Shown: piece by piece, positions 1-64,000 of the stretch
How the letters are laid out: the number at the start of each line of letters is the position of its first letter
Numbering within the stretch: the stretch's first letter is position 1
Program-made: the position numbers and the translations under genes
Notes under the pieces: model-generated
What the model was told of the DNA's origin: nothing
Seen by the model: only the letters and a program-made list of their open reading frames with translations
Database searches by the model: none
Source of the DNA: a virus
Virus record (IMG/VR): IMGVR_UViG_3300047160_015156
Coordinates: 1-64,000 of that record
DNA length: 64,000 bases
Strand: one strand, 5' to 3'

Positions 1-47
1 CCCGCGCAATAGTGGCATTCGCGTAATTCGGGGGACAGGCTCGGAGC

Positions 48-881
48 ATGTCTGATTCCGAGCTCCCAAACGCCCTCCGCGCCCTTCCTCTCCCTACAAC
101 CACGCCGGCGAAGAAGTACGGCATGGGTCATCGGCCCACGCCGCGATCGGATTCCGATCTCAACGCGACGGCACGTTTGGGAGCGCCGCGCGGGCTCCCG
201 GGAGAGGTCAGCCTGCAATCCTTCGTCCGACGGGTGAACAACCAAGGACAGACCGAAAGCTGCGTCGGACAAGCCCTCACGAAGGGCATCGACACTCGGC
301 TGAGGAAGATGGGGCTCAACGTTCCCGAACCCTCAGCGCAGGCCTGTTACACCCTCGCTCGGGAGGAGGAAACGCCGAAGGGCCAACCGCTCGAGGACAA
401 CGGATCCATCGCCGGCGATGCCTTCAAAGCGATGAAGAACCTCGGGTGTCCGCGCGAGATGGTGTGGCCGCTCAATCCCGCGGTCATCAACGAGCGTCTT
501 TCCTGGGATGTTCTCCAGGACGCAAGCCGATTCCTGGTCCTCGACCCCTACCGGATGAACGAGGAGGGAGCGTCACGGTCTGACGCGATCGCCAACGCGC
601 TCACCCAGGGTTTCCCCGTCGTCTTCGCCCAACAGATCGACAACAAGTTCTTCGATTACACCGGTGGCACGATTCAGCTCTTCGACCCCGATGTCGCAGG
701 CGGTCACATGATGTGCATCATGGGCTTCCGTCCGAGTCCGGGCGCGGCCGGCGGTCGAGAGTTCCTGGTCATCAACTCGTGGGGCGAGGACTGGGGTGAG
801 GGTGGGTATTGCTGGATGCATGAGCGCATCCTCGCCGATCCCCGCTCCGATGAATTCTATGTCGTGGACGTCGCGGCATGA
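48..881 (+). CDS. Papain-like cysteine peptidase (family C1)
   Basis: Catalytic Gln/Cys motif NNQGQTESCVGQA, His motif GGHMMCIMG and Asn motif INSWGEDWGEGGY are all present. Confidence 0.9.
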   Translation: MSDSELPNALRALPLPTTTPAKKYGMGHRPTPRSDSDLNATARLGAPRGLPGEVSLQSFVRRVNNQGQTESCVGQALTKGIDTRLRKMGLNVPEPSAQACYTLAREEETPKGQPLEDNGSIAGDAFKAMKNLGCPREMVWPLNPAVINERLSWDVLQDASRFLVLDPYRMNEEGASRSDAIANALTQGFPVVFAQQIDNKFFDYTGGTIQLFDPDVAGGHMMCIMGFRPSPGAAGGREFLVINSWGEDWGEGGYCWMHERILADPRSDEFYVVDVAA

Positions 882-1240
882 GGTTCACCATGTACAAGAA
901 GACCAGTTTCGCCGCGCTCCTTCTCCTCTCGTGCTCGGGTTGCCCGAAGACCCCTCCCCCCGAGCCCCCGATTGTCGTCACGCCCCCCTACACCGATGCC
1001 GGCGCAGAGGGAGCGGTCTTCGACGATTGCGGCTTGAACATCGACCCCCTCTGTCGCGCCGCGTGCGAATCCCTGGCCAAGGTCGGGTGCCCCGAGTCAG
1101 CGCCCACGGGGGGACGTACGTGCTCGTGCATGTGCACTAAGGCAGTCGAGGAGGGTCTCGACCTCAACACCGTTTGCGTCGCCGCAGCCTCCACTCCTGA
1201 CCAGATCAGGCAGTGCGGACCAGCGTGCGAAGGTAGGTAG
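878..1240 (+). CDS. Cys-rich lipoprotein
   Basis: Signal peptide with a lipobox-like LLLSC/SGC, Pro-rich linker and many Cys; ATGA overlap with the peptidase. Confidence 0.7.
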   Translation: MRFTMYKKTSFAALLLLSCSGCPKTPPPEPPIVVTPPYTDAGAEGAVFDDCGLNIDPLCRAACESLAKVGCPESAPTGGRTCSCMCTKAVEEGLDLNTVCVAAASTPDQIRQCGPACEGR

Positions 1241-1242
1241 TC

Positions 1243-1395
1243 GTGGGCGCGAGCTCGAAAAGCCGTAGGGAACGCTTGAAAGAGCTCGGTCGCCAACACG
1301 AGATCGAGTGCACGTATTGTCCACCCCATGACGGGGAAAACAAGGGTAAGCGTCCGCGTTCGGACAAGTACAAGAACAAGCGGAGGCGGTCATGA
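1243..1395 (+). CDS. Small basic protein with a CxxC-x2-H motif (50 aa; not in the ORF track)
   Basis: GTG start; MGASSKSRRERLKELGRQHEIECTYCPPHDGENKGKRPRSDKYKNKRRRS; fills the gap and its stop overlaps the lysin start (ATGA). Confidence 0.55.
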   Translation: MGASSKSRRERLKELGRQHEIECTYCPPHDGENKGKRPRSDKYKNKRRRS

Positions 1396-2117
1396 TCCGC
1401 GGCTTCGACGCGTCGCCGGCGCAAGGGAAGGTCGACTTCCAAGCCGCGAAGGCCGCGGGCCTGGACTTCGTCGTGCTCGAATGCTGGATCGGGAACGATG
1501 GACCGTCGTCCACGTTCCCGGCTCAGGTCGAAGCAGCCAAGGCGGCAGGGCTCGAGGTCATGGCCTACGGGTTCTTCTATCCCCTCCGCCCCGCCCCCGA
1601 TCACCCCGGGCGCGAACCCGAGGCTCAGGCGCGGGAGATCGTGGAGTACGCGTGGAAGTACGCTCCCGGGTGCCTGATCTTCTTGGATGACGAATGGCCG
1701 GCTCCCCAGGATTGGAAGAAGTGGGGGGTGGACGCTCCCTGGATCTCCGAGTCGTGCCGGCGATGCGCGGCGGAGGTGACTCGGCTCTGTCGGGGGAAGA
1801 AACCGGTCATCTACACCTACCTCGATTGGTGGGACCATCTCGCCGCGGGCGAGAACGTATACTGGGCGTCGGATTATGCCTTGTGGCAGGCGTGGTACGT
1901 CAAGGCGTGGCCCAAGGATGGGGACCGGCCGAAGGTGCGAGATCCTTGGACGGATTGGCTCTTTTGGCAGTGGGATGGCGATGGGGGTGAGAAGCTTCCA
2001 GGTGGACAGGATGCCGACTTCTGCGTGTTCAACGGGACGCTCGAGGAGCTGAGGGCGCTGAACGCTCCGCCGCCCGAGGGGCCGGACTTCGCGATTGTGC
2101 ATCCGGACGTTTCCTGA
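1392..2117 (+). CDS. GH25 muramidase (endolysin)
   Basis: GFDASPAQGKVDF..AKAAGLDFV, FLDDE, PVIYT and WLFWQW motifs of GH25 lysozymes; SD GGAGG. Confidence 0.85.
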   Translation: MIRGFDASPAQGKVDFQAAKAAGLDFVVLECWIGNDGPSSTFPAQVEAAKAAGLEVMAYGFFYPLRPAPDHPGREPEAQAREIVEYAWKYAPGCLIFLDDEWPAPQDWKKWGVDAPWISESCRRCAAEVTRLCRGKKPVIYTYLDWWDHLAAGENVYWASDYALWQAWYVKAWPKDGDRPKVRDPWTDWLFWQWDGDGGEKLPGGQDADFCVFNGTLEELRALNAPPPEGPDFAIVHPDVS

Positions 2118-2132
2118 ACATCGATGTTCAGG
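2113..2132. repeat. Dispersed perfect palindrome, copy 1 (CCTGAACATCGATGTTCAGG)
   Basis: Read directly; overlaps the lysin stop codon. Confidence 0.95.
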
Positions 2133-2183
2133 CTCAGTGGCACCCATTGACCTCCCACCGTAGCCTCGCCCTTGGAGGCGCAC

Positions 2184-2750
2184 ATGCATCATGTAGTCGT
2201 TTGGGACCCTTCGGGTACCTATTCGGAAGGGTCCATCGTCGAAACCGTTCGGCTGAACGAGCTCCACGGTCGAGGGGTAGCAACCCTCCCCTGCGTTCCC
2301 GAGCTCTTCAAGTGGGCGGGGTGTTCGGGCTACAGCCGGCGTGGGTGGGGCTCGGGTTGGCCCCTCGACACCATCACCCCCGGGCTCGTCTGCCCCCTGA
2401 CCATGTTCGTGGCCATCCACGCCCCCAAGGTCATCAACTGGTGTGCGCGTCTCGTTCCCGGGGATAGCGCACGCGAGCGCATCAATCGCGGACAGGAACC
2501 GGCTCAGGGCATCCTCCGCATCGCCGCTCACGAGCAGCGCGGCTCACTCCTTCGCGGGTCCATCTCCGAAGACGGGCTGAGGAATGCCGTCGACACGGCG
2601 AAGCTCGGACCCCTCGATCCCTTCGATGGCTGGACCGTGGGAGGACGCGCACGCATCTTCTGCACGGGTGAAGGGTGCTACGGGCTTTCCCTGTACGGAT
2701 TCGCGCCGGGCCTCAAAGTGGCGTGGGTGGCAGCGTCTCTGAGTACCTGA
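2184..2750 (+). CDS. Hypothetical protein
   Basis: ORF with SD GGAGG upstream of ATG 2184; sits in the co-directional gene string. Confidence 0.6.
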   Translation: MHHVVVWDPSGTYSEGSIVETVRLNELHGRGVATLPCVPELFKWAGCSGYSRRGWGSGWPLDTITPGLVCPLTMFVAIHAPKVINWCARLVPGDSARERINRGQEPAQGILRIAAHEQRGSLLRGSISEDGLRNAVDTAKLGPLDPFDGWTVGGRARIFCTGEGCYGLSLYGFAPGLKVAWVAASLST

Positions 2751-2762
2751 CAGGTATACTCC

Positions 2763-3227
2763 ATGCGTTTCCCCGTCTACTTCAAGCGTGACGCGGGCGG
2801 CGCGTCGAATGGGAATCCCACTCTTGGGGACGACGACGCGCCGACGTTCTCGAGTACGCGAGACGAGTCGACTCCCGGAGATCCGTTCCTGACGGATTGC
2901 ATGCTTGCTCACAAGCTGCAGTTCGATCGTCCCACGAACCGGATCGCCGTTGGGTACTGGTTCGATGGGATGTCTCCGGTGACGCTCCCGTGTGACCTCT
3001 GGGTATGGGATTCTAAGTCGGAGAAGTGGTACAAGGCGGCGTCGGGAACGCTCACGAGCGGCGCGCTGACGTACATCCGCATCCCCTACCTCGCCGATTC
3101 TCCGGCGACTCAGTCGAACTTCGACGTCCCGAACCAGAGTCTCCTCGTGATGCTCGTGGTCTCGGACAACTCCGAGCCCTCGGGTACGGTTCATATCGTC
3201 GCGGGTCCCGATTCGGCGATCTTCTAG
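2763..3227 (+). CDS. Hypothetical protein (possible virion protein)
   Basis: 154-aa ORF with phage-like codon usage, tightly packed. Confidence 0.65.
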   Translation: MRFPVYFKRDAGGASNGNPTLGDDDAPTFSSTRDESTPGDPFLTDCMLAHKLQFDRPTNRIAVGYWFDGMSPVTLPCDLWVWDSKSEKWYKAASGTLTSGALTYIRIPYLADSPATQSNFDVPNQSLLVMLVVSDNSEPSGTVHIVAGPDSAIF

Positions 3228-3235
3228 GAGGCCCC

Positions 3236-3502
3236 ATGCGTCGTGCGCGCCTCCTCGTTGCCGACCTCCTTCTCCGTGGAGCGCGAGCTCTCATGGGGAA
3301 GGAAGAACCGCAGGAGCTCCCGGTGGAGGACGACGAAGAAGACGTCTTCCCCGTGGGTCATCCCGTCGTGACGCGGAGCGAGGAGGCAACCTCGATGCTC
3401 TGGGCCGCGGAGCAGGCGTGGCGGCAACCCCGGCCGAAGGAAGAGCCCGAACCTCCCCTTCGTGGGAGTCTCCAGGACCGGATCAATAGGAGGACGTTGT
3501 GA
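3236..3502 (+). CDS. Hypothetical protein
   Basis: SD AGGAGG before ATG 3236; stop overlaps the portal start. Confidence 0.6.
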   Translation: MRRARLLVADLLLRGARALMGKEEPQELPVEDDEEDVFPVGHPVVTRSEEATSMLWAAEQAWRQPRPKEEPEPPLRGSLQDRINRRTL

Positions 3503-5358
3503 CCATGGTGGTCGATCCCGGGAACGCGATGTCTTACAGCGCGTTCGGGGACCAAGAGGAACGGTTCGGAGGAGCGGGCGCGCGCTCGCTCCTGGTCGGT
3601 GATCGCTTCCTCGAGCTCGAGAAGCGGCACTCCTACTACTCGTGCAAACAGCACGATCGCAAGTTTTGGGACTTCGACGGGCGGCCCATCAACCCCCGCA
3701 CGATGCAGCCTCTCCTTGGGGCAGAGCAGGCGTGGTGGGTGCCGCTTCGGATGCGTCGACCCTCGACCCCGGTGCGGCTCGGGAAGGTCATCGTCGACTC
3801 GTTTACGAACCTGTTGTTCGGAGAGAATCGCTTCCCCCACATCTCCGTCGACGGCGATACCCAAACCGAGGACTGGATCCAGACGGCATGCACCGTCGGG
3901 AAGCTTCCGGTGAAGATGATCCAGGCGCGGAACCTCGGCGGGGCCTCAGGCACCGTGGGGATGTCGTGGTGCTTCCGAGAGGGGAAGCCCCACTTCGAGG
4001 TCCATGACGCGAAGAACCTGTTCGTCCATCGCTGGACCGATCGCCTCGAGCTCATTCCCGAGGAGGTGAGCGAGGTCTACCTTCACGCGAAGACGAAGTG
4101 GGACGGCCGCGGCTTCAACAAGATCTGGTATTGGTTCCGACGCTCGTGGACCCCGACGGCGGATCTCGTCTTCAAGGAGGTCCCGTACGACCGCGCGAAG
4201 GAGCCGGAGTGGGCGGTGGACGAGGAGAAGAGCACCTACCATCAGGACGGGCTCTGCCATCTCCACTGGATCCAGAATCTCCCCTCGGAGGAGATCGACG
4301 GGCTCCCGGACTACGACGGGCTCTATGAAAACTTCGACCAGGTCGACCTACTCATGTCCGTCATCACGCGCGGCGCGATCCTGAACCTGGATCCGACGCT
4401 GAAGCTGAAGATGGACCGTGACGAGTTCTCGCGGCTCGGCATCAAGAAGGGTTCGGATAACGCGCTCGTCGTCGGCAAGGACGGCGATGCCGACTACCTC
4501 GAGCTCGGCGGGCAGAGCATCACGGCCGGAACCGAGCTCGTAAAGGAGCTTCGCCGCTACATCTTCGAGACGGCTCAGTGCGTGGTCCCTGACCCGCACG
4601 AGGTCGCGGCTCAGGGTGTTTCGAGTGTGGCGATCAAGGCAATGTTCGCGCCGATGCTGGCGAAAGCGGACATCCTCCGCGAGCAGTACGGCACGGCGAT
4701 GGAGCGCATCCTCCGCGACATGGACGCGGTCGCGCGCGACAAGACGCAACAGACGATGACGCAGATGGTCATGGTCGAACAGGTCGATCCCCTGACCGGG
4801 CTTCCTGAGATGGTCGAGGTGGAGCAACAGGTCCAGTTCACGATCGATCTCCCACCGAAGGTAGACTCGAGGCCCATCGTCGACCCCCTCACGCAACAGA
4901 ACACGGAGGAGGAGAACACCACCCTCGTGCCGCGCGTCCAGGGGCCCGGCGGCGAGGTTTCGCTGAAGTGGCCTCCCTACTTCCCTCCGACTCCGCAGGA
5001 CCAGTCTCAGCTCGTTCAGGCGCTTACGACGGCCACGGGTGGGAAAGCCTTCCTCTCGCAGGAGACGGCTACGGAGTCGTGCGCGAAGGCATTCAACCAA
5101 GACCCGTCCGAGGAGTGGAAGAGGGTGCAGAGCGAGGCGAAGCAGGATCAGGCGAATCAGGCGGCCATGACCCCGGGGACCGGCGGCGAGGTCGGCGATC
5201 CGCATGGTCATCCGGATGGTGGTGGAGGAGCTCCTCCGCATCCCGCTCCCGCAGGCGGTGGTGGTGCCGCGCCTCCTCCCCATGCCGGCGGTGCTCCACC
5301 CCCCGCGCACGATCCGGACATGGATGTTCCCGTCGACATCGACTTGACCGGGATGTGA
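3499..5358 (+). CDS. Portal protein (SPP1 gp6-like) with a Pro/Gly/His-rich C-terminal tail
   Basis: Size, position ahead of the head morphogenesis gene, and motifs KVIVD..TNLLFGE, DADYLELGG and SSVAIKAMFAPM. Confidence 0.8.
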   Translation: MTMVVDPGNAMSYSAFGDQEERFGGAGARSLLVGDRFLELEKRHSYYSCKQHDRKFWDFDGRPINPRTMQPLLGAEQAWWVPLRMRRPSTPVRLGKVIVDSFTNLLFGENRFPHISVDGDTQTEDWIQTACTVGKLPVKMIQARNLGGASGTVGMSWCFREGKPHFEVHDAKNLFVHRWTDRLELIPEEVSEVYLHAKTKWDGRGFNKIWYWFRRSWTPTADLVFKEVPYDRAKEPEWAVDEEKSTYHQDGLCHLHWIQNLPSEEIDGLPDYDGLYENFDQVDLLMSVITRGAILNLDPTLKLKMDRDEFSRLGIKKGSDNALVVGKDGDADYLELGGQSITAGTELVKELRRYIFETAQCVVPDPHEVAAQGVSSVAIKAMFAPMLAKADILREQYGTAMERILRDMDAVARDKTQQTMTQMVMVEQVDPLTGLPEMVEVEQQVQFTIDLPPKVDSRPIVDPLTQQNTEEENTTLVPRVQGPGGEVSLKWPPYFPPTPQDQSQLVQALTTATGGKAFLSQETATESCAKAFNQDPSEEWKRVQSEAKQDQANQAAMTPGTGGEVGDPHGHPDGGGGAPPHPAPAGGGGAAPPPHAGGAPPPAHDPDMDVPVDIDLTGM

Positions 5359-5361
5359 CGC

Positions 5362-6435
5362 ATGCCCTCGCCGCGTGATGTGCTGGTTCAGAACCGGCGC
5401 GACGCCATGGACTTGGTGTCGAAGATGGGGGTTCGGAAGCTCCGCCACGTCCTCGGGAAGGCGGAAGTGGAGCTCGTCCAACGCCTCGCCGATGTGAAGG
5501 TGCCAGGAGATTCGTTCACGCGGACGTCCATGCAAGCCACGCTCGCGCAGATTCGGGACACGATGGAGGGCGTCAAACAGGGCATGCGCGGCACGGTTGT
5601 TGACGGTGCGAAACTTGCCGCGGAGCACGCCGCGCGAGGGACCATCGACTACCTAACGCAAGCCGACCAGGAGTTCCGGGGGGTGGGAACGACTCCCCTC
5701 GCTCTCGATGAAGCCTCGATGTTCGAGCAGTCGATCGTGGGAGCTCGCTCGAGTGTCCTCCGACGCCTCGGGTCCAGCGGGGAAGGAATCCCGGGAGCGC
5801 CGGCGGGTGAGGTCGACGCCAAGATGGGGATCCTCGACCGCTACGGCATGAACGTGATCGGATCCTTCGAGCAGAAACTCCAGGTCGGGGTGATCCAGCG
5901 GAAGTCCTGGGAAGAGATGAAGGGGGACATCATCGGCTCTTCCCCGTTCCTGCAGGGCAAACCCTCATTCTGGGGTGAGCGAATTGTACGCACGGAGATG
6001 ATGGGTGCGTATAACCGGGCGTCGTGGGAGGCGAATCGTGACGCCGATGACCAGCTCGGCGACATGTGCAAGATCCTGTCTGCGACCTTCGACGACCGAA
6101 CCGCCGCAGACTCCTACGCCGTACACGGTCAGATCAGGCTCCCGGACGAGGCTTTCGAATCGTGGTTCGGCCTCTACCAGCATCCCCCGAACCGTCCCAA
6201 CGATCGCGAGATCGTAGTCCCACATCGGATCTCCTGGAACATCCCTCCCTATCTGAAGTGGAGGAACGAGGGAGAGATTGTGAAGCGATGGCTTTTTGAG
6301 GGTCGAAAAGGGAAGCCACCGCCGCGGCCAAACATGACCACGGTGTCCATGGACAAGTTCGGGCGCTCCCGTCCGCCGTTGAAGAAGGAAAGCGACGCTC
6401 GACCTCCGCGTCCTGACGTTCCCGATGAGGGATGA
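5362..6435 (+). CDS. Head morphogenesis protein (Mu gpF / SPP1 gp7-like)
   Basis: RIVRTEMMGAYN...DDRT...HGQ...HPPNRPNDR matches the gpF-type pattern; follows the portal. Confidence 0.8.
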   Translation: MPSPRDVLVQNRRDAMDLVSKMGVRKLRHVLGKAEVELVQRLADVKVPGDSFTRTSMQATLAQIRDTMEGVKQGMRGTVVDGAKLAAEHAARGTIDYLTQADQEFRGVGTTPLALDEASMFEQSIVGARSSVLRRLGSSGEGIPGAPAGEVDAKMGILDRYGMNVIGSFEQKLQVGVIQRKSWEEMKGDIIGSSPFLQGKPSFWGERIVRTEMMGAYNRASWEANRDADDQLGDMCKILSATFDDRTAADSYAVHGQIRLPDEAFESWFGLYQHPPNRPNDREIVVPHRISWNIPPYLKWRNEGEIVKRWLFEGRKGKPPPRPNMTTVSMDKFGRSRPPLKKESDARPPRPDVPDEG

Positions 6436-6492
6436 GCGTCTCTGGCACGAACTCTCCCACCCTGTTACACGTACCGGCGGAGGATACAGTCG

Positions 6493-6831
6493 ATGTCGAC
6501 TTTCTATCTGCTGAACACGACTCAGGTGGGGAACGTCAAGTACTTCGCCGGGACGCTCATCGACGACTCCATCACCGCGACGTCGCCGATTCTGGCCCAA
6601 GGTGGCCAGCTCTGGCCGTCGGCGGATTCGACGGTTGCGACCGCGGCCACGGACGTTGCCAACTTCCGGAAGAACAAGGGCATCAACGAAGACCTCGCGG
6701 ACAAGATCATGCTCGCGGCGGCCGCGTACTCCGCTCACCTCACCACGGCGGGCGCGACCGGTGCCACCGGGGCGACGGGTGCCACGGGTGCGGGTGGTGC
6801 AACGGGTGCCACTGGCGCTTCGGGCCCGTAA
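6493..6831 (+). CDS. Small virion protein with a collagen-like (Gly-X-Y) C-terminus
   Basis: GATGATGATGATGAGGATGATGASGP tail; SD GGAGG. Confidence 0.7.
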   Translation: MSTFYLLNTTQVGNVKYFAGTLIDDSITATSPILAQGGQLWPSADSTVATAATDVANFRKNKGINEDLADKIMLAAAAYSAHLTTAGATGATGATGATGAGGATGATGASGP

Positions 6832-6863
6832 CCTCTCACCCTTCTCCGTAGGAGTTCAAGATC

Positions 6864-7136
6864 ATGGCCAGCGACAACAACACCCCTCCGTTTCTCAAGG
6901 GCAACCCCGCCGCGTCGGGGAGCGCTCCGAAAGAGATGTTCCCGAACCGTCCCCAGAAAGACGGCTCCATGTCCGACGACGGGTCCGACGAGAAGATGTT
7001 CCCCAATCGGCCGCAGCCGATGAAGGAGGACGATCAGAGCTCGGGCTTCAATCCGAAGTCCGTTCCCGATGGTGGGAAGCTCCCGTACACGTCGCCCTCG
7101 GTTCCGACGAAGACCCCCTTCAAGCTGGGGAAGTAA
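6864..7136 (+). CDS. Hypothetical Pro-rich protein with an internal repeat
   Basis: SD AGGAG; MFPNRPQ occurs twice. Confidence 0.6.
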   Translation: MASDNNTPPFLKGNPAASGSAPKEMFPNRPQKDGSMSDDGSDEKMFPNRPQPMKEDDQSSGFNPKSVPDGGKLPYTSPSVPTKTPFKLGK

Positions 7137-7145
7137 GCGGGGACC

Positions 7146-7553
7146 ATGGCCTACGTCGTTACCCTCCAAGGAAGCCTGTTCGCCGGACAGCCTCAAGCAT
7201 CCGGCACTGGCTTCCCCTCGGGGATGGTGAACATCGGGTTCGAGCTCACGCCTCCGAACAAGGTGGCGACGTGCTCGATGTACCAGACTCCGAACCTCAA
7301 CTCCCCCTCGAGTTTCGCAACTCTCCCGGGTGTGGGTGATGGAGGCACGGTCACTCAGGGGACCTTCCTCTACCTGAAGACCGCGAATCCGATGGAGGTT
7401 CGGGTCACGCAACACTCCGACAGTGGCGACGTGGTGTCGACGCTGTACGTGGAAGGCGTATATGTTCAAGAGTTCCCCGTCGGGAACTACCTGAAGCTAC
7501 TCGAGGCCCAAGGAGTCGGGACGATCGAGTACTTCGTTTCGGGAAACCAGTAG
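7146..7553 (+). CDS. Hypothetical virion structural protein
   Basis: Beta-rich composition; lies in the head gene cluster. Confidence 0.6.
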   Translation: MAYVVTLQGSLFAGQPQASGTGFPSGMVNIGFELTPPNKVATCSMYQTPNLNSPSSFATLPGVGDGGTVTQGTFLYLKTANPMEVRVTQHSDSGDVVSTLYVEGVYVQEFPVGNYLKLLEAQGVGTIEYFVSGNQ

Positions 7554-7593
7554 GTAGTCAAAACCCCGACAGAGGGGAGGAAGTGAAGCAGCC

Positions 7594-8274
7594 ATGACCA
7601 CGTTCAAGGATCAACTCAATCTCGCGAACACGAACGAGCTCAATCGGCTGCTCGCCGATATGAAGTTCGGCGACTTCGTCCGGTCGATGCCGGTCACCCT
7701 CTCGAAGCAGGCGCCCGTCGCTGGTTCGACGTCAAACGGCAACCTCACGACGATCGACGTCATCCACCTCCCCAACGATTGCAAGGCAGCGTGCGTTCTT
7801 CGCGCATGCGTTCGCGCTGGTTCGACCACGGGTGAACTCACTTCGATCGCTCACGACACGACTCCGTCGACGACGGATGTCGCGGTCACGCCGAACGGCG
7901 ACATCGCCTTCAACCACGGCACCGACGCGGTCACGGACGTGGACGTAGTCTTCGTTCCCCAGGTCGGCGACATCGTGCAGCTCACGCTCCCGGTCGTCAC
8001 CGGCGTCATGACGCTCCCGGCGGCGATGGTCGCTCAGGGCGTTCTCCTCCTCCTCGATGCGACGGTTCTCGCTGGGACCACGCTCGGACCGAAGATCATC
8101 CTCGCGCCCGTCGCGAGCACCGGTCTTCCGGCGACGACCAAGGCCCAGCTCACCTCGAACAAGTCCACGGTGAGCTTCAACAACAGCACCGACGCGGTCA
8201 CCATGGCGACGGTGACCCTCCTCCTCGCGCCGGCGGTCTCCACCTTCGCCAAGCTCGGCGCCGACGCGGTCTAG
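7594..8274 (+). CDS. Probable head decoration or structural protein
   Basis: Thr/Val/Ala-rich, strong codon bias, followed by a terminator. Confidence 0.55.
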   Translation: MTTFKDQLNLANTNELNRLLADMKFGDFVRSMPVTLSKQAPVAGSTSNGNLTTIDVIHLPNDCKAACVLRACVRAGSTTGELTSIAHDTTPSTTDVAVTPNGDIAFNHGTDAVTDVDVVFVPQVGDIVQLTLPVVTGVMTLPAAMVAQGVLLLLDATVLAGTTLGPKIILAPVASTGLPATTKAQLTSNKSTVSFNNSTDAVTMATVTLLLAPAVSTFAKLGADAV

Positions 8275-8301
8275 TACTAGAGGCCCTTGTAAGGGCTGAT
8301 C

Positions 8302-8342
8302 GAAGGGGTGTCCGGTTTCGATCGGGCACCCCTTCTGCTTTT
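8302..8342 (+). terminator. Rho-independent terminator
   Basis: 15-bp stem GAAGGGGTGTCCGGT / ATCGGGCACCCCTTC with a TTCG loop, then TGCTTTT. Confidence 0.8.
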
Positions 8343-8398
8343 CATTCGCTGGCATACACATGTAGTCGCTTGCATCCTCCACTCTTCTGGAGGCGCAC

Positions 8399-9256
8399 AT
8401 GACGATCGAAGTGAAAGAAGGTACTGGAACGGGGGCAGGTGAGGAGCCGAAGGGGGGACAGCCTGCATCGGGTGGCTCCTCGGAAAAGCCCAAGGCAGAG
8501 GCCAAGTCCGAGCCGAAGGAAAAGGAGAAGGAGACTCCGAAGCCGAAGGCTGAGACCAAGGGAGAGGGTGAGAAGCCCTCGAAGACGGAGCCGAAGCACA
8601 TCTCCGAGGATGACGAGATCCCGGAGGACTCCGAGCTCGTGTCGATGTCGAAGCAGGCACTCACCAAGCGCTTGACCCGTCACACGAAGAAGGAGCTCCG
8701 TGATCGGTTCGGAACCGACGACATGGACAAGATCAAGGCTGATCTCGAGGAGCTCAAGACTCTTCGCGCGGAGAAGGAAGAGAACCGGAGGAAGCAACTC
8801 TCCGAGATCGAGCGCGCGAAAGAGGATGCCGCCAAAGAGAAGAAGCGGGCCGACGACGCGGAGAAGAAGCATCAACAGGCGCTCGATGCTCAGTCCTTTG
8901 CCGAGTACGACGCGCAGGCGACCGAGGCTCTGGCCGAATCCGTTGCCCCGAAGCACGTGAAGCGCGCGCTCCGCGAGCTCAAGGAGCACGTGATGACGCT
9001 GGACGAGGCGGATCTGAAGAACCCGAAAAAGGTCTTCGCGCAGTGGACGAAAGAGTTCGTGAAAGAGAACCCCGAGTTCGCGAAGCCGGCGGAGGAGCCC
9101 CCGAAAAAGGTCGGCCTCACCACGGGCCCGAAGACCAACACGAAGCCGGAAAAGGGAAACATCGATCTGGCAACGAAGACTCCCATGCCTGGCAAAGCCA
9201 ACTCCATGAGCCGAGCCGAATACATGGCCTACAAGCGTGAGAGGGGTCTCGCGTAG
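8399..9256 (+). CDS. Capsid scaffolding protein
   Basis: Highly charged Lys/Glu coiled-coil protein immediately upstream of the major capsid gene. Confidence 0.8.
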   Translation: MTIEVKEGTGTGAGEEPKGGQPASGGSSEKPKAEAKSEPKEKEKETPKPKAETKGEGEKPSKTEPKHISEDDEIPEDSELVSMSKQALTKRLTRHTKKELRDRFGTDDMDKIKADLEELKTLRAEKEENRRKQLSEIERAKEDAAKEKKRADDAEKKHQQALDAQSFAEYDAQATEALAESVAPKHVKRALRELKEHVMTLDEADLKNPKKVFAQWTKEFVKENPEFAKPAEEPPKKVGLTTGPKTNTKPEKGNIDLATKTPMPGKANSMSRAEYMAYKRERGLA

Positions 9257-9468
9257 GTGGAAGTGCTGGCACGTGTGAGATCTGTCTGTCACGACGACCA
9301 CTGAAAGGGTTCACACAAGCGGGATCGAGGGCGAGACAAGACGAAGGACGAATTCACGCGGACGGCCAGCGGTAATCGGTCGGGTCCAACGTCGCAACGA
9401 GCTCCCGGAACCTCGCGAGGGACAACCCCCGCGGTCGCCAACCAAGTTCAAACCGGAGGTTTCAGGTC

Positions 9469-10866
9469 ATGGCTAGTCTCGTCCTCGGAGTGCCGGCAGC
9501 GGTACTCTCGCTCATTCAGGAAGGTCTCCTCGAGCGAGAGTTCCACGACGGCCTCTTCCCCAATCTCGCGTATCGCGCCGAGTTCACGGCGGAGAAGTGG
9601 GAAGGCAATACCGGTACCGAGATCTTCATGTCTCGTCCGGGCCTCCTCGCCCCCGTCGTCACCCCCCTGCAGCCTGGCGGCGAGCCGTCGGTTGCGGACG
9701 TCCCGTACGAGCAGTGGTCGATGCGTCTCGACCAGTACGGCTCGGCGATCGACACCGACATGCCGACGTCGGCGGTTGCGAATAGCAACCTCTTCCTCCG
9801 CAACATCCATCAGCTCGGTCTCCAGGCCGGGCAGTCGATCAACCGGATCGCCCGGAACGTCATGTTCAAGGCGTACCTCTCCGGTCAGACGACCCTCCTC
9901 GCAGCGGCGAGCTCGTCGGCTACCCAGATCCGCGTCGCGGCCCTCAACGGCTTCACCGATGTCGTGATTCCGGGCACCACGGTTCGGCCGTCGCCGGTCT
10001 CCGTCGCCACCCCGCTCCCGGTCACCATCGGCAGCGGTGGATCGCTCGAGGTCAAGAACGTCATCGGGGCAGTTCCCGACAACGCGAACGACCCCTTCGG
10101 TCCGGGCACCCTGACCCTCTCCGCGAGCCTCACCAACTCGCAGTCGCTCCGTGCCTCCGTCGTCTCCGCGTACGCGCCCCGCGTCGTCCGCGCGGCCGGT
10201 GGTTCCTCGATCGACGCCATCGGTCCGGGCGACACGCTCTCGATTCAGCAGATCGTGAACGCGGTCGCGCTGCTTCGTCAGTCGCTCGTCCAGCCGCATG
10301 ACGAGGACGGGTACTACCACGCGCACATCTCGCCGCTCTCGCAGGCGCAGTTCTACGCGGACCCGATCTTCCAGCGCCTGAACCAGTCGCTCCCTGAGGG
10401 CGACGCGTATCAGGAGGGCTACGTCGACCGCATGACGGGGATCAAGTTCATCATGAACCAGGAATCCCCGACCAACCTGAACTCGGGCACCCTCATCGCC
10501 ACGGGCTCGTCGGGTCAGTACGGCCCGGAGATCGGCGCCGAGGTCACCAACGGCTCGGGCACTCAGATCGGTCGCGTCCTCATCACGGGCAAGGGTGCCG
10601 GCTACGAGCGGTACCTCGACGAAGGCCTGTACACGACCGAGGCGGGCACCACGGGCAAGATCGGTGACTTCGATGTCGTGAACAACGGCGTCACCATCCT
10701 CACCGAGCGCATCCGTCTCGTCATCCGCGCTCCCCTCGATCGCCTGCAGCAGAAGGTCAGCTCGGCGTGGTCGATCACGACGGGCTTCGCGGTTCCGTCC
10801 GACATCACCGCGCCCTCGGGTCCGCAGCGCTTCAAGCGCTCGATGATCCTCGAGCACGCGCTGTAA
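9469..10866 (+). CDS. Major capsid protein
   Basis: 465 aa, follows the scaffold, SD GGAGG, strong codon bias, followed by a terminator. Confidence 0.8.
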   Translation: MASLVLGVPAAVLSLIQEGLLEREFHDGLFPNLAYRAEFTAEKWEGNTGTEIFMSRPGLLAPVVTPLQPGGEPSVADVPYEQWSMRLDQYGSAIDTDMPTSAVANSNLFLRNIHQLGLQAGQSINRIARNVMFKAYLSGQTTLLAAASSSATQIRVAALNGFTDVVIPGTTVRPSPVSVATPLPVTIGSGGSLEVKNVIGAVPDNANDPFGPGTLTLSASLTNSQSLRASVVSAYAPRVVRAAGGSSIDAIGPGDTLSIQQIVNAVALLRQSLVQPHDEDGYYHAHISPLSQAQFYADPIFQRLNQSLPEGDAYQEGYVDRMTGIKFIMNQESPTNLNSGTLIATGSSGQYGPEIGAEVTNGSGTQIGRVLITGKGAGYERYLDEGLYTTEAGTTGKIGDFDVVNNGVTILTERIRLVIRAPLDRLQQKVSSAWSITTGFAVPSDITAPSGPQRFKRSMILEHAL

Positions 10867-10891
10867 CCGGCTCTCAGATCGCAATCCACAC

Positions 10892-10924
10892 GGGCCCTCG
10901 GCTACCACCGAGGGCTTTCGTGTT
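10892..10924 (+). terminator. Rho-independent terminator after the capsid gene
   Basis: GGGCCCTCGG-CTACCA-CCGAGGGCTT, then TCGTGTT. Confidence 0.65.
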
Positions 10925-10949
10925 CCATCATCGTCAAGGAGGCAATCAC

Positions 10950-11282
10950 ATGGCGCGCCGTACGAATGCAAACGTTCCCGAGGCTCATCCCGCTGACCAG
11001 ATGGGGGGTGCTCCGGGCATCCTCCCGGACCAGATCCCGGAGGCGGCGAAGATGATCGCCAACCCCGCCGCATCGGCATCCGTCGCCGGCGAGAAAGAGG
11101 CGGAGTCGGTCCACGTGTCGCGGAAGTTCAAGGTGAAGAACGATCTTCAAAACGGGAAGGGATTCCCCATCCTCCTCGGTGGATGCCTGACGCACTTCCC
11201 CAAGGGCAAGATCGTGGACGAGTCGGCGTACGACGTCGACGGTCTCCGCCGGCAAGGTCTCGAGCTCGAAGAGCTGACGTAA
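10950..11282 (+). CDS. Hypothetical head-associated protein
   Basis: SD AAGGAGG before ATG 10950. Confidence 0.65.
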   Translation: MARRTNANVPEAHPADQMGGAPGILPDQIPEAAKMIANPAASASVAGEKEAESVHVSRKFKVKNDLQNGKGFPILLGGCLTHFPKGKIVDESAYDVDGLRRQGLELEELT

Positions 11283-11298
11283 GGAAAGGACGCGGGCG

Positions 11299-11697
11299 AT
11301 GCTGACCGAAGACGAGAAGGTTCGAATCAGGCATCATCTGGGATACTTGAATGTTCAAGAAGCTCAGACGTTCGTGCTCGGCATTCCCGCGGCCGTTCAG
11401 ACTCAGTTCATGATCGAGGGTGCGTTCGCGAAGGTTCTCCCCCAAGCGGAGAACCTTCTCCGGACCCTCCTCTGCCGCTGCGACGAGATCGAGAAACAGG
11501 TCTTCGGGGGATCGGATCTTGCCGATGTGACCAAGACGGGAAACATCGAGGTCAACCCGAAGCGCCTCGCCGACCTTGCTCGCTACTACCGCATCGCCCA
11601 ACAGGGGATGACCAACCTCCTCGGTGTCACTGCCAACCCCTTCGACATGAGGGAGTGGGTGATGTCGGGCGTGGGCATCAACGTTCCCGTTCGGTAA
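11299..11697 (+). CDS. Head-tail adaptor/connector
   Basis: MLTEDEKVRIRHHLGY N-terminus; size and position after the capsid gene. Confidence 0.6.
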   Translation: MLTEDEKVRIRHHLGYLNVQEAQTFVLGIPAAVQTQFMIEGAFAKVLPQAENLLRTLLCRCDEIEKQVFGGSDLADVTKTGNIEVNPKRLADLARYYRIAQQGMTNLLGVTANPFDMREWVMSGVGINVPVR

Positions 11698-11720
11698 GAC
11701 TGTCCGACGGAGGTGCTGCG

Positions 11721-11996
11721 ATGAAGATGAAGGCGGTTCACGGATCGGTGTTTGCTGCGATGACGTTGCTCATGGTCGGCTGCGCGGCCGCGGTGTGTCC
11801 GATCGTGGATCTTGCCGACAAGGCCTGTCCGCTCGTGGTCTCGTTCGTGGGCGAGGCCGGGACGAAGGAACAGATGATGATCACCCACGATGACGCGCGG
11901 GAGCTCGCGGCTCGCAAAGCCGCGCGAAAGGCAGCGGCAGACCACCGCGATGGTGGGGACGACTGCGACGCCGCGAAGATGGAAAAGGGCAAGTAG
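11721..11996 (+). CDS. Small lipoprotein
   Basis: SD GGAGG; signal peptide ending in lipobox LMVGC. Confidence 0.6.
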   Translation: MKMKAVHGSVFAAMTLLMVGCAAAVCPIVDLADKACPLVVSFVGEAGTKEQMMITHDDARELAARKAARKAAADHRDGGDDCDAAKMEKGK

Positions 11997-12039
11997 ACGA
12001 AGACGTGGCGTGTGTTCTGCAGGCTGATATTCCTACCGC

Positions 12040-12663
12040 ATGGCCAAGAGTGATCGGCCGCGTCCACTGTCTCCGAAGGAAGCCCGCGGTTCTCTTGCGA
12101 ACCGGCTCGGGAAGGTGGTGGACCGAGCTCGGCAGATCGACGTTCGGCTAGGGAACCGACCTTATCAAGTGTTTTTGGTGTGGGTGAAGTGGGACGGGGA
12201 GAGTCGGGGCGATGGCGTGCAGACCGTGATCTGTCGCCACCCCCTGACCCCTACCCCCGTGGTCTCTGACCTCACGGCGATGCAGAAGCGGCCCTATTCC
12301 GTGGGCGTCACGCTCGACGGCAACATCCGAGTCACCGAGGTCTCGACCTCGTACACGCTGGAGGTGCTCTCTGGGTGGACGCTTCCGGACAAGGGGGAGG
12401 ACCAGGTGCCTCAACCCTTCGACTTCTTCTATGAGGTCGTGGAGGATGGGCGACACTGCGATCCGGCCGAGAGGAAGCGTTTCCGGCTCGCCACGGCCCC
12501 TTTTCTCGACGCCCCCAACCAGCAATGGATCCTCTCCCTGCAGAAGGAGAGCGGTGACATGGGGCGCGACGGTAAACCCGTGAATAAGACCCCCCAGGAG
12601 AAGACGGACCCCTGGCGGACCCGAGCTCTCCAACCGCCCCCAGAGGACGACGACACGTTTTAG
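12040..12663 (+). CDS. Head closure / neck protein
   Basis: Position in the neck module; beta-rich. Confidence 0.5.
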   Translation: MAKSDRPRPLSPKEARGSLANRLGKVVDRARQIDVRLGNRPYQVFLVWVKWDGESRGDGVQTVICRHPLTPTPVVSDLTAMQKRPYSVGVTLDGNIRVTEVSTSYTLEVLSGWTLPDKGEDQVPQPFDFFYEVVEDGRHCDPAERKRFRLATAPFLDAPNQQWILSLQKESGDMGRDGKPVNKTPQEKTDPWRTRALQPPPEDDDTF

Positions 12664-12677
12664 GCGCATCTTAGTGG

Positions 12678-13220
12678 ATGCCGACGGTCAAGTTCGACAT
12701 CTCCCAATCCGAGGAGATCGCGCGCCATCTTCAGATGTCGATCGAGGACGTCGGGAAGCGTGCGCTCTTGGCCACGGCGAACCGAGTCGTCCAGCACATC
12801 ACGACCGTCATCATTCCCGCGATCAACCCTCAGCCGGTGGACCGTGGCGCGTATCGGGCAGGGTGGCGGGCGAAGCGCATCCCCGAGGGTGCCGAGGTCA
12901 TCAACACCGTCCTTCACGCCCTCTTCATCGAAGATGGGGTGCGGGGCGAGAACGTGAAGATCGGAAAGAAGATGATCGACGCCCTCGCGGCGTGGGTCCG
13001 TCGGAAGGGCATCGGGGGGACGGTGTCGAAGACGGGCAAGGTCCGGAAGCCGAGCGAGGACACGGCTCGCGCGATCGCGTGGGCGATCGCCGTCAGCATG
13101 AAGAAAAAGGGCATCTTCAAGGGAGGAGAGGGGTTCAAGGTCCTCGCTCGTGCCCTGAAGATCGTGGAGAACGCGTTCGCGCAGGAGCTCAAGACCGAGA
13201 TCGAGCGCGAATACCGCTAG
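12678..13220 (+). CDS. Neck protein (HK97 gp10-like)
   Basis: PVDRGAYRAGW and HALFIEDG resemble the gp10-family PVDTG...YA..VE.G pattern. Confidence 0.65.
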   Translation: MPTVKFDISQSEEIARHLQMSIEDVGKRALLATANRVVQHITTVIIPAINPQPVDRGAYRAGWRAKRIPEGAEVINTVLHALFIEDGVRGENVKIGKKMIDALAAWVRRKGIGGTVSKTGKVRKPSEDTARAIAWAIAVSMKKKGIFKGGEGFKVLARALKIVENAFAQELKTEIEREYR

Positions 13221-13330
13221 GGCAGCTCCATCAGAGCCATCACGAGGACCGTGTAGCAGAGATACATGGTCACGAGGGTGGCGAAGACGATGACGAGGAC
13301 CCCACCCACAATCACGAGATCATCCTTCAT
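13217..13330 (-). CDS. Putative 37-aa single-pass membrane peptide (antisense; not in the ORF track)
   Basis: MKDDLVIVGGVLVIVFATLVTMYLCYTVLVMALMELP; occupies most of the gap between two neck genes. Confidence 0.45.
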   Translation of the reverse strand: MKDDLVIVGGVLVIVFATLVTMYLCYTVLVMALMELP

Positions 13331-13347
13331 GGGCTACAACATGTCCC

Positions 13348-14127
13348 ATGGGTCTCTCGAAGGCAGTTCGGGACGTTCTCTGGGGCAATCCCTTTGGCTC
13401 CGTCGTTCCCAAGCGCTCGACGCAGGTGTCAGCGGTCTACGACGGTCGCACCGCTGCTCTCCGCATCCTCCGCCGCTACATCTCCGAGCTCACCTTCTAC
13501 CGCACGGCAGGGAAGGACCTCCTCGGTAACGTCAAGGACCCGATCGCATTCCAGGTACCCGAACGGGACATCCATGTCGAGTGGCCGGATGACGAGGAGG
13601 AGATGCGACTCCCGGGGATCGCGTTCCTTGCCCAAGAGCCCGCGAATTACGACCCCATCGGAATGACCTCGAAGGTGATCGAGGACAGCAAGGACGTCTA
13701 CGGGCAGGGGACGGCGCTGATCTGGATGTCGGAGCACGTGGAAAACTTCGTGCTCGAGATCTGGACTGAGACCAAGCAACAGCGGCGGTCCATCATCCTC
13801 GGCCTCGAGACCGCGCTCTCCCCCATCGAACAGATGTCGGGGATCCGGTTCATCATGCCGGACTATTACGGGCAGCTCGTCTGCTTCGAGCTCCAAACGA
13901 AGGAGATCGTCGACGATGACACGGGGGTCATCCTCCGCCGGCGAGCGAAGCTCATCGTCCAGCTCCGATACAACGTGGTTGCCCTCTACCCCATCAACGA
14001 GCTCAACCCGCAGACCTACGTGGTGGTGGATGCCGACGAGCAGACCGGGCAACCCCTAGGAGATCCGGACCAAGAGATGGATCCGAGGCCGGCGGACACG
14101 AAGAAGAACCCCGGGCCGGGCCTGTAA
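13348..14127 (+). CDS. Tail completion / terminator protein
   Basis: Position immediately before the sheath gene. Confidence 0.55.
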   Translation: MGLSKAVRDVLWGNPFGSVVPKRSTQVSAVYDGRTAALRILRRYISELTFYRTAGKDLLGNVKDPIAFQVPERDIHVEWPDDEEEMRLPGIAFLAQEPANYDPIGMTSKVIEDSKDVYGQGTALIWMSEHVENFVLEIWTETKQQRRSIILGLETALSPIEQMSGIRFIMPDYYGQLVCFELQTKEIVDDDTGVILRRRAKLIVQLRYNVVALYPINELNPQTYVVVDADEQTGQPLGDPDQEMDPRPADTKKNPGPGL

Positions 14128-14192
14128 CACTCTGGCATGAGGGCGAATCGTACTTCAGTCTCCCTTGGAGCACACGCTCCCGGAGGAGGCCC

Positions 14193-16778
14193 ATGTCCGT
14201 CTTCATTCGACGTTTTGGATTCGACCCCGGCGAGGACGTTCTCCTCGAGATCGAATCCGTCAACATCCTCGACCTCGATCCCCCCGCCTCCATCACCGGT
14301 GTCGGGACGGGTACCGTCATCTGCGTCGGCGAGTTCGAGAACGGACCCTTCGCGGCACAAGCGGGCGTGGCGGAGATGCCGAAGGGCGTCTACGAGGTCG
14401 CGGGCGCGAACGACTTCATCCAAACCGCGGGCTCCTTCGGGTACACCTACGGCGGAATCACAGCGAACAACCCGTGCGCGCGGCAACGCTCGGCAGACTC
14501 CGCGATCACTCCGGAGGCTTGGAACGGGAACGGCTTCATCCAACTCTCGGGGAAGAAGTTCAAGCGCCTCCTGATCGCGCGCGTCGACACCTCGGTGGGG
14601 TCGGTCACCTTCTCTCGACAGGCGTACGTGACGGGGGCGGCGGAGTTCACCTACTCCCTCGCGCCGTCGCAAGTGGTCGCGGTCGCCGATTCCTCGGGTT
14701 CGACCTACACGGCTACGTTTTCGGCCGCAGCGGCGAGCGTTCTCTCCGGAAACGGCACCTACAACACCGGCTTTACCGGAGGCGAAACCCTCACCCTCTC
14801 CGTCGACGCTCAACCGGCGTTCACGGTGACCTTCCTCAGCGGCGACCAGTCGAAGGCTCAGGTCATTTCTCGGATCAACCTCTATGCCGGCTTCACCTTC
14901 GCCTCCGACGGCGGCGGGTCGAAGATCCAGCTCACCGGCATCACGAAGGGCAAGGCGGGACAGATCACGGTGGTGTCGGGCTCGGGTTCGGTCCTCACGA
15001 CCCTCGGTCTCTCGGCGGCGCAAACCTTCGGGACCGGCGATGTCAACGACATCACCGCGGTCTCCTTCCAGGAGGTCAAAGCCAAGCTCGAGGCGAACCT
15101 CACGGGTTTCCAGGTGACCCTCGACAACAACGGCGCTCTCCGTCTCAAGAAGACGTGGGCGTCGAACGATGACTGGTTCCAGGTCACGTCCTCGACCACG
15201 GCATCGGGTCTCGGGTTCACGGTCGGCGAGTTCGCGTCGAACAGCGGGTTCGCCTACATCCGGTCGGGCTCGGGCACCTACCCCGCCGCGCCGTCGACGG
15301 GTGACACTCTGATCCTCGGCAACGACGATCTCCCGAACTTCACCGTCGTTTTCCAGAGCACGGACACTTCGATTGCTCTCACCATCGCCCGGATCAATCA
15401 GTTCGCGGGCTATGCGATGGCGAGCGAGATCGACTCGACTCACATCCAACTCATCGGGGCGAAGAACGGTGGACAGGTTCGGGTCATCGGTGGGACCTCG
15501 ACCGTTCTGACCGCGCTCGGGTTCGTGGCGGGGACCACGATTCAGGCGGACTTCCTGAACTCGGGTCTCATTCCGGCGGGCACGGTCGTGCAGACGTCGG
15601 ACGGGACCAAGCAGTATGTCACGATGCAGGACGTCAACGTGACGGTCCCGAAGAACAGTCAGGTCCCCTCGGGTCCTGGCCCGTATCCGGTGAAAGTCCG
15701 TCCTGCGCTCGACGACGGCTCGGGTGCTTCTTCGAACGCAGGCACCGTGAACACGGTCGGTCGTCCGATCGATCTCGCGTCGTTCTCGGTCACCAACCTG
15801 CAGACGGTCTCGGCGGCCATGACCGAGGCCGCGATCGACTCGGCGTACTCCGACGCCTTCGATGCGACGGTCGACATCAACAGCGTCGCGAAGGACTGCA
15901 ACATCATCTTCGCCGCTCGGCAGTCGAACACCGTCCGGAAGCTCGTTCGGACGAACGTGAACCTCGCCTCTTCGACGGGCTCGCTCGGGCGCATGGGCTG
16001 CGTCCGCCCCCCGCTCAACACGGCCAAGTCGGTCGCGTACTCGAAGACGGATGTTCGGGGTGTGGCGGCGACGCGCGATCAACGGGTCATCTACTGCTAC
16101 CCCGGCTTCAACACCTTCGTCCCCCTCATGGCGAAGCGTGGCCTCGCCGGCGGCGCAGGCTTCACCGTCGACGGGAACCTCGACATCGGGAGCGATGGCT
16201 TCATGGCCTCGATCCTCTCCCAGCTCCCCCCGGAGGAGAATCCCGGTCAGCTCACGGCGTTCACCACCGCGGTGAACTCGCTCGAGACCGGCACGAATGC
16301 GCAGGGCTTCCAGATGAAGGACTACACCGCTTTCCGTGGGGCCGGCATCGCCGCGGCCCGCATGGACGATGGGACCGCGATCTTCCAATCCGGCGTCACC
16401 TCCGTCGATCCCCAGGTCTTCCCCGAACTCCGGAACATCGCGCGCCGGCGCATGGCGGACTTCATTCAGGACACCCTCGCTCGCAGGGGCAAGGCGTTCG
16501 GGAAGAAGCTCTCGACCTTCGTTCGACGCAAGGCGTACGCGAACGAGTGCTCTCAGTTCCTCGAGTCACTCCTGTCTCGGAACAACCCCGCGTCGCAGCG
16601 CATCGCCGGCTACACCGTCGATCGCAAGAGCGGCAACACCCAACGCACCCTCGGGCTCGGGCTCTACCGCCTGATCATCAAGGTCCGCACCCTCGCCTCC
16701 CTCGATTCGATCGTGCTCGAGACCACGATCGGCGAACAGGTCGAGGTCGAGGAGCAGCTCCCGGCCAACGCGGCCTAG
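14193..16778 (+). CDS. Contractile tail sheath protein with large inserted domains
   Basis: N-terminal ITGVGTGTVICVGEFENGPF and C-terminal IARRRMADFIQDTL...FLESL; SD GGAGG. Confidence 0.9.
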   Translation: MSVFIRRFGFDPGEDVLLEIESVNILDLDPPASITGVGTGTVICVGEFENGPFAAQAGVAEMPKGVYEVAGANDFIQTAGSFGYTYGGITANNPCARQRSADSAITPEAWNGNGFIQLSGKKFKRLLIARVDTSVGSVTFSRQAYVTGAAEFTYSLAPSQVVAVADSSGSTYTATFSAAAASVLSGNGTYNTGFTGGETLTLSVDAQPAFTVTFLSGDQSKAQVISRINLYAGFTFASDGGGSKIQLTGITKGKAGQITVVSGSGSVLTTLGLSAAQTFGTGDVNDITAVSFQEVKAKLEANLTGFQVTLDNNGALRLKKTWASNDDWFQVTSSTTASGLGFTVGEFASNSGFAYIRSGSGTYPAAPSTGDTLILGNDDLPNFTVVFQSTDTSIALTIARINQFAGYAMASEIDSTHIQLIGAKNGGQVRVIGGTSTVLTALGFVAGTTIQADFLNSGLIPAGTVVQTSDGTKQYVTMQDVNVTVPKNSQVPSGPGPYPVKVRPALDDGSGASSNAGTVNTVGRPIDLASFSVTNLQTVSAAMTEAAIDSAYSDAFDATVDINSVAKDCNIIFAARQSNTVRKLVRTNVNLASSTGSLGRMGCVRPPLNTAKSVAYSKTDVRGVAATRDQRVIYCYPGFNTFVPLMAKRGLAGGAGFTVDGNLDIGSDGFMASILSQLPPEENPGQLTAFTTAVNSLETGTNAQGFQMKDYTAFRGAGIAAARMDDGTAIFQSGVTSVDPQVFPELRNIARRRMADFIQDTLARRGKAFGKKLSTFVRRKAYANECSQFLESLLSRNNPASQRIAGYTVDRKSGNTQRTLGLGLYRLIIKVRTLASLDSIVLETTIGEQVEVEEQLPANAA

Positions 16779-17473
16779 TCGGGTCGACGCTTCGAGAACA
16801 GGGCAGCTCTCCCCAAGGGCTGTCCGTTCTTTTTTTGTAGGGGTGTCTCCAAGGCCTCGCGTTCGGTCATGCCCCGAGCGACACGTTGGTAAAACGTCTC
16901 TCGAGTACGACCGTAGACCTCGAGCCACTCCGCGAGAGACTTGGTCACACCATCGATCTCGATTGTTCGATTCGCTCGAGTATTGCGGTTTTGTTCGTGT
17001 GAGGTAGCCCAGCGAACGTTTCCTGGTTCGTAGTTGCCGTTATTGTCCTGACGGTCGAGGGAGTGAAGGGGGGAGGGTCGATCCCCCACGTCTTCCACGA
17101 AAGCCTCGTAGGAGTCGTTCCAGCGCTGGCAAACCCTAATCCCGCGACCACCGTACCGGGTGTAAGCGGTGTGATTCGGGTTGTTACATCGGCTCTTCAT
17201 CGACGTCCATGCCCGATACGTGGGGGTCATGGTTCCGCCGCTGGCTTCTCCGTGTCGAAGCTGAATCGTGGCTCCGTGGATTCGTTCCTGTTCTTTTCGA
17301 AGACAACCGCAGGACTTTGAACGTCCAGAAGTGAGTACGACGGAGGTCACATACTTCACTTGCCCGCAGTCGCAGTGGCACTCCCACACGACATGTCCAA
17401 GAGTGTTGTTTGGTCCGCGGCGCAAGACGGTCCAGCGCTCGAACCTCTGACCCGTGAGATCGTTCATCCTCAT
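16775..17473 (-). CDS. Free-standing HNH-type (AP2/HNH family) homing endonuclease
   Basis: DLTGQRFERWTV, WECHCDCG, SKSCGC, YGGRGIRVCQRW, SLDRQDNNGNYEPGNVRWAT..EQNRN; opposite strand to its neighbours. Confidence 0.85.
   Translation of the reverse strand: MRMNDLTGQRFERWTVLRRGPNNTLGHVVWECHCDCGQVKYVTSVVLTSGRSKSCGCLRKEQERIHGATIQLRHGEASGGTMTPTYRAWTSMKSRCNNPNHTAYTRYGGRGIRVCQRWNDSYEAFVEDVGDRPSPLHSLDRQDNNGNYEPGNVRWATSHEQNRNTRANRTIEIDGVTKSLAEWLEVYGRTRETFYQRVARGMTEREALETPLQKKNGQPLGRAALFSKRRPD
16795..16836 (+). terminator. Rho-independent terminator after the sheath, overlapping the 3' end of the HNH gene
   Basis: AGAAC-A-GGGCAGCTCT-CCCCA-AGGGCTGTCC-GTTCT followed by a T run. Confidence 0.75.
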
Positions 17474-17507
17474 AATTGGATGATAACACAATAAGAGGTA
17501 AGTGGCA

Positions 17508-17945
17508 ATGCCGAGCCAACGCATAAAGGGTCAGGAAGTTTCAATTATCATCACTCGAGACGGCAACCTCGAAGCCGAGCTCGTGGACATCAAGTCCTGC
17601 GAGTTCACCGCCGAGTTCGAGATCAAGGACGAAGGCTACCTCGGAGAGAAGACCAACCGGAAGGATGAGGTGTACAACGGGGTCAAGGGCTCGATGGAGC
17701 TCCACATCCACTCCGGTGACATCTTCGACTTCATGCAGGCGCTCAAGGACCGGGCGCAGCGGAACACTCCCGATCTCGTGTTCAACATCGCCGGCATCTT
17801 CGCCTTCCCCTCGGGCGAGATCCGGACCGTCACCATCCCCGATGTGAAGTTCGGCGCAGTCCCGATCTCGACCAACGCGCGAGGCGATTACACCTCGGTG
17901 AAGCTCGAGTTCGCAGCCGACGACTACACCGTCGAGCAGGAGTAA
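17508..17945 (+). CDS. Tail tube protein
   Basis: About 145 aa, beta-rich, between sheath and chaperone; strong codon bias. Confidence 0.8.
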   Translation: MPSQRIKGQEVSIIITRDGNLEAELVDIKSCEFTAEFEIKDEGYLGEKTNRKDEVYNGVKGSMELHIHSGDIFDFMQALKDRAQRNTPDLVFNIAGIFAFPSGEIRTVTIPDVKFGAVPISTNARGDYTSVKLEFAADDYTVEQE

Positions 17946-17952
17946 GGGGCAA

Positions 17953-18087
17953 GCGAGGAGGCGCGATCGGATCCAAGGTAGCTCCTTGGGTCCGCCTACG
18001 GGTCTCTCCGTGGAGGGCTCCCCGGATTAGCTGTCCGGGTAGGTGCGCCTCCTCGCCCTCACGGAGAGCCCACCATCACGAGGAGGC
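17953..18087 (+). ncRNA. Candidate structured cis-regulatory RNA (multi-stem, possible pseudoknot, anti-SD)
   Basis: Five complementary segment pairs read directly; see finding. Confidence 0.55.
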
Positions 18088-18090
18088 ATC

Positions 18091-18624
18091 ATGAGCACGG
18101 ACAAGATCGAAGAGCTGAGCGAAGAGCAGGCTCAGGCAGTTCTCGACGGCGAGGACGTGGAAGAGAGCGGGGACGCACCTGGACCGCACCAGGCCTCAGG
18201 AGATGCGCCGCAATGGGGGGAGCTTCCGAAAGGGCTCACGCTTCCGAGGAAGGGCAACACCGTCGCCTTTCTTCGAATCCCCGCACGATGGACCACGGAC
18301 CCCGGGAGCGGCCGCGATCGCGTGTGCCTGGTTTGGGCCATCGGCGAGACCGAAGAGCGCTTGGCCTACCAGCGCTCGAGGGGAGATGCTCATCGCTCCG
18401 TCAACGAGCTCGCGAAGGCCTGCATCCGCGCCGTCGATGGCGTCAAGGCACGATGGGATGGGAAGGCACCGGGAACGAACGGTGACATTCACGAATTCTG
18501 GACCAACATCGGCCCCAAGGGACGACAAATGGTCCGGAACTACTACATGAAGACGCACTCGGTCACGGACGAGGAAGCCCTCGATTTTTTCTCGAATCAC
18601 TTCGTCAACGTGACCGTGGGCTAG
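18091..18624 (+). CDS. Tail assembly chaperone (lambda gpG-like)
   Basis: SD AGGAGG; lies between tube and tape measure; slippery site near its 3' end. Confidence 0.75.
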   Translation: MSTDKIEELSEEQAQAVLDGEDVEESGDAPGPHQASGDAPQWGELPKGLTLPRKGNTVAFLRIPARWTTDPGSGRDRVCLVWAIGETEERLAYQRSRGDAHRSVNELAKACIRAVDGVKARWDGKAPGTNGDIHEFWTNIGPKGRQMVRNYYMKTHSVTDEEALDFFSNHFVNVTVG

Positions 18625-18908
18625 GCGTCGACGAAGACGGGTACGACAGCGATCGCGCGCTCGATATCCTCGTGCTCTTCCGACTCCCGGACGGCGAGGG
18701 TATCAGCCCGATCTGGCACCTGCAGACGGAGATCAATCTCCGCGAACACATCCTCGATCGTCCTAGGCAACGCGCCTACCTTGCCCGCTATGGGAGGCAA
18801 GACTTCTTCCAAGATCGTACTGTTTTGGAGTTGGAAGGGGCGGTTCGCGCCGTCGCTGCCATCGTCAACGAAGAGAACGAGCTGAACCGCGTACAGGAGG
18901 ACAGGTAG
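18585..18908 (+). CDS. -1 frameshift extension of the tail chaperone (gpGT-like)
   Basis: T TTT TTC heptamer at 18585-18591 in the chaperone frame; the -1 frame is open to TAG 18908, just before the tape measure ATG. Confidence 0.75.
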   Translation, partial: FFLESLRQRDRGLGVDEDGYDSDRALDILVLFRLPDGEGISPIWHLQTEINLREHILDRPRQRAYLARYGRQDFFQDRTVLELEGAVRAVAAIVNEENELNRVQEDR

Positions 18909-18909
18909 G

Positions 18910-20760
18910 ATGTCCGAGGCAAAGAACACCGCCGCTGAGGTCGGGGTAAAGCTCGTTCTCGATTCCAACGCGAAAGCGGAAACGGACAAGATCAAGTCCG
19001 GCCTCGACCACGTCGCCGACAAGGCCGGTCACACCGCGCACTCGTGGAGCTCCAAGATCGGCGAGGGTGTGAAGAAGCTCGTCGAGATGACGGGTGTAGG
19101 ACTTGCCTTCGAGGCCGGGCGCATGGGCATGGAGAAGCTCGTGGAGATCGGCCACGAAGCCTCGGAGGTGTTTCAGGAAGCGAACCGACACGTAGGCGAG
19201 ATCGCCGGCGCCCTGATGATGGTCGACCAAAAGAGCAACTCCTTCAAGAACCTGAAGGAGCTCGGATGGGACGTGAAGGATTCGATGGAGGAGATCGGGA
19301 TCAAGGCGGGCGTCTCCGGCGACGCCGCGGTCCAAGCCTTCAACAAGATCATGGAGCGTGGTGGTCGGACCATGGACCAGACCACGGAGCTCGTGGAGAA
19401 GATGGCGTACGCGGGGAAGGTCATTCCCGGTGGGCTCGATGCCATCACCCAGGGCTTCTCGATGATCGAGATGGGGGTGGTGCGCGCGCGTAATCCGCTC
19501 GTCCAGGTCATCTCGGCAACCGGTATTCTCAAGGGCAACGCCAAGTCCGTCGCGGCCCAGATGATGAAGCTGACGCCTGAGAAACAGATGGCGCTAGCGG
19601 AGAAGGCCCTCGAGAAGATGGGCGGCAAGATGAAGGATCTCCCCCTCACCCTCGCCGGGATGAAGCAGGGGATCGGGATCATCATGGACAAGGGCATGGA
19701 GTCGATCGGGCGACCGATCGTCGCCGCGCTCGCCGGACCCTTCAACAAAGTCCGGTCCTGGTTCGTGGACAATCAGGAGCTGATCTACGAGACCGGCGCC
19801 AAGTTCGGTGAGGCGATCTCGAAGGCCGCGGAAGTGGCGATGCCTTTTCTCGATGTCGGCGAGAAGGTGATCAAGGAGAGTTGGAACACCATCAACGAGT
19901 CGATGGAGGCCATGTTCGGCCCTGGGATGGACCTCTTCTCCTACATCTACGAAAACAAGGAAGCTTTCGCGGGTACCTTCGGTGCCATTCTGAAGGACAT
20001 CATCAAAGTAGGAAGCTTTTTGATCAAGGTTTTCGCCGGGATTCGTGACGTCATCGGTTCTGTACTGAATAAACTCATCAAAACCGTCGATGTTACTGGG
20101 GAATATGCCAAGTTCCTCGGCGAGGAGAAGCAGAAGAGTGAATCCGCAGACATGCGGAAGGAGATCATGAAGAAGGGGGGGCTTTCGAACGAAGAGGTCG
20201 ACAAGCATCGAAAGGCTTTCATCGAGGCGGCGCAGGAAGGGGGAATGAGCGTTCCCCAAGCCTCGGCGGACTTCGACAAGGCCTATCGCCGCGCCATGGA
20301 CGACCACCTCGCGACGATGGCCGAGGTCGAGGGGGCGAGGAATGACGCGGTCAACGATGATGCCAAGCACTACGCCATGCTCTACGACAAGGCGGCGAAG
20401 GCGAACGACACTGCTGCGATGCAGTACGTGGCGAAGTTCCTCGAAGGGAACATGAGCCTCCAAAACGCGCTGGCGAAGGAAGGTCCGGAGATCTTCAAGT
20501 CCGGGCTCGACTCCATGCTCTCCACCCTCAAGGGCATGGGAGACAAGGAGACGGCGGAGAGTCTCCGAAAGGCCATGAAACCGAGTCTCGGGACGCCGTC
20601 GAAGTCTGCCATCACCCAAAACTTCAACGGCCCGATCAACGTCAAACAAGACTTTAGGGACCAGGATCCGGACCGCGTCGCGATCGTGTTCAAGAAGGAG
20701 ATGGGGAAACTCGGACAGAATCGGCTCCAAAGTAGGATGGCGGCGCCGTTCGGCTTCTGA
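18910..20760 (+). CDS. Tape measure protein
   Basis: 616 aa, helical Ala/Gly/Lys/Met-rich; follows the chaperones. Confidence 0.85.
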   Translation: MSEAKNTAAEVGVKLVLDSNAKAETDKIKSGLDHVADKAGHTAHSWSSKIGEGVKKLVEMTGVGLAFEAGRMGMEKLVEIGHEASEVFQEANRHVGEIAGALMMVDQKSNSFKNLKELGWDVKDSMEEIGIKAGVSGDAAVQAFNKIMERGGRTMDQTTELVEKMAYAGKVIPGGLDAITQGFSMIEMGVVRARNPLVQVISATGILKGNAKSVAAQMMKLTPEKQMALAEKALEKMGGKMKDLPLTLAGMKQGIGIIMDKGMESIGRPIVAALAGPFNKVRSWFVDNQELIYETGAKFGEAISKAAEVAMPFLDVGEKVIKESWNTINESMEAMFGPGMDLFSYIYENKEAFAGTFGAILKDIIKVGSFLIKVFAGIRDVIGSVLNKLIKTVDVTGEYAKFLGEEKQKSESADMRKEIMKKGGLSNEEVDKHRKAFIEAAQEGGMSVPQASADFDKAYRRAMDDHLATMAEVEGARNDAVNDDAKHYAMLYDKAAKANDTAAMQYVAKFLEGNMSLQNALAKEGPEIFKSGLDSMLSTLKGMGDKETAESLRKAMKPSLGTPSKSAITQNFNGPINVKQDFRDQDPDRVAIVFKKEMGKLGQNRLQSRMAAPFGF

Positions 20761-20786
20761 CAGAACCAAGGGAGTCGGAGGATACG

Positions 20787-20939
20787 ATGCCTTTCCCCAA
20801 AGACATGAGCGGCGAGTCTCAGAGCGAGTCGGAATCCGACGAGACGCAGTCGGAGGAGAGTCAGAGCTCGTCCGACGCCCCCTCCGATCTCAAGAAGGGT
20901 CCGAAGCCGAATCCTCTGCGCCGCTGGGCCCAGCAGTAA
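20787..20939 (+). CDS. Small Ser/Glu-rich protein (50 aa; not in the ORF track)
   Basis: SD GGAGG; MPFPKDMSGESQSESESDETQSEESQSSSDAPSDLKKGPKPNPLRRWAQQ. Confidence 0.55.
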   Translation: MPFPKDMSGESQSESESDETQSEESQSSSDAPSDLKKGPKPNPLRRWAQQ

Positions 20940-20954
20940 CGCCAAGGAGGCGAC

Positions 20955-22265
20955 ATGCCTCTTTCCGTACCCGTACCCCTCGACCAGCTCGCGAATGTCG
21001 GTTCCTCGATCACCATCGAGGAGCTCACCCCGACTACGCCCGGAGGACAGCCTCGCCGAATCGTCCTCATCGGCGGCGCTCTCCCTTTCATGGGACAAGC
21101 GGATTGGAGCGGTGACGGGCGCATCCTGACCACCTGGTATCCGGGCAACGGTACCGAGGCCTCCCAACAGAACCTCGGACCCCAGGATATGCCTAGCGCG
21201 TGGTCGGGGGAGTGGAACCGGACGCGCATGGGTCGCGCCCCCTCCTACTACTTCGACGAATACGGGGCTATGAGCCTCGTGGTGGACCCCCATGTGCTCT
21301 GGGGGAACCTGGATGCCATCCGCATTGCCGGAGCGCGTCTACGGGTCACGTGGAGCGTGCGCGGGCGGTCCGTGACTGGCTCCCCCAAGACGGGCTCCGA
21401 CTCGCCGGTGGACTTCAACCTCGTGCGCGAGGGTCGGATCAAGGTCCTGAAGATCAGTCCCGACCGCCTCACGGACATGAAGTGGAACATGGAGCTCCAC
21501 TGGATGTCCCGCGGGGGGACGCAGGACAAGATCTCGAACGTCCGCCGCGACGACGACATCTCCAAGGCCGTGACCGCGGTTTCGAGCTCGATTGGCGCCC
21601 TGAACGACCTCCTCGCGATCCGGACGCAGGCGATCATTGACTCGAAGTTGGCTTCGGTGACGACCCTGAGTCTCGGCCAGCTCGAGGCGATGGCGAATGC
21701 TCCGCTCAAGGCGGTGAACGCGGCGCTCTCGAAGCTCCGCTACAACCTCGGCCAACTGAACCGGGTGGCGTCGCTGGCGAAGAAGCTGGCAACGACCCCG
21801 GCGGCGGTGGCCAACTCGGTCCTCGACTTCGCCCGCGACACTCAGGCGGTGGCGAACGACTTCGTCGACTCGATGGGCCGGACCCCGATCGAGCTCCAGA
21901 CCAACAAACAGAAGGTGGCCGACCTCGTTCGGGCGTCGAAGTACTTCGGCAACATCACCGACGGCATGAACGACACGGCGAAGCAGAGCTCCGACCTCGA
22001 CATCCGCATGCGGCAAGCGCTCGTAGCCGGCGCGAATCGGGGCTCGCTGGCGGTCAAGGACGCGTCGACGAAGCAGAACGACATCATGGCCGTGTACGTG
22101 TGCAAGACCGGGGACACGCCGCAGCGGGTGTCGCTGAAGTACTACGGCAACCCAGACCAGGGTGATGCAATCCTGAAGGCAAACAGGCGACCGCTGTACA
22201 CACCGTTTTTCAGGCCAGGCCTCATCCTGGTGATCCCGAACCTCTCCCAACTGCCGCGGACCTGA
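20955..22265 (+). CDS. Tail tube initiator / baseplate protein with a C-terminal LysM-like domain
   Basis: C-terminal YVCKTGDTPQRVSLKYYG...ILKAN...PGLILVIP; follows the tape measure. Confidence 0.7.
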   Translation: MPLSVPVPLDQLANVGSSITIEELTPTTPGGQPRRIVLIGGALPFMGQADWSGDGRILTTWYPGNGTEASQQNLGPQDMPSAWSGEWNRTRMGRAPSYYFDEYGAMSLVVDPHVLWGNLDAIRIAGARLRVTWSVRGRSVTGSPKTGSDSPVDFNLVREGRIKVLKISPDRLTDMKWNMELHWMSRGGTQDKISNVRRDDDISKAVTAVSSSIGALNDLLAIRTQAIIDSKLASVTTLSLGQLEAMANAPLKAVNAALSKLRYNLGQLNRVASLAKKLATTPAAVANSVLDFARDTQAVANDFVDSMGRTPIELQTNKQKVADLVRASKYFGNITDGMNDTAKQSSDLDIRMRQALVAGANRGSLAVKDASTKQNDIMAVYVCKTGDTPQRVSLKYYGNPDQGDAILKANRRPLYTPFFRPGLILVIPNLSQLPRT

Positions 22266-22280
22266 ACATCGATGTTCAGG
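22261..22280. repeat. Dispersed perfect palindrome, copy 2 (CCTGAACATCGATGTTCAGG)
   Basis: Read directly; overlaps a stop codon. Confidence 0.95.
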
Positions 22281-22287
22281 ATGTCTC

Positions 22288-23973
22288 ATGACCATCGAAT
22301 ACCCGGATCAGAGCTACTTCCCGACATGGAAGGTCCGTCTCGTCGTGCGGCTCGAGGAGTTCGACTCGAACGTGGTCAAGTCGCGCCTGCCCTCGAAGCT
22401 CACCAAAAACCTGAACGGGATCAAGGACGACGCGGCAACCCTCGAAACGGTTCCGGACCCGGACAACCCCGGGCGCTTCCTCGTGCAGCCGAAGGGCGGG
22501 ACCGCGGGTCAGAACGAGCTCGTACCTGAGGCTTCCTCCGACGACCTCACGCAGACCATCACCGGCATCATCCCGAAAAACTTCCAGTGGAAGCAGGCCG
22601 GTTTCCGTTCGGCTTCGGAGCTGAAGCTTCAGATCCGGTGGTCCGATCTCCCCCTCGATCCTCGCGTCATCCGCTCGGTGGCGGTGGAGTTCTTCCTCGG
22701 GACAGTGTCGGCGCTCGAGTACGCGCAAGGGGTTCAGGGGAAGACGCGCGGGGACGCGTTCGGGCAACAGGTGCCGAACGCGAAAGAGCCTCTGAACGTG
22801 GTCGCGGATGGGTATCTCGACGACAACGGCAACCACCGCACGAACCTCCGTTTCCAGGGATGGGTGGACGAGTTCAAGAGCACGATGGGCGAGGATCAGC
22901 CGATGATCGAGCTCACGTGTAAGGACAACACCTCCCTCCTCATGAACCAGATCGCGTCTCCGACTCACGTGATCTCGGCAAAGGTCCCTCTCGATAAAGC
23001 CATCGCCGACTACCTCGTGAACTTCCCTCAGCTCTCAGGCATGACGGTGGAATTCCGAGGCGGACCCGGAGAAACGGCGCCGACTGTTGGCACGCTGCTC
23101 GCCGGAACAGCGTTCCGTCCCCAGCTCGGACCGCAGCCGTCGAAGGGGCAAGGGGACGATCTCCAGGTGTGGGACTACATCACCGACGTCTGCGGTGCGG
23201 TGGGTTTGGTGAACTACCTCGATGGGACCAACATCATCATCGCGCGCCCGTCGACGGTGCTGGATGGTGTCGCGCAGGTGCGGCCGGATGATCCCTACAA
23301 GGAGAGGAAGCTCGCGAGCGGCTCTTACCCCGTGCGCGCGGTCATCTTCGGGAAGAACCTCCTCGGGCTCGAGGTCTCGCGAAAGTACGGGACGCAGGAG
23401 TCGAAGAACATCGAGGTCCGATGCTGGAGTCCGCGTCGAAAACAGCTTTTGGTCGCGCGGTACCCGACGAAGGCCGATCGCATTCCCTCGGCATCACCTG
23501 GCACGGACAAGGCCGATGCCAAGTGGTCCATCGTCCGCGTGCAGGGCGTGGAGGACAAGAACCTTCTCCAGCAGATCGCCAAGGACTACTATAACGGTCG
23601 GAATCGTAACGAGATTGAGGTGAACCTGAAGACGAAGAATCTCTCATCTTTCGGTGGTGGAAACACGGACCCCGACCTCCTCGACCTCAAGGCAGCGGAC
23701 CCCCTCGAAGTCCTCGTGGATCGCGACGCCTTTGGTGCGCCGGCGGCGGCGGAGAAGGACCTCACGGCTCAGGGGGCGAACGAGCAATTCCTCATCGATC
23801 TCGGTTACACGAAGGCATTCGCGACCGCGTACGCCAACGCCTACCGAAACGCGGGTTTTCAGCGCATCTTCCGGCTCAGGGAGATGAATGTGAGTGGCGA
23901 TGTCGATGAGGGTGTGAGCTTCGAGCTCAAGGTGGTGAACTTCGTCCAGGTCCGCGGCGAGATTGCAACCTGA
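22288..23973 (+). CDS. Baseplate hub protein (P2 gpD / Mu gp44-like)
   Basis: FQGWVDE...IELTCKD pattern; lies between the LysM and spike genes. Confidence 0.65.
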   Translation: MTIEYPDQSYFPTWKVRLVVRLEEFDSNVVKSRLPSKLTKNLNGIKDDAATLETVPDPDNPGRFLVQPKGGTAGQNELVPEASSDDLTQTITGIIPKNFQWKQAGFRSASELKLQIRWSDLPLDPRVIRSVAVEFFLGTVSALEYAQGVQGKTRGDAFGQQVPNAKEPLNVVADGYLDDNGNHRTNLRFQGWVDEFKSTMGEDQPMIELTCKDNTSLLMNQIASPTHVISAKVPLDKAIADYLVNFPQLSGMTVEFRGGPGETAPTVGTLLAGTAFRPQLGPQPSKGQGDDLQVWDYITDVCGAVGLVNYLDGTNIIIARPSTVLDGVAQVRPDDPYKERKLASGSYPVRAVIFGKNLLGLEVSRKYGTQESKNIEVRCWSPRRKQLLVARYPTKADRIPSASPGTDKADAKWSIVRVQGVEDKNLLQQIAKDYYNGRNRNEIEVNLKTKNLSSFGGGNTDPDLLDLKAADPLEVLVDRDAFGAPAAAEKDLTAQGANEQFLIDLGYTKAFATAYANAYRNAGFQRIFRLREMNVSGDVDEGVSFELKVVNFVQVRGEIAT

Positions 23974-25019
23974 TGGACCACGGTCTCGCAGCCGAAGCCT
24001 TCAAGCGTCCGGGGATCGATCCCCGGCAGTGGGTGAGCTACGGCATCGTGGAACAGGGAACTCCCGATGCTCCACCGATTCGGTTCAAGGACGACAACGG
24101 GAATCCGTCACCATACGGCCCGATGGTGGACGTTAGGTTGCAACCCTCTGGGATCGCAGTTCCGTGTCGCGTTGCATACGGTGTCTCTGGTGTAGGAGAG
24201 GGTGAGTGGTATCCCTTCGTCGGCGGAGACGAAGTGATCGTCCTGATCCCCGAAGGTGACGAGCGCGCGGGGTGCGTCATCATCGGGAGGCTGAACCAGG
24301 AGATCGACACGTGGCCGATCGTGGTCGCGGGGCAAGATTCGACGAAGAACACCTTCGGTTTCAAGAGGATGCAGACTCCATACATCGTGGAGACGGCTGC
24401 TTCCTACCTCGTGAGGTCCGCACTTACGGGATCTCAGATCGGCATCGACCAAGAGGGAAAGGTCATCGTCAACGACGGTGACAAAAACAGCATGACCCTC
24501 GGGCCTGACTCCCTTGGGTTTTCCTCTGGGGATCAGGAAACTTTCGTCACCCTCTTCCCTGGCACGAAACAGGTCTTCCTCGGCGCGGATTCGGCGTCCT
24601 TCTTGCTGGATGCCACGGAGTCCGTGTTCATCACTCAGGGAACGCTGAAGTTCAACCTCAGCGGAGGTTCGGCGACGGGAACGGCAGTGACGGCGGAACA
24701 GGTGGTCGGGCTCCTGATCAACATGCTCCAAACCCTCGTGACGAATGCTGCACTTTCTCCAGCATTCTGCGCACTTTGGAGTGCCGCTCCTCCTACGAGT
24801 GCGGTGACTCAGATCACGAACATTCTGGGTCTCGCACTTCAAGGTCTCGCCCTTCCGACTCCGTTCACGGGCTCCGCGCCGGCCGGGAACTTCGCCCCTC
24901 TCCTCGGCACGATCTTTGGCCCGGGTGGAGCTCTCCAGCTTGCAGGCTCGAACCCTCTGGCCACCGTTGACCCCACGGGAACGACTCCCGGCTACGGCCG
25001 TCCGTCGTTCAAGCTGTAG
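23973..25019 (+). CDS. Baseplate spike (gpV / gp45-like)
   Basis: OB-fold-like GEWYPFVGGDEVIVLIPEGD..GCVIIGRL followed by beta-repeat segments. Confidence 0.75.
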   Translation: MDHGLAAEAFKRPGIDPRQWVSYGIVEQGTPDAPPIRFKDDNGNPSPYGPMVDVRLQPSGIAVPCRVAYGVSGVGEGEWYPFVGGDEVIVLIPEGDERAGCVIIGRLNQEIDTWPIVVAGQDSTKNTFGFKRMQTPYIVETAASYLVRSALTGSQIGIDQEGKVIVNDGDKNSMTLGPDSLGFSSGDQETFVTLFPGTKQVFLGADSASFLLDATESVFITQGTLKFNLSGGSATGTAVTAEQVVGLLINMLQTLVTNAALSPAFCALWSAAPPTSAVTQITNILGLALQGLALPTPFTGSAPAGNFAPLLGTIFGPGGALQLAGSNPLATVDPTGTTPGYGRPSFKL

Positions 25020-25022
25020 GCC

Positions 25023-25283
25023 ATGGCTGGCGCCTCGGCATCGTTCTCGGCTCCGACGATCAACGCGTCGCCTTGTAACTTTTCGTTCAAGCTCCCGAAG
25101 TTCACGTTCGGGTTCGTCCTCCCACCTTTCAAGTTCCCTCCCTTCGACATCCCGATCCCTCACTTCAAGCTCGCGATCTCTTGCGACCTCTCCCAACCCC
25201 TGGACGTCTCCGCGGGCCTCAGTTTCGGAGGTGGCAGGAAGCCAAACGGGGACCCGTCACCGGACGACGACAACTCGTTTTGA
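25023..25283 (+). CDS. Small Pro/Phe-rich baseplate-associated protein
   Basis: ORF between spike and wedge genes; FKLPKFTFGFVLPPFKFPPFDIPIP. Confidence 0.5.
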   Translation: MAGASASFSAPTINASPCNFSFKLPKFTFGFVLPPFKFPPFDIPIPHFKLAISCDLSQPLDVSAGLSFGGGRKPNGDPSPDDDNSF

Positions 25284-25298
25284 TGGCATGGTGACGGC

Positions 25299-26210
25299 AT
25301 GGTGATGGGTACGGGCGCGTGGGGTGATGGCTCTTGGGGCGCAGGCTCTTGGGGTGGTGGTGTAGGCATTGGATTCCAATTCCTGGACGCGATCGCGATT
25401 CGGGAAAACGCTCTTCGCGTCGAGTTCTCTGCGGCCGTCTACTTCTCGAGTCTCCTCGACCCCGGCGATGCCTCGGTGGTCACGAATTGGAGCATCACCG
25501 CGAACCATGACTCCGTCGGCTTGAACGGGGACAACGCGCGCGATGTGAACGTCATCCTCGTCACGCAGTCGACGGTGGATGACGGTGTCGCCCTTTCTGA
25601 CACCGCGAGGTTCCTCATCCTCACCCTCGATCGGCCGTTCACGGCGTGGCCGGCGCAGTACGGGGTTACGTGGAGCGGGATCTTCTCGGACGATCTCACG
25701 GTCTCGAGCTCGGGAACATTCTTCTTCAACGCCACCTACCGTCAGCTCGAGGCTCCTCAGATTCAGGTGCCCTCGCCCTCGCGCGACATGGCAAACCCGC
25801 AGACTCTCTCGGCGGCGCAGAGCTCGCTCCCGCAGCCGGTGGGTCCCTATGTCCTCGGGGCCTTCGGAGTCGACCACTCCGGCGACTACGCCACGGATGA
25901 GGGAGACGTGAACCTGAAGAAGCGCATCCTTCGACGGCTCATGACCCGAAAGGGGGCATTCGCGCACCTCCCGAACTACGGCGTCGGAGTTCCCGATGAG
26001 GTGAAGAAGCTCGGGACCGCGGCGACCATCTCCAGGCTCCGCGCCGATGCCGAAGCTCAGATCTCGCAGGAACCGGATGTGCAACAGGTGCGTGTGGTCC
26101 TCGTCATCGACTCGGCGACTCCCGATCTCGTCCGGCTTCGAGTCGCGGTGAAGACGAAGCTCGGGAAACCGGTAGCCTTCGACGCAGCTTTCAGCCGACA
26201 AGCCGCGTAA
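25299..26210 (+). CDS. Baseplate wedge protein with a C-terminal gp25/GPW-like domain
   Basis: NLKKRILRRLMTRKG.FAHLPNYGVG...ISQEPDV. Confidence 0.75.
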   Translation: MVMGTGAWGDGSWGAGSWGGGVGIGFQFLDAIAIRENALRVEFSAAVYFSSLLDPGDASVVTNWSITANHDSVGLNGDNARDVNVILVTQSTVDDGVALSDTARFLILTLDRPFTAWPAQYGVTWSGIFSDDLTVSSSGTFFFNATYRQLEAPQIQVPSPSRDMANPQTLSAAQSSLPQPVGPYVLGAFGVDHSGDYATDEGDVNLKKRILRRLMTRKGAFAHLPNYGVGVPDEVKKLGTAATISRLRADAEAQISQEPDVQQVRVVLVIDSATPDLVRLRVAVKTKLGKPVAFDAAFSRQAA

Positions 26211-26245
26211 GTGGCAGGACCTAAGGGCCGCGCGCATGCTTCGGT

Positions 26246-27355
26246 ATGCCCGACCTCCCGACTCGGCTGGATTACTTCGCCCTCGGGCGTGAAGTAGTCG
26301 TTCAGAGGTCCACGAAGATCGATCCTGCTCAGGTCGACATCGAGGGCTCTGACGTGAACATCTACGTCGGAATCGCGTCGGTTCTCGCCGACCAGATCAC
26401 GAGGCAGCTCGCGTATCGGGTGGGAGCGCTCTTCCTCGATGGCTCGGACGAGGAGGACCTCGATCGCTACGCCTTCGACAGGTACAACCTCCCGCGCAAG
26501 GGCGCGAGCGCGGCTCGAGGCGCGATCCTCATCTCGCGCACGTCCGTGGCCGCGGGCGCGGGCTCGGTGCCCACGGGAACGATGGTCATCACGGACACGG
26601 GCGTCGAATACGTCACGACCACGACCGCGACCTTCGCCTCCACCGACACCTCTCAACCCGCGAACGTGCGTGCGGTGCAAGCGGGTAAGGCCTCGCAGGT
26701 CGGGCCGAACGGGATCAAGCGATTCGAGAAGCCGCAGCTACTTTGGGACGCCACGCTCACGTGTACGAACCCGCTCACGACCGCGGGCGGCGAAGAGCCG
26801 GAGTCCGATGAGACCTTCCGAGCTCGAGTCCGCGACTTCTGGAAAACGGCTCGTCGGGGCATCCTGGCGGCGATCGAGCAAGGCGCGCTCACGGTCGACG
26901 GAGTCGTGTCGGCCAACGCGGTGGAGGCGTTCGAGAGCTCGGGACAACCCGCGCGCGTCGTCTTCCTCTACATCGCTGACTCCTCGGGCGTCGCTTCCGA
27001 GGCACTGGCGGAGGACGTCCGGAACGCGCTCCTCGATTACCGCGCCGCAGGGATCTCCGTCATCGTCGTGACCTCTCTGCCCACGGTCGTGGATGTGCTC
27101 CTGAAGCTCGTGTTCGCCGCGGGCGTCGACACTCGCACGCTCACCGAGCAGATCCGCGTCGCGATCGTGGAGTACATCAACAGTCTTCCGGTCAACGGCG
27201 TGCTGTTGGTCTCGGGGCTGTACTCGGTCCTTTTGCGATTCGCGAATGATGGTCTCTTCGTCTCGCAGGACACGCTCCAAGCACCCACGGGCGACCTCGT
27301 GCCGGCGGTGGGAGCGACCATCCGCACCACCCTCACCAACGTCAACATCGCGTGA
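26246..27355 (+). CDS. Baseplate J-like protein
   Basis: DLDRYA...LPRKGASAA.G, GSVPTGT, AGGEEPESDETFRAR. Confidence 0.9.
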   Translation: MPDLPTRLDYFALGREVVVQRSTKIDPAQVDIEGSDVNIYVGIASVLADQITRQLAYRVGALFLDGSDEEDLDRYAFDRYNLPRKGASAARGAILISRTSVAAGAGSVPTGTMVITDTGVEYVTTTTATFASTDTSQPANVRAVQAGKASQVGPNGIKRFEKPQLLWDATLTCTNPLTTAGGEEPESDETFRARVRDFWKTARRGILAAIEQGALTVDGVVSANAVEAFESSGQPARVVFLYIADSSGVASEALAEDVRNALLDYRAAGISVIVVTSLPTVVDVLLKLVFAAGVDTRTLTEQIRVAIVEYINSLPVNGVLLVSGLYSVLLRFANDGLFVSQDTLQAPTGDLVPAVGATIRTTLTNVNIA

Positions 27356-27492
27356 CCGCCTCCCTCAAGTTCCGAGTCCGTAGGGGACGCCTCGTAGTTG
27401 AGGTTCAAGGTCATCCCCCGATGATCGTGGGCCACTACGTGATCTTGGGGAACGGGTACGTCGTGCTGAAGAGGGCTCCATGCCTGACCTGA
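27352..27492 (+). CDS. Possible 46-aa hypothetical protein
   Basis: GTG overlaps the baseplate J stop; the open frame spans the gap to the next gene. Confidence 0.3.
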   Translation: MTASLKFRVRRGRLVVEVQGHPPMIVGHYVILGNGYVVLKRAPCLT

Positions 27493-29372
27493 AGACAGGA
27501 GCTCTGACCCGGGATGAGATTCAATCCGTCTGGGAAGGGGCCGTCGACAAGGGCTACCGGGATCCTCTCGTGGCCGCGGGCGAAGGCCAGGGCTTCGAGG
27601 CGTGGACGCAGCTCTTCTCGGTCCTCGAGCGCGCGTCGATCGCCATCGACGTCACGACTCAGGCCATGTTCATCGCTCCATGGTCGGGACAGTCGAATCC
27701 TCCCGCGTCCGGCGGACAGCCGGCGACGGTCGCTCTCACGATCCAGCGGACGCGAAACCTCGAGAAGCCGCTCCTCCTCGGCGCCGGTGTCTGGGTCGCC
27801 CTCGAGCAGACCACTGACTTCTCTCCGACCGGGAGCGAAGTGGTGCAGACGGGGCGACGATACCAGCTCGCGGAGGACCTCTTCTTCCCTCCCGGCGTCC
27901 AAGGTCCATTCACGGTCAACGCAGTCTCGGACCGGGTGGGCTACGGCTACAACAACCCCCGGATCGGGACCATCTCGGCCATCGAGCAGATCGGGTCCGG
28001 CTTCAACAATCTCCGCGCCACGATCGCGACGGTGACGAATCCGACGGCGGACCTCACGCTCACGGCGACGAAGACCACGCTCACGACCTTCAACGAGCCG
28101 GACATGTTCGTGCCTGCTCACCAGGGTCAGTACGTGCAGATCACCTCGGGCCTCGACAACGGCAAGGTTGCGCGCATGGTCGCGTTTCAGAGCCCAAACC
28201 CCCCTCTTCAGGGCTCCGGGATGCAACTCGAGCTCATGCAATGCGTGGGGCTTTCGGCGCACTCTGGGACACCGATGGTGGGGGAGGCAGTTCTCTTCTC
28301 GCATTCGGGAAACAATCTGTACGGGCGGGTCGTCGACTTCCGGCTTTCCCAGGGCGTCTATCGTCTTGCGTTCGTGGTCATCAACGGGAACTTCGCCACC
28401 TTCGCGGTCGGGGCGACGTACGCATGTGCGGTGACGGGGGCAACGGGCACGGTCAGCTCTCTCGACTTCACCACGTCCTTTACCGATGACGCACCGGTGG
28501 GCGGAGTCGGAGGTCCATCGTGGCTCGTCCTCGATTGGGCGAACGATTGGGGCTTGACGGTGTCCAACGCCGCGCAGCCTTCGGGCGGTCTTTCCGCCAT
28601 GCTCGACGAACTCGGGAGCGAGCGTGCGATCGGACGGTCTCCGGGGGAGAGTGATGACAACTACCGCGTCCGCATCCGGGAGATCGCGGAAGTGGTCACC
28701 CCGAACGCGATCAAGCGCATCGTGAATCGAGCGATCCCCGGGCTTCAGTGGTGCCTTCGGGAAGCTGGTCAGGTTGGTCTACCGGGCTTTTTCTATGACG
28801 GTGATCAGGAGGGTGTGAGCGCGACGCCACACGGTGCCCTCAACGATGCCTACGACTTCGACACGGTCTCGATCGTCGGAACGGTGAGCGGGACCTTCAA
28901 CTTCCAGGAACCGGTCGTTCTCGAAACAACTCCCGACCACATCCCTCTGATGATGGGGTGGATGGGACGGATCGATTCCGGGACGACGATGGTTTTCATC
29001 CGGCGATGGGGGAAGACTCCGACCACGCTCACGGGGCTCAGGGTGCGAGGCCTCGAGTCCGGGGCGACGTTGCTCACGCTCACCTCAGCGGATGACTCCT
29101 CTGAGCTCGACCCTCATCGCTATCACATCTACCTGGATTACAGCGAATTCCGGGGATTCTTCATCGTGTCGGTGCCGGCGCTCGCTTACGGCGAATTCGG
29201 GTTCGCCTACGATGACAGCGATCTCGGCGCCTACGACGTCTCGGGAACCTTCGACGGTTACCCCCGACTCGCTTCCGATACCTACCTCCGTGTGTGGAAC
29301 GCGGTGGATGCCGCGCACGCGGGGGGAGTCTTGTGGAAGCTGGAACTCAATGATGGCAGTACGTGCCCCTAG
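27480..29372 (+). CDS. Baseplate wedge / tail protein (gpI-like with insertions)
   Basis: MLDELGSERAIGRSPGESDDNYRVRI motif; follows baseplate J. Confidence 0.65.
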   Translation: MPDLKTGALTRDEIQSVWEGAVDKGYRDPLVAAGEGQGFEAWTQLFSVLERASIAIDVTTQAMFIAPWSGQSNPPASGGQPATVALTIQRTRNLEKPLLLGAGVWVALEQTTDFSPTGSEVVQTGRRYQLAEDLFFPPGVQGPFTVNAVSDRVGYGYNNPRIGTISAIEQIGSGFNNLRATIATVTNPTADLTLTATKTTLTTFNEPDMFVPAHQGQYVQITSGLDNGKVARMVAFQSPNPPLQGSGMQLELMQCVGLSAHSGTPMVGEAVLFSHSGNNLYGRVVDFRLSQGVYRLAFVVINGNFATFAVGATYACAVTGATGTVSSLDFTTSFTDDAPVGGVGGPSWLVLDWANDWGLTVSNAAQPSGGLSAMLDELGSERAIGRSPGESDDNYRVRIREIAEVVTPNAIKRIVNRAIPGLQWCLREAGQVGLPGFFYDGDQEGVSATPHGALNDAYDFDTVSIVGTVSGTFNFQEPVVLETTPDHIPLMMGWMGRIDSGTTMVFIRRWGKTPTTLTGLRVRGLESGATLLTLTSADDSSELDPHRYHIYLDYSEFRGFFIVSVPALAYGEFGFAYDDSDLGAYDVSGTFDGYPRLASDTYLRVWNAVDAAHAGGVLWKLELNDGSTCP

Positions 29373-29381
29373 GAGGATGAC

Positions 29382-31010
29382 ATGAGCAGCGGCCGCCACG
29401 AGATGGTGATCAACACGCAGGAACGCGCCGTTTCCAGCGATATCAACCGTCTGCAGAAGTTCTCGAACCAGGACACTGCCGAGCTCTGGCGCCTCATCCT
29501 CGCCGGCTCCTCCTTCGGTCTCTACCCCCCGGGCGGAGTCACGTACCCGACCGGCGGCGAAGCTCCTGTCCAAGGCGAGGTCATCGGCGGTCTCATGGCG
29601 CGGCCGAGTTCCGGTTCGTTCGCGGTTTCGGTCGACGCCGGGATCGTCATGTTCCTGAAACCGGACGGGGCCACGGACGATTCCGACTTCAAGTTCATCC
29701 GAGACCCCGGCATCAACACCGGGATCATCGCCTTCGCCGCGAACTCCTCAGGCTCGATTCGCATCGATGTCCTCGAAGTATCCATCAACTCTTCGCCGGC
29801 AGTGGTCACGGATTCGCGCGACATCTTCGACATCGCGACGGGACTTTTCATCGCCACGACGGTCACGAAGGAGACGAAGGCCCAGCTCTCGTACCGCATT
29901 CGCCAAGGGACCCCCGGCGGTGGCTATCCCTCGGGTGTTGGCGGGTGGATGCCGCTCATGGTCGCTTCGGTCCCGAATGGCGCTGCATCGAATGACGACA
30001 TCACGTTTTGGGACGTGCGACCCCTCTTCGAGGATCGGGTCACGGCAGGAGCTCAAGGCGTCTTCTTGAAGTGCTCGTTTGACGACTGGGATGGTCGACT
30101 CCATCGTGTGTCCTCGAGCTCGGCGATCATGAACGGGCGGTTCGCGGGCACGCTCAAGGGGAGGAAGGTCGGTGGCACCTTTGCCAAGTGCGTTCCGACG
30201 ACCGGCGGTCACTCCGACACCCACGACTCCATCGACGTGGGAGACACGGACAATCAGGACACGGGTTTGTATGCCGAACCCCTCGCGTCTTCGATGTATG
30301 TCTACGCCTGTTTCCCGTTCGGGTTTCAGAGGATGGCGATGTATGACCAGCATCCGGCTTCGCGCGTTCCGCGGTCGCCGAATGGGATGCTCATCGTCTC
30401 GAACGTTCCCCCGGATATCTTCGGCGGGAACACGAGCCTCATTCCGCTCCCGGCAATTACCGGCTTCGCGAGTCAGTCGGTGCAGCTCTCCGAGGCGGTG
30501 TGTGTGGGCGTGATCCCGAAGTCCGGCGAATGGACGCAGTTTTTCGTTTCCGGGAAGTATCTTTCCCCGGCCTTTCGATCTGGTTCAACGCTTTCAGTCG
30601 TGGGCTCGTCCGTGGGCGTCAACGTGACCTCCGAGGTCACGATCGACCACGACTTCTTCCCCCCGAATGCGAAGTACATCGATTGCAACATGACGCACTC
30701 CTATACCTACGCGGCGTCGACGCAGACGGAGTGGACTGTGTTCATGCACGTGAAGGACGACATCACCGGAGGGTCTCCGGTCGTCGACGGCAATGTCGAG
30801 TTGGAGAAACTCACGGTCGTGAATACCGACGGCGGAGCCTCTCATGCGATTCCTGCCAACTGGATGGTGAGGATCCCGAGGACTACGCTTTGGCCCAACT
30901 CGGACAACAGCCCTCGGGATGTCGGTTTCGAAAACACGGCAAACGACATCATTGGAGGTTCGTCGGGTACCGTGGGGACCACGCTTCGACTGCGAGGGAT
31001 CCAGTTTTGA
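29382..31010 (+). CDS. Tail fibre / receptor-binding-like protein
   Basis: RIDVL motif typical of fibre N-termini; last large gene of the tail module; SD AGGAGG. Confidence 0.6.
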   Translation: MSSGRHEMVINTQERAVSSDINRLQKFSNQDTAELWRLILAGSSFGLYPPGGVTYPTGGEAPVQGEVIGGLMARPSSGSFAVSVDAGIVMFLKPDGATDDSDFKFIRDPGINTGIIAFAANSSGSIRIDVLEVSINSSPAVVTDSRDIFDIATGLFIATTVTKETKAQLSYRIRQGTPGGGYPSGVGGWMPLMVASVPNGAASNDDITFWDVRPLFEDRVTAGAQGVFLKCSFDDWDGRLHRVSSSSAIMNGRFAGTLKGRKVGGTFAKCVPTTGGHSDTHDSIDVGDTDNQDTGLYAEPLASSMYVYACFPFGFQRMAMYDQHPASRVPRSPNGMLIVSNVPPDIFGGNTSLIPLPAITGFASQSVQLSEAVCVGVIPKSGEWTQFFVSGKYLSPAFRSGSTLSVVGSSVGVNVTSEVTIDHDFFPPNAKYIDCNMTHSYTYAASTQTEWTVFMHVKDDITGGSPVVDGNVELEKLTVVNTDGGASHAIPANWMVRIPRTTLWPNSDNSPRDVGFENTANDIIGGSSGTVGTTLRLRGIQF

Positions 31011-31162
31011 GGCGCCTCGCCCTCGTTCTCCTGTTCCTGGCCGCGTGCACCTGGGAAGTGGACCACGCGGCGAAGGACTTCAATCTCGACGTGACTGTCC
31101 CCTACTGCCCGATCCCCGATGGCGGGCTCGAGGGCGGGGCCAAGGACGCGGGACGGGGCTAA
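31007..31162 (+). CDS. Small lipoprotein (51 aa)
   Basis: TTG start overlaps the upstream TGA; MRRLALVLLFLAAC lipobox. Confidence 0.6.
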   Translation: MRRLALVLLFLAACTWEVDHAAKDFNLDVTVPYCPIPDGGLEGGAKDAGRG

Positions 31163-31235
31163 CCCTCACCCCTGGCTCAAAACGCGAAAGGCGAGGCGCC
31201 TGGCGCGAGGAATCGGCATCGAGGAGGGTAGGGGC

Positions 31236-31511
31236 ATGAACACCCTTCTCGCGTTCCTCTCCTCGCATCAAGAAGTCATGTACTCCGTCGCAGTCGCCGG
31301 CGCGGGCGCGCTCTTCAACTGGATCTGTCGTCCGCGGACTTCGGAGGAGTACCTCGCTCTCCCTCCCCGTGTCGCCGCGTTCTTCAAGTTCATGGCGGCG
31401 GTGTTTCCGGATCCGAAGGGATTCGCGGAGGCCGTGTACCAGGCGTGGAAGAACACCCACGAGCTCCCCCCGGCTCAGGCGTCGAAGAAAGCTCCCCCTC
31501 CCGAGATGTGA
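31236..31511 (+). CDS. Small membrane protein (holin-like candidate)
   Basis: SD GAGGAGG; hydrophobic segment VMYSVAVAGAGALFNWIC; end of the virion operon. Confidence 0.5.
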   Translation: MNTLLAFLSSHQEVMYSVAVAGAGALFNWICRPRTSEEYLALPPRVAAFFKFMAAVFPDPKGFAEAVYQAWKNTHELPPAQASKKAPPPEM

Positions 31512-31760
31512 GCGGGGTTCTCGATCTCCAATATCCCACCTCGTTTGCGGATCTTTCTTCCGATCAGATCACGGGGTGAGGGCGGAGCTCCGAACCTCTC
31601 GAACTCGTTGCGAGCGTCTTCGCTCGCAATCCATGAACCGAAGGTTCATGTACAAAACCATACTTGCAAGAAGTAAAAGATCTGATCAAAGTAGGGGGTG
31701 GTGGGGCGGGAATAGATAAATACTCGCGCACCTTTGCGCACACTTGGGGATGCGGTTTTG

Positions 31761-31778
31761 CTGAACATCGATGTTCAG
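31761..31778. repeat. Dispersed perfect palindrome, copy 3 (CTGAACATCGATGTTCAG)
   Basis: Read directly; 3 nt upstream of GCGGCATCTT. Confidence 0.95.
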
Positions 31779-31781
31779 GCC

Positions 31782-31791
31782 GCGGCATCTT
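31782..31791 (+). promoter_or_regulatory. GCGGCATC(C/T)T promoter-like motif, first of ten exact copies (31782, 33780, 38703, 42649, 48519, 52133, 53501, 59036, 61797, 63201)
   Basis: Recurs 16-19 nt before start codons, or 60-100 nt before downstream genes. Confidence 0.7.
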
Positions 31792-31797
31792 CGGAGC

Positions 31798-32400
31798 ATG
31801 TCCAACGCCCTCAACGGCCACGCACCTGTCTCCGAACCCGTCCCCTCCTCCATCGCCCCCAACTCCAAGCGCGATCGTGGTCGATACACGACGTGGTCGG
31901 TTCGCAACGGCGTCGGGACCTACGAGAGCTCGCGCCAGTTCACGAAGGTCGAGATCGGGAGCAAGTGGCTTCCCCGCGATGGCATCGTTCCGAGCTCGGG
32001 CGTCGCCGGCGGCGTCGAAGTTCTCGAGCTCGACACTAAGGCCGGAATCCGCGTGAAGAACATCTCGCCATCGGACGGCGGCCAGGTCTGCGCTCGCTGG
32101 ACGAAGCCCGCGTCCTTCCTCTGCCGCTACGCTCTCGTGGAGGAGGGACCGGTGAAAGAGGCAGAGGAGCCGAAGCAGCAACCGACCAAGCGCGATCTCA
32201 CCTCACGCGAGGTAGAGCTCCGAAACGCGCTCGAGGAGCTAGGGCGCCAGGCGTGGGCGGCGTCGGGAATGATCGGAGCCCAGCTACCTCCGAACGCGAC
32301 TCGGATGGCGGTCGAGGAGATCGCGGTGAAGGGCGTCGCGATCATGGGCGAGTACTCCCGTTTCCTCATGGAGTGGGGCGCGGCATTGTCCGGTGGATGA
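31798..32400 (+). CDS. Hypothetical protein
   Basis: First ORF of the replication arm; ATG 16 nt after the promoter motif start. Confidence 0.6.
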   Translation: MSNALNGHAPVSEPVPSSIAPNSKRDRGRYTTWSVRNGVGTYESSRQFTKVEIGSKWLPRDGIVPSSGVAGGVEVLELDTKAGIRVKNISPSDGGQVCARWTKPASFLCRYALVEEGPVKEAEEPKQQPTKRDLTSREVELRNALEELGRQAWAASGMIGAQLPPNATRMAVEEIAVKGVAIMGEYSRFLMEWGAALSGG

Positions 32401-33872
32401 TCGACATCATCGTCGACTCTCGTGTCCGTATTCTCCTCTCCCAACTTGGGGAGAGTGTAGCGAATCTCCTACGTGAGGCGTTCACCCACAAGAATCCGAA
32501 ACGTGGGTCGATGCAGCGGGCGAAGATTCGGGGGTGGTGGAACGAACCCCTCGTGATCCCAACGTGGGGGACGAAAGACGGGTACCTCACTCTTCCCCGT
32601 GGAGGCATGGCGAAGGTGCGGAAGATTCTTCAGGGGAATCTCCTTCCTTTTCGTGTCAGGGATAATCGGGTACGAGGGAATACATCTTTCATTCCCGACC
32701 GTTCCGAGTCTCTTCCGCTATGGCCTCACCAGATTCGCATCATCGATGCCTGTCTCCGTCGCGAAAACTGCATCGTCAAGAGCTCTACGGGCTCGGGAAA
32801 GACGTCTGCTCTCCTCGCCCTCGCCGCGCGCATCAAGGTCGACACCTTGGTCATCGTCCACACCACCGCTCTCATGCACCAATGGGTGGAGCGCGCTGTA
32901 TCCGAATTGGGGATGAGGAAGCAGGATGTGGGACTGATAGGTGATGGTCGCTTCAAGGTGTGTGAGCTCACGATCGGGACGCAGAAGTCCGTGGCCAATG
33001 CGGCGAAGGATGATCCCGAGTTCCTCACGCGATGGGGTGCGGTGCTCGTGGATGAAGTCCACATGTTCGCGGCGCGCACCTTTTTTGCCTGCGTGGACCC
33101 GTTCCCGGCCCGGTACCGCATCGGTGTCTCCGACGACCAGCGACGGAAGGATCGACTCGAGTGTCTGATCCATGACCTCTTTGGTGAGGTGGAGGAGTCC
33201 ATCACACATGAGGAGATGGTGGAGGCTGGACACGTCATGGACGTGGAGGTGCTCATCATTCCGACGGAGTTTGAGGCTCCCTGGTACGATGAGGCGCGTG
33301 ATGCCTCATCGAAGGAGATACCTAATTACACTCGTCTTCTTAGCGAGATGGCGGAGGATGCAGAGCGAAACAAGCTCATCTCCGGAATCCTTGGTGTGGA
33401 GCTAACTCGAGGACACCAATGTCTCGTTTTTGCTAAGGAACGTGAGCATTGTCATGTGCTCGAAGCAGAGGGAAAGAGGTATGCGGGTGGGGGAAGGCTC
33501 GTCGGCGGTGCCGGAGAAGATCGTGCCGAGTTCGAGCGGGTTCGACGCGGACTCCGCGCCGGCAAGCTGAAGTTCGCCGTGGGCACCATCCAAGCCTGCG
33601 GAACCGGCGTGGACCTCCCGGGTGTGGAGGTAGGAATCGCGGCGCTTCCGATTCTCAGCAATAGGCAGATGTTTCGCCAGAGTCGGGGGCGAATCTGCCG
33701 CAAGCCAGAAGGTAAAACGACAGCGCGTTTTTATGTCTTGTGGGATCGTCACGTCTTCGGTCTGTCGCATGTGGAGAACGCGGCATCCTGGAATGCAAGT
33801 ACCTACGTGCTCGAGGGCAAGGAGTGGGTGCCCGCACGACAGTACGTGAAAAAGGCGAGGATGGGAGGCTAG
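32397..33872 (+). CDS. Superfamily 2 (DEAD/DEAH-type) helicase
   Basis: STGSGKT Walker A, LVDEVH, GTGVDLPG and QSRGRICR motifs; ATGA overlap. Confidence 0.9.
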   Translation: MIDIIVDSRVRILLSQLGESVANLLREAFTHKNPKRGSMQRAKIRGWWNEPLVIPTWGTKDGYLTLPRGGMAKVRKILQGNLLPFRVRDNRVRGNTSFIPDRSESLPLWPHQIRIIDACLRRENCIVKSSTGSGKTSALLALAARIKVDTLVIVHTTALMHQWVERAVSELGMRKQDVGLIGDGRFKVCELTIGTQKSVANAAKDDPEFLTRWGAVLVDEVHMFAARTFFACVDPFPARYRIGVSDDQRRKDRLECLIHDLFGEVEESITHEEMVEAGHVMDVEVLIIPTEFEAPWYDEARDASSKEIPNYTRLLSEMAEDAERNKLISGILGVELTRGHQCLVFAKEREHCHVLEAEGKRYAGGGRLVGGAGEDRAEFERVRRGLRAGKLKFAVGTIQACGTGVDLPGVEVGIAALPILSNRQMFRQSRGRICRKPEGKTTARFYVLWDRHVFGLSHVENAASWNASTYVLEGKEWVPARQYVKKARMGG

Positions 33873-33874
33873 GT

Positions 33875-34468
33875 ATGGCGAGGCGTCGAGTCAGCGAAGG
33901 TGCAGCTACGGAAACGGTCGCAGCCGAGGTTCCTCCGCCCCCCAAGACTCCGGCGGCGGAACGAACCCTCGACATGTTCCAAAAGCCGCTCGGCACTGCG
34001 TCGGCGGCCGATCGCGAGGCGGAGATCAAGAAGGTCCAGGACGACGCTCTCGCGCGGGCGAAGGCGGCCAAGGAGCAGGAGATCGACGTCGAACGCGAGG
34101 CCATCCAAGCCGAAGGATCCCTCGATCCCGGCTCCTTCTTCGGTGCCGAGACCAAGCTTCCTCCACCGCCCCCCGTCGTGAACATCGTCAACCAAGGTCC
34201 CACATCCGCTCCCACGGACGCGGAGCTCGCTTCGGGGCAGGAGGGCTCGGAGGTGCACGTGACGAAGGGGGAGGAGATGTATGGAAAGACGGGAACGTTC
34301 TCGTCTTATCGTGTCGGTCCCTTCTCTCTCACGGCCAAGGTCGGTCCGGGACAGACCCGACTCGGGGTTTTCCGCCAGCTCCGTCAGGAGCTCGAGGTGA
34401 TGGCGGATGAGGCCCGGGAGGAGGCGAAGAAGAAGTTCCTCGCTCACTTCCCCACGGCGACTTCGTGA
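33875..34468 (+). CDS. Hypothetical protein
   Basis: SD GGAGG; tightly packed ORF. Confidence 0.65.
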   Translation: MARRRVSEGAATETVAAEVPPPPKTPAAERTLDMFQKPLGTASAADREAEIKKVQDDALARAKAAKEQEIDVEREAIQAEGSLDPGSFFGAETKLPPPPPVVNIVNQGPTSAPTDAELASGQEGSEVHVTKGEEMYGKTGTFSSYRVGPFSLTAKVGPGQTRLGVFRQLRQELEVMADEAREEAKKKFLAHFPTATS

Positions 34469-35022
34469 GGTCGAAGGGGTCAAGCGAGCTCCTCTCGGAC
34501 GCGGAGCTCCGCCAGCTCCGCGGCTTGCCCCCGCTTCTATCCGCGGAGGAAGGACGGAAGATGGCCGCGGACTTCTGCGCGCCGGTATCGTCCAAGCGTG
34601 CGCCGAAGAAGTCCAAGACGATGGGGGATGCGGCCTTCGAGAAGAAGCTCGAGGAGGTCGGGGACATGCTCAAGTCCGGGCGGTGGAACGAGGCGACCCC
34701 CATGCACTTCGTCGCCTTGTACGTCGACCTCTACTATCGCGTCTACGGGATCTTGCCGGAAGATCTGGGGCCGAAGGAACGGGTCATCGCCGGGAAGATG
34801 GCGAGTGGGATGCTGGACCGGACGTTCGGCGGCGACCGGCAGAAGATGAGTCAGTTCATGGCCTGGACGTGGACACGAGAGAAGGAACGCGAGCAGTATC
34901 GCCGGGAAAACAACAAGGACGGCCAGGTGATCGGGTGGGCGTTTCAGTTCGGGAACAAGTTGATCTCGAGCTACCGCATAGCGGAGGCTCGGAAGGCGTC
35001 GCATGGCCCGCCGTCGCGTTGA
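34465..35022 (+). CDS. Hypothetical protein (replication-associated by position)
   Basis: GTGA overlap; directly precedes dnaB. Confidence 0.6.
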   Translation: MRSKGSSELLSDAELRQLRGLPPLLSAEEGRKMAADFCAPVSSKRAPKKSKTMGDAAFEKKLEEVGDMLKSGRWNEATPMHFVALYVDLYYRVYGILPEDLGPKERVIAGKMASGMLDRTFGGDRQKMSQFMAWTWTREKEREQYRRENNKDGQVIGWAFQFGNKLISSYRIAEARKASHGPPSR

Positions 35023-36511
35023 GGCGGGATCGAAACCGGAGAATCCGCCGCCTGAGGCATCGAAGGTCACCCTTCCCTATGACACGGCGAACGAGTGTGC
35101 GATCATTGCCGCGTCGTTCCTGAACGAGGAGGCCCGCGCTTACACCATTGTCCGTCTAGTTCCCGATCACTTCCAACAGAGGGAGCATCGCGAGCTCTGG
35201 ACTGCGTTCCAAGAGATCGAGCGCAGGAAGCTTGCCTTCGATCTCCCCCTGGTCGAGAACCTGACCAACCAACAGATCCGGGAGTACCTCGCCGAGCTCT
35301 GCGAGATTCGACCGGAGGCGCCGAAGAACCTCGAGTTCCACGTCCAGTGCATCCTATGGGATCACGCGCGGGTGTCCTCGGCGCGGGGACCGATTCCGGC
35401 GTTCATCGAGGCCCTGAGGGACCCGAAGTCCGAACCCGAGCGAGTTCGAGCTCTCGCGCGCGCGATCGCCACGTCCTTCGACGGCTACGAGGACCGAAAG
35501 TACCTACACGATCCGGAGGTCCTGGTTCGGGACCAGATGAAGGAGATCGAAGCGCGCGTAAACGGTCGCGCGACCTTCCCCTACGGCATCGACGGGCTCG
35601 ACTTCCTCGACCGCGCGGGACCGCGGGAGGAGTGGCGCCGTCGGATGCTCCCGGGTGCGGCTCCCTCTCAGATCACGGTGGTCACGGGCGTCAGCGGCGG
35701 CGGGAAGACCACGTTCACCGCTCACATTGTCCTCGGCATCGCGTTCCCGGGATGGCGGAAGAACGACTTCGAAAGCCTCGGGCGAAGCCTGCTTTACGGC
35801 TCGTGGGAGATGAGCGGAGGGATGACCCTCGAGCTCCTGTCCTGCATCTCTCTCGGGTGGTCCAGGTCCGAGCTCATGGAGGGCAGGGGACCGATCGCGA
35901 CGCCGATGGGCCGGCAACAGCTCCACGCGCGCATGGGCGTCCTCAACAAGCGGATCCGGTTCATGGGGAATCCCTTCCGCCGTCGGTCGGGGGAGAAAGC
36001 TTCGAACGAGAAAAACCTCGACATCGTGCAGGGGTACATCGCGGATTCCGGATGTGAGGTTTTCGTGGGTGACCTCTGGAAACGGTGCCTTCGACACACC
36101 GACCCGGACGAGGAGGAGGACGCGCTCATCCGGCAACAAGCCATGGCGGAGGAGCTCAAGATCCATGCCATTCTCCTCCAACAACAGCGGCTCAAGGATG
36201 TGGAGATGCGCGCGGACAAACGGCCGACGCGCGAGGGCATCAAGGGCTCAGGAGCTTGGGTCGAGGTTGCCGACACCATCTTAGGCGTTCATAACCCCTC
36301 GCTTTTCAAGCGAGTTCCTCCGGATACCCTCGAGGTTTTCGTTCTGAAACAGCGCTATGGTCGGTGGCCTACGGGCGTCGAGTTCCGGTGGGATGCGGAT
36401 TCGGGGATGGTCACGGGAGGAGTGCCCATCGAGTACGATCGACCCGGAGAGCAGAACGAGATCGATGGTGGGACCTCGCTCGCGGCATTCCGGAGCAAGC
36501 GAGGGAAGTGA
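35003..36511 (+). CDS. dnaB: Replicative DnaB-like helicase
   Basis: N-terminal ANECAII..L.PDHF...HRELW; GVSGGGKTTF, SWEM, DKRPT...IKGSGAW.EVAD, KQRYG. Confidence 0.85.
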   Translation: MARRRVEAGSKPENPPPEASKVTLPYDTANECAIIAASFLNEEARAYTIVRLVPDHFQQREHRELWTAFQEIERRKLAFDLPLVENLTNQQIREYLAELCEIRPEAPKNLEFHVQCILWDHARVSSARGPIPAFIEALRDPKSEPERVRALARAIATSFDGYEDRKYLHDPEVLVRDQMKEIEARVNGRATFPYGIDGLDFLDRAGPREEWRRRMLPGAAPSQITVVTGVSGGGKTTFTAHIVLGIAFPGWRKNDFESLGRSLLYGSWEMSGGMTLELLSCISLGWSRSELMEGRGPIATPMGRQQLHARMGVLNKRIRFMGNPFRRRSGEKASNEKNLDIVQGYIADSGCEVFVGDLWKRCLRHTDPDEEEDALIRQQAMAEELKIHAILLQQQRLKDVEMRADKRPTREGIKGSGAWVEVADTILGVHNPSLFKRVPPDTLEVFVLKQRYGRWPTGVEFRWDADSGMVTGGVPIEYDRPGEQNEIDGGTSLAAFRSKRGK

Positions 36512-37473
36512 GCATCGACCGCGTCGACATCGAGAAGGTTCTCAAGCGCCTTGGGATCGAGGCGAAAGCCCACGGGCGGGAATGGGTGGCCCTCTGTCCA
36601 AACCGAGAGCACAAGGACCGCACGCCGTCGTGGCGAATCCGCGATGAGGTAGGTTCGAGTCGTCACGGGTACCACCACTGTTGGCCATGCGGATTCGGAG
36701 GCTCTGTCGTCTCCCTCATCCAACACGTTCTCCAACTTGAGGACTACGGGGACGCTCGCTCCTGGCTCGAACGCGAAGCCCCGGTGGATCAAAAGCCGAT
36801 CGAGAGAGTAGAGGTGCAGATTCGACCTCCCTCCCTTCGATTCCGACTCCCTTCCGGTGTCGTCGAAGCCCCCATCGAGGAGTGGCCCGGACCCCCGCGG
36901 GAGTACTTCCTCGACACCAGGAAGCTCGAGGCGTGGCAGGTAGATCGTTGGGGGGTGGGATATGCGATCGAGGGACGGCTCAAGGGACGGCTCGTCCTCG
37001 TCTCGCGTGACGCCCGCGGCCGACCCCTCAGGTACACCGCGCGCTCGTTCACGGGAGCTTTGAAGCGGTACCTCGAACCCGAACCCGAGGAGGGGGCGAA
37101 GATGAACGCGATGTTCGGGGAGCAGCATTGGCCGGCGCTCGAGGAGCGTCACACCCTCTTCCTGGTCGAGGGAGCGATCAACGGGCTCGCCCTCGAAGCC
37201 GAGCTCCCGGGCATCTACTTCGCCGCGACGGCCGGGAGTGAGATGCGGGGTCTCTACGGTGCCAAGTTGGCGACGTGGAAACGGGTATTCACGATGTCGG
37301 ACCCTGACAAGGCGGGTGACCGCCTTGGGGAGGAGATCGGGCTCGGGTGCGCGCGGCACACGACCATCCAACGTCTTCGACTCGAGGAAGGCTTCGACCC
37401 TGCCAAGATGAGGGAAAAGCGACCGGGCGAGCTCGGAGCTATCATCCGTTCGTGGCTACGAAAGTCCACGTAG
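36508..37473 (+). CDS. dnaG: DNA primase (CHC2 zinc finger + TOPRIM)
   Basis: ALCP..EH.DRTPS...HCWPCGFGG; LVEGAING; SDPDKAG. Confidence 0.85.
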   Translation: MSIDRVDIEKVLKRLGIEAKAHGREWVALCPNREHKDRTPSWRIRDEVGSSRHGYHHCWPCGFGGSVVSLIQHVLQLEDYGDARSWLEREAPVDQKPIERVEVQIRPPSLRFRLPSGVVEAPIEEWPGPPREYFLDTRKLEAWQVDRWGVGYAIEGRLKGRLVLVSRDARGRPLRYTARSFTGALKRYLEPEPEEGAKMNAMFGEQHWPALEERHTLFLVEGAINGLALEAELPGIYFAATAGSEMRGLYGAKLATWKRVFTMSDPDKAGDRLGEEIGLGCARHTTIQRLRLEEGFDPAKMREKRPGELGAIIRSWLRKST

Positions 37474-37754
37474 TTGAAGCGTCACCGGAATTCGGTCTCC
37501 TCGCTCAGATCGATCGTCCGGCGGCAAAGAAGTCCCTAAAGAGGGCGTACGTGATCGCACGGTGTCATGCTGCTCGCGCGGCATTGTTCCTCGGTCTGAC
37601 CCGACGTCGTTTCTACAAGTGGGTGGTGAGACTGGGGCTCCTACATTGGATGCAGGAGACAACGAAGATCGCGCGGCGGCAGGGGTGGTTTCGTGACCAC
37701 GTCACACCCGATCGGTTCGTCAGAAAGTTCACACCTTCTTTGACGCAGTCGTGA
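37452..37754 (+). CDS. Fis-type helix-turn-helix protein
   Basis: HAARAALFLGLTRRRFYKWVVRLGL resembles the Fis/NtrC HTH; start uncertain. Confidence 0.6.
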   Translation: MATKVHVVEASPEFGLLAQIDRPAAKKSLKRAYVIARCHAARAALFLGLTRRRFYKWVVRLGLLHWMQETTKIARRQGWFRDHVTPDRFVRKFTPSLTQS

Positions 37755-37755
37755 C

Positions 37756-37785
37756 GCATTGCCCCGGTGCTTTTTTCTGTTTTTG
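37756..37785 (+). terminator. Possible rho-independent terminator
   Basis: Weak stem GCATTG-CCC-CGGTGC followed by TTTTTTCTGTTTTT. Confidence 0.45.
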
Positions 37786-37877
37786 TCGTTTCGCTGCGGC
37801 ATCTCTAGACATAGGATCGACAGTGGAGAGTAGCGGGAGCCGCTCCGGTTCCCGAACAAGGAGGTCCTACTACCAGA

Positions 37878-40067
37878 ATGAGCAATCACACCGGGGATGC
37901 GGCGGCGGTGAAGCACCTTTCGAAGTCTCGCCAGGACGCGAAAGAGATCTGGAATGGCCCCACGACTAGGGCGTGGGTGAAGACGAAGAAGGCCGGGGGC
38001 AAGGCGTGGGAGCGCTTTGACGAGCTCGCGACCAAGGTGGTCGCTCGAGAGATCACCTTCGAGGTCTTCGTGAAGGAGACGAAGGCGGAGTTCAGGGTCA
38101 TGGCGCTCGCGGCGACGCGCCGCCGCAGGCCTCCGTACTGGTTCGAGCTCGAGGACATCATCACCCTCCTCGTCTCGCACTTCTGGTACTACGCCTTCGT
38201 CCACGTCGGGCGCGACGGTCAAGTGGGTTTCGTCCCTGGTAAGGGGACGACCGAAGGCGAGTACCTTCGGTGGAACATCATGCAACGGGTGCAGAAGGAT
38301 CTCGGCCGCGCCCGCGGCGAGAACATGCACACGCAACGCATGTTCGGACCCTCACCGGAGGTGGTGACGTCGACGGGCGACTTCTCTCAGGTTCAGGTGT
38401 GGAAGGACCACGGGACTGAGGGTGAGTCGTTCGAGATCGAGTTCGATGAGCATCGGCGGTGTGACGCCCTCGAGCGCCTCACGCGCGCCGCGCGCGAGTT
38501 CGTGGTTCAGAACGAGGTGGAGAAGCAGCTCTCCCAGACCCGGAATCGGAAGACGAGGCAAGGCGAGATCCGAGAGTTCATCCTCGGTTCGCACCCGAAG
38601 GACGTGCGGGAGTCGCTGAAGACTCTCGGGTTCAGGAAGGGTGACGAGCTCGAGGTGGTCGAGAACATGAGCGAGCTCATCGCACGCGGCATGATGACGG
38701 GCGCGGCATCCTCTTCTGAGCCAGCATCGTGCGAAGAGTCAGAGCTCACTCGCGGAGCGCACCGTCGCGGTCGAGTTTCTTGTCTCGGAAAGGTCGTTAT
38801 GAGCATCGTGGGCGCCACGCGGATCGATCGCGTGTGGGAAGGCAAACTTCGCGAAAACTACGCGTCGATCACCAATGACTTCGCTCTCGGGAAGACGAAG
38901 GAAGAGGTCGTTCGAGGTCTCGAACAGCACTTCGAGAAAAACACGCCGAAGGACAAGCTCGCCAACTGCAACATCTGCGGCGGCCATTCGGACGAGTCGC
39001 TTCCGGCGTGTCCCTACTGCGAGGACCAGGGGCCGGAGGAGCTCGGCGCTCCCGTTCCCGCGGAGTCGGGCGTGGTTGCCACCGCGAAGGCATCGGCACC
39101 GGAGTCGGAGGCCCTACCGGGCACGGAGATCGACGCCTCGAAGATGGAGGCGGAGACCCTCGAGCAGCCGAAGAAGAAGGGTGGACGGAAGAGCGCTCAG
39201 GAGAAGATGAACGCTCAGATGGAGGTCGCAGAGAAGAAGAAGGTCAAGGCGCCGAAGGCTTCACCGAAGCCGAGTACGCCGGTCCTCGACATCGCCGAAG
39301 CCAAACCGGTGGTGACGGAGGCGGACCTCGATCGCGAGCTCATGAATTATCGGGAAGCCGGACGGCGGAATGCTGCCAGTTTCTGGCACATGGGCGTGGC
39401 GATCTCGAAGATCCATCTCGGCTTGTGGGAACAGCGTCGGGATGGGGAGAAACGCAAGTACAAGTCGTGGAATCAGTTCGTGGAAGCGGAGTTGAAGATC
39501 GCGGTTCAGCATGCGAACCGCCTTCGAAACGTGGCAGATCACTTCACCGAAGAGTCTGCGGCGAAGTACGGCGCCACCATTCTCATGGTCATCGATCGTG
39601 CTCCGAAGGAAGAGCATTCTCGTTTGATGGAGAAGGTGGACAACGGAGATGCCTCTTCGGTGAGTGCCCTCGCGAAAGAGGTCAAGGAGATTCGCGAGGC
39701 GAAGGGCATCACGGTCCTCGATTCCGAGGAGAACAAGAAAAAGTCGGAGACGAAGACCAACGCGATGCCGTCGAAGGCGGCACGAGAGAAGGCCGCAGCC
39801 AAGCGGCTCGAGAAGAAGGCATCGATCACTTTTGGGCTCAAGTCGGAAACGGGCATGAGCGATCCTCTCATGGTCCGACCCGACGGTCCTCAGTCGGATC
39901 CGGTTCCCTTTATCTGCCCCCCGGAGTTGAGGGAGACTCTCGGGAAGTGTTACGCATCGATGTTCAAGAGCATCAACGGCATTACCATGCACCAAGCGTG
40001 TGTGGTGAATGACGACGGCACCGTCCAGTTTCGGTGGACAGGCACTCGTGAGGCCGAAGACGACTGA
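37878..40067 (+). CDS. Divergent sigma-70-like N-terminal domain in frame with a Zn-ribbon / Lys-rich protein (probable second start at 38799)
   Basis: ELEDII...FVPGKGTTEGEYLRWNIMQRV resembles sigma region 2.2-2.4; CNICGG..CPYC further downstream; internal promoter motif at 38703. Confidence 0.5.
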   Translation: MSNHTGDAAAVKHLSKSRQDAKEIWNGPTTRAWVKTKKAGGKAWERFDELATKVVAREITFEVFVKETKAEFRVMALAATRRRRPPYWFELEDIITLLVSHFWYYAFVHVGRDGQVGFVPGKGTTEGEYLRWNIMQRVQKDLGRARGENMHTQRMFGPSPEVVTSTGDFSQVQVWKDHGTEGESFEIEFDEHRRCDALERLTRAAREFVVQNEVEKQLSQTRNRKTRQGEIREFILGSHPKDVRESLKTLGFRKGDELEVVENMSELIARGMMTGAASSSEPASCEESELTRGAHRRGRVSCLGKVVMSIVGATRIDRVWEGKLRENYASITNDFALGKTKEEVVRGLEQHFEKNTPKDKLANCNICGGHSDESLPACPYCEDQGPEELGAPVPAESGVVATAKASAPESEALPGTEIDASKMEAETLEQPKKKGGRKSAQEKMNAQMEVAEKKKVKAPKASPKPSTPVLDIAEAKPVVTEADLDRELMNYREAGRRNAASFWHMGVAISKIHLGLWEQRRDGEKRKYKSWNQFVEAELKIAVQHANRLRNVADHFTEESAAKYGATILMVIDRAPKEEHSRLMEKVDNGDASSVSALAKEVKEIREAKGITVLDSEENKKKSETKTNAMPSKAAREKAAAKRLEKKASITFGLKSETGMSDPLMVRPDGPQSDPVPFICPPELRETLGKCYASMFKSINGITMHQACVVNDDGTVQFRWTGTREAEDD

Positions 40068-40081
40068 GGAGGAGACCGCGG

Positions 40082-42721
40082 ATGGAGGTGGTCAATGCCT
40101 TCGTCGATGGTCCCGACCTGATCATCCTCGAGCGCGAAGGCGATCGGATCGTCGAGCACAAGACTCGGCCGGAGTACTCGTTCTTTGTCGAGACCGAGCA
40201 ACTTCAGGACGTGGACTTTGCCCGTCAGATTCGGTCGGCCTCCGTCGTCCGCGCGATGGTCAGCGAGGGGCGGTGGACGAGAATCGTCTGGTCTGATGAC
40301 TTCGTCCGGAAGGAGATGCTCTACGGGCGCCTCATCCGGTCGAAGAATCCGGTCACGGGCGAGGAGGAGCGCCGGCGCAATCCATCCCCCTTCCAGACTC
40401 GTGGGATCACCACCTACGAAGGGGACGTGGACCCGGTCCGACGGTGGTTCACGGACACGGGCGCGACGATCGCCAAGCCGCGTCGTGCCTACTTCGACCT
40501 CGAGACCGATTCAAGGGTGAACTTCGCTCATGCGAAGATGGGGCGATCGCGCATCATCTCGATCGCGGCGTGCACCGAGGACGAGTCGAAGAAGTTTCTC
40601 CAGGTCATCAACGCATGGTCCGACTCCGAAGAGCGCCGGATCATCTCCGCGTTCTTCGACTGGATCGATGAGGTCGGTGCCGACCAGCTCATCGCCTGGA
40701 ACGGGGATGGGTTCGACTTCCTCGTGCTCCGGGAACGCATCGAGCGCTTGGGGCTCAACCTCGACATGCGCCGTAAAAACTGGCTCGACCACATGGTCCT
40801 GTTCCGGCGCATGAACATGAACTCCTCCGACTCGGGCGAGGAGAAACAGTCGATGGCCCTGAACGCGATCGCGTTCGCGCAGCTCGGCGAGGGGAAGGAG
40901 GAGATTCCGCCGGAGGTCGCAAAGCGGTGGCCCGGGCGCTCCCTCGGTTCGCTCTCGTATGAGCTCTGGGAAGCCGGCGGCGAGTTCCGGGAGCTCCTGA
41001 CCCGGTACAACATGAAGGACACGCTCTTGATGCCTCGCATCGAGCGGAAAACGGGCTACATCGCTCTCTTCGACACCCTCGCGGACGTGTGCCGGGTGCT
41101 CCCGAACTCCGTCGGGCTTCAGCCGACGAAGCAGATGGACGGCTTCATGCTCCGCCTCGCCCTCGAGCGGAAACATCACTTCGCCACGAAGGTTTTCCGG
41201 GAGAAGGGGGAGGAGGAAGAGCGGGACCAGTTCGCCGGCGCGTTCGTGATGCAGCCTCGAACCGTGGGCTCCAAAAAGAAGGAGGACGACTGGACTCCGG
41301 ACCAGGCGGAAGCGTGGCGCCTGAAGATGAAGCTCGAGAACGGCATCCTTCGGGATGTTCACGTCGCCGACTTCGCCTCGCTCTATCCCTCGATCATCAT
41401 CACCTGGAACATGTCGCCGGAGACGAAGCTGCAAAACGCAGCCGTCAACGGGCCCATCGCCCCGGGTACCTGCAGATCGCCGCTCACGGGGGTGTGCTTC
41501 GATGTGACGGTCGAGGGCATTCTACCAGCGGCCCTGAAGACCATGATCGCGATGCGGAAGGTATGGTCCGACCGCGCGGCCAAGCTTCCACCGGGTACCC
41601 CGGAGGCCAAGGAGGCCCAGCGCCGGTCCATGGCGTACAAGGTGGCCGCCAACTCCTTCTATGGCGTCGTCGGTTCCCCCTTCTCCAGGTACTTCGATCG
41701 CGAGGTCGCAGAGTCTGTCACCCAAAACGGGGTGTGGCTGATCAAGCGCACGATTGCCGAAGCCGAGGAGCGGGGCATGGAGGTGCTCTACGGCGATACC
41801 GATTCGTTCTTTGCCATGAACGTGACGCAGACCGAGTACGAGGCCTTCGTCTCGTGGTGCAATGATACCTTGTACCCAGACATCCTACAGAAGGTCGGGT
41901 GCACGGAGAACCGGATCAAGCTCGCATACGAGAAGGCGTTCTCGTTGGTCATGTTCACGGCGAAGAAGCGATACGCCGGGTGTTTCCTCCACTATAAGGG
42001 CACGGCGGCAAAACCGGTGCCAGGTGAGGGAGAGGTCTTCGACAAGAAGCTCCATTCGAGGCCGGAGATCAAGGGGTTCGAGTACAAGCGCGGGGATGTG
42101 AGCGTGCTCGCGCGGAGACTGCAGGAAAAGGCGATCATGACGCTCATGCGCGGGGTGGTGAGGCCCGAGGCCTACCGTCAGCTCCTCAGCGAAGCCCTCA
42201 CCCATGTCGCGACCGCGGAGCTCCCTCTCGAGGAGGTTCAGATCTCGAAGTCCCTGTCTCAGGAGACGAAGAAGTACCACCGGAAGACGGCCAAGGGCGC
42301 GGACCAAGCCGTACCCCCGCACGTGCGTGTGGCGGAGGTGCTCGAAGCGAAAGGCCTCGAGCTCGGCGAAGGTTCCCGCGTCTCCTACGTGGTCACGGAC
42401 AGCTCCGACGGCATCAAGGCGATACCGGCGCAGGACTACAAGGGTCAGATCGATCGTTACTACTTGTGGGAGAGCATGGTCTATCCCCCGACGCAGCGGC
42501 TCCTACAGGCCGCGTTCCCGGCTCAGGATTGGGTGACAGGCCTCGAGCGCATTCGGCCGAAGCAGACTCGGGGGAAGCGCGTACTACCGGGGCAGGAGTC
42601 TCTCTTCGGGGACGCGGCCGACCCGATCGGGGAGCACGCGCGCAAGTTGCGGCATCTTGAAACCGCCTGGGTGAACGCGATGACGCGATCGCTTGAGGCG
42701 GAGGTCGCATGGCGCGGGTGA
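40082..42721 (+). CDS. polB: Family B DNA polymerase with 3'-5' exonuclease
   Basis: FDLET, WNGDGFDF, YNMKD, DFASLYPSII, KVAANSFYG, YGDTDS, KKRYA. Confidence 0.95.
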   Translation: MEVVNAFVDGPDLIILEREGDRIVEHKTRPEYSFFVETEQLQDVDFARQIRSASVVRAMVSEGRWTRIVWSDDFVRKEMLYGRLIRSKNPVTGEEERRRNPSPFQTRGITTYEGDVDPVRRWFTDTGATIAKPRRAYFDLETDSRVNFAHAKMGRSRIISIAACTEDESKKFLQVINAWSDSEERRIISAFFDWIDEVGADQLIAWNGDGFDFLVLRERIERLGLNLDMRRKNWLDHMVLFRRMNMNSSDSGEEKQSMALNAIAFAQLGEGKEEIPPEVAKRWPGRSLGSLSYELWEAGGEFRELLTRYNMKDTLLMPRIERKTGYIALFDTLADVCRVLPNSVGLQPTKQMDGFMLRLALERKHHFATKVFREKGEEEERDQFAGAFVMQPRTVGSKKKEDDWTPDQAEAWRLKMKLENGILRDVHVADFASLYPSIIITWNMSPETKLQNAAVNGPIAPGTCRSPLTGVCFDVTVEGILPAALKTMIAMRKVWSDRAAKLPPGTPEAKEAQRRSMAYKVAANSFYGVVGSPFSRYFDREVAESVTQNGVWLIKRTIAEAEERGMEVLYGDTDSFFAMNVTQTEYEAFVSWCNDTLYPDILQKVGCTENRIKLAYEKAFSLVMFTAKKRYAGCFLHYKGTAAKPVPGEGEVFDKKLHSRPEIKGFEYKRGDVSVLARRLQEKAIMTLMRGVVRPEAYRQLLSEALTHVATAELPLEEVQISKSLSQETKKYHRKTAKGADQAVPPHVRVAEVLEAKGLELGEGSRVSYVVTDSSDGIKAIPAQDYKGQIDRYYLWESMVYPPTQRLLQAAFPAQDWVTGLERIRPKQTRGKRVLPGQESLFGDAADPIGEHARKLRHLETAWVNAMTRSLEAEVAWRG

Positions 42722-43389
42722 AGAAGGAGAGTGGTCAGAAACTCGAGGATGTGACGAAGACGATCGAGCTCGAAGGAGCAAAGCTGAACATCGATGTTCA
42801 GCAAAGCCGGGAGCTCCTCGACGCCCTCGAATCCGCCGACTCCCAAACCGACCTCGAAAGCGCCCGCGCCGGCCTCTTCGAATCGGCGAACGCGGCCGAG
42901 GAGCGGCCCATCGACCCCCGCATGGGGAAGCTCGTAGAGCGCACGTTCAAGCCTCTCGATTGGGAGAAGGTTCTCGATCGCTTCGAGGCTTGGATGAGCC
43001 TCGGAGACCGGCGCACGGAGGAGCAGTTCATCCGCCGCGCGCACGAGGAGGGTCCGGAGATCGTCAAGGACATCTACGACGTCTTCATCCAAGTCCGGTT
43101 CGCGCGTGAGGCTTGGGAGCTCGAGAATCAGCTCATGCTCGGCGGCATGCGTGACGAGGCCCAAAAGGTCCTCGAGCGCGAGAAGGAGCGCAAGCTGAGG
43201 ACGAAGGCGATCACCATCGATGACGTCACCCACAAGGCGGCATCGATGTTCCCCGACGAATGGGCGGCGCAAGAGAAGCGCAGGCTTCAATACAAGCTTA
43301 TCGAAGATCGCTCCAAGCATTGTGTGGAGATAGGTACCACACGATGTCGGGTGCTTGATTCGATGATGGCTCGACTCCGCGTGACGTAG
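42709..43389 (+). CDS. Hypothetical helical protein
   Basis: SD GGAGG; overlaps the end of polB. Confidence 0.65.
   Translation: MARVKKESGQKLEDVTKTIELEGAKLNIDVQQSRELLDALESADSQTDLESARAGLFESANAAEERPIDPRMGKLVERTFKPLDWEKVLDRFEAWMSLGDRRTEEQFIRRAHEEGPEIVKDIYDVFIQVRFAREAWELENQLMLGGMRDEAQKVLEREKERKLRTKAITIDDVTHKAASMFPDEWAAQEKRRLQYKLIEDRSKHCVEIGTTRCRVLDSMMARLRVT
42783..42802. repeat. Dispersed perfect palindrome, copy 4 (GCTGAACATCGATGTTCAGC), inside a CDS
   Basis: Read directly; encodes LNIDVQ. Confidence 0.95.
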
Positions 43390-43431
43390 TCGAACCTTCC
43401 CACCCCCCTAGAGAACATCCAAGAGGACGCC

Positions 43432-44640
43432 ATGGCTGAATTCCAGACGGTCGACGACTTTCTCAATCACAAGGGGAACGAACCCTTCGGACTGAAGAAC
43501 CTGAAAGGGTGGGCCAAGTCACCTGGCTACCTACACGCGTGGCTTCACACCCGTCAGGTTCCGGTTGCGGTGTGGTTGCATCGGATCCCGGAGAAGGTGA
43601 TTCGCAAGGACAAGGACAACCGCGAGCGCGAGCTCGTGAACGTCTGGGGCCGCCAGCACGTGTGCTGGGAGGACGAGACGATCCTGAAGAAGCAGCGGAT
43701 GCGGGTCGAGGGACGCCGCGAGTTCCCTCCCCAGCGCTGCGGGGTCTGTCGCCTGATCGAGAAGGTTCGCGAGCTCATGTTGAGCCACGACCTCGCCGAC
43801 ACGGACGTTCTCTTCAAGTTCGAGGGCTCCGACAAGCCGGAGGAGAACACCATCATCCATGCCGGCGGTCTCGCGAACGTGTGGAAGCGAGACATGAAGG
43901 AAGAGGACAAGGAGCGTCTCAAGAAGCACGGGATCTACATGGGGAACTCGGGCAACAAGATGGGCGCATGGTCCGAGAACATGCAGCCGAAGCTGAACTA
44001 CGTCTTCGCCCTCGTGAATCACGACTCGGTGCAGGACGGTCTCCAGGTCGCCACCCAAACGGAGGTCCTCGGCAAGAAGGTGCAGAACCTCATCAAGGAC
44101 GAGATCCTGTCCAAGGACGACCTCGGAAACCCCTTCCTCCACCCCTACTGCATCCGGTTCCAACACAAGCCGGAGGAGAAGGCGTTCGACGACAAGTACC
44201 ACGTCCTCCGCATGGACAAGAACAAGCTCACACCGGAGATCGAGAAGATCATCCGGAGTGACAAGCCGGACATCCGGCGCTTCACCAAGCGGTACAACCA
44301 ACGCCAGATGCGGGCGACGCTCGAGGCGCACGCGACGGAACTCGGGAAGCGGTTGCCCTGGGATGAGATCTTCAACGTGCCGGGGTACAAGGAGGACGAG
44401 GAAGAGACCAAGCCTCAGGAGACCCGGACCCCAGAGGTTGGACACACCGCGGCCGCGCCTCCCAACACGATCCCCTGCGACGACTGCAAGCATCCGATGC
44501 TCGAGACGGAGACGGTGTGCGGCAAGTGCGGGGCGAAGTACGAGGACGACGGTGCAGCGCCGGCGGCATCTCCTCCCAAAGAGGAATCGTTCGGGGATGC
44601 CGTCTACGTCCAAGGCGGCGACTCGGACGTCCCCTTCTGA
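43432..44640 (+). CDS. Probable single-stranded DNA-binding protein (gp32-like) with a C-terminal Zn ribbon
   Basis: Acidic tail DSDVPF; CGVC and CDDC..CGKC motifs; lies between polymerase and recA. Confidence 0.6.
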   Translation: MAEFQTVDDFLNHKGNEPFGLKNLKGWAKSPGYLHAWLHTRQVPVAVWLHRIPEKVIRKDKDNRERELVNVWGRQHVCWEDETILKKQRMRVEGRREFPPQRCGVCRLIEKVRELMLSHDLADTDVLFKFEGSDKPEENTIIHAGGLANVWKRDMKEEDKERLKKHGIYMGNSGNKMGAWSENMQPKLNYVFALVNHDSVQDGLQVATQTEVLGKKVQNLIKDEILSKDDLGNPFLHPYCIRFQHKPEEKAFDDKYHVLRMDKNKLTPEIEKIIRSDKPDIRRFTKRYNQRQMRATLEAHATELGKRLPWDEIFNVPGYKEDEEETKPQETRTPEVGHTAAAPPNTIPCDDCKHPMLETETVCGKCGAKYEDDGAAPAASPPKEESFGDAVYVQGGDSDVPF

Positions 44641-44649
44641 GGTGAGAAC

Positions 44650-45825
44650 ATGGCCAGGACGAAGCTCGAGGCAGGCACCGAAAAGGTGCCGAAGAAACCC
44701 CTATCTTCGCTCGCGAAGCGCTTCGGAGGCCTCGGGTTTCGTCCGGCGTCGCAAGTCCTCACATCCGTGCTCGCAGTACCGACCCGGTTCGTCCAGGTCG
44801 ACTACGCGACGCGGGTGTGGGGATGGCCGATCCAACGTGCAGCCGTCATCCATGGCCCCTCCAACGAGGGGAAGACAGCATTCGCGATCGGTCTCTGCGG
44901 CTCGTTCATCGAAGCCGGCGGGATGGCTAAGTACGACGATGCCGAGCGGACGACCACGGGGGACTGGTGCCGGGACCTTCTCGGCAAGGAGGTGGCGGAG
45001 AGCGATCGCTTCATCGCCTCGCGCCCACCCTCCTATGAGAAGGCCGTCGACGAAGCGCGAAGTTTCCATCGCGCAGTCGCGGATGCTCGTCAGGAGGGGG
45101 ATCTACCAGACCATGCCTCCGCCGTTCACATCATTGACAGTCTCAGGAAGCTCGTTCCCGAGGACATCTTGGAGAAGATCCGGAAGTCCGGGGCCTCGGG
45201 AAAGGAGGGCCACGTCGACGGTATGGGCGGGCGCGCGGCGCAGATTCGGGCAGCTCTGAACGCCGCTTGGCTCGACGAGCTCATACCGATCCTCGACACG
45301 TGTAAGACCGCGTGGGTCGCGATCGCGAGGGAGTCGGAAGACCCCGAAGCCGATGTCTGGGATCGGAAGTTCGGGAACGACTACAAGGTCCAAGGTGGGA
45401 AAGCCATCGTCTACGACGCGGCGCTTCGGTGCCGGATCGAGCGCGCGGGTTGGATCTACATCGAGAGAGAAGGGAAGAAGGTGGTAGCGGGGGAGCGACA
45501 CCGGGTAACGGTCCTGAAGACGAAGGTGGGTGTGAAGGAAGGGCGGGCAAGCGTCGCCTACTTCCACACCTCGAACGGTCTCCTTTGCCCCGCTGGCTAC
45601 GACCGCGCCCGCGACGTCGCCGAGCTCGCGGTCCAGTTCGGAATCGTTTCTCAGGAAAGCTCGGGGACTTCGTGGAAGGGGCAGAAGTGGCGCTCCTTCG
45701 ATCGGTTTCTCGAGGCTCTTCACGGAGCCGACGGGGAGCGGGAGACGCTCGAGGCCGAAGTTCGAGCTCAGTTCACCGCCAGGGCGGAGAAGGACGAGGA
45801 AGAGGATGGAAACGACGAAGCCTAG
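44650..45825 (+). CDS. recA: RecA/UvsX-like recombinase
   Basis: GPSNEGKT, DAE, IIDSL, GGKAIVYDAALR, KTKVG. Confidence 0.85.
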   Translation: MARTKLEAGTEKVPKKPLSSLAKRFGGLGFRPASQVLTSVLAVPTRFVQVDYATRVWGWPIQRAAVIHGPSNEGKTAFAIGLCGSFIEAGGMAKYDDAERTTTGDWCRDLLGKEVAESDRFIASRPPSYEKAVDEARSFHRAVADARQEGDLPDHASAVHIIDSLRKLVPEDILEKIRKSGASGKEGHVDGMGGRAAQIRAALNAAWLDELIPILDTCKTAWVAIARESEDPEADVWDRKFGNDYKVQGGKAIVYDAALRCRIERAGWIYIEREGKKVVAGERHRVTVLKTKVGVKEGRASVAYFHTSNGLLCPAGYDRARDVAELAVQFGIVSQESSGTSWKGQKWRSFDRFLEALHGADGERETLEAEVRAQFTARAEKDEEEDGNDEA

Positions 45826-46486
45826 GATTCTGTTGGATTGTGACGGTGTCATGGCCGACTTTTGCGGGGGGTTTCTCGACGCGATCGAGGAGGAGACGGG
45901 GGAGCGCTTCGGTCATGCCGTGATCACGGAGTGGAACATCACCGACTCGCCCTTCTTCAAGAAGCTGGCGCAGGAACACCGACATCTCAAGGAGCACGTC
46001 TGGGCGCGGGTCAACCGCATCGGGTGGTGCGCGGCGCTGAAGCCGATCGATCGAGCGCAGGAGTGCGTGGAGATTCTGCGAGGGATCGCCGACATCGAGG
46101 TAGTGACATCACCCCTCGACTCGTCGCCGACATGGATGCCGGAACGGAAGGAGTGGCTGAAGCGACACTTCGGCATCCACCCGAATGATGTGCACTTCGT
46201 CTCGAAGAAAGAGCGTGTGATCGGGGACATGCTCCTCGACGACAAGCCCTCTCACTGTCTCTCGTGGCGACGGGAGATGTTGGCGAAGAACATCCCTCAC
46301 TACAACCCCGACTACCCACATCCGGCAGTGATCTTCCATCAACCCTACAATGAGATGCCGTCTGATGAGGTGATGCGGGAGACGTGGCGGGCGTGGGGAT
46401 GGGATGTCGTTGTCGCCATGGTGGAGCGAATGCTCATTCAACCAGGAGACGCGAAAGAGACGACCACTCTCGAAACCCCGTGGTAG
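45806..46486 (+). CDS. 5'(3')-deoxyribonucleotidase (HAD, NT5C-like)
   Basis: ILLDCDGVMADF, VTSP, KEWLKRHF, GDMLLDDKP, QPYN. Confidence 0.85.
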   Translation: METTKPRILLDCDGVMADFCGGFLDAIEEETGERFGHAVITEWNITDSPFFKKLAQEHRHLKEHVWARVNRIGWCAALKPIDRAQECVEILRGIADIEVVTSPLDSSPTWMPERKEWLKRHFGIHPNDVHFVSKKERVIGDMLLDDKPSHCLSWRREMLAKNIPHYNPDYPHPAVIFHQPYNEMPSDEVMRETWRAWGWDVVVAMVERMLIQPGDAKETTTLETPW

Positions 46487-46538
46487 CTTGAACCGTGTCG
46501 GGGCGAGGAGTCTCGACACGGACCGGAGGACGGTGGCG

Positions 46539-48539
46539 ATGATCGATGACGTCTTTGGACCCGAGGGGATTCTGTCGAAGCAGTTCGAGGGATATGCCCC
46601 GAGAAAGGGGCAGGTCGACATGGCTCGCGCGGTGGCCGCGGGCATCACCGGCCGACGTCACGTCATCGCCGAAGGTCCCACGGGCACGGGAAAGAGCCTC
46701 GCCTATCTCGTACCCGCGATCGACTGGGCGACGCGACCGCGCGAAAACGAGCCCTCTCGTCACGAGCCACGTCGGGTCATCGTCGTCACCGGGAACATCG
46801 CTCTCCAGGAACAGCTCGTGACGAAGGATCTTCCCCTGCTTCAGGGTCTCCTTCCACGGGCTTTCAACTTCACCCTACAGAAGGGTCGCAACAACTACCT
46901 CTGTCACGATGCCGTCAACAAGTACCTCGCCGGCAACGCGGCCGCTCGCCACGAGCCTCAGATGGAGCGACTTTTGGCGTGGGCTCAGGAGACGAAGACG
47001 GGTGACGTTTCCGAGTTCCCGGAGACCCCCGCACCGATGCTCTGGAAACAACTCAGTGTCAGCTCCGACCAGTGCAAAGGTTCGTCCTGCAAGTACCACG
47101 AGCAGTGCTTCGCGGAGGTCGCTAAACGGAGCATGGTGTCGGCGAACGTGGTGGTGACGAACTACCACCTTTTCTTCGCTCACCTTCTCGTGCGGGCGAA
47201 GATGCGGGAGCTCCAGGCAAAGGGGGCGCCGGTGAATCTGGACATCGTCCTTCCCCCCGCGGGCGTGGTCGTTTTCGACGAAGCCCACAAGGCGGCGGAC
47301 ATTGCTCGCGACTTCCTCGGTTTCCAGATCTCGAAGGGTTCGATCGAGTGGCTGGTTCGGGGTTTTCGCCACGAGCTCGCGGACGAGATCCGGAGGGCAT
47401 CGGACGCGTTCTTTGCCGATCTCCTCGAGCACAAACGCTCGAAGCTCTACAAGTCGCGGCTCAAGGCGGGACAACCGGTCCAGGGTCAAGCGTTGGCGGA
47501 TCTCCTCCTTCGTGTTGGCGACGTCTACAAGCACCACGCGAACGCCGCGGCGTGGTCTCAGGATGAGCGTGCCGAGCTCGAGATGAGGGCACGACGGTCC
47601 TATACCCTCAGCGACCAGATTCTCACGGCGATGGCTCCGGAGAAGAACCCACAAGCGGTCTACTTCATCGAGGAGAGTTTCGGGGGAACGGGCTCCAAGG
47701 GGCCGGGGAACCTGACCAAGTCCTCGTGTGTGCTCAAGAGCAAGCCGATCGAGGTCAACGACTGGCTCGAAAGGGAGCTTTTCAATGAGTATCCGACGGT
47801 CGTGGTGACGAGCGCGACCTTGTCCACGGGCAACGGTTCGGGCTCGTTCGAGTTCGTGAAGAAAGACATCGGGTTGAAACAGGCGGACGAGATCATCGCG
47901 GAATCACCGTTCAAGTGGCGTGACCAGGTCTTGTTCGTGGTGCCGTCGACGATGGTGGACGCGAAGGATTACATGAACTTTGCCGGCGCAGCGGCCAACC
48001 ACGTCGCCGACGTCGCGCGCGCGAGTCGTGGACGCATGCTGGGTCTATTCACCTCGTACAAGGGCATGGACGCGGCCGCGCAGGCTTGCCGCGGGCTCCC
48101 TTTCAAGGTCCTCACCCAGAAGGATGGACCGCGGACGCAGCTCGTTCAGAAGTTCAAGGCGGACGTGAGCTCGTGTCTCCTAGGGTGTGAGAGCTTCTGG
48201 GCCGGTGTGGACGTTCCCGGCGAATCTCTGTCCTGCGTGGTCATCGACCGCCTCCCGTTCCCGACCCCCGATGACCCAATCGTCGACGCCATCGCGGAGA
48301 AGGATTCGAAGTGGTTTTTCAACTACGCGATTCCACGCGCGATCATCCAACTGAAACAGGGGTTCGGGCGTCTCATCCGCACCACCTCGGACCGGGGTGT
48401 GGTGGTGTGCTTGGATCGACGCATTACGGAATCTTCCTATGGGCGCTCGTTCATCGCCGCGCTCCCGCGTGGGATCGGGTTTTCGAAGAAGATGAAGTCG
48501 ATCGACCGTTTCTTCTCGGCGGCATCTTCTCCGGCGTGA
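46539..48539 (+). CDS. dinG: DinG/YoaA-family Fe-S helicase
   Basis: EGPTGTGKSLAYLVP, KGRNNYLC, DEAH, TSATL, FWAGVDVPG, QGFGRLIR. Confidence 0.92.
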   Translation: MIDDVFGPEGILSKQFEGYAPRKGQVDMARAVAAGITGRRHVIAEGPTGTGKSLAYLVPAIDWATRPRENEPSRHEPRRVIVVTGNIALQEQLVTKDLPLLQGLLPRAFNFTLQKGRNNYLCHDAVNKYLAGNAAARHEPQMERLLAWAQETKTGDVSEFPETPAPMLWKQLSVSSDQCKGSSCKYHEQCFAEVAKRSMVSANVVVTNYHLFFAHLLVRAKMRELQAKGAPVNLDIVLPPAGVVVFDEAHKAADIARDFLGFQISKGSIEWLVRGFRHELADEIRRASDAFFADLLEHKRSKLYKSRLKAGQPVQGQALADLLLRVGDVYKHHANAAAWSQDERAELEMRARRSYTLSDQILTAMAPEKNPQAVYFIEESFGGTGSKGPGNLTKSSCVLKSKPIEVNDWLERELFNEYPTVVVTSATLSTGNGSGSFEFVKKDIGLKQADEIIAESPFKWRDQVLFVVPSTMVDAKDYMNFAGAAANHVADVARASRGRMLGLFTSYKGMDAAAQACRGLPFKVLTQKDGPRTQLVQKFKADVSSCLLGCESFWAGVDVPGESLSCVVIDRLPFPTPDDPIVDAIAEKDSKWFFNYAIPRAIIQLKQGFGRLIRTTSDRGVVVCLDRRITESSYGRSFIAALPRGIGFSKKMKSIDRFFSAASSPA

Positions 48540-49018
48540 GCACACGAGAGTCGAGGATTACAGGCCTCCGTTCCGATGGGCACGTGAGGCCGTTTCGTTT
48601 GGCGGAGGACATGGGTATCGCCCAAGGGACGCTGAAGCGCTGGCTCCATGAGGGTATGCCGGCGGAGCGGATCAACAAGCACGACGTCTGGATCGATCCA
48701 ACGGCCGCTAAGGCTTGGATCGAGGAGCGCTTCAAGGGGAAGAAGACGATCGCGTTCGGGCGTCACGCGGTCGTGTACTTCGCCAAGCGCGAGGACGGGA
48801 AGATCAAGATCGGGTGGACCTCGGACGTCATGCGCCGGATCTTCGAGCTCCGGAAGTACATGCGATGCGCCGTGGAGCTCATGGCCTGCTTTCCGGGGAA
48901 CAAGAGGACGGAAAACAGTCTCCATCGGCGTTTCTCCACGGTTCCTCATGAGAGGGAATGGTACGAGCCGGATGCTGTCCTCCTGAGCTTCATCGAACAG
49001 ATCGGGGGGATGTCATGA
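48536..49018 (+). CDS. HTH + GIY-YIG (T5orf172-like) protein
   Basis: LAEDMGIAQGTLKRWLHEGMP; VYFA...IKIGWT..V.RRI.EL...ENSLHRRF...EWY. Confidence 0.75.
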   Translation: MSTRESRITGLRSDGHVRPFRLAEDMGIAQGTLKRWLHEGMPAERINKHDVWIDPTAAKAWIEERFKGKKTIAFGRHAVVYFAKREDGKIKIGWTSDVMRRIFELRKYMRCAVELMACFPGNKRTENSLHRRFSTVPHEREWYEPDAVLLSFIEQIGGMS

Positions 49019-49734
49019 AGGTGACGGTCACATCAGATTGGCACCCTGATCACACCACACACGGTGTGCCTCGATTCAAGGACGTGGCGGAGGCGGTCCA
49101 TGCCTCTGTGGACTACGCGATCGCGGAGGACGCGGACGCTTACGTTTTTGCTGGTGACCTCTGCGACCCCGATGCAGGTTCGGTCGTGTTCCGGTGTGTG
49201 GAACTTGCGATCGCGGCCAGGACGAGGCTCGAGGAGCGAGGAATCTGGTCAATCTGGGTGGCCGGGAATCACGACGTCATCGAAGACGGTTCGGGGGATA
49301 CGACGTTGTCCCCCCTTCGAGCTCTCGGTGGACGAACGAAGGTCTTCGAGTCGCCGGGCATTCTACGCATCCTCGATCGAGGAGATCTCACGATCATCGG
49401 GTTGCCGTTCACGGCGACGACGCGGGGATATGACGTCAAGAAGGCGATCGAAACCCTCGGGACGCAGGCGGAGGGTCCGAAGCATACGCGCATGTGCGTT
49501 GCGCACTTGAATATTGAAGGTGTCGTTCCTGGGGAGGAATCTACGGAGATGCCGAGGGGACGAGAGGTGTTTCTTCCGGTTGCTGAGGCGAAAGCCATAG
49601 CGAGACACGTCGTGTGTGGTCACTACCATCGACAGCAACTGACAGAGGACAAGGTGTGGATCCCGGGTTCGCTCGCGCGGCTCACGTTCGGCGAGGAAGG
49701 GAACGTTCCCTCTTTCCTCTGCATGAGGTTCTGA
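49015..49734 (+). CDS. sbcD: SbcD/Mre11-like metallophosphoesterase (nuclease domain only)
   Basis: SDWH, AGDL, AGNHD, GHYH, PGSL...FGE. Confidence 0.85.
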   Translation: MKVTVTSDWHPDHTTHGVPRFKDVAEAVHASVDYAIAEDADAYVFAGDLCDPDAGSVVFRCVELAIAARTRLEERGIWSIWVAGNHDVIEDGSGDTTLSPLRALGGRTKVFESPGILRILDRGDLTIIGLPFTATTRGYDVKKAIETLGTQAEGPKHTRMCVAHLNIEGVVPGEESTEMPRGREVFLPVAEAKAIARHVVCGHYHRQQLTEDKVWIPGSLARLTFGEEGNVPSFLCMRF

Positions 49735-50135
49735 TGGCAAGGTCGAAGGCGAATCCGCTCGCGGTCGTGACGCAGACGGAGGTGGATGTCATCCGCCTCA
49801 AGGATCCGCGCCTGCTCTTCTCGCCGGCGTTTCGGGAACCTCAGATCGACGTGAACTACCAAGGCGCGATCGTTCGGCTTCAGCCTCCAATCGACGCAAC
49901 GGATGAGGACATCGCTCGTGTGACCCGTGCTTGGGCGCAAAGGGGGGTTGCGCGCGTCATCGTTCTCCCAAGGCCCAAGGCTGCACTCGTGCCTGAAAAG
50001 GCCGCGCGTGAGGCGCCTGCGCAGGCTTACGGGGCACGGGAAGCCGTACTCTCGCTCGTGGCCGAATCCAACTCCCGCGATCGCGACGCTCTTCAACGTC
50101 TCTGCGAGAAGATCATGGGGGAGGCGGGTCTATGA
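49734..50135 (+). CDS. Hypothetical protein, probably a separated SbcD C-terminal domain
   Basis: TGATG coupling to sbcD and ATGA coupling to sbcC; GAIVRL strand and C-terminal helices. Confidence 0.5.
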   Translation: MARSKANPLAVVTQTEVDVIRLKDPRLLFSPAFREPQIDVNYQGAIVRLQPPIDATDEDIARVTRAWAQRGVARVIVLPRPKAALVPEKAAREAPAQAYGAREAVLSLVAESNSRDRDALQRLCEKIMGEAGL

Positions 50136-52105
50136 GGTTGTCCTACCTGAAACTGAGGGACTTCGGATGCTTCCGCGGGGAGCATGTCCTCGAGCTCGGG
50201 AACAAGGCCTACGGCATCTTTGCCCAGCTCCGCGGTGACGCCGAGCGTTCCAACTGGCTTGGGAAGAGCACGCTTTGCAAAAGCGTCTACTTCGCCCTCT
50301 ACGGAGAGCATGATCATCGGTACGATGACGACATCATCTCTCGCGGCGAACCCTCGGGAGAGGTGGAGCTCGGCTTTGATGAGGAGTACATCGTTCGGCG
50401 CTCGCGCCAGCGGGGGAAGCGGACGACCCTCTACTTCGAGGGACCGGAACGAGAGACGGCGATGCAGGACGAGGCCCAGCTCTGGATCGAAAAGGTCCTG
50501 GGGATGGGGAAGGAGGACTTCCGCGCCACCTGCTACTTCGAGCAGCGACAGATGGCTCGTTTCATTCTCACGGAGCCGTCGACGCGGATGAAGATGGTGT
50601 CGGCCTGGTTCCGCCTCGGCCCGCTCGAGACCTGCGAAGCCCTCGTGAGAAAGCAAGGCACGATGTTCGAGGACGCAGCGATCAAGATCGAAGGTCACTT
50701 TGCGGCCATGGACCGGCGAGCTTGCGAGATTGCGCAGGCGTATGGGTGGGAGGAGCATCCACCCTCTCCTGAGGGGTTGCGAGCGGACCTCGAGCTCGCG
50801 ATCGCGACGACGGCGAAGGAGCTCGAGGAGAAGATGGGACGCGTGGGCGCGCTTGAGGACAATCTTGAGAAAAACGCGAAGCTCATGGCGGGGAAGTCCA
50901 AGGTCCAGGACTTCGACCAGATCGTAACGGACGGGAAGAAGACGAAGGAGGAGCTCGAGAAGTTCAAGCTCCCAGTGCTGAAGACGGCGTGGGAGGAGGC
51001 ATCGAAGAAGGCGTCGACGGCACTTGCGGATCTTCGCGTATGCACCGATGAGGCTCGAAAGAAGTCCGAACTCGCGCGCGGGCAGTTCGATGGCGCTTGC
51101 CCCGTGGCCCGCATTCAGTGTCCTGCCCGAGCGCAGATCAACGAGGACCGGAAGACGAACGTGGAGGTACACGCGGCTGCGGAGGAGGCGAGGAAGAAGA
51201 GTGTCGTCGAATACGAAACCCTGAACGCGGAGGCGACTTCGCTTCGGGGGAACCTGGACATGGGGACCAGGCTAGAGGCCCGACTCCTCGCCCTTAGGGA
51301 TCAGGCGAAGAAGATGACCGCGGACGTCAAGGCGGCGAAGGAAGCGCCCGAGCCGGCGGACCCGGCACATCTTCGAGCTCAACTCGAGCAAGCGCGGTCG
51401 GAGCTTCTCGAGGTGAAGGGGAAGCATGAGCGTTTGAAGGGATGGGCCGCGGAACTCGACGCTGCGGAAGTGACGAAGAAGACGCTCTCGGAGAAGCGAG
51501 AGGAGATCGCGCGCGCTCTCGGTGTCTGCCGCGAAGGCGCGGTCATCTTCGGCAAGGGTGGAGCGCAGCGGCGTGTCGCTGAGTCGGCGCTCACCCAGAT
51601 TCAGGACATGGCAAACGAGGCGCTTCGTGAGTGTGGAGCGAACCTTCGAGTCGACGCGCGGTGGTCGCGAGAGGGCAAGGACATTGCCTCAGCTTGCGAT
51701 ACATGCGGGAATCCCTTCCCCAAGTCCGCGCGCGTGAAGACGTGCGAGCGTTGCGGCGCCGCTCGAGGGAACAAGCTCGAGAACAAACTCGACATCGTCC
51801 TCAGCGATCGATCGGGCGCGGCGGAGGACCTCGCCGGCGGATTCCTTCAGCTCGCGGCGTCGCGGTGGCTGCGCGAGGAACGGGGGACGTCGTGGTCCAT
51901 GGCGATGCTGGACGAGCCTTTCGGTGCCCTGGACGCCGCTCATCGCAAGGGCTTCGGCTCACACCTCGCGACCATGCTTTCTTCAAAGTATGGATTCGAC
52001 CAATCGTTCGTTGTTGCTCATCATTCCAGTGTTTTGGATTCACTTCCTGGAAGGATTCTCATCGAAAGTGATGGTGGCTGGTCCGTGCCGAAGGTGATCG
52101 CGTAG
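50132..52105 (+). CDS. sbcC: SbcC/Rad50-like SMC ATPase
   Basis: LRDFGCF, NWLGKST, FEQ, coiled coil, MLDEPFGALD, VVAH. Confidence 0.9.
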   Translation: MRLSYLKLRDFGCFRGEHVLELGNKAYGIFAQLRGDAERSNWLGKSTLCKSVYFALYGEHDHRYDDDIISRGEPSGEVELGFDEEYIVRRSRQRGKRTTLYFEGPERETAMQDEAQLWIEKVLGMGKEDFRATCYFEQRQMARFILTEPSTRMKMVSAWFRLGPLETCEALVRKQGTMFEDAAIKIEGHFAAMDRRACEIAQAYGWEEHPPSPEGLRADLELAIATTAKELEEKMGRVGALEDNLEKNAKLMAGKSKVQDFDQIVTDGKKTKEELEKFKLPVLKTAWEEASKKASTALADLRVCTDEARKKSELARGQFDGACPVARIQCPARAQINEDRKTNVEVHAAAEEARKKSVVEYETLNAEATSLRGNLDMGTRLEARLLALRDQAKKMTADVKAAKEAPEPADPAHLRAQLEQARSELLEVKGKHERLKGWAAELDAAEVTKKTLSEKREEIARALGVCREGAVIFGKGGAQRRVAESALTQIQDMANEALRECGANLRVDARWSREGKDIASACDTCGNPFPKSARVKTCERCGAARGNKLENKLDIVLSDRSGAAEDLAGGFLQLAASRWLREERGTSWSMAMLDEPFGALDAAHRKGFGSHLATMLSSKYGFDQSFVVAHHSSVLDSLPGRILIESDGGWSVPKVIA

Positions 52106-52148
52106 TGGCGCCTCCGAAGATTGTCTAAAGAAGCGGCATCCTCCGCTT

Positions 52149-52382
52149 ATGGACCAACAGACTGACCCGATCATGCAGTTTTTTGCGTACGAACATCTAC
52201 CGGAGAAACTCCAGGCGATTTCGAAACCGTTCGGCGACCTCGCGAAGGCGCTCGTCGGAGTGAACGCGAACCCGGAGAACGGGATCCCGGCACTTGTGCC
52301 GCGCAATGCGGAGCGCACTGTTGCTCTCCGCAAGCTTCTCGAGGCGAAAGACGCGGCCGTCCGCGCTTCGATCGCGAAGTAG
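52149..52382 (+). CDS. Hypothetical phage protein
   Basis: MQFFAYEHLP.KLQ.ISKPF...ERTVALRKLLEAKD; no SD, preceded by the promoter motif. Confidence 0.75.
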   Translation: MDQQTDPIMQFFAYEHLPEKLQAISKPFGDLAKALVGVNANPENGIPALVPRNAERTVALRKLLEAKDAAVRASIAK

Positions 52383-52384
52383 CC

Positions 52385-52939
52385 GTGGGAGTCCAAGGCC
52401 GTCCCAAGGGAAACCGCGCTGAGATCGAGATCGCCAAGAGCCTCAAGGCGTGGTGGTCACCATTCGAGGCCGCGGAGTTCGTCCGTACCCCTCTGAGCGG
52501 GGGGTGGGGCGGCAAGGACCTACGAGCGGGCTTTCGGGCGAGCGGGGACGTGATGACGACCTCGCTCCGATTCCCGTTCACCGTCGAGATCAAGCGCCGC
52601 GAGGGATGGTCTTGGGTGAACCTGATGAGGGGGTGGCGTAGCCCTGTCTGGGGTTACTGGCGCCAGGCGATTGCGCAGGCGAAAGAGATGGGCGGGACAC
52701 CCCTGCTCTTCCTCCGTCGGAACCGAGAGGAGTGGAGCGTCATGCTTCCCCTTCGTTCGGGCATCGATTCCACGGCTATCACCTCGGAGAAGTGGGTCGC
52801 GGTATGGCTCGAATCCGAGCTCAAGACCAAGGGTGTGGACATCGGCGGTCTCTTGCCGGGGATCGTGCGCGCGAAGGACTTCTTCAAGACGTCGCCGCAC
52901 GTGTGGACCCTCGTGGCGCCGATCTTTCCCGCGCCCTAG
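52385..52939 (+). CDS. Holliday junction resolvase (PD-(D/E)XK, Hjc-like)
   Basis: KGNRAE, RTPLSGG, GD, VEIKRRE, WRQA. Confidence 0.8.
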   Translation: MGVQGRPKGNRAEIEIAKSLKAWWSPFEAAEFVRTPLSGGWGGKDLRAGFRASGDVMTTSLRFPFTVEIKRREGWSWVNLMRGWRSPVWGYWRQAIAQAKEMGGTPLLFLRRNREEWSVMLPLRSGIDSTAITSEKWVAVWLESELKTKGVDIGGLLPGIVRAKDFFKTSPHVWTLVAPIFPAP

Positions 52940-52947
52940 GCTCGTGC

Positions 52948-53499
52948 ATGGCGCGAAAGAAGAACACCGCCGCGGCGCTCGCGCCGGCGGCGAATGACTC
53001 CGCACCGCTCGCGAAGATCGCGAAGCAGTCCTACAAGATCGTCCCCATCGACTCGATCCAGAATCACCCCAAGAACTACAAGGAGGGTGATGTCGACGCG
53101 ATCGGAGAATCTGTCGAGAGGAACGACTTCTACGGCGCGTGTGTGGTCCAGAAGAGCACGGGTTTCGTTCTCGTCGGAAACCATCGTCGAATCTCGGCGA
53201 AGGTGAAGGGAATGAAGGAGCTCCCGGTCATCATCATCGACTGCGACGATGCGACGGCGGAGCGGATCATGCTTGTGGACAACCGGACGGCCCAGCTCGG
53301 ATCGAACAACACCCTCGCTCTCCACATGCTTCTCGAGGACCAGGCGAAACGGGATCGTGGGCTCGTCGGAACCGGGTATGACGAAGCCGACCTGAACCGC
53401 CTACGCGAACGAGCAAAGGCTCCGGTCGAAGTTCCGAAGCCACCGGAGAGTGTGATGAGACACACCTACACATGCCCCAAGTGCGGTCATCAGTCCTGA
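52948..53499 (+). CDS. ParB/Srx N-terminal-domain protein with a C-terminal Zn knuckle
   Basis: IVPIDSIQNHPKN, VGNHR, LVDNRTA, CPKCG. Confidence 0.8.
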   Translation: MARKKNTAAALAPAANDSAPLAKIAKQSYKIVPIDSIQNHPKNYKEGDVDAIGESVERNDFYGACVVQKSTGFVLVGNHRRISAKVKGMKELPVIIIDCDDATAERIMLVDNRTAQLGSNNTLALHMLLEDQAKRDRGLVGTGYDEADLNRLRERAKAPVEVPKPPESVMRHTYTCPKCGHQS

Positions 53500-53518
53500 C
53501 GCGGCATCCTTCGATCAC

Positions 53519-53935
53519 ATGCTCTCAGACAGGGCGAAGAAGTGGGTTCGAGGGAAGCTCGAGAAGTGGGCCGGGACCTTCTATGATGGTCCGCGACCAC
53601 CGGATCGACTTCGCGACCAGGTCCTCATCTTCGCCAACATGAACCCACATGCGACCCGGCAGGACTGGGTGGACTTCGCATCGGGGTTCGCGGAGTCAGT
53701 CTTCGAGGCCGCTTACATCAGGGGCGTGGAATGGGCGGAGCGCGATCCTCAGGTGCAGGAGCAGGAGAACGTTCCCCCGGACGTCATCGCCGACCAGATC
53801 GACGGAGGCGCCTGGCGTTTCGGAGCCCCGGTCATCCTCGAGTTCCCTGATGGCATCGTGCCGGAGACGGTCGACGAAGCTCAGGTGATTCGAGACCAGA
53901 TGGAAGAAGCGAACCGCCGTGGGAGGCTGCGATGA
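53519..53935 (+). CDS. Hypothetical protein
   Basis: No SD; preceded by the promoter motif. Confidence 0.65.
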   Translation: MLSDRAKKWVRGKLEKWAGTFYDGPRPPDRLRDQVLIFANMNPHATRQDWVDFASGFAESVFEAAYIRGVEWAERDPQVQEQENVPPDVIADQIDGGAWRFGAPVILEFPDGIVPETVDEAQVIRDQMEEANRRGRLR

Positions 53936-54318
53936 ACGAGTACGATGATGATCTCTTTTTCCGGGATCTGGTCACGCGCAAGGCGGTGGTGCTGAACCAC
54001 CCCTGTCAGGTCGTGGGCAAGGCGGAGAAGTACTGGGATGGGGAGGAGGACGTCTATTACTCCCCTACGAATCAGTCGCCGGTCAAACATCCGGTCCTCG
54101 AGCTCTCGAACGGGAATGCGCTCCTCGCTCTCCGTGGAAACTGGCAAGAGCTCACGGGTGCCGGCGAACGGCTCTACTCCTCGATGGTGGTGGGGGTTGC
54201 TGCCCTCGTGAAGGTGTCGGCCCGGAACGCGTCAGCGCAGGGGATGGAGCTCGAGACAGGCATCGCGATCATGACTTCGATCCTTCGCGCGCAAGCGGCG
54301 GCATTGGAGAAGCGATGA
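53932..54318 (+). CDS. Hypothetical protein
   Basis: ATGA overlap, SD GGAGG. Confidence 0.65.
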   Translation: MNEYDDDLFFRDLVTRKAVVLNHPCQVVGKAEKYWDGEEDVYYSPTNQSPVKHPVLELSNGNALLALRGNWQELTGAGERLYSSMVVGVAALVKVSARNASAQGMELETGIAIMTSILRAQAAALEKR

Positions 54319-54599
54319 ACATCCCTCGTTCCCCCCACGTTGACCGGGCAATGGCCGTTCACAATGCGACTGCGAATCTCGTGGAGTCCTATGGGCGGTT
54401 GCTCACGGATCTCGCGGCGGAGAACCACGCCCTACGCGCCGAGCTCACGACGATGAAGGTCCAGGGAGAGCAGCTCCTCAAGAACAAGGACGAGCAGCTC
54501 CTTCGTTTGAAAGAGCAGATCGCGGCCCTCACTCCGATCGTCCCACCGGAGGCATCGGCCCCCGATTCCTTCCGCTCTCCCGGCAGTGAAGAAGCCTGA
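54315..54599 (+). CDS. Hypothetical coiled-coil protein
   Basis: ATGA overlap. Confidence 0.6.
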   Translation: MNIPRSPHVDRAMAVHNATANLVESYGRLLTDLAAENHALRAELTTMKVQGEQLLKNKDEQLLRLKEQIAALTPIVPPEASAPDSFRSPGSEEA

Positions 54600-54933
54600 T
54601 CTTCCGGAGGTCGTCGAGCTCGACGACATGACGTCTGCGAACGTACGCGGTGCCTACGTCGTTCGATTCGGACCTAAGTGCGCGGCTTGGCTCTGCAAAG
54701 AGTTCAAGCACATCGTCAAGAAGTACGGTGCTTTCGCGCTTCACCGGGGACCGGAAGACGAAGTTCCGCCGTGGCTTCAGATCGCTCTCGACTACCTACG
54801 TGACTACGCTCGGAAGTGGACGGTCCTCAAGAAGACCGAGCCGGACGGTCATGTTCGCTACCGCGTGATCTGGCTTTGCCATCGGCCGTACCGCTGGCTT
54901 CCGGATTCGATTCGGCGCATCGGCAAGGCATGA
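54586..54933 (+). CDS. Hypothetical protein
   Basis: Tightly packed ORF. Confidence 0.55.
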   Translation: MKKPDLPEVVELDDMTSANVRGAYVVRFGPKCAAWLCKEFKHIVKKYGAFALHRGPEDEVPPWLQIALDYLRDYARKWTVLKKTEPDGHVRYRVIWLCHRPYRWLPDSIRRIGKA

Positions 54934-55163
54934 CCACGTATTCGCCGCAGTGGGCGCCTCACATCGTGGGTGAGTTCGAACCTCCCACCACCGATGAGAG
55001 GGGCAGACCCGAGCCCAACAAGGTCCGCATGCGATGCGGCATTTGTAAGGCAACACATCAGACCACCTGCTATTCGGGCGCACCGAGGCAATGGGTGCTG
55101 AAGTTCGCGGTCGTCCATGCACATCGTGACCCGCTCGCACTGGAAAAGGAGAAAAAGGGATGA
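54930..55163 (+). CDS. Small Zn-finger-like protein
   Basis: CGIC...C...H.H; ATGA overlaps at both ends. Confidence 0.6.
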   Translation: MTTYSPQWAPHIVGEFEPPTTDERGRPEPNKVRMRCGICKATHQTTCYSGAPRQWVLKFAVVHAHRDPLALEKEKKG

Positions 55164-55804
55164 ACATCATCGGAGTCTGCGGACAAGCGGGAGCGGGCAA
55201 GGACACGATCGCGGACTTCCTCGTGAAGGATCACAAGTTCGTGAAGCTCTCCTTCGCGGACCCTTTGAAACGGATCTGTCATGACGTCTTCGACTTCTCG
55301 GAGGAGCAGCTCTGGGGTCCGTCGTCGGCGAGGAACGCGGAGGACAAGCGATACCCGCGCTCCCCCTTTGGCTCGGAGAAGGTCACGGAGTTCCTGACCC
55401 CGCGCTACGCGCTTCAGCGGCTCGGCACGGAGTTTGGACGCGACTGCTACGCGCCGATATGGGTGGAGCTCGCGATCCGCCAGGCGAAGACGATTCTCGA
55501 ACAGAACGTCTCCTACGACCGTGTTCGAGGCATCATCCCGAACCTCATGGGACCGAAGCGCGGCGTCGTGATCCCCGACGTCAGGTTCCGAAACGAGCTT
55601 GAGGCCATCAAGGCGGCGGGAGGAAAGGTCGTGCGCGTCGTTCGGCCAGGTGCCGGGCTCGAGGGTGCGGCCGCACTTCACCCGAGTGAAGTGGAGATGC
55701 AGTCGATCCCGGATTCGGACTTCGACCGCGTGATCGTCAACAACGGTTCGCTTCAGGACCTCAAGACCAAGGTGCTCGTCACTCGCACCTATCTTTGTCC
55801 CTGA
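55160..55804 (+). CDS. Deoxynucleoside monophosphate kinase
   Basis: GQAGAGKDT, FADPLK, TPR.ALQRLGTE.GR, PDVRF.NE, HPSE. Confidence 0.92.
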   Translation: MNIIGVCGQAGAGKDTIADFLVKDHKFVKLSFADPLKRICHDVFDFSEEQLWGPSSARNAEDKRYPRSPFGSEKVTEFLTPRYALQRLGTEFGRDCYAPIWVELAIRQAKTILEQNVSYDRVRGIIPNLMGPKRGVVIPDVRFRNELEAIKAAGGKVVRVVRPGAGLEGAAALHPSEVEMQSIPDSDFDRVIVNNGSLQDLKTKVLVTRTYLCP

Positions 55805-55894
55805 GTCGTTTTTCTCTTCACTCCATCAGGAAAAGGGACTACAAAAGAGGTGCAGCGGCGGTGCGGAACCGGCGCTGGAACCGAGGAGATTCCC

Positions 55895-57025
55895 ATGACC
55901 ACCATCCATGCCCACGCGTCGACCTCTGCCGAAGCCACCCGCGCCCGCGCCATTCTCGAGAAGAAGGTTCAGGACGGACGCGCCGGCGCCGCGGGTCTCT
56001 TCGAGCGCGTCTTCAATCAGGCGCCCACGGACGCGATTGCAAAGGTCGACGCGTTGCGGTTCCACGGCTACGGTCACGGCCACATCGACCGTTTCGGCGA
56101 GGGTTTCCATGTCGAGATCGGCGACAAGATCCAGACCATCCACCGTCACGCGCTTTCGCAGATCGCGAGCCGCGCCGACGCTCCGCCCGCCTACATCACC
56201 GAGCTCTCCGATGGTGATTCTTGGAAGCGCGAGATGGCGGCGGAGATCCTGAACCGCTCCTTCCACCACGGGCACAAGGGAGAGCGCGCGCTCGTCCGGT
56301 CCGTCGGTTCCCAGGTCCGTGGCTTCCTCAGCGACCGCTACCGCCGTCTCGACTCGCGCCCCCTGCTCGAGGCGTTCGCGACCACGTGCCAGGATGTGGG
56401 TGCGGTTCCCGTCGACGGCACGGTCACTGACCTCCGCGTGACGATGAAGGCACTCCTTCCGGTCGTCTTCGAGCCGGTCAAGGGCGAGGCTCTTTGCCTC
56501 GGGGTCGAATGGGGGAACTCGGACTACGGCGCCGCGCGTCACTCGGTTCGCGCGTTCATCCTCCGCCTCTTGTGCCTCAACGGTGCCACGATGGAGGACG
56601 CCCTGTCCCAGGTTCACCTTGGTGGTCGCCTCACCGACGACATCGAGTTCAGCAACAAGACCTACGAGCTCGACACGAAGGCATCCATCTCGGCCCTCAA
56701 GGATGTCGTGAAGGGGACGCTCTCCGAGCCCAAGGTCAAGGCCCTGCTCGAAGGCATCAAGGCGGCGGATGAGAAGAAGGTCGATTGGAAGCGGGTGAAG
56801 ACGTCGCTCGCGAAGAAGCTCCTCGCCTCGGAGATCAAGGCCGTCGAGCAGAGCTTTCAGAGCGAGGACGTCGTGATGCTCCCCCAGGGCGCCAGCGTGT
56901 GGCGGGTGAGCAACGCGATCTCGTGGCTCGCGGGTTCGACCGCGGATGCGGATCGCAAACTCGAGCTCCAACGCCTCGCCGGCGAGGTCATCAACGGAAA
57001 GTCGGACGCGGCAATCGCGGCCTAA
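55895..57025 (+). CDS. DUF932-like protein
   Basis: VRGFLSDRYRRLD, GNSDYG, LRLLCLNG; SD GAGGAG; strong codon bias. Confidence 0.7.
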   Translation: MTTIHAHASTSAEATRARAILEKKVQDGRAGAAGLFERVFNQAPTDAIAKVDALRFHGYGHGHIDRFGEGFHVEIGDKIQTIHRHALSQIASRADAPPAYITELSDGDSWKREMAAEILNRSFHHGHKGERALVRSVGSQVRGFLSDRYRRLDSRPLLEAFATTCQDVGAVPVDGTVTDLRVTMKALLPVVFEPVKGEALCLGVEWGNSDYGAARHSVRAFILRLLCLNGATMEDALSQVHLGGRLTDDIEFSNKTYELDTKASISALKDVVKGTLSEPKVKALLEGIKAADEKKVDWKRVKTSLAKKLLASEIKAVEQSFQSEDVVMLPQGASVWRVSNAISWLAGSTADADRKLELQRLAGEVINGKSDAAIAA

Positions 57026-57052
57026 GGAGACTGAGGAAGGGCAGCGCGAGCG

Positions 57053-57070
57053 AGGGGGCTTCGGGCCCCC
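57053..57070 (+). terminator. GC hairpin with a UUCG-containing loop after the DUF932-like gene
   Basis: GGGGGCTTCGGGCCCCC; no clear U tract. Confidence 0.4.
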
Positions 57071-57229
57071 ACCCTTCCTCGACTGCGGGCGTGCAGGTTG
57101 AACATCGCGCCACTCTGCCGTCGGAGTCCTAGGCTCCGCCGTCGGGGGATGCCCCCGAGAACGACCCCTCGCCGAGAAGCCCGGGTCAGAGCTCGAAGGC
57201 ATCCCCCGGCGTATGCCGAGGAGGACTTT

Positions 57230-57730
57230 ATGGGACGCCGCGAAAGACACCCGACGCAGCTTGACGAGAACCGGTATGTGGGGGAGGGTGCGCTCGACGC
57301 CTTTCGGCAGCTATCCGAGGCCGTCACGCAAGGGGGGCAGAGAATGGAACAGGCCTACATCGACGAGCGGGCGATCGCGACGAAACTCCTCGGAGACCTC
57401 CGCGAAGCCATCAAGGGGTGCCTTCCGACGATCTCATCCAAAACCGGACTTCCCCCACCTTTCGACACCGGTGTCTTCCTTGTCGAGCGCAAGGGCGTGA
57501 AGCTCTACCTCCTCGAAGAGGGGGGATTCGTCGTCAACGAGTTCGGGACGGTGTCCATGCTGAACCATCGGGAGGTGGTCGAGGCGCGGTGGTCCATTCG
57601 GGAGATCGCTCTCGCACTCGCCGAGGAGATGAGCGCGAATGTGGACGGGCAGGATCGGAAGGTCCGTTTCGTTGAGAGGATGGCACGAAAGATGAAAGCA
57701 GTCGCCGAGCTCCTGGACCCGGAAAAGTAA
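57230..57730 (+). CDS. Hypothetical protein
   Basis: SD GAGGAGG before ATG 57230. Confidence 0.65.
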   Translation: MGRRERHPTQLDENRYVGEGALDAFRQLSEAVTQGGQRMEQAYIDERAIATKLLGDLREAIKGCLPTISSKTGLPPPFDTGVFLVERKGVKLYLLEEGGFVVNEFGTVSMLNHREVVEARWSIREIALALAEEMSANVDGQDRKVRFVERMARKMKAVAELLDPEK

Positions 57731-57786
57731 CAGACTTTCCACAAGATTCACGTATCATCAAAGCATCGGGCGGGGAGGAATACCGG

Positions 57787-58062
57787 ATGCGAATGATGTC
57801 TAGGAAGCTCCTTCTTGGGGCGATCAACGAAGCAGTTGCGGCAAAGTCACTCAAGGAACGACTGCGCGATGTTACGATCGCCTTGATGGCGGCGTTTCCG
57901 GAGGGCTATCGGTTCGTCATCGTCGTGGAGGATGGTCAAGATCTGACCTTCACCTCCGGTGAGACTAGTCGAGAGCAAGCGATCCGGATGCTCGAGGAGA
58001 CGTTGTCGATGATGAAGCGGCATCCTCCCGAGCGTGGACAACCCGCTCGTTCTCGAGGGTGA
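57787..58062 (+). CDS. Hypothetical protein
   Basis: SD GGAGG. Confidence 0.6.
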   Translation: MRMMSRKLLLGAINEAVAAKSLKERLRDVTIALMAAFPEGYRFVIVVEDGQDLTFTSGETSREQAIRMLEETLSMMKRHPPERGQPARSRG

Positions 58063-58864
58063 CAACTTCGACGGCATGCAGAAGCTTCTCCGGGACATAG
58101 GCCCGGAGTTCGCGCTCATCTACATGGACCCGCCGTTCTATACGCAGCGGGAACACACGATGACCTCGGGAGAGCATGCGTTCTCCGACGTGTGGCCGTC
58201 GCGTCGAGCGTTTCTCAACAACCTCTCGAGTCGATTGAAGCTCGCGCGAGAGCTCCTCGATGATCGAGGGTCGCTCGTCCTCCACCTGAATTGGCGAACC
58301 TCGCATTACGCGAAGCTGCTCGGAGACGAGATCTTCGGCGAGGACGCGTTCGTGAGCGAGATCGTGTGGAGGTACCGGAGATGGCCGACGGCGACGCCGA
58401 ACTTTCAGAGGATGCACGATGTTCTCCTTCGCTGGGTGAAGAACCCGAAGGCGGAGCCGCGGTGGACGCAGCTCTACGAACCCTTGGCGCCGTCGACGCA
58501 AAAGGTGTGGAAGGGCAAGCGGCAGAAAGCGGTCACCAACGAGTGGGGCAAGCGCAAGAGGAGTTCCGTATCCGAAGAGCCTTCGCCCGGAGCTCCTATG
58601 GGCGACGTCTGGGACATCAGCGTCGTTGCGCCGAGCTCGCGCGAGCGCACGGGCTACCCTACGCAAAAGCCAACGGAATTGACCACCCGGCTCATCCTCG
58701 CCCTCACGGAGGAGAACGACCGAGTCTTGGACCCGTACGCGGGCTCGGGGACGACGCTCATGTCAGCGAACGCGCTTCACCGCCAAGCCTACGGGATCGA
58801 TTCGAGTCCGGTTGCATGTCGGGTGATGGCGGAGCGGATGACCATCGACCGGGTCATAATCTGA
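58034..58864 (+). CDS. Orphan N6-adenine/N4-cytosine DNA methyltransferase (beta class)
   Basis: YMDPPF precedes YPTQKP and DPYAGSGTT. Confidence 0.9.
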   Translation: MDNPLVLEGDNFDGMQKLLRDIGPEFALIYMDPPFYTQREHTMTSGEHAFSDVWPSRRAFLNNLSSRLKLARELLDDRGSLVLHLNWRTSHYAKLLGDEIFGEDAFVSEIVWRYRRWPTATPNFQRMHDVLLRWVKNPKAEPRWTQLYEPLAPSTQKVWKGKRQKAVTNEWGKRKRSSVSEEPSPGAPMGDVWDISVVAPSSRERTGYPTQKPTELTTRLILALTEENDRVLDPYAGSGTTLMSANALHRQAYGIDSSPVACRVMAERMTIDRVII

Positions 58865-58884
58865 ACGTGGTCTATTCCCTCGAC

Positions 58885-59034
58885 ATGGTGTTTTCTGAGA
58901 ACGATTCCGGGACCGTGGAGGTCCTCGCGCCTTGGATGGACGAGCCGATTCAGGCCAAGTCCTTCGAGGAGGCGTATTGGGCCGCGCTCGCTCTCCGGAG
59001 CCAACCCCGAAAGGTGATCGCGGACGCAGAATGA
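58885..59034 (+). CDS. Small hypothetical protein (49 aa)
   Basis: MVFSENDSGTVEVLAPW...; fills the gap before thyX. Confidence 0.45.
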   Translation: MVFSENDSGTVEVLAPWMDEPIQAKSFEEAYWAALALRSQPRKVIADAE

Positions 59035-59052
59035 CGCGGCATCTTCTCCACC

Positions 59053-59751
59053 ATGGAGAAGGTGAACGTCCTGGATCACGGCTACGTCGGCCTCGTGGAG
59101 GCGTGGGGCTCCGATGAGCGAATCATCGAGGCCGCGCGGATGTCTACGAGCGGGGGCTTCGTGTCCTGGGATGCCTATGAAGGGCATCCCAAGGGAGACG
59201 CTGGCCTCCTCTCGTACCTCTGGAAGAACGAGCACGCGACGCCGTTCGAGATGGTGGGTCTGACCTTTGAGGTCCTGGCCCCCATCTTCGTTCTCCGGGA
59301 GTGGCATCGTCACCGCGTCCCCTTCGGCTACAACGAGGCCAGCGCTCGCTACGCCCCGCTCCCCGACGTCAACTACCGGCCTTCGGTGGAGCGTCTCTTC
59401 ATGTCCGCAGGCGCGAACAAGCAAGCGGCTTCCACCGGCCTCGAGCTAACGCTCGAGAACGCGGCGACGTGGGATGAGCGTGTGGAGCACTTCTACGATC
59501 TCGCGCAAGAGCTCTACGAGTTCGGCCTCACGGTTGGAATTCCGAAGGAGCTCGCGCGCATCGTCCTTCCCGTAGGTCGCTACTCGAAGATGCGGGCGAC
59601 GGGCAATCTCCGTGGCTGGCTCGCGTTCATGAAGCTCCGAGCGCACCCGAGGGCGCAGTACGAGATCCGCGTTTACGCTGACGCGATCGGAAAGTTCATC
59701 GCCGAGAAGTTTCCGAGGACATGGCACCTCTATCAAGAGGGGAAGGGATGA
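59053..59751 (+). CDS. thyX: FAD-dependent thymidylate synthase
   Basis: H.TPFE, APIFV.REWHRHR...NEASARY, KELARIVLP, AQYEIR. Confidence 0.95.
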   Translation: MEKVNVLDHGYVGLVEAWGSDERIIEAARMSTSGGFVSWDAYEGHPKGDAGLLSYLWKNEHATPFEMVGLTFEVLAPIFVLREWHRHRVPFGYNEASARYAPLPDVNYRPSVERLFMSAGANKQAASTGLELTLENAATWDERVEHFYDLAQELYEFGLTVGIPKELARIVLPVGRYSKMRATGNLRGWLAFMKLRAHPRAQYEIRVYADAIGKFIAEKFPRTWHLYQEGKG

Positions 59752-59754
59752 GAG

Positions 59755-60189
59755 ATGCGGAAGAGCTGGGCCGACTACTTCTTGGGGATCGCGCAGGCGG
59801 TCTCGGAGCGGGCAACCTGCGATCGACTCCATGTCGGTTGCGTACTCGTGGAAACGGACACCAAGGTCATTCTCGCGACCGGGTACAACGGGAGCGTCCG
59901 CGGCGCTCCCCACTGCGACGATGTCGGGCACGACATGGATCACGGCCACTGCGTGCGCACTGTTCACGCCGAGGGCAATGCTATCGCTCAAGCCGCGTCT
60001 CGTGGCATATCTGTTGCCGGCGCTACCGCCTACCTCACGGCGCGACCGTGTTGGCCCTGTTGCAAGTTGCTCCTCAACTCGGGGATCGTTCGCATCGTCT
60101 ACGCGGCATCGTATCGGGATGATGAGCGGGTCACGAATGCGTGCATGCAAGCGCGCGTCGATCTCGTGCATCACCCGGTGACACCATGA
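59755..60189 (+). CDS. dCMP deaminase
   Basis: TGYNG, HAEGNAI, PCWPC. Confidence 0.92.
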   Translation: MRKSWADYFLGIAQAVSERATCDRLHVGCVLVETDTKVILATGYNGSVRGAPHCDDVGHDMDHGHCVRTVHAEGNAIAQAASRGISVAGATAYLTARPCWPCCKLLLNSGIVRIVYAASYRDDERVTNACMQARVDLVHHPVTP

Positions 60190-60716
60190 CGCTCGAGAAT
60201 CTCCCTGATCCGCCGGAGTCCGAAGTCCTGCGAAAGATGCCCCTGCAGAAGCCGGGGAAGTCCAAGCAAGACTATGCGACGCCGATGGAGTTCATCCGCG
60301 CGGTCGAGGGTCGCTTCGGGACGCTGCGCCACGACCTTGCCGCACATGAAGGAAACCATCGATGCGAAACGTTTTTCAGCCCGGAGCAGAATTCGTTGGT
60401 CCAGCCGTGGGCCCAACTGTTCCCGGAGGGGAATCTCTGGCTCAATCCGCCCTACTCGGACATCGGGCCGTGGGCGAAGAAGTGCGCGGAGGAGTCGATC
60501 AAGAGAGGCGGACTGATCCTCTTCCTCACGCCTGCGAGCATCGGATCGGAGTGGTTCGCGGACCATGTGGAGGGGAAGGCGCTGGTCCTCGGTCTCAGAC
60601 CACGCCTTTCATTCGACGGGAAGAACCCGTACCCGAAGGACTGCATCCTGAGTGTGTACGGGATCGATGTACTCCACCGCCCCCTCCGCGGATTCGAGAC
60701 GTGGAGGTGGAAGTGA
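60186..60716 (+). CDS. Phage Dam-type N6-adenine methyltransferase
   Basis: DYATP, DLAA...N, WLNPPYS, WF, RLSF. Confidence 0.85.
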   Translation: MTLENLPDPPESEVLRKMPLQKPGKSKQDYATPMEFIRAVEGRFGTLRHDLAAHEGNHRCETFFSPEQNSLVQPWAQLFPEGNLWLNPPYSDIGPWAKKCAEESIKRGGLILFLTPASIGSEWFADHVEGKALVLGLRPRLSFDGKNPYPKDCILSVYGIDVLHRPLRGFETWRWK

Positions 60717-61234
60717 GCTCGAGGTCCCCTCTTCCGAACGACTTCGACATCGCGCCGGCGAAGTTCTACGCCCCCGCGGCGACGTCCAAGCCCACGGAGC
60801 CACCTGACTCTGATCGGGGTCGCAAAAGCGCGCTGGATAGTCTCCTGGGCGCGGCGCGGAGGGTTGAGGAGGCGCTCCTCAGGGCGCGGCTTCAGCGTGA
60901 GGTCACTCCCGAGCTCGACGCAGAGATCGCGACGATGACGAAGGCGCGGTACGTGTTCGAGCGCGCACTGGGGCCGGTCGTGCACCAACTCAAGTGCGAT
61001 CCCGAGCCTTTCAACGCGGTCAAGCGGGGGCTCAAGTTCTGCGAGGTCCGGAAGTTCGACCGAGACTTCCGTGTGGGTGACATCCTCATCCTGTCCTCCT
61101 ATGACCGAGAGAAGAAAGTCTTCACGGGGGAGCGGCTCAGGGTCGAGGTCACCCACATCGTGCCGCCCGGGGAATACGGTTTGCCGGAGGACGTGGGAGT
61201 TCTGAGCATCGAGGTCACCATCGAGACGATCTGA
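60713..61234 (+). CDS. ASCH/DUF3850-domain protein
   Basis: HQLK..PEPFNAV.RG.KFCEVRK.DRDFRVGD.L.L. Confidence 0.8.
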   Translation: MSSRSPLPNDFDIAPAKFYAPAATSKPTEPPDSDRGRKSALDSLLGAARRVEEALLRARLQREVTPELDAEIATMTKARYVFERALGPVVHQLKCDPEPFNAVKRGLKFCEVRKFDRDFRVGDILILSSYDREKKVFTGERLRVEVTHIVPPGEYGLPEDVGVLSIEVTIETI

Positions 61235-61237
61235 TCT

Positions 61238-61255
61238 CTGAACATCGATGTTCAG
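61238..61255. repeat. Dispersed perfect palindrome, copy 5 (CTGAACATCGATGTTCAG)
   Basis: Read directly; intergenic, 3 nt after a stop codon. Confidence 0.95.
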
Positions 61256-61274
61256 GCGGGAAGGGGGAGCGGGA

Positions 61275-61538
61275 ATGGATTCCAAGATGGTCGACGCTAT
61301 GAAAGTGCTCGAGGGCTTCCGACAGAACGTCATCGCGGCCCAAGCGGAGGTCACGCGCCGCCAAGCCGACCTCGCGCGCGCCGAAAAGGATCTAGAGGGC
61401 AAGCGCGCCGCCTACCGCAAGGCCCATCGCGAGATGACGGACATCCTCTCCGGTCATCTCAAGGAGCTCGCGCCGGAGAAGGCGGCGGAGTTCGAGGACC
61501 CTCGCGGCTACCACCTCGACAACCCGACGACGGAATGA
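61275..61538 (+). CDS. Hypothetical coiled-coil protein
   Basis: SD GGGAG; ORF in the co-directional string. Confidence 0.6.
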   Translation: MDSKMVDAMKVLEGFRQNVIAAQAEVTRRQADLARAEKDLEGKRAAYRKAHREMTDILSGHLKELAPEKAAEFEDPRGYHLDNPTTE

Positions 61539-61810
61539 GGAAGCCCTACTTCGTCATCCGCGCCGGCTACTTCCTCCGTCTCGATGGGCCGTTTGCGTAC
61601 CCGAGGTGGATGGCTCAGGTCGCCGACGCGACTCCGCTCCTGAAGTGCCACGCGGCGGCGTGGGCGGAGGTCTACCGGGGTCGCTTCGTGCCGGTGACCG
61701 CGTTCATGGCGACGGACGAGGATGACGTTCATGTGAACAAGGCGCCGATTACAGAGCGCGTACCCGCAACCAAACCCGAGGGATCCGCAGGACCACGCGG
61801 CATCTTCTGA
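61535..61810 (+). CDS. Hypothetical protein
   Basis: ATGA overlap. Confidence 0.55.
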   Translation: MRKPYFVIRAGYFLRLDGPFAYPRWMAQVADATPLLKCHAAAWAEVYRGRFVPVTAFMATDEDDVHVNKAPITERVPATKPEGSAGPRGIF

Positions 61811-61812
61811 GC

Positions 61813-62361
61813 ATGATCGACGGCATCATCAAGTTCGCCCTCGCCTACGTCGTGACCGCGCTCCGACTCCCCCACCGCTGCATCACCCGCGACGACGGAG
61901 ATCCCTACCTCCACCGCTGGTACCTCTGCGGCGAAGACGGAGGCCTGAAGTACTTCCCTGAGGGACAGCGGGCTAAGCGGTGGTGGCAATACCTCATGAC
62001 GTGGATGCCGTGCGTCTACGTTCATCGGTTCGTGTCTTCAGACATCGATCCCGAGCTCCACAACCATCCATGGACCGCGGTCTCGCTCGTCTTGGTCGGC
62101 GGGTATGACGAGGAGCGTCGCGTCGACTCCATCTCGGCGAAGGGTGGCTTCAAGGTGGTCCTGCAACGGATCAAGCCGTTCATGCTGAACCGTCTGAACG
62201 CCGACACCTTCCACCGTGTCCTTCTCATCGGCGACCAAGAGGCGTGGTCGATCATCAAGTGCGGAGAGAAGGTGCAGACATGGGGCTTCTGGTCGGCGGA
62301 GACGGGCGAGTTCGTGCATCACAAGGTGCACGCTGCGCGGAAGAACCGAGCCGCGGCTTGA
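61813..62361 (+). CDS. Cupin-like hypothetical phage protein
   Basis: PYLHRWY, VHRF..SD....LHNHPW, GGYDEE, FHRV. Confidence 0.7.
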   Translation: MIDGIIKFALAYVVTALRLPHRCITRDDGDPYLHRWYLCGEDGGLKYFPEGQRAKRWWQYLMTWMPCVYVHRFVSSDIDPELHNHPWTAVSLVLVGGYDEERRVDSISAKGGFKVVLQRIKPFMLNRLNADTFHRVLLIGDQEAWSIIKCGEKVQTWGFWSAETGEFVHHKVHAARKNRAAA

Positions 62362-62366
62362 AGACC

Positions 62367-62720
62367 ATGATCTTTTGCGAGCACGCGAACGAGTGTCCTC
62401 AGCGGTGTCCCTGTCCTGAGGACTGCGCGTGTAAAGAGATCATGTGCGCGCCGACGACGCAGCGCGAAGCCCAAGTCTTCGAGCTCCACGATGAGGCGAA
62501 GGCACGAATCCAACGTCAGGTCGCGCGCCGCAAGATCGACATGGGGGAAGAGCTCCTTCGCGAGGCCTTCGACACCTTCGGCCGCCCGCTCCCCCAAGAC
62601 GTGTTCCGGCGGATGCGTCGGCTCTTCCTCGACTACGATCTCTTCCTCAAGCTTCCGCTCATCCCCCGGCCCAAACCCGTCGACTCCGCTGATCCGGCGG
62701 AGGAGGAAACGCTTCCATGA
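62367..62720 (+). CDS. Hypothetical protein with a Cys-rich N-terminus
   Basis: CEHANECPQRCPCPEDCAC. Confidence 0.55.
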   Translation: MIFCEHANECPQRCPCPEDCACKEIMCAPTTQREAQVFELHDEAKARIQRQVARRKIDMGEELLREAFDTFGRPLPQDVFRRMRRLFLDYDLFLKLPLIPRPKPVDSADPAEEETLP

Positions 62721-63016
62721 GCTCGTGGTGGGAAGCCGTACTTGGCAAGAAGAAGGGTCCCTCGTACGAGGAGCTCCAGGAAAAGATCAAGGACCTCGAG
62801 TCAGTCGTCGACCAACAGCAGGGGGAGAACAAGGACACGCGCCGGCGCCTCCTCGCTTACCTTGCCGAGGAGGCAGCGATCAGGAAGAAGCTCGGAGATG
62901 CCCTCGAGTTCTACGCAGACCGCGATAACTGGGCGTGGAAACTGGTCACGCCAGCGGACCCGGCCGCGGTACGCGACCGTGGGCGTCGCGCGAGACGAGC
63001 TCTCGGTAAAGACTGA
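62717..63016 (+). CDS. Hypothetical coiled-coil protein
   Basis: SD GGAGG; ALEFYAD..NW..DRG.RAR.AL. Confidence 0.65.
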   Translation: MSSWWEAVLGKKKGPSYEELQEKIKDLESVVDQQQGENKDTRRRLLAYLAEEAAIRKKLGDALEFYADRDNWAWKLVTPADPAAVRDRGRRARRALGKD

Positions 63017-63020
63017 GGAC

Positions 63021-63200
63021 GTGGGCCAGCGGATCCAATACTTCTCGGACAGGCACGGGTGGTGCACATCGATGTACCCGCCCTCCCGTTGGGATTACGT
63101 CATCGCGACCGAGGGTGAGCACATGGCTTACCGCATCATCGATGAGAAGGGGAACGTTCTGAGAGAGTGGCACCCGATCAAACCTTTGGTCATTCCGTAG
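63021..63200 (+). CDS. Small hypothetical protein
   Basis: Open frame fills the gap; start uncertain. Confidence 0.45.
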   Translation: MGQRIQYFSDRHGWCTSMYPPSRWDYVIATEGEHMAYRIIDEKGNVLREWHPIKPLVIP

Positions 63201-63228
63201 GCGGCATCCTCGGACTGAGGTGAATCGG

Positions 63229-63495
63229 ATGAGTGAGAAGGAAGAGAGCTCGAAGTCTGCGGCGTCGGGCGGGATCGGTACGATCGGTCTCTTGGGAGTG
63301 CTGTTCGTTGGGCTGAAGCTCACGCACCAGATCGATTGGTCATGGTGGTGGGTCACGCTTCCGTTCTGGGGAGCGATCGGTCTCGTCCTCAGCATCCTCG
63401 TCCTCGCCGTCACTGGAGCCGGCGTCATCCTGCTCGTGGATAAGGTCACCGCTCTTTTCGCCCGGCGATCCATCAAGCGCATGGGAGGTCAGTGA
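63229..63495 (+). CDS. Membrane protein (2-3 TM segments)
   Basis: GLLGVLFVGLKLT..IDWSWWWV..P.W; SD GAGG (alternative GTG start at 63220). Confidence 0.75.
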   Translation: MSEKEESSKSAASGGIGTIGLLGVLFVGLKLTHQIDWSWWWVTLPFWGAIGLVLSILVLAVTGAGVILLVDKVTALFARRSIKRMGGQ

Positions 63496-63746
63496 TGCTG
63501 CGTCGATACCTGTCCACGTTCCTCGTTCTCGTTGCCTTGCTCGTGGCGTGCACCGATGACGTGAGGACCAAGTCAACCCTCGATCAAGCCGGCTACACCG
63601 ACGTGCAGACGACGGGGTACGCGATGGCAGCGTGTTCGGACGATGACCAGTATCACACGGGGTTCGTTGCCACGAACCCGCTAGGGAACCGCGTCCACGG
63701 CGTGGTCTGTTGCGGGGTGTGGAAGAGCTGCACGATTCGTTTCTGA
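63495..63746 (+). CDS. Small lipoprotein
   Basis: LVAC lipobox; CS.DD...TGF.A....G..V.GVVCCG..KSCTIRF. Confidence 0.75.
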   Translation: MLRRYLSTFLVLVALLVACTDDVRTKSTLDQAGYTDVQTTGYAMAACSDDDQYHTGFVATNPLGNRVHGVVCCGVWKSCTIRF

Positions 63747-63784
63747 GGCACCTGAACACATCGAAACGGTGAAGGGAAAAGACA

Positions 63785-64000
63785 ATGCACTATCGCAACG
63801 GACGTGAAGCGAAGAATGGGGACAAGGTCGTCCAGCTCTCTTACGAGGGCGGCAAGATCGTAGGCACCGGCATCCTGTACGACGCGGTGGCTGGCAACGA
63901 CTACTGCAATGGCATGGTGGCGCCGATCGCGTCGTCCGCCGCATGCCTGATCGACTGCATCCACGCTGACGATCTCGCCGCGATCCTCGCTGAGAAGGGC
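63785..64000 (+). CDS. Hypothetical phage protein (truncated by the window end)
   Basis: MHYRNGREAKNGDKVV...GNDYCNG; open to the end of the window. Confidence 0.65.
   Translation, partial: MHYRNGREAKNGDKVVQLSYEGGKIVGTGILYDAVAGNDYCNGMVAPIASSAACLIDCIHADDLAAILAEKG

Follow-up and report, generated by a model that had tools for sequence, protein, structure and literature searches.

Dispersed CG-centred perfect palindromes in a clade of uncultured phages, probable docking sites for a phage-encoded dimeric protein

The virus record analysed here (IMGVR_UViG_3300047160_015156, hereafter G000) is 98,216 bp long, and the window, the stretch of DNA on which a first-pass annotation had been made, consists of its first 64,000 nt. 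That annotation reported five identical copies of an 18-base perfect palindrome, CTGAACATCGATGTTCAG, dispersed over the window, and it called for a motif scan of the full genome. All five copies are exact (Table 1), and the scan of the whole record retrieved two more beyond the window, at 70130 and 80335, bringing the number of exact copies to seven. Degenerate copies with 1–3 mismatches were found neither in the window nor in the whole record, and the three "weaker relatives" listed near 39950, 63062 and 31634 proved to be no more than a lone half-site, a 10-bp core and an inverted repeat of odd spacing, respectively. In dinucleotide-preserving shuffles of the window the mean number of matches is 0.05, and none of 100 shuffles reaches five. 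No other IMG/VR contig contains the 18-mer. As had also been described, the perfect palindrome extends to 20 bp in three places with co-varying flanks, C..G at 2113 and 22261 and G..C at 42783.

Table 1 Palindrome copies and associated features in the window
Feature	Coordinates	Strand	Remarks
Palindrome copy 1	2114..2131	.	Boundary of lysis genes and packaging/structural genes
Palindrome copy 2	22262..22279	.	Separates two large structural-arm genes (probably tail)
Palindrome copy 3	31761..31778	.	Intergenic; junction of structural arm and replication arm
GCGGCATC promoter-like motif	31782..31789	+	First copy in the genome, directly after palindrome copy 3
Protein X, ECF-type sigma factor (by sequence)	37878..38798	+	In frame with Y in G000
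Protein Y, best binder candidate	38799..40067	+	C-terminal part of ORF 37878–40067
Host gene of copy 4	42709..43389	+	Directly after PolB, conserved clade-wide
Palindrome copy 4	42784..42801	.	62 nt past PolB stop codon; in coding sequence of next gene
ParB N-terminal-domain-like protein, 183 aa	52948..53499	+	Rival binder, not favoured
Palindrome copy 5	61238..61255	.	3 nt past stop codon of DUF3850 gene 60362–61234

TGA occupies positions 2–4 of the palindrome and provides the stop codon of four genes: the GH25 lysozyme gene 1392–2117 (TGA at 2115–2117), gene 20955–22265 and, outside the window, genes 69504–70133 and 79370–80338. The first two are the stop-codon overlaps that had been seen before. 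Downstream of copy 2 the next gene begins at 22288, in another frame. The earlier description of the remaining copies was likewise accurate: 61238 follows a stop codon, 31761 lies where the −35 region of the first replication-arm promoter would be, ending 3 nt before the first replication-arm motif GCGGCATC, and 42784 is held intact in a coding sequence, where it encodes LNIDVQ (codons 26–31 of ORF 42709–43389, whose ATG is preceded by a GGAGG ribosome-binding site). Structure prediction makes the product of this ORF entirely helical, with a weak resemblance to the UvsY fold. The palindrome corresponds to its residues 26–31, in a disordered and indel-rich N-terminal linker in which residues 1–27 have pLDDT <50 and residues 10–40 are hypervariable among 23 homologues.

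In G000 the motif GCGGCATC is confined to the stretch from 31.8 to 91 kb, with 31 copies on the + strand and four on the − strand. The promoter-like GCGGCAT(C/T) motif begins 3 nt after copy 31761 and 6 nt after copy 80335, and copy 70130 is followed by a variant with two mismatches. The chance of finding the motif beside a site is 0.015 per site, which gives P ~0.002 for two of five by our own binomial estimate. Just 2–3 of the seven G000 sites have a promoter-like motif beside them.

Related phages were scanned as well, as the first-pass annotation had suggested. At least 15 relatives (PolB 33–63% identical), which belong to a clade of uncultured ~100-kb phages encoding PolB, DnaB, a RecA-like protein and SbcCD, each carry their own 16–28-bp perfect palindrome in similar places. 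Copies number six in G001, 12 in G002, 16 in G003, and nine each in the phage contigs of G005 and G006, and ten more loci each bear a palindrome of their own. All 15 palindrome families are even-length with CG at the centre; among background palindromes of 10–14 bp, 45% are CG-centred (p ~6e-6, or ~3e-4 if just ten of the families are independent). Across the clade set 46 of 59 sites do not lie deep within genes, vs 16 expected (p ~6e-16). Twelve of 16 phages have a site either in the interval from PolB to the conserved portion of the following gene or just past that gene, and the sigma-Y genes are flanked by sites in seven of 15 phages, according to our reading of the coordinates. Repeated long palindromes were found in none of 75 distant PolB loci (1.03 Mb), which also lack X and Y, and a repeated palindrome was not seen at nine of the 24 Y-encoding loci, for each of which 3–22 kb was available. 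In two metagenome-assembled genomes (MAGs) that include related phage contigs, the palindrome of that phage is confined to the phage contig.

The first-pass annotation had raised the concern that the copies could have arisen as artefacts of assembly or from adapters. This explanation, or that of tiny functionless selfish insertions, would suit the letter-perfect copies and the fact that an 18-bp insert preserves the reading frame, with the TGA and ATG of the palindrome in the same frame. However, the genes flanking 22262 and 80335 are in different frames, which marks the two places as genuine gene junctions and not as interrupted genes. Equivalent places in related phages hold different palindromes, recovered from many independent metagenomes and with different assemblers, and the sites avoid gene interiors. 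We give this explanation hardly any credence. REP elements, which are imperfect palindromes with a conserved 5′ tetranucleotide and go with a Y1 (IS200/IS605-type) RAYT transposase, were also considered and rejected: a search for PF01797 gave no match in G000–G003, and the symmetry of the palindromes is unbroken at the centre.

The sites probably serve as docking points of a dimeric DNA-binding partner that the phage itself encodes, and the comparative sequence evidence lends good support to the original suggestion of a genome-wide binding site for a dimeric protein. That a protein binds the palindromes at all is our inference. The half-sites of G003 and G005 vary independently of each other, and as a hairpin the resulting pairings would be mismatched (C-A, A-G and G-G), which points to a dimeric protein on double-stranded DNA more than to a hairpin. 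An RNA hairpin at gene 3′ ends, acting as a terminator, as protection of the mRNA end or as a target of a phage RNA-binding or processing protein, would be in keeping with the upstream stop codons held by four of the seven copies, with the orientation of nearly all genes on the same strand, and with the possible 7–8-bp stem and 4-nt loop. Besides the half-site mismatches, several properties of the copies speak against it: the predicted folds are weak (−10 to −15.5 kcal/mol, z −1.2 to −2.8), no U-tract or T-run follows any of the seven copies, the palindromy runs through a constant CG centre that a loop does not need, and structure does not demand letter-perfect copies. We regard an RNA hairpin as very unlikely, and an intrinsic (Rho-independent) terminator was rejected on the basis of the weak fold energies and the missing U-tracts.

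The best candidate for the binding partner is encoded next to PolB. X and Y form a single 729-codon ORF in G000 and are separate in every relative examined, and the gene order X-Y-PolB is found at 24 of 24 loci. X by itself has no Pfam match in G000, while four orthologues pass the cut-off for Sigma70_r2, and a profile of 18 X sequences matches the ECF sigma factor CnrH (E=1e-7, CnrH residues 45–175). The match spans both regions 2 and 4, placing X, as judged by sequence, in the ECF type of the sigma-70 family. Y begins with a helical part that includes a CxxC...CPxC zinc ribbon. A linker that is charged and disordered leads to a helical DUF3102-like domain (model residues ~190–321), and the protein ends in a small C-terminal beta domain. 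In the orthologue at locus L093 this helical domain matches DUF3102 (PF11300) at 24.7 bits (E=3e-5, profile positions 18–126 of 129), the sole orthologue above the curated cut-off of 24.4 bits; L115 reaches 15.3 bits and L122 (the G001 orthologue) 14.3 bits, and the G000 domain does not match the profile.

The predicted structure of the helical domain resembles ParB-type DNA-binding domains. With VIA-align, model residues 190–321 align with the ParB–parS complex 6s6h (Z 7.5), Spo0J 1vz0 (Z 6.7, rmsd 2.6 over 89 residues), KorB 8qa8 (Z 6.0), the KorB–operator complex 1r71 (Z 5.8) and SopB–DNA 3mkw (Z 5.0), matches that rank first or close to it among 48,161 chains, Z <8 being middling for a helical domain and within the range that the tool warns can arise by chance. 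Foldseek gives a probability of ~0.9 for ParB and Noc. At the sequence level the Y domain has no match to a ParB-type HTH, and the N-terminal CTP-binding domain of the ParB/Srx type (ParB_N, with GxxR) was not found by Pfam in ORF 37878–40067 or in five Y orthologues.

With PolB identity corrected for, Y-domain identity between phages correlates with the identity of their half-sites (r=0.38; robustness runs give p=0.0003 and one other run 0.0004; 15 non-independent phages). The correlation is stable when 5–9 half-site positions are used and persists without the G001–G003 clade (p=0.003). All nine control proteins or domains fall below the Y domain: sigma X (r=0.01), the Y C-terminal domain (0.10), the Y N-terminal part (0.16), primase (0.09), DnaB (0.22), the UvsY-like protein (−0.10), the RecA-like protein (0.13), a 402-aa protein (0.03) and a loader-like protein (0.18). 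In subsets without L085, L094 or L097 the Y-domain r drops to 0.16–0.19 (p=0.03–0.13), and with close pairs removed it is 0.26 (p=0.03). By eye, the putative recognition helix is alike in the sister phages G000 and L085, whose palindromes differ. Taken together, the predicted fold and the co-variation suggest Y as the binding partner, an identification that we consider slightly more probable than its negation.

The first-pass annotation had proposed three binders encoded in the window, and of these the Lys-rich C-terminal half of 37878–40067 is the one favoured by fold and co-variation. The ORF of the proposed Fis-type HTH (37347–37754) has no detectable relatives in the five other genomes. 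A binder other than Y, be it the 183-aa ParB_N-like protein, another small phage protein that evolves too fast for its orthologues to be detected, or a host factor, is unlikely. In its favour, the fold Z scores of Y are middling, its co-variation signal depends on sampling, and DNA-binding specificity proteins often diverge past recognition by BLAST. The 52948–53499 protein in particular strongly matches phrog_723 (E=7e-29), one of the "ParB-like partition protein" families. Its resemblance to ParB is, however, limited to the N-terminal domain, and while the protein is present in G000, G001, G003 and G006, it was undetected in G002 (98% complete, 12 sites), and blastp with the G000 protein retrieved no homologue in G005. 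None of the control proteins co-varies with the half-sites as well as the Y domain does. A host factor is unlikely because the palindromes of sister phages are unrelated and do not occur elsewhere in the two MAGs. The earlier suggestions of a host binder and of a likeness to the LexA box thus find no support, given that the palindrome changes from phage to phage.

The distribution of sites along the genomes bears on their function. In G000 the gaps between sites are more even than under random placement (CV 0.34 vs 0.83, P=0.0075), and the shortest is 8.9 kb (P=0.002). G005 is similarly even (CV 0.35, P=0.0015), and the gap CV is under the random mean in all six genomes. G001, G002 and G003 contain close pairs of sites 127–773 bp apart, and their evenness is non-significant. 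Between G000 and its relative G005 site positions are mostly non-syntenic, and across the relatives a density of one site per 6–14 kb is kept while the positions turn over. The even spacing and the non-synteny agree with a structural role across the genome no less well than with the regulation of particular genes.

One such role would be genome organisation, in which the sites, like parS, matS or Noc-binding sites (NBS), would anchor or load a protein that compacts or positions the replicating chromosome, or that slides or spreads along it, and would not control particular promoters. Along with the spacing and the conserved density, the CG-centred palindromes of the 16-bp class (as in parS and the Noc binding site), the predicted ParB-type fold of Y and the presence of a separate ParB_N-like protein in four of the genomes would agree with it. 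On the other hand, that protein is not universal, Y lacks the CTPase domain, the close pairs and non-significant evenness in three genomes do not fit, and genome organisation does not require a preference for gene boundaries or adjacency to promoter-like motifs. A PF13614 search of G000–G003 for ParA-like ATPases gave just P-loop matches inside DnaB, a search of G000, G001 and G003 for an integrase found none, and neither lysogeny genes nor plasmid-prophage hallmarks were found in G000. The classical form of the parS-like role raised earlier is unlikely in view of the lack of a ParA-like ATPase and an integrase in G000; its broader form, genome organisation, is retained as an alternative that we consider improbable.

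The sites could also be dispersed origins or entry points for recombination-dependent replication, read by a replisome-associated protein or processed by an SbcCD-type nuclease. The only genes common to all six genomes are those for replication and recombination, the sigma factor, Y and gene 84646–86466, which we take, by its size alone, to encode the large terminase. SbcD- and SbcC-like genes are present throughout, the replication module has conserved sites on either side (upstream of the SF2 helicase and just past PolB), and even spacing suits multiple initiation points. Yet 16–28 bp is short for cruciform extrusion, independent half-site variation counts against a hairpin substrate, no AT-rich unwinding element or iterons consistently accompany the sites, and 7–16 origins per 100 kb would be unusual. 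We judge this explanation quite improbable.

Among known systems the closest parallel to docking by Y may be that of KorB. Plasmid RK2 carries 12 dispersed OB sites. KorB of this IncP-1 plasmid binds OB operators at or away from promoters (PMC11790492). As in G000, near-identical copies of a short palindrome are dispersed over the whole replicon. KorB has a ParB-type HTH DNA-binding domain, whose structures rank with the best fold matches to the Y model, and the sites form a global regulatory network instead of a single operator, as is proposed for G000. ParB and KorB sites are short palindromes (13–16 bp) with highly conserved copies, and the seven exact 18-mers of G000 and the 15 clade families follow this pattern. 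Several differences are apparent. Y lacks the N-terminal CTPase domain, so a clamp or sliding mechanism cannot be assumed, and the G000 system has no IncC/ParA partner. Y has a zinc ribbon, and its gene lies beside (in G000, in frame with) that of an ECF sigma factor. RK2 is a plasmid whereas G000 is an apparently virulent phage, and the clade sites are 16–28 bp, even-length, CG-centred and different in every phage.

The ParB–parS and Noc–NBS systems of bacterial chromosomes and plasmids share with the clade perfect CG-centred palindromes of ~16 bp. Their recognition by a dimer and a replicon-private specificity that co-evolves with the protein are what is proposed for the clade too, and the predicted fold of the Y domain resembles theirs. 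Y lacks the CTPase domain and no ParA was found, and parS sites cluster near the origin whereas the clade sites are genome-wide with a strong preference for gene boundaries. Cluster A mycobacteriophage stoperators are asymmetric 13–14-bp sites that follow the direction of transcription, and their binder is a temperate phage's immunity repressor. They too are many near-identical sites in short intergenic gaps throughout the genome, where the bound phage protein blocks transcription, but the G000 sites are perfect palindromes, and a lysogeny gene was not found in G000. Membership in this class was rejected in view of the perfect palindromes and of the failure to find an integrase in G000, G001 and G003.

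The linear plasmid-prophage N15 has dispersed centromere sites, IR1–IR4, bound by SopB (PMC7205306), and is similar in being a phage genome with a few separate inverted-repeat sites, to which a ParB-family protein binds; it encodes the SopA/SopB partition genes, whereas G000 has no ParA-like gene, integrase or protelomerase hallmark that we could see. Cluster O mycobacteriophages have 17-bp dyad-symmetric repeats, with 34 copies of TGTTCGG-N3-CCGAACA in Corndog (PMC4351075). They are similar in that the arms do not vary among dozens of dispersed copies, which are mostly intergenic or near gene starts, but the Cluster O repeats have an odd length and a variable 3-bp spacer and are ~3x denser. 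A single sequence is common to all five Cluster O phages, while here each phage has its own sequence together with a binder candidate.

By analogy with KorB, we propose that the palindromes are bound by Y as a genome-wide operator network, a reading that, taken as a whole, we hold to be evenly balanced between right and wrong. Its weakest step is a function of the sites in the control of transcription, which we put forward tentatively and rate a little short of even. A two-fold symmetric phage protein would dock on the double-stranded palindrome, and protein and site would have co-evolved, which would give each phage its "private" palindrome. Positioned at gene and operon boundaries every ~6–14 kb, Y would constitute a genome-wide operator or insulator network that would switch or delimit the transcription units of the phage programme.

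The palindrome CTGAACATCGATGTTCAG is found in the window at 2114, 22262, 31761, 42784 and 61238. These are the five identical copies reported by the first-pass annotation, and allowing up to three mismatches returns only the same five. In shuffles that preserve dinucleotides, matches average 0.05. A motif scan of the full IMG/VR virus record (G000, 98,216 bp), whose first 64 kb make up the window, adds exact copies at 70130 and 80335, for a total of seven, and no degenerate copy. An exact-pattern scan of IMG/VR recovered the 18-mer from no other contig. The placement relative to genes is also as had been described. Positions 2-4 of the palindrome form the TGA stop codon of the upstream gene at 2114 and 22262, and likewise at 70130 and 80335, the copy at 61238 starts 3 nt past a stop codon, and the copy at 42784 lies within a coding sequence, inside an ORF with a good ribosome-binding site (42709-43389), where it encodes LNIDVQ. 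Copy 31761 is intergenic, at the junction of the structural and replication arms. Nearly all G000 genes are carried on the + strand. The genes beside 22262 and 80335 are in different reading frames, thus the junctions are real and do not come from single genes interrupted by an artefactual insert.

Outside the full palindromes, isolated 9-nt half-sites (single arms of the palindrome) occur as TGAACATCG at 1035, 7228, 34179 and 57099 and as CGATGTTCA at 39958, five in all, where a random 9-mer would be expected about 0.75 times over the two strands. Decay of full sites, recognition by a monomer or a codon effect could explain them. A second repeat family, at 89964-96140 of the record and so beyond the window, consists of at least five copies of a module of at least 30 bp (core CCCGACACTCATCA...GGAGTGAGGAACTCCCGGGG) preceding small ORFs; palindrome copies are absent from that region.

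Palindromes of related phages and features of the G000 gene map (coordinates are those of the G000 record)
Feature	Position or length	Sequence or content	Copies
G001, related IMG/VR record	64.8 kb, incomplete	GTCTCCCCGGGGAGAC	6
G002, related IMG/VR record	107 kb	TGTCGCCCCGGGGCGACA, mostly extended to 24 bp	12
G003, related IMG/VR record	101.6 kb	TGTC[T/C]CCTCGAGG[A/G]GACA	16
G005, phage contig in a MAG	103 kb	GT[C/A]AA[G/C]ACGT[C/G]TT[G/T]AC	9
G006, phage contig in a MAG	88 kb	GGAACCCCGGGGTTCC	9
Lysis genes	first in gene map	C1 peptidase, GH25 lysozyme	
Portal, MuF-like protein, structural genes	up to ~31 kb		
Replication/recombination arm	after structural genes	SF2 helicase, DnaB, primase, PolB, RecA-like protein; DinG-like helicase, SbcD/SbcC, PD-(D/E)XK nuclease, ParB_N-like protein	
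185-aa protein	34465-35022		
X	37878-38798	predicted ECF-type sigma factor	
Y	38799-40067	zinc ribbon and DUF3102-like domain; candidate binder	
Gene after PolB	42709-43389	possible recombination mediator	
ParB_N-like protein	52948-53499	183 aa	
Candidate large terminase	84646-86466		

Related loci were fetched by PolB alignment from IMG/VR, JGI metagenomes and GTDB genomes. PolB homologues are numerous; in single-protein searches of IMG/VR and isolated phages the best identity was only 25-41%, and no cultured relative was found. The clade consists of uncultured phages of ~100 kb from soil, sediment and freshwater. A palindrome scan of relatives at 33-63% PolB identity revealed that each has its own repeated perfect palindrome (for example GGATGATCGATCATCC, CGGTGATCGATCACCG, CGCAACACGTGTTGCG, CGGAACCCGGGTTCCG and GGTCGCCGCGGCGACC; GTCAAGACGTCTTGAC is another). 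Related phages carry such sites, with a sequence private to each phage. The G005 contig is binned within a Methylocystis MAG, and its palindrome is absent from the remainder of the 3.4-Mb bin; that of G006 has a single match, with two mismatches, in the remainder of its 3.9-Mb bin. In a quick PolB tree the palindrome-bearing phages occur throughout the clade, with unrelated palindrome sequences in sister taxa. Zero repeated palindromes of 16 bp or longer were seen at 75 loci whose PolB is distant (22-28% identity; 1.03 Mb altogether). At 9 of the 24 loci that encode Y a repeated palindrome was not seen in the 3-22 kb available, and the sites may be sparse or degenerate there.

All 15 palindrome families are even-length and CG-centred, compared with a background of 45% CG-centred among ordinary 10-14-bp palindromes in these genomes. 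In G003 and G005 the half-sites vary independently, giving combinations that a hairpin would have to accommodate as C-A, A-G or G-G mismatches. Folding of the RNA hairpins of G000 is modest, at -10 to -15.5 kcal/mol with z from -1.2 to -2.8, and none is followed by a U-tract. Because of the CG centre, the independent half-site variation and the weak RNA folding without a U-tract, we favour recognition by a symmetric dimer on duplex DNA, as read from the sequences, over an RNA or single-stranded-DNA structure.

Sites avoid gene interiors: 46 of 59 are not deep within genes, compared with 16 expected (p about 6e-16), a count that is based on crude, heuristic GC3-based gene calls. Their spacing is significantly even in G000 (gap CV 0.34, P=0.0075) and G005 (CV 0.35, P=0.0015). 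The gap CV is under the random mean in all six genomes, yet close pairs are present in G001-G003. The positions themselves turn over, as most sites away from the conserved positions described below differ between G000 and its syntenic relative G005. On spacing and turnover, a chromosome-level role of the sites fits as well as the regulatory role that we favour on other grounds.

In G002 (loci L126-L131), palindrome pairs lie 127 and 282 bp apart (record positions 19844/19971, 38519/38801 and 32485-32952), in stretches where the crude gene caller finds few genes. These pairs may mark an origin or control region. Among the four IMG/VR records searched (G000-G003), only G002 has a tyrosine integrase match.

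Some positions are conserved. A site adjoins the gene after PolB in 12 of the 16 phages in which the region is visible, where adjoining means between the conserved parts of PolB and the next gene, or directly after that next gene. This gene is conserved clade-wide after PolB and upstream of the RecA-like gene. Its residues 10-40 are hypervariable and indel-rich across 23 homologues, and are predicted to be disordered. Copy 4 of the palindrome (LNIDVQ) falls exactly within this linker, where coding constraint is minimal, and in the closest relatives (PolB 72-77% identical; homologues P0002-P0010) the linker is hypervariable at the protein level. In alignment A2 the homologues P0133, P0136 and P0141, from close relatives, have a common (P)EIDL(G/A) peptide in the otherwise hypervariable linker; with suitable synonymous codons PEIDLG would spell the 18-bp ATCGAT-centred palindrome CCCGAGATCGATCTCGGG, the peptide being known from protein only. 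Outside the linker the model is all-helical, with weak structural matches to T4 and cyanophage UvsY, and the protein may serve as the recombination mediator in a UvsX/UvsY pair like that of T4.

Further sites are found where the replication module starts, upstream of the SF2 helicase, in G000-G003 and G006; a count from coordinates also places sites beside the sigma-Y gene pair in 7 of 15 phages. Because the sites bracket the replication module, a role as origins or in recombination is still a possible explanation. Classical plasmid-prophage partition is unlikely, because neither a ParA-like ATPase nor an integrase was found in G000; RAYT was not found there either.

Six whole genomes have in common the SF2 helicase, the 185-aa protein, DnaB, primase, PolB, the RecA-like protein, SbcD and SbcC. 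They also share X and Y directly upstream of PolB, and the product of 84646-86466, which we take, from size alone, to be the large terminase. The gene order X-Y-PolB was found at 24 loci, and neither X nor Y was found at the 75 distant-PolB loci. Sigma70_r2 is above cut-off in four orthologues of X, and a profile of X matches the ECF sigma CnrH across regions 2 and 4 (E=1e-7); by these matches X is an ECF-type sigma factor.

From its N-terminus, Y comprises a helical region carrying a CxxC...CPxC zinc ribbon, a linker that is charged and disordered, a conserved helical domain and, at the C-terminus, a small domain of beta-strands. In one orthologue the helical domain scores above the Pfam cut-off for DUF3102, and in two others it matches weakly; DUF3102 is essentially unstudied in the literature, and tblastn with a Y domain gave no matches in isolated phages. 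The AlphaFold model of Y has a mean pLDDT of 76, rising to 92-98 per 10-residue block over residues 171-300. Among 48,161 chains, the best or near-best match of residues 190-321 is a ParB DNA-binding domain on parS (Z 7.5), with Spo0J (Z 6.7), KorB (Z 6.0), KorB on its operator (Z 5.8) and SopB on DNA (Z 5.0) also among the top matches. Foldseek independently returned ParB, Noc, Spo0J-parS and SopB-DNA. As the Z values are middling, we consider a ParB/KorB-type fold for the modelled domain likely rather than certain.

X and Y share a single ORF of 729 codons in G000 (37878-40067), whereas each of the 23 relatives examined encodes them separately. In the closest relatives Y stands by itself (404-419 aa), so the fusion may be real or may stem from loss of a stop codon or from an error in sequencing. 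Because GCGGCATCCT (38703) and an ATG (38799) lie in the X-Y linker of G000, separate synthesis of Y is also possible.

To relate Y to the sites, the identity of its DUF3102-like domain was compared pairwise with the identity of the eight half-site positions nearest the centre, across the 15 phages with a defined palindrome and after removal of PolB identity by regression. This gave a partial Mantel correlation of r=0.38 (permutation p 0.0004, 0.0003 in robustness runs). It is stable at 5-9 half-site positions, has p=0.003 without the G001-G003 clade, and falls to r=0.26 (p=0.03) without all close pairs. Control correlations are lower: sigma X 0.01, the Y C-terminal domain 0.10, the Y N-terminal part 0.16, primase 0.09, DnaB 0.22, the UvsY-like protein -0.10, the RecA-like protein 0.13, a 402-aa protein 0.03 and the loader-like protein 0.18. 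In matched subsets the Y domain exceeds the control in each; it drops to r=0.16-0.19 without some short contigs. The co-variation supports, at a suggestive level only, Y as the reader of the palindromes, and no recognition code could be read by eye from its putative recognition helix.

Among the binders that the first-pass annotation had put forward, the C-terminal half of 37878-40067 (Y) thus gains suggestive backing, and the ParB_N-like protein at 52948 emerges as the weaker candidate. The latter is not universal in the clade (it went undetected in G002, and no G005 homologue came up in blastp with the G000 protein), and its ParB resemblance is confined to the N-terminal domain. The 185-aa protein, encoded between the SF2 helicase and DnaB in each of the six genomes, has zero Pfam, PHROG or PDB sequence matches; a faint protein atlas lead points to T4 gp59-type helicase loaders. 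We set it aside as a binder, its co-variation with the palindromes not being significant. The all-helical product of the gene after PolB was likewise set aside, as its similarity does not track the palindromes.

A promoter-like motif is also found near some sites. GCGGCATC has 31 + strand and 4 - strand copies in G000, all within 31.8-91 kb (31782-63201 in the window and on to 91085), and is restricted to the genome's non-structural part. The motif is often found 8-12 nt ahead of ATG start codons without a Shine-Dalgarno sequence, and no conserved -35 element was seen upstream. By sequence it resembles a promoter of leaderless mRNAs that is specific to the phage and has a -10 element only. It follows palindromes 31761 and 80335 within 3 and 6 nt (about P=0.002, binomial estimate), and a two-mismatch variant follows palindrome 70130. 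In the relatives, codon-driven words overwhelmed a search for promoter-like 8-mers with a strand bias.

Based on the boundary placement, the sites beside the sigma-Y pair, the link of Y to the sigma factor and the precedent of KorB (PMC11790492), we favour reading the sites as a genome-wide operator or insulator network. A more specific mechanism, to which we give only a small chance, would make Y a sigma-linked anchor on dispersed palindromes that licenses phage transcription from 'sigma depots'. Y would dock through its zinc-ribbon/DUF3102 architecture on private palindromes spread evenly over the phage chromosome, and there hold, deliver or sequester the phage ECF sigma, with which it forms one translated chain in G000. 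The phage programme would then be licensed from dispersed depots, beyond individual promoters alone, and fast co-evolution of site and protein would keep each network private and insulated from co-infecting relatives.

To our knowledge, dispersed identical palindromes have been seen in few phages (Cluster O, for example), with neither binder nor function identified. The closest working analogue of the sites is KorB with its OB sites on RK2 (PMC11790492). Y is not filed as a ParB/KorB member because neither the CTPase domain nor the ParA partner that define that family was found. The closest phenomenological phage precedent is the 17-bp dyad repeat of Cluster O mycobacteriophages, of unknown function (PMC4351075). 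N15 IR1-IR4 (PMC7205306) and the Cluster A stoperators differ from the present sites in lifestyle and site symmetry.

The feature defines a whole uncultured clade, differs from phage to phage and brings a concrete, testable binder candidate. If confirmed, this would be the first function assigned to a DUF3102-like domain. Should Y bind the sites, at least 15 orthogonal protein-operator pairs would exist in the clade as a natural series, of use for studies of the evolution of DNA-binding specificity and as synthetic biology parts. The even spacing may point to a chromosome-level role, and the link to an ECF sigma factor suggests an undescribed way to organise the transcription programme of a virulent phage.

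Follow-up and report, generated by a model that had tools for sequence, protein, structure and literature searches.

We find that the 145-nt gap between the tail tube gene and the tail assembly chaperone gene of an uncultivated soil phage is occupied by a structured RNA, which belongs to a family of at least 34 distinct elements from soil and sediment phage sequences, every one of them downstream of a tube homologue. The RNA combines three boxes with a long helix (helix B): a Shine-Dalgarno (SD) mimic (Box1), an anti-SD (Box2) and the real SD region of the chaperone gene (Box3). Box2 is complementary to both SD-type boxes, the three boxes change in a coordinated manner in some lineages, the two competing pairings are equally stable, and the position after the tube gene is fixed. 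On balance, we favor a cis-acting toggle or step-down device that would act on translation of the gene following the tube and whose most likely role would be to set the amount of chaperone relative to tube protein; from the position of the element, control of the tube:chaperone:tape-measure stoichiometry can reasonably be inferred.

The window, i.e., the whole 64,000-nt stretch of DNA that was analyzed, makes up the first 64 kb of an IMG/VR virus record of 98,216 bp; it has ~62% G+C and comes from a phage whose source is soil metagenomes. The genes that define the setting of the element are the following.

9469-10866, + strand: head protein (phrog_1357)
14193-16778, + strand: 861-aa protein assigned to no family
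16775-17524, minus strand: HNH endonuclease (phrog_374, 2e-72)
17508-17945, + strand: tail tube gene, 145 aa, with its ATG at 17508 (the longest ORF starts with a GTG at 17502)
18091-18624, + strand: tail assembly chaperone gene, 177 aa; slip heptamer of the -1 type at 18585-18591, with the extended frame running without a stop to 18908
18910-20760, + strand: tape-measure candidate, 616 aa, named by position only

A baseplate-hub-like protein is encoded after the 616-aa gene, also on the + strand. The 145-aa protein has a weak PHROG match to phrog_365 (tail protein) and 177 homologues in the protein collection, every one called at 145 aa. Its AlphaFold2 model, built from 46 homologues (pLDDT 72.7), finds the tube proteins of diffocin, 80alpha, and pyocin R2 as best Foldseek matches (E 8e-6 to 1e-4, TM ~0.65-0.70), and the protein is thus predicted to fold as a tail tube protein. 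The next gene lies on the tube side of the tape-measure candidate, and the classic arrangement of a slippery heptamer and a -1 frame reaching the next start (open to 18908, with the ATG of the next gene two bases on at 18910) supports its label as a chaperone of the lambda G/GT type; both gene labels of the preliminary description therefore hold. In 85 of the fetched loci, the tube gene has a chaperone homologue downstream. The chaperone protein has no sequence match in Pfam, PHROG, or the Protein Data Bank (PDB), neither the tube nor the 861-aa protein has a PDB sequence match, and no match came from blastn and tblastn searches of 50,697 annotated phage records or from an IMG/VR locus search starting from the chaperone. 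The sequencing runs listed for this phage include none of RNA, and four soil DNA sequencing runs returned identical contigs only, with variants absent.

The gap extends from the end of the tube stop at 17945 to the chaperone ATG at 18091-18093, and every helix and hairpin listed in the preliminary description can be read in its sequence. The parts of the element, all on the + strand, are as follows.

17953-17964, + strand: Box1, the SD mimic and anti-anti-SD, forming the 5' arm of helix A; a GGAGGCGC-type box conserved in the family
17968-17994, + strand: hairpin 1, 11 bp including one G.U, loop UAGCU; optional and variable
17995-99 with 18039-43, + strand: short helix CCUAC/GUAGG, read from the sequence
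18000-18012, + strand: 5' arm of helix B (B5'), comprising GGG, a 1-nt bulge, and 9 nt, from the RNAalifold consensus
18021-18039, + strand: hairpin 2, 6 bp with a 7-nt loop
18045-18056, + strand: Box2, the anti-SD, which is the 3' arm of helix A; GCGCCUCC-type, the most conserved block of the family
18060-18071, + strand: 3' arm of helix B (B3'), ending in the CCC of a conserved CCCACC (18069-18074)
18079-18087, + strand: Box3, the real chaperone SD region, of the same sequence type as Box1
17954-18093, + strand: whole element as matched by the covariance model (cmsearch 89.3 bits, E 3e-12)

The mimic begins at the 8th nucleotide past the tube stop, as had been described. The makings of a three-box switch are present in the window: an anti-SD complementary to the real SD (18047-55 is the exact 9-nt complement of 18079-87, which holds the SD) and an upstream competitor for the same anti-SD (the 12-bp helix A, 17953-64 with 18045-56). 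A 9-bp pairing of 18004-12 with 18060-68, within helix B, crosses the 12-bp helix. The strands are interleaved in the order Box1, B5', Box2, B3' and likewise in the order B5', Box2, B3', Box3, so that either combination, helix A with helix B or helix B with Box2:Box3, would make a pseudoknot with short linkers. These measure 3-8 nt (where hairpin 1 is absent) and 4-7 nt, compared with helices of 9-12 and 13-17 bp; the linker from Box2 to B3' is 4-7 nt in nearly all members. The strand arrangement is that of an H-type pseudoknot, with interleaved helices of which B is strongly and A moderately supported.

Folding the single sequence adds little. RNAfold predicts a three-way junction that has the 12-bp helix as its closing stem, with a minimum free energy of -78.9 kcal/mol (z = -2.7; 3 of 200 shuffles as stable), and the opposite strand folds about equally well (z = -3.4); with a z score that is only moderately unusual and a reverse strand as stable, the fold alone is weak evidence. 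G.U pairs are frequent in helix B and in Box1:Box2 and would be A.C mismatches on the opposite strand, which argues that the RNA is read from the + strand. A cmscan of positions 17000-19000 against Rfam 15, with E up to 10, matched no relevant family, in line with the earlier suggestion of a structured RNA outside Rfam, which the family of related elements and its covarying helix bear out. The sole output of that scan is an unrelated hit to cow-rumen-1 at 18089-18115 (14.7 bits, with a gathering score of 53.4). A scan of 14000-22000 for intrinsic terminators placed no terminator-like site in 17946-18090, and neither helix is followed by a T-run. ARAGORN found no tRNA-like or tmRNA gene in the window. 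No sign of self-cleavage emerged. A repeat or mobile element can likewise be set aside: BLAST of the 145 nt against the 98,216-bp genome returns the self-match only (one copy), the covariance model gives this one match and none elsewhere in the window, and no repeat family covers the site.

We gathered relatives through an alignment of 46 tube sequences, which led to 80 metagenome, 80 IMG/VR, and 2 MAG loci; the fetched loci leave out the closest tube relatives (P0002-P0016, 78-91% identity). The covariance model (R1) was built from 21 sequences, was fitted to helix B only, and recovers the family of at least 34. Its members share one order of parts: Box1 (GGAGGCGC type) a few nucleotides past the stop, the optional hairpin 1, and a UAYGGG that opens the variable B5', followed by a variable hairpin 2, Box2 (GGUGCGCCUCC type), B3' ending in CCCACC, Box3, 4-9 nt, and the AUG. 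The end of B3' lies a median of 23 nt from the start codon (interquartile range [IQR] 20-25). Presence of the element tracks the tube phylogeny, as the counts by tube identity illustrate.

Tube identity 60% or more: 6 unique loci, element in 6
Tube identity 50-60%: 23 unique loci, element in 15, and in 4 more recognized only by eye
Tube identity 45-50%: 47 unique loci, element in 8, and in 1 more by eye
Tube identity 40-45%: 33 unique loci, element in 0
Tube identity below 40%: 9 unique loci, element in 1

The gap between the tube gene and the next gene follows the same course, measuring 100-170 nt at tube identities of ~48% or more and 10-45 nt in more distant relatives; in the 40-45% loci, where the element is absent, the chaperone starts 10-45 nt past the tube gene. 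Three pattern scans of IMG/VR for the boxes produced 62 distinct loci, which were then filtered with the covariance model. Those that passed are L168, L169/L171/L175, L172, L173, L184, L192, L196, and L198. For L168 and L169/L171/L175, we confirmed that a tube homologue lies upstream, and L172, L173, L184, L192, and L196 lie on contigs previously fetched via the tube protein; the pattern-scan elements with checked context, L198 not among them, thus occur only on tube-encoding contigs. The remaining pattern-scan loci proved to be chance matches after model filtering, and among the elements with checked context no other gene setting emerged.

Helix B pairs the stretch that separates Box1 from Box2 with the one that separates Box2 from Box3, crossing Box1:Box2. 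From a structure-blind MAFFT alignment of 21 elements, RNAalifold picks B5':B3' as the consensus, with 13 pairs, 12 of which have compensatory double changes. In this alignment, 83.5% of helix B cells are paired (61.3% after shuffling) with a covariation of 0.606 (0.225 shuffled), and in the model-based alignment of 34 elements, 88.4% are paired (60.2% shuffled) with a covariation of 0.716 (0.205 shuffled); 0 of 500 shuffles reach the observed covariation in either alignment, a comparison to be read with the proviso that such shuffles ignore phylogeny. The model-based alignment further contains 120 helix B cells with double changes (37.6 shuffled), and controls with slid strands give 0.12-0.19. 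The closing G-C pair is invariant in 34/34 members, and the unpaired flanks are conserved, UAY before the helix and ACC, often ACCA, after it. Given covariation on both alignments and the invariant closing pair, we accept helix B as real and strongly covarying. The crossing helix had been noted in the preliminary description, which proposed covariation in relatives as the check; helix B passes it strongly, and Box1:Box2 and Box2:Box3 both rise above their shuffled and slid controls.

For the boxes, the pair counts are not circular, because the model alignment was fitted to helix B alone. Across the 34 members, Box1:Box2 is paired in 79.9% of cells, with a covariation of 0.137 (0.091 shuffled), and Box2:Box3 in 82.4%, with a covariation of 0.118 (0.072 shuffled), neither value being reached in any of 500 shuffles and slid controls remaining at or below 0.062. 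Eight pairs of each show a double change, relative to 4.7 and 4.9 after shuffling (2/500 in both cases), and the two pairings use identical Box2 columns. For the boxes, too, the shuffles ignore phylogeny, and relatedness alone can exceed this control. Since most box columns are invariant, this signal rests on few lineages, in which Box1, Box2, and Box3 can be seen to change together: GGAGGCUC / GAGCCUCC / GGAGGCUC in L041, GAGGCAC / GUGCCUC / GAGGCAC in L023, a GCGAC / GUCGC / GCGAC core in L100, and AGAGG / CCUCU / AGAGG, inside the SD core, in L043. The changes in L041, L023, and L100 lie outside the SD core, so that pairing with 16S rRNA does not explain them and RNA-RNA pairing can.

The median duplex energies are -20.6 kcal/mol for helix A, -20.0 kcal/mol for Box2:Box3, and -24.9 kcal/mol for helix B, and of the 30 members with an adjacent Box3, 15 have helix A as the stronger competitor. 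Box1:Box2 and Box2:Box3 are therefore iso-energetic across the family, which is what a toggle predicts. The earlier proposal that the anti-SD can pair with either the mimic or the real SD has accordingly gained ground, as both pairings are conserved, iso-energetic, and, in some lineages, co-changing. In a crude partition function that leaves out the arms of helix B, the SD has a median probability of 0.19 of being unpaired, which falls to 0.002 when Box1 is masked. The same thermodynamic modeling has the SD mostly paired without masking of Box1 in many members, so a constitutive damper fits as well as a switch, and a constitutive damper or insulator in place of a switch is possible.

In the mechanism that we propose, the element would act within the late mRNA to govern initiation at the chaperone and probably also at the tape measure behind it. 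Helix A, with Box2 held by Box1, would leave the real SD free, and the pairing of Box2 with Box3 would block chaperone initiation; helix B would enclose Box2 in its loop and hold Box1 and Box3 just outside as competitors. The two pairings may alternate in vivo, and translational output would follow the alternation, the expected net result being a reduced, tunable chaperone output at a point where the demand for protein probably falls sharply. One candidate trigger is the ribosome terminating on the tube gene, which might cover or fray Box1 ("anti-coupling"), an idea that the spacers support only partly. Co-transcriptional folding order, in which helix A would form before Box3 exists, or a trans factor is an equally open choice of trigger.

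The spacers bear directly on the first of these triggers. Between the tube stop and the base where helix A starts to pair, the median distance is 9.5 nt (IQR 6.8-14.5), with more than 9 nt in half of the members, the longest spacers between stop and Box1 being 122 and 382 nt. A terminating ribosome unwinds only ~5 nt and covers ~9 nt beyond the stop, so it could open helix A directly only in some members. The claim that the mimic is within reach of the terminating ribosome is weakened to that extent: in about half of the members, the spacer is too long for helix A to be unwound directly. We consider it possible, if somewhat unlikely, that the element is a ribosome-position sensor, in which the finishing ribosome would displace the decoy and the anti-SD would lock the chaperone SD in a pseudoknot; such a sensor could alternatively be gated by a protein or ligand. 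If it exists, it would tie chaperone and tape-measure synthesis to a fixed, small share of the tube synthesis from one mRNA, and the structural modules of phages would have a new class of RNA device that sets stoichiometry.

Other parts of the window element are not general. Hairpin 1, which had been listed as part of the fold, is absent from at least 12 of the 34 members, and its stems are unrelated in sequence between the members that have one; hairpin 2 is predicted in most members, with variable sequence. The CCUAC/GUAGG helix, judged by eye, is confined to the closest relatives. Kissing between the loops of hairpins 1 and 2 had also been suggested, and loop complementarity does occur in some subclades, with differing sequences: AGCU/AGCU in the window phage, and GGCAAAG/CUUUGCC in L092, L029, and L031, with a compensated version one base shorter in L032. 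As a family feature, we reject it, because the mean complementarity is 2.9 relative to 2.3 for mismatched loops, a few subclades drive the significance, and hairpin 1 is often missing.

Several loci carry genes inserted after the element, and in these the core (Box1, helix B, and Box2) stays with the tube gene. In L002, L034, and L097, a + strand gene resembling tail completion/Neck1 has been inserted and the adjacent Box3 is lost, the inserted gene's own SD sitting in B3' in L002 and L034. L085 has a + strand gene after the element, with Box3 retained before that gene. A minus-strand gene separates element and chaperone in L087, L088, and L089, leaving Box3 ~500-600 nt away in L088 and L089, and L105 has an HNH endonuclease directly after the tube gene. 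A Box3-type SD precedes the next + strand gene in L034, L085, L088, L089, and L097, and that gene is a chaperone match on contigs long enough to include it; no Box3-type motif precedes the next gene in L002 and L087. Since the element stays with the tube gene despite these insertions, part of its function may serve the tube transcript and not the chaperone SD.

This persistence at the tube 3' end, even where inserted genes lie on the opposite strand, speaks for reading the element as a stability or processing signal for the tube transcript, one that would block 3' exonucleases or mark an RNase P- or RNase III-like site; in the processing variant, an endonuclease site would uncouple the tube mRNA from the downstream low-copy genes. 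The great stability of the structure fits, and the conserved A-C-C after helix B, often ACCA, recalls the end of an acceptor stem. The nucleotide after ACC is not invariant, however, ARAGORN and Rfam are negative, and such a signal explains neither why the start codon lies at a conserved ~23 nt nor the likeness of Box1 and Box3 beyond the SD core and their co-change with Box2; we regard it as unlikely. We put a touch less weight still on a trans-factor operator, in which a phage or host protein (e.g., the chaperone or the tube) or a small ligand would decide the winning pairing, and which would supply the trigger of the toggle and not replace it. A simple damper would hardly need so complex a fold, with its crossing helix, invariant G-C pair, conserved unpaired flanks, and fixed linkers, and pseudoknot operators of ribosomal proteins such as rpsO offer a precedent (PMC3985624). 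Against an operator, few conserved unpaired nucleotides are on offer for a binding pocket, the hairpins that could hold protein sites vary and one is dispensable, and no candidate binder was identified.

The mimic could also act positively, as a standby or shunt site on which a ribosome or 30S subunit is held and then transferred via helix B to the chaperone AUG. Box1 is a good SD near the stop codon in most members, helix B brings it together with the start region, and in members without hairpin 1 it lies 6-11 nt before an AYG, with the full look of a ribosome-binding site; the tisB pseudoknot is a precedent (PMC7708055). Yet Box1 is complementary to Box2 and predicted to be paired with it, freeing Box1 would free Box2 to block the real SD, in opposition to re-initiation, and two members have the element 122-382 nt past the tube stop. 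Moreover, a library screen, as cited in a 2025 review, associates structure directly after the stop codon with weaker coupling (PMC12548453). Such positive coupling appears improbable to us. Least credible of all, and very improbable, is a recoding signal or a small-ORF leader, with a pseudoknot ~8 nt past the stop stimulating readthrough or frameshifting, or with Box1 driving a mini-ORF from the AYG triplet that follows it. Readthrough or frameshifting of the tube gene was rejected because the frame meets a stop after 11 codons and no extended frame is conserved; hairpin lengths also differ between relatives, in unrelated sequences, and gap length is not conserved. The mini-ORF was rejected because its start triplet is not conserved, being AUG in only 11 of 34 members, and its stops fall at scattered positions in each of the three frames.

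A clade of phages from soil and sediment, uncultivated and with genomes of ~100 kb, carries a dedicated covarying RNA exactly at the tube/chaperone boundary. From a single late transcript, tailed phages need hundreds of tube subunits but only small numbers of chaperones and tape measures, and, to our knowledge, how the step-down from tube to chaperone is encoded has been established for few phages, usually as just a "weaker ribosome-binding site." If the toggle reading is right, the element would be a well-defined natural part for controlling the ratio of adjacent genes, a clean system in which two identical SDs compete for one anti-SD, and a marker motif for tube/chaperone junctions in metagenomic phages without protein family matches.

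Alternative sequestration of an SD is already well known, and the element can be compared with several systems that use it. The ermC and cat attenuation leaders are alike in that the position of an upstream ribosome would decide the pairing and the exposure of the SD. The logic would be inverted, as a stalled ribosome frees the SD in those leaders whereas a ribosome on Box1 would close it here, and the upstream ORF here is a full structural gene and not a leader peptide. We know of no stalling signal for the phage element. In the expression platforms of thiM TPP-type riboswitches, one anti-SD likewise pairs with either an upstream competitor or the real SD, in a mutually exclusive manner (PMC2018614). 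The phage element differs from these in having no recognizable aptamer or ligand, a competitor that is itself a copy of the SD, an intercistronic position instead of a 5' leader, a long crossing helix as scaffold, and no Rfam match.

Coupling in MS2 coat-lysis, f1 VII-IX, and rpmI-rplT similarly relies on intercistronic structure at the downstream ribosome-binding site to link neighboring genes, with a long-range pseudoknot in rpmI-rplT as in the phage element (PMC12548453). In those systems, the inhibitory partner lies in the upstream coding region and upstream translation activates, whereas here all partners lie in the 145-nt spacer and the SD mimic would be a decoy. Successive SD/anti-SD pairings and a pseudoknot also govern access to the ribosome-binding site in aapA1 (PMC6733600) and tisB (PMC7708055); there, the structures act within the 5' leaders of toxin mRNAs that are monocistronic, and they require processing and involve different genes and sequences, with no homology to the phage element. 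We found no description of the element in the literature searched. What is new is the family itself and its architecture: a real SD with an identical decoy, a long crossing helix, and an intercistronic site after the tube gene.

Comparison of phage loci related to the window identifies the junction between the tail tube and chaperone genes as a hot spot for gene insertion, judging by the gene order of these relatives, with the inserted genes ranging from an HNH endonuclease to small ORFs and tail completion-like genes.

Genes inserted at the tube/chaperone junction of relatives
L105:2945-3946, minus strand, HNH endonuclease (PF13392)
L087:3047-3514, minus strand, small unknown ORF
L088:3075-3470, minus strand, small unknown ORF
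L039:2935-3282, minus strand, small unknown ORF
L002:3542-4063, plus strand, gene like tail completion/Neck1 (phrog_5, weak)
L097:3106-3609, plus strand, gene like tail completion/Neck1 (phrog_5, weak)

In relatives that carry the RNA element, the insertions never fall inside it and always lie beside it: the insertion point follows the 3' arm of helix B (B3', ending in CCCACC) in most of them and precedes the SD mimic (Box1) in L039. The window itself has an HNH gene on the other side of the tube gene, between the latter and the 861-aa gene, with its 5' end overlapping the tube gene start.

HNH endonuclease gene of the window
16775-17524, minus strand, HNH endonuclease (phrog_374, E 2e-72)

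Because the tube gene directly follows the 861-aa gene in L002, the window HNH gene looks like a mobile insertion. A terminator-like hairpin with a T-run is found at 16801-16835, between the 861-aa gene end and the HNH gene 3' end.

Within the element, members lacking hairpin 1 carry an AYG triplet where helix B starts, 6-11 nt downstream of the SD mimic. Real ribosome-binding sites are spaced in this way from their start codons; no conserved mini-ORF was found after the mimic and triplet in these members.

SD mimic and AYG triplet in the element alignment (A5)
Column 8, window 17961, SD mimic
Columns 69-71, window 17998-18000, AYG triplet

Elsewhere, a perfect 18-nt palindrome (CTGAACATCGATGTTCAG type), which may be a phage operator or promoter-associated site, is present in five copies spread across the window.

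Palindrome copies
Window 2112, 22261, 31759, 42784 and 61238

Chaperones of the element-bearing clade have an acidic N-terminal extension of ~40-50 aa (window 18091-18230); those of more distant relatives are ~125 aa long and lack both this extension and the RNA element. Near the chaperone gene end, 18585-18591 reads U UUU UUC, a -1 slip heptamer of canonical form, and the -1 frame is open for 107 codons (18585-18908), ending 2 nt upstream of the ATG (18910) of the 616-aa gene, which by position occupies the place expected for the tape measure gene.
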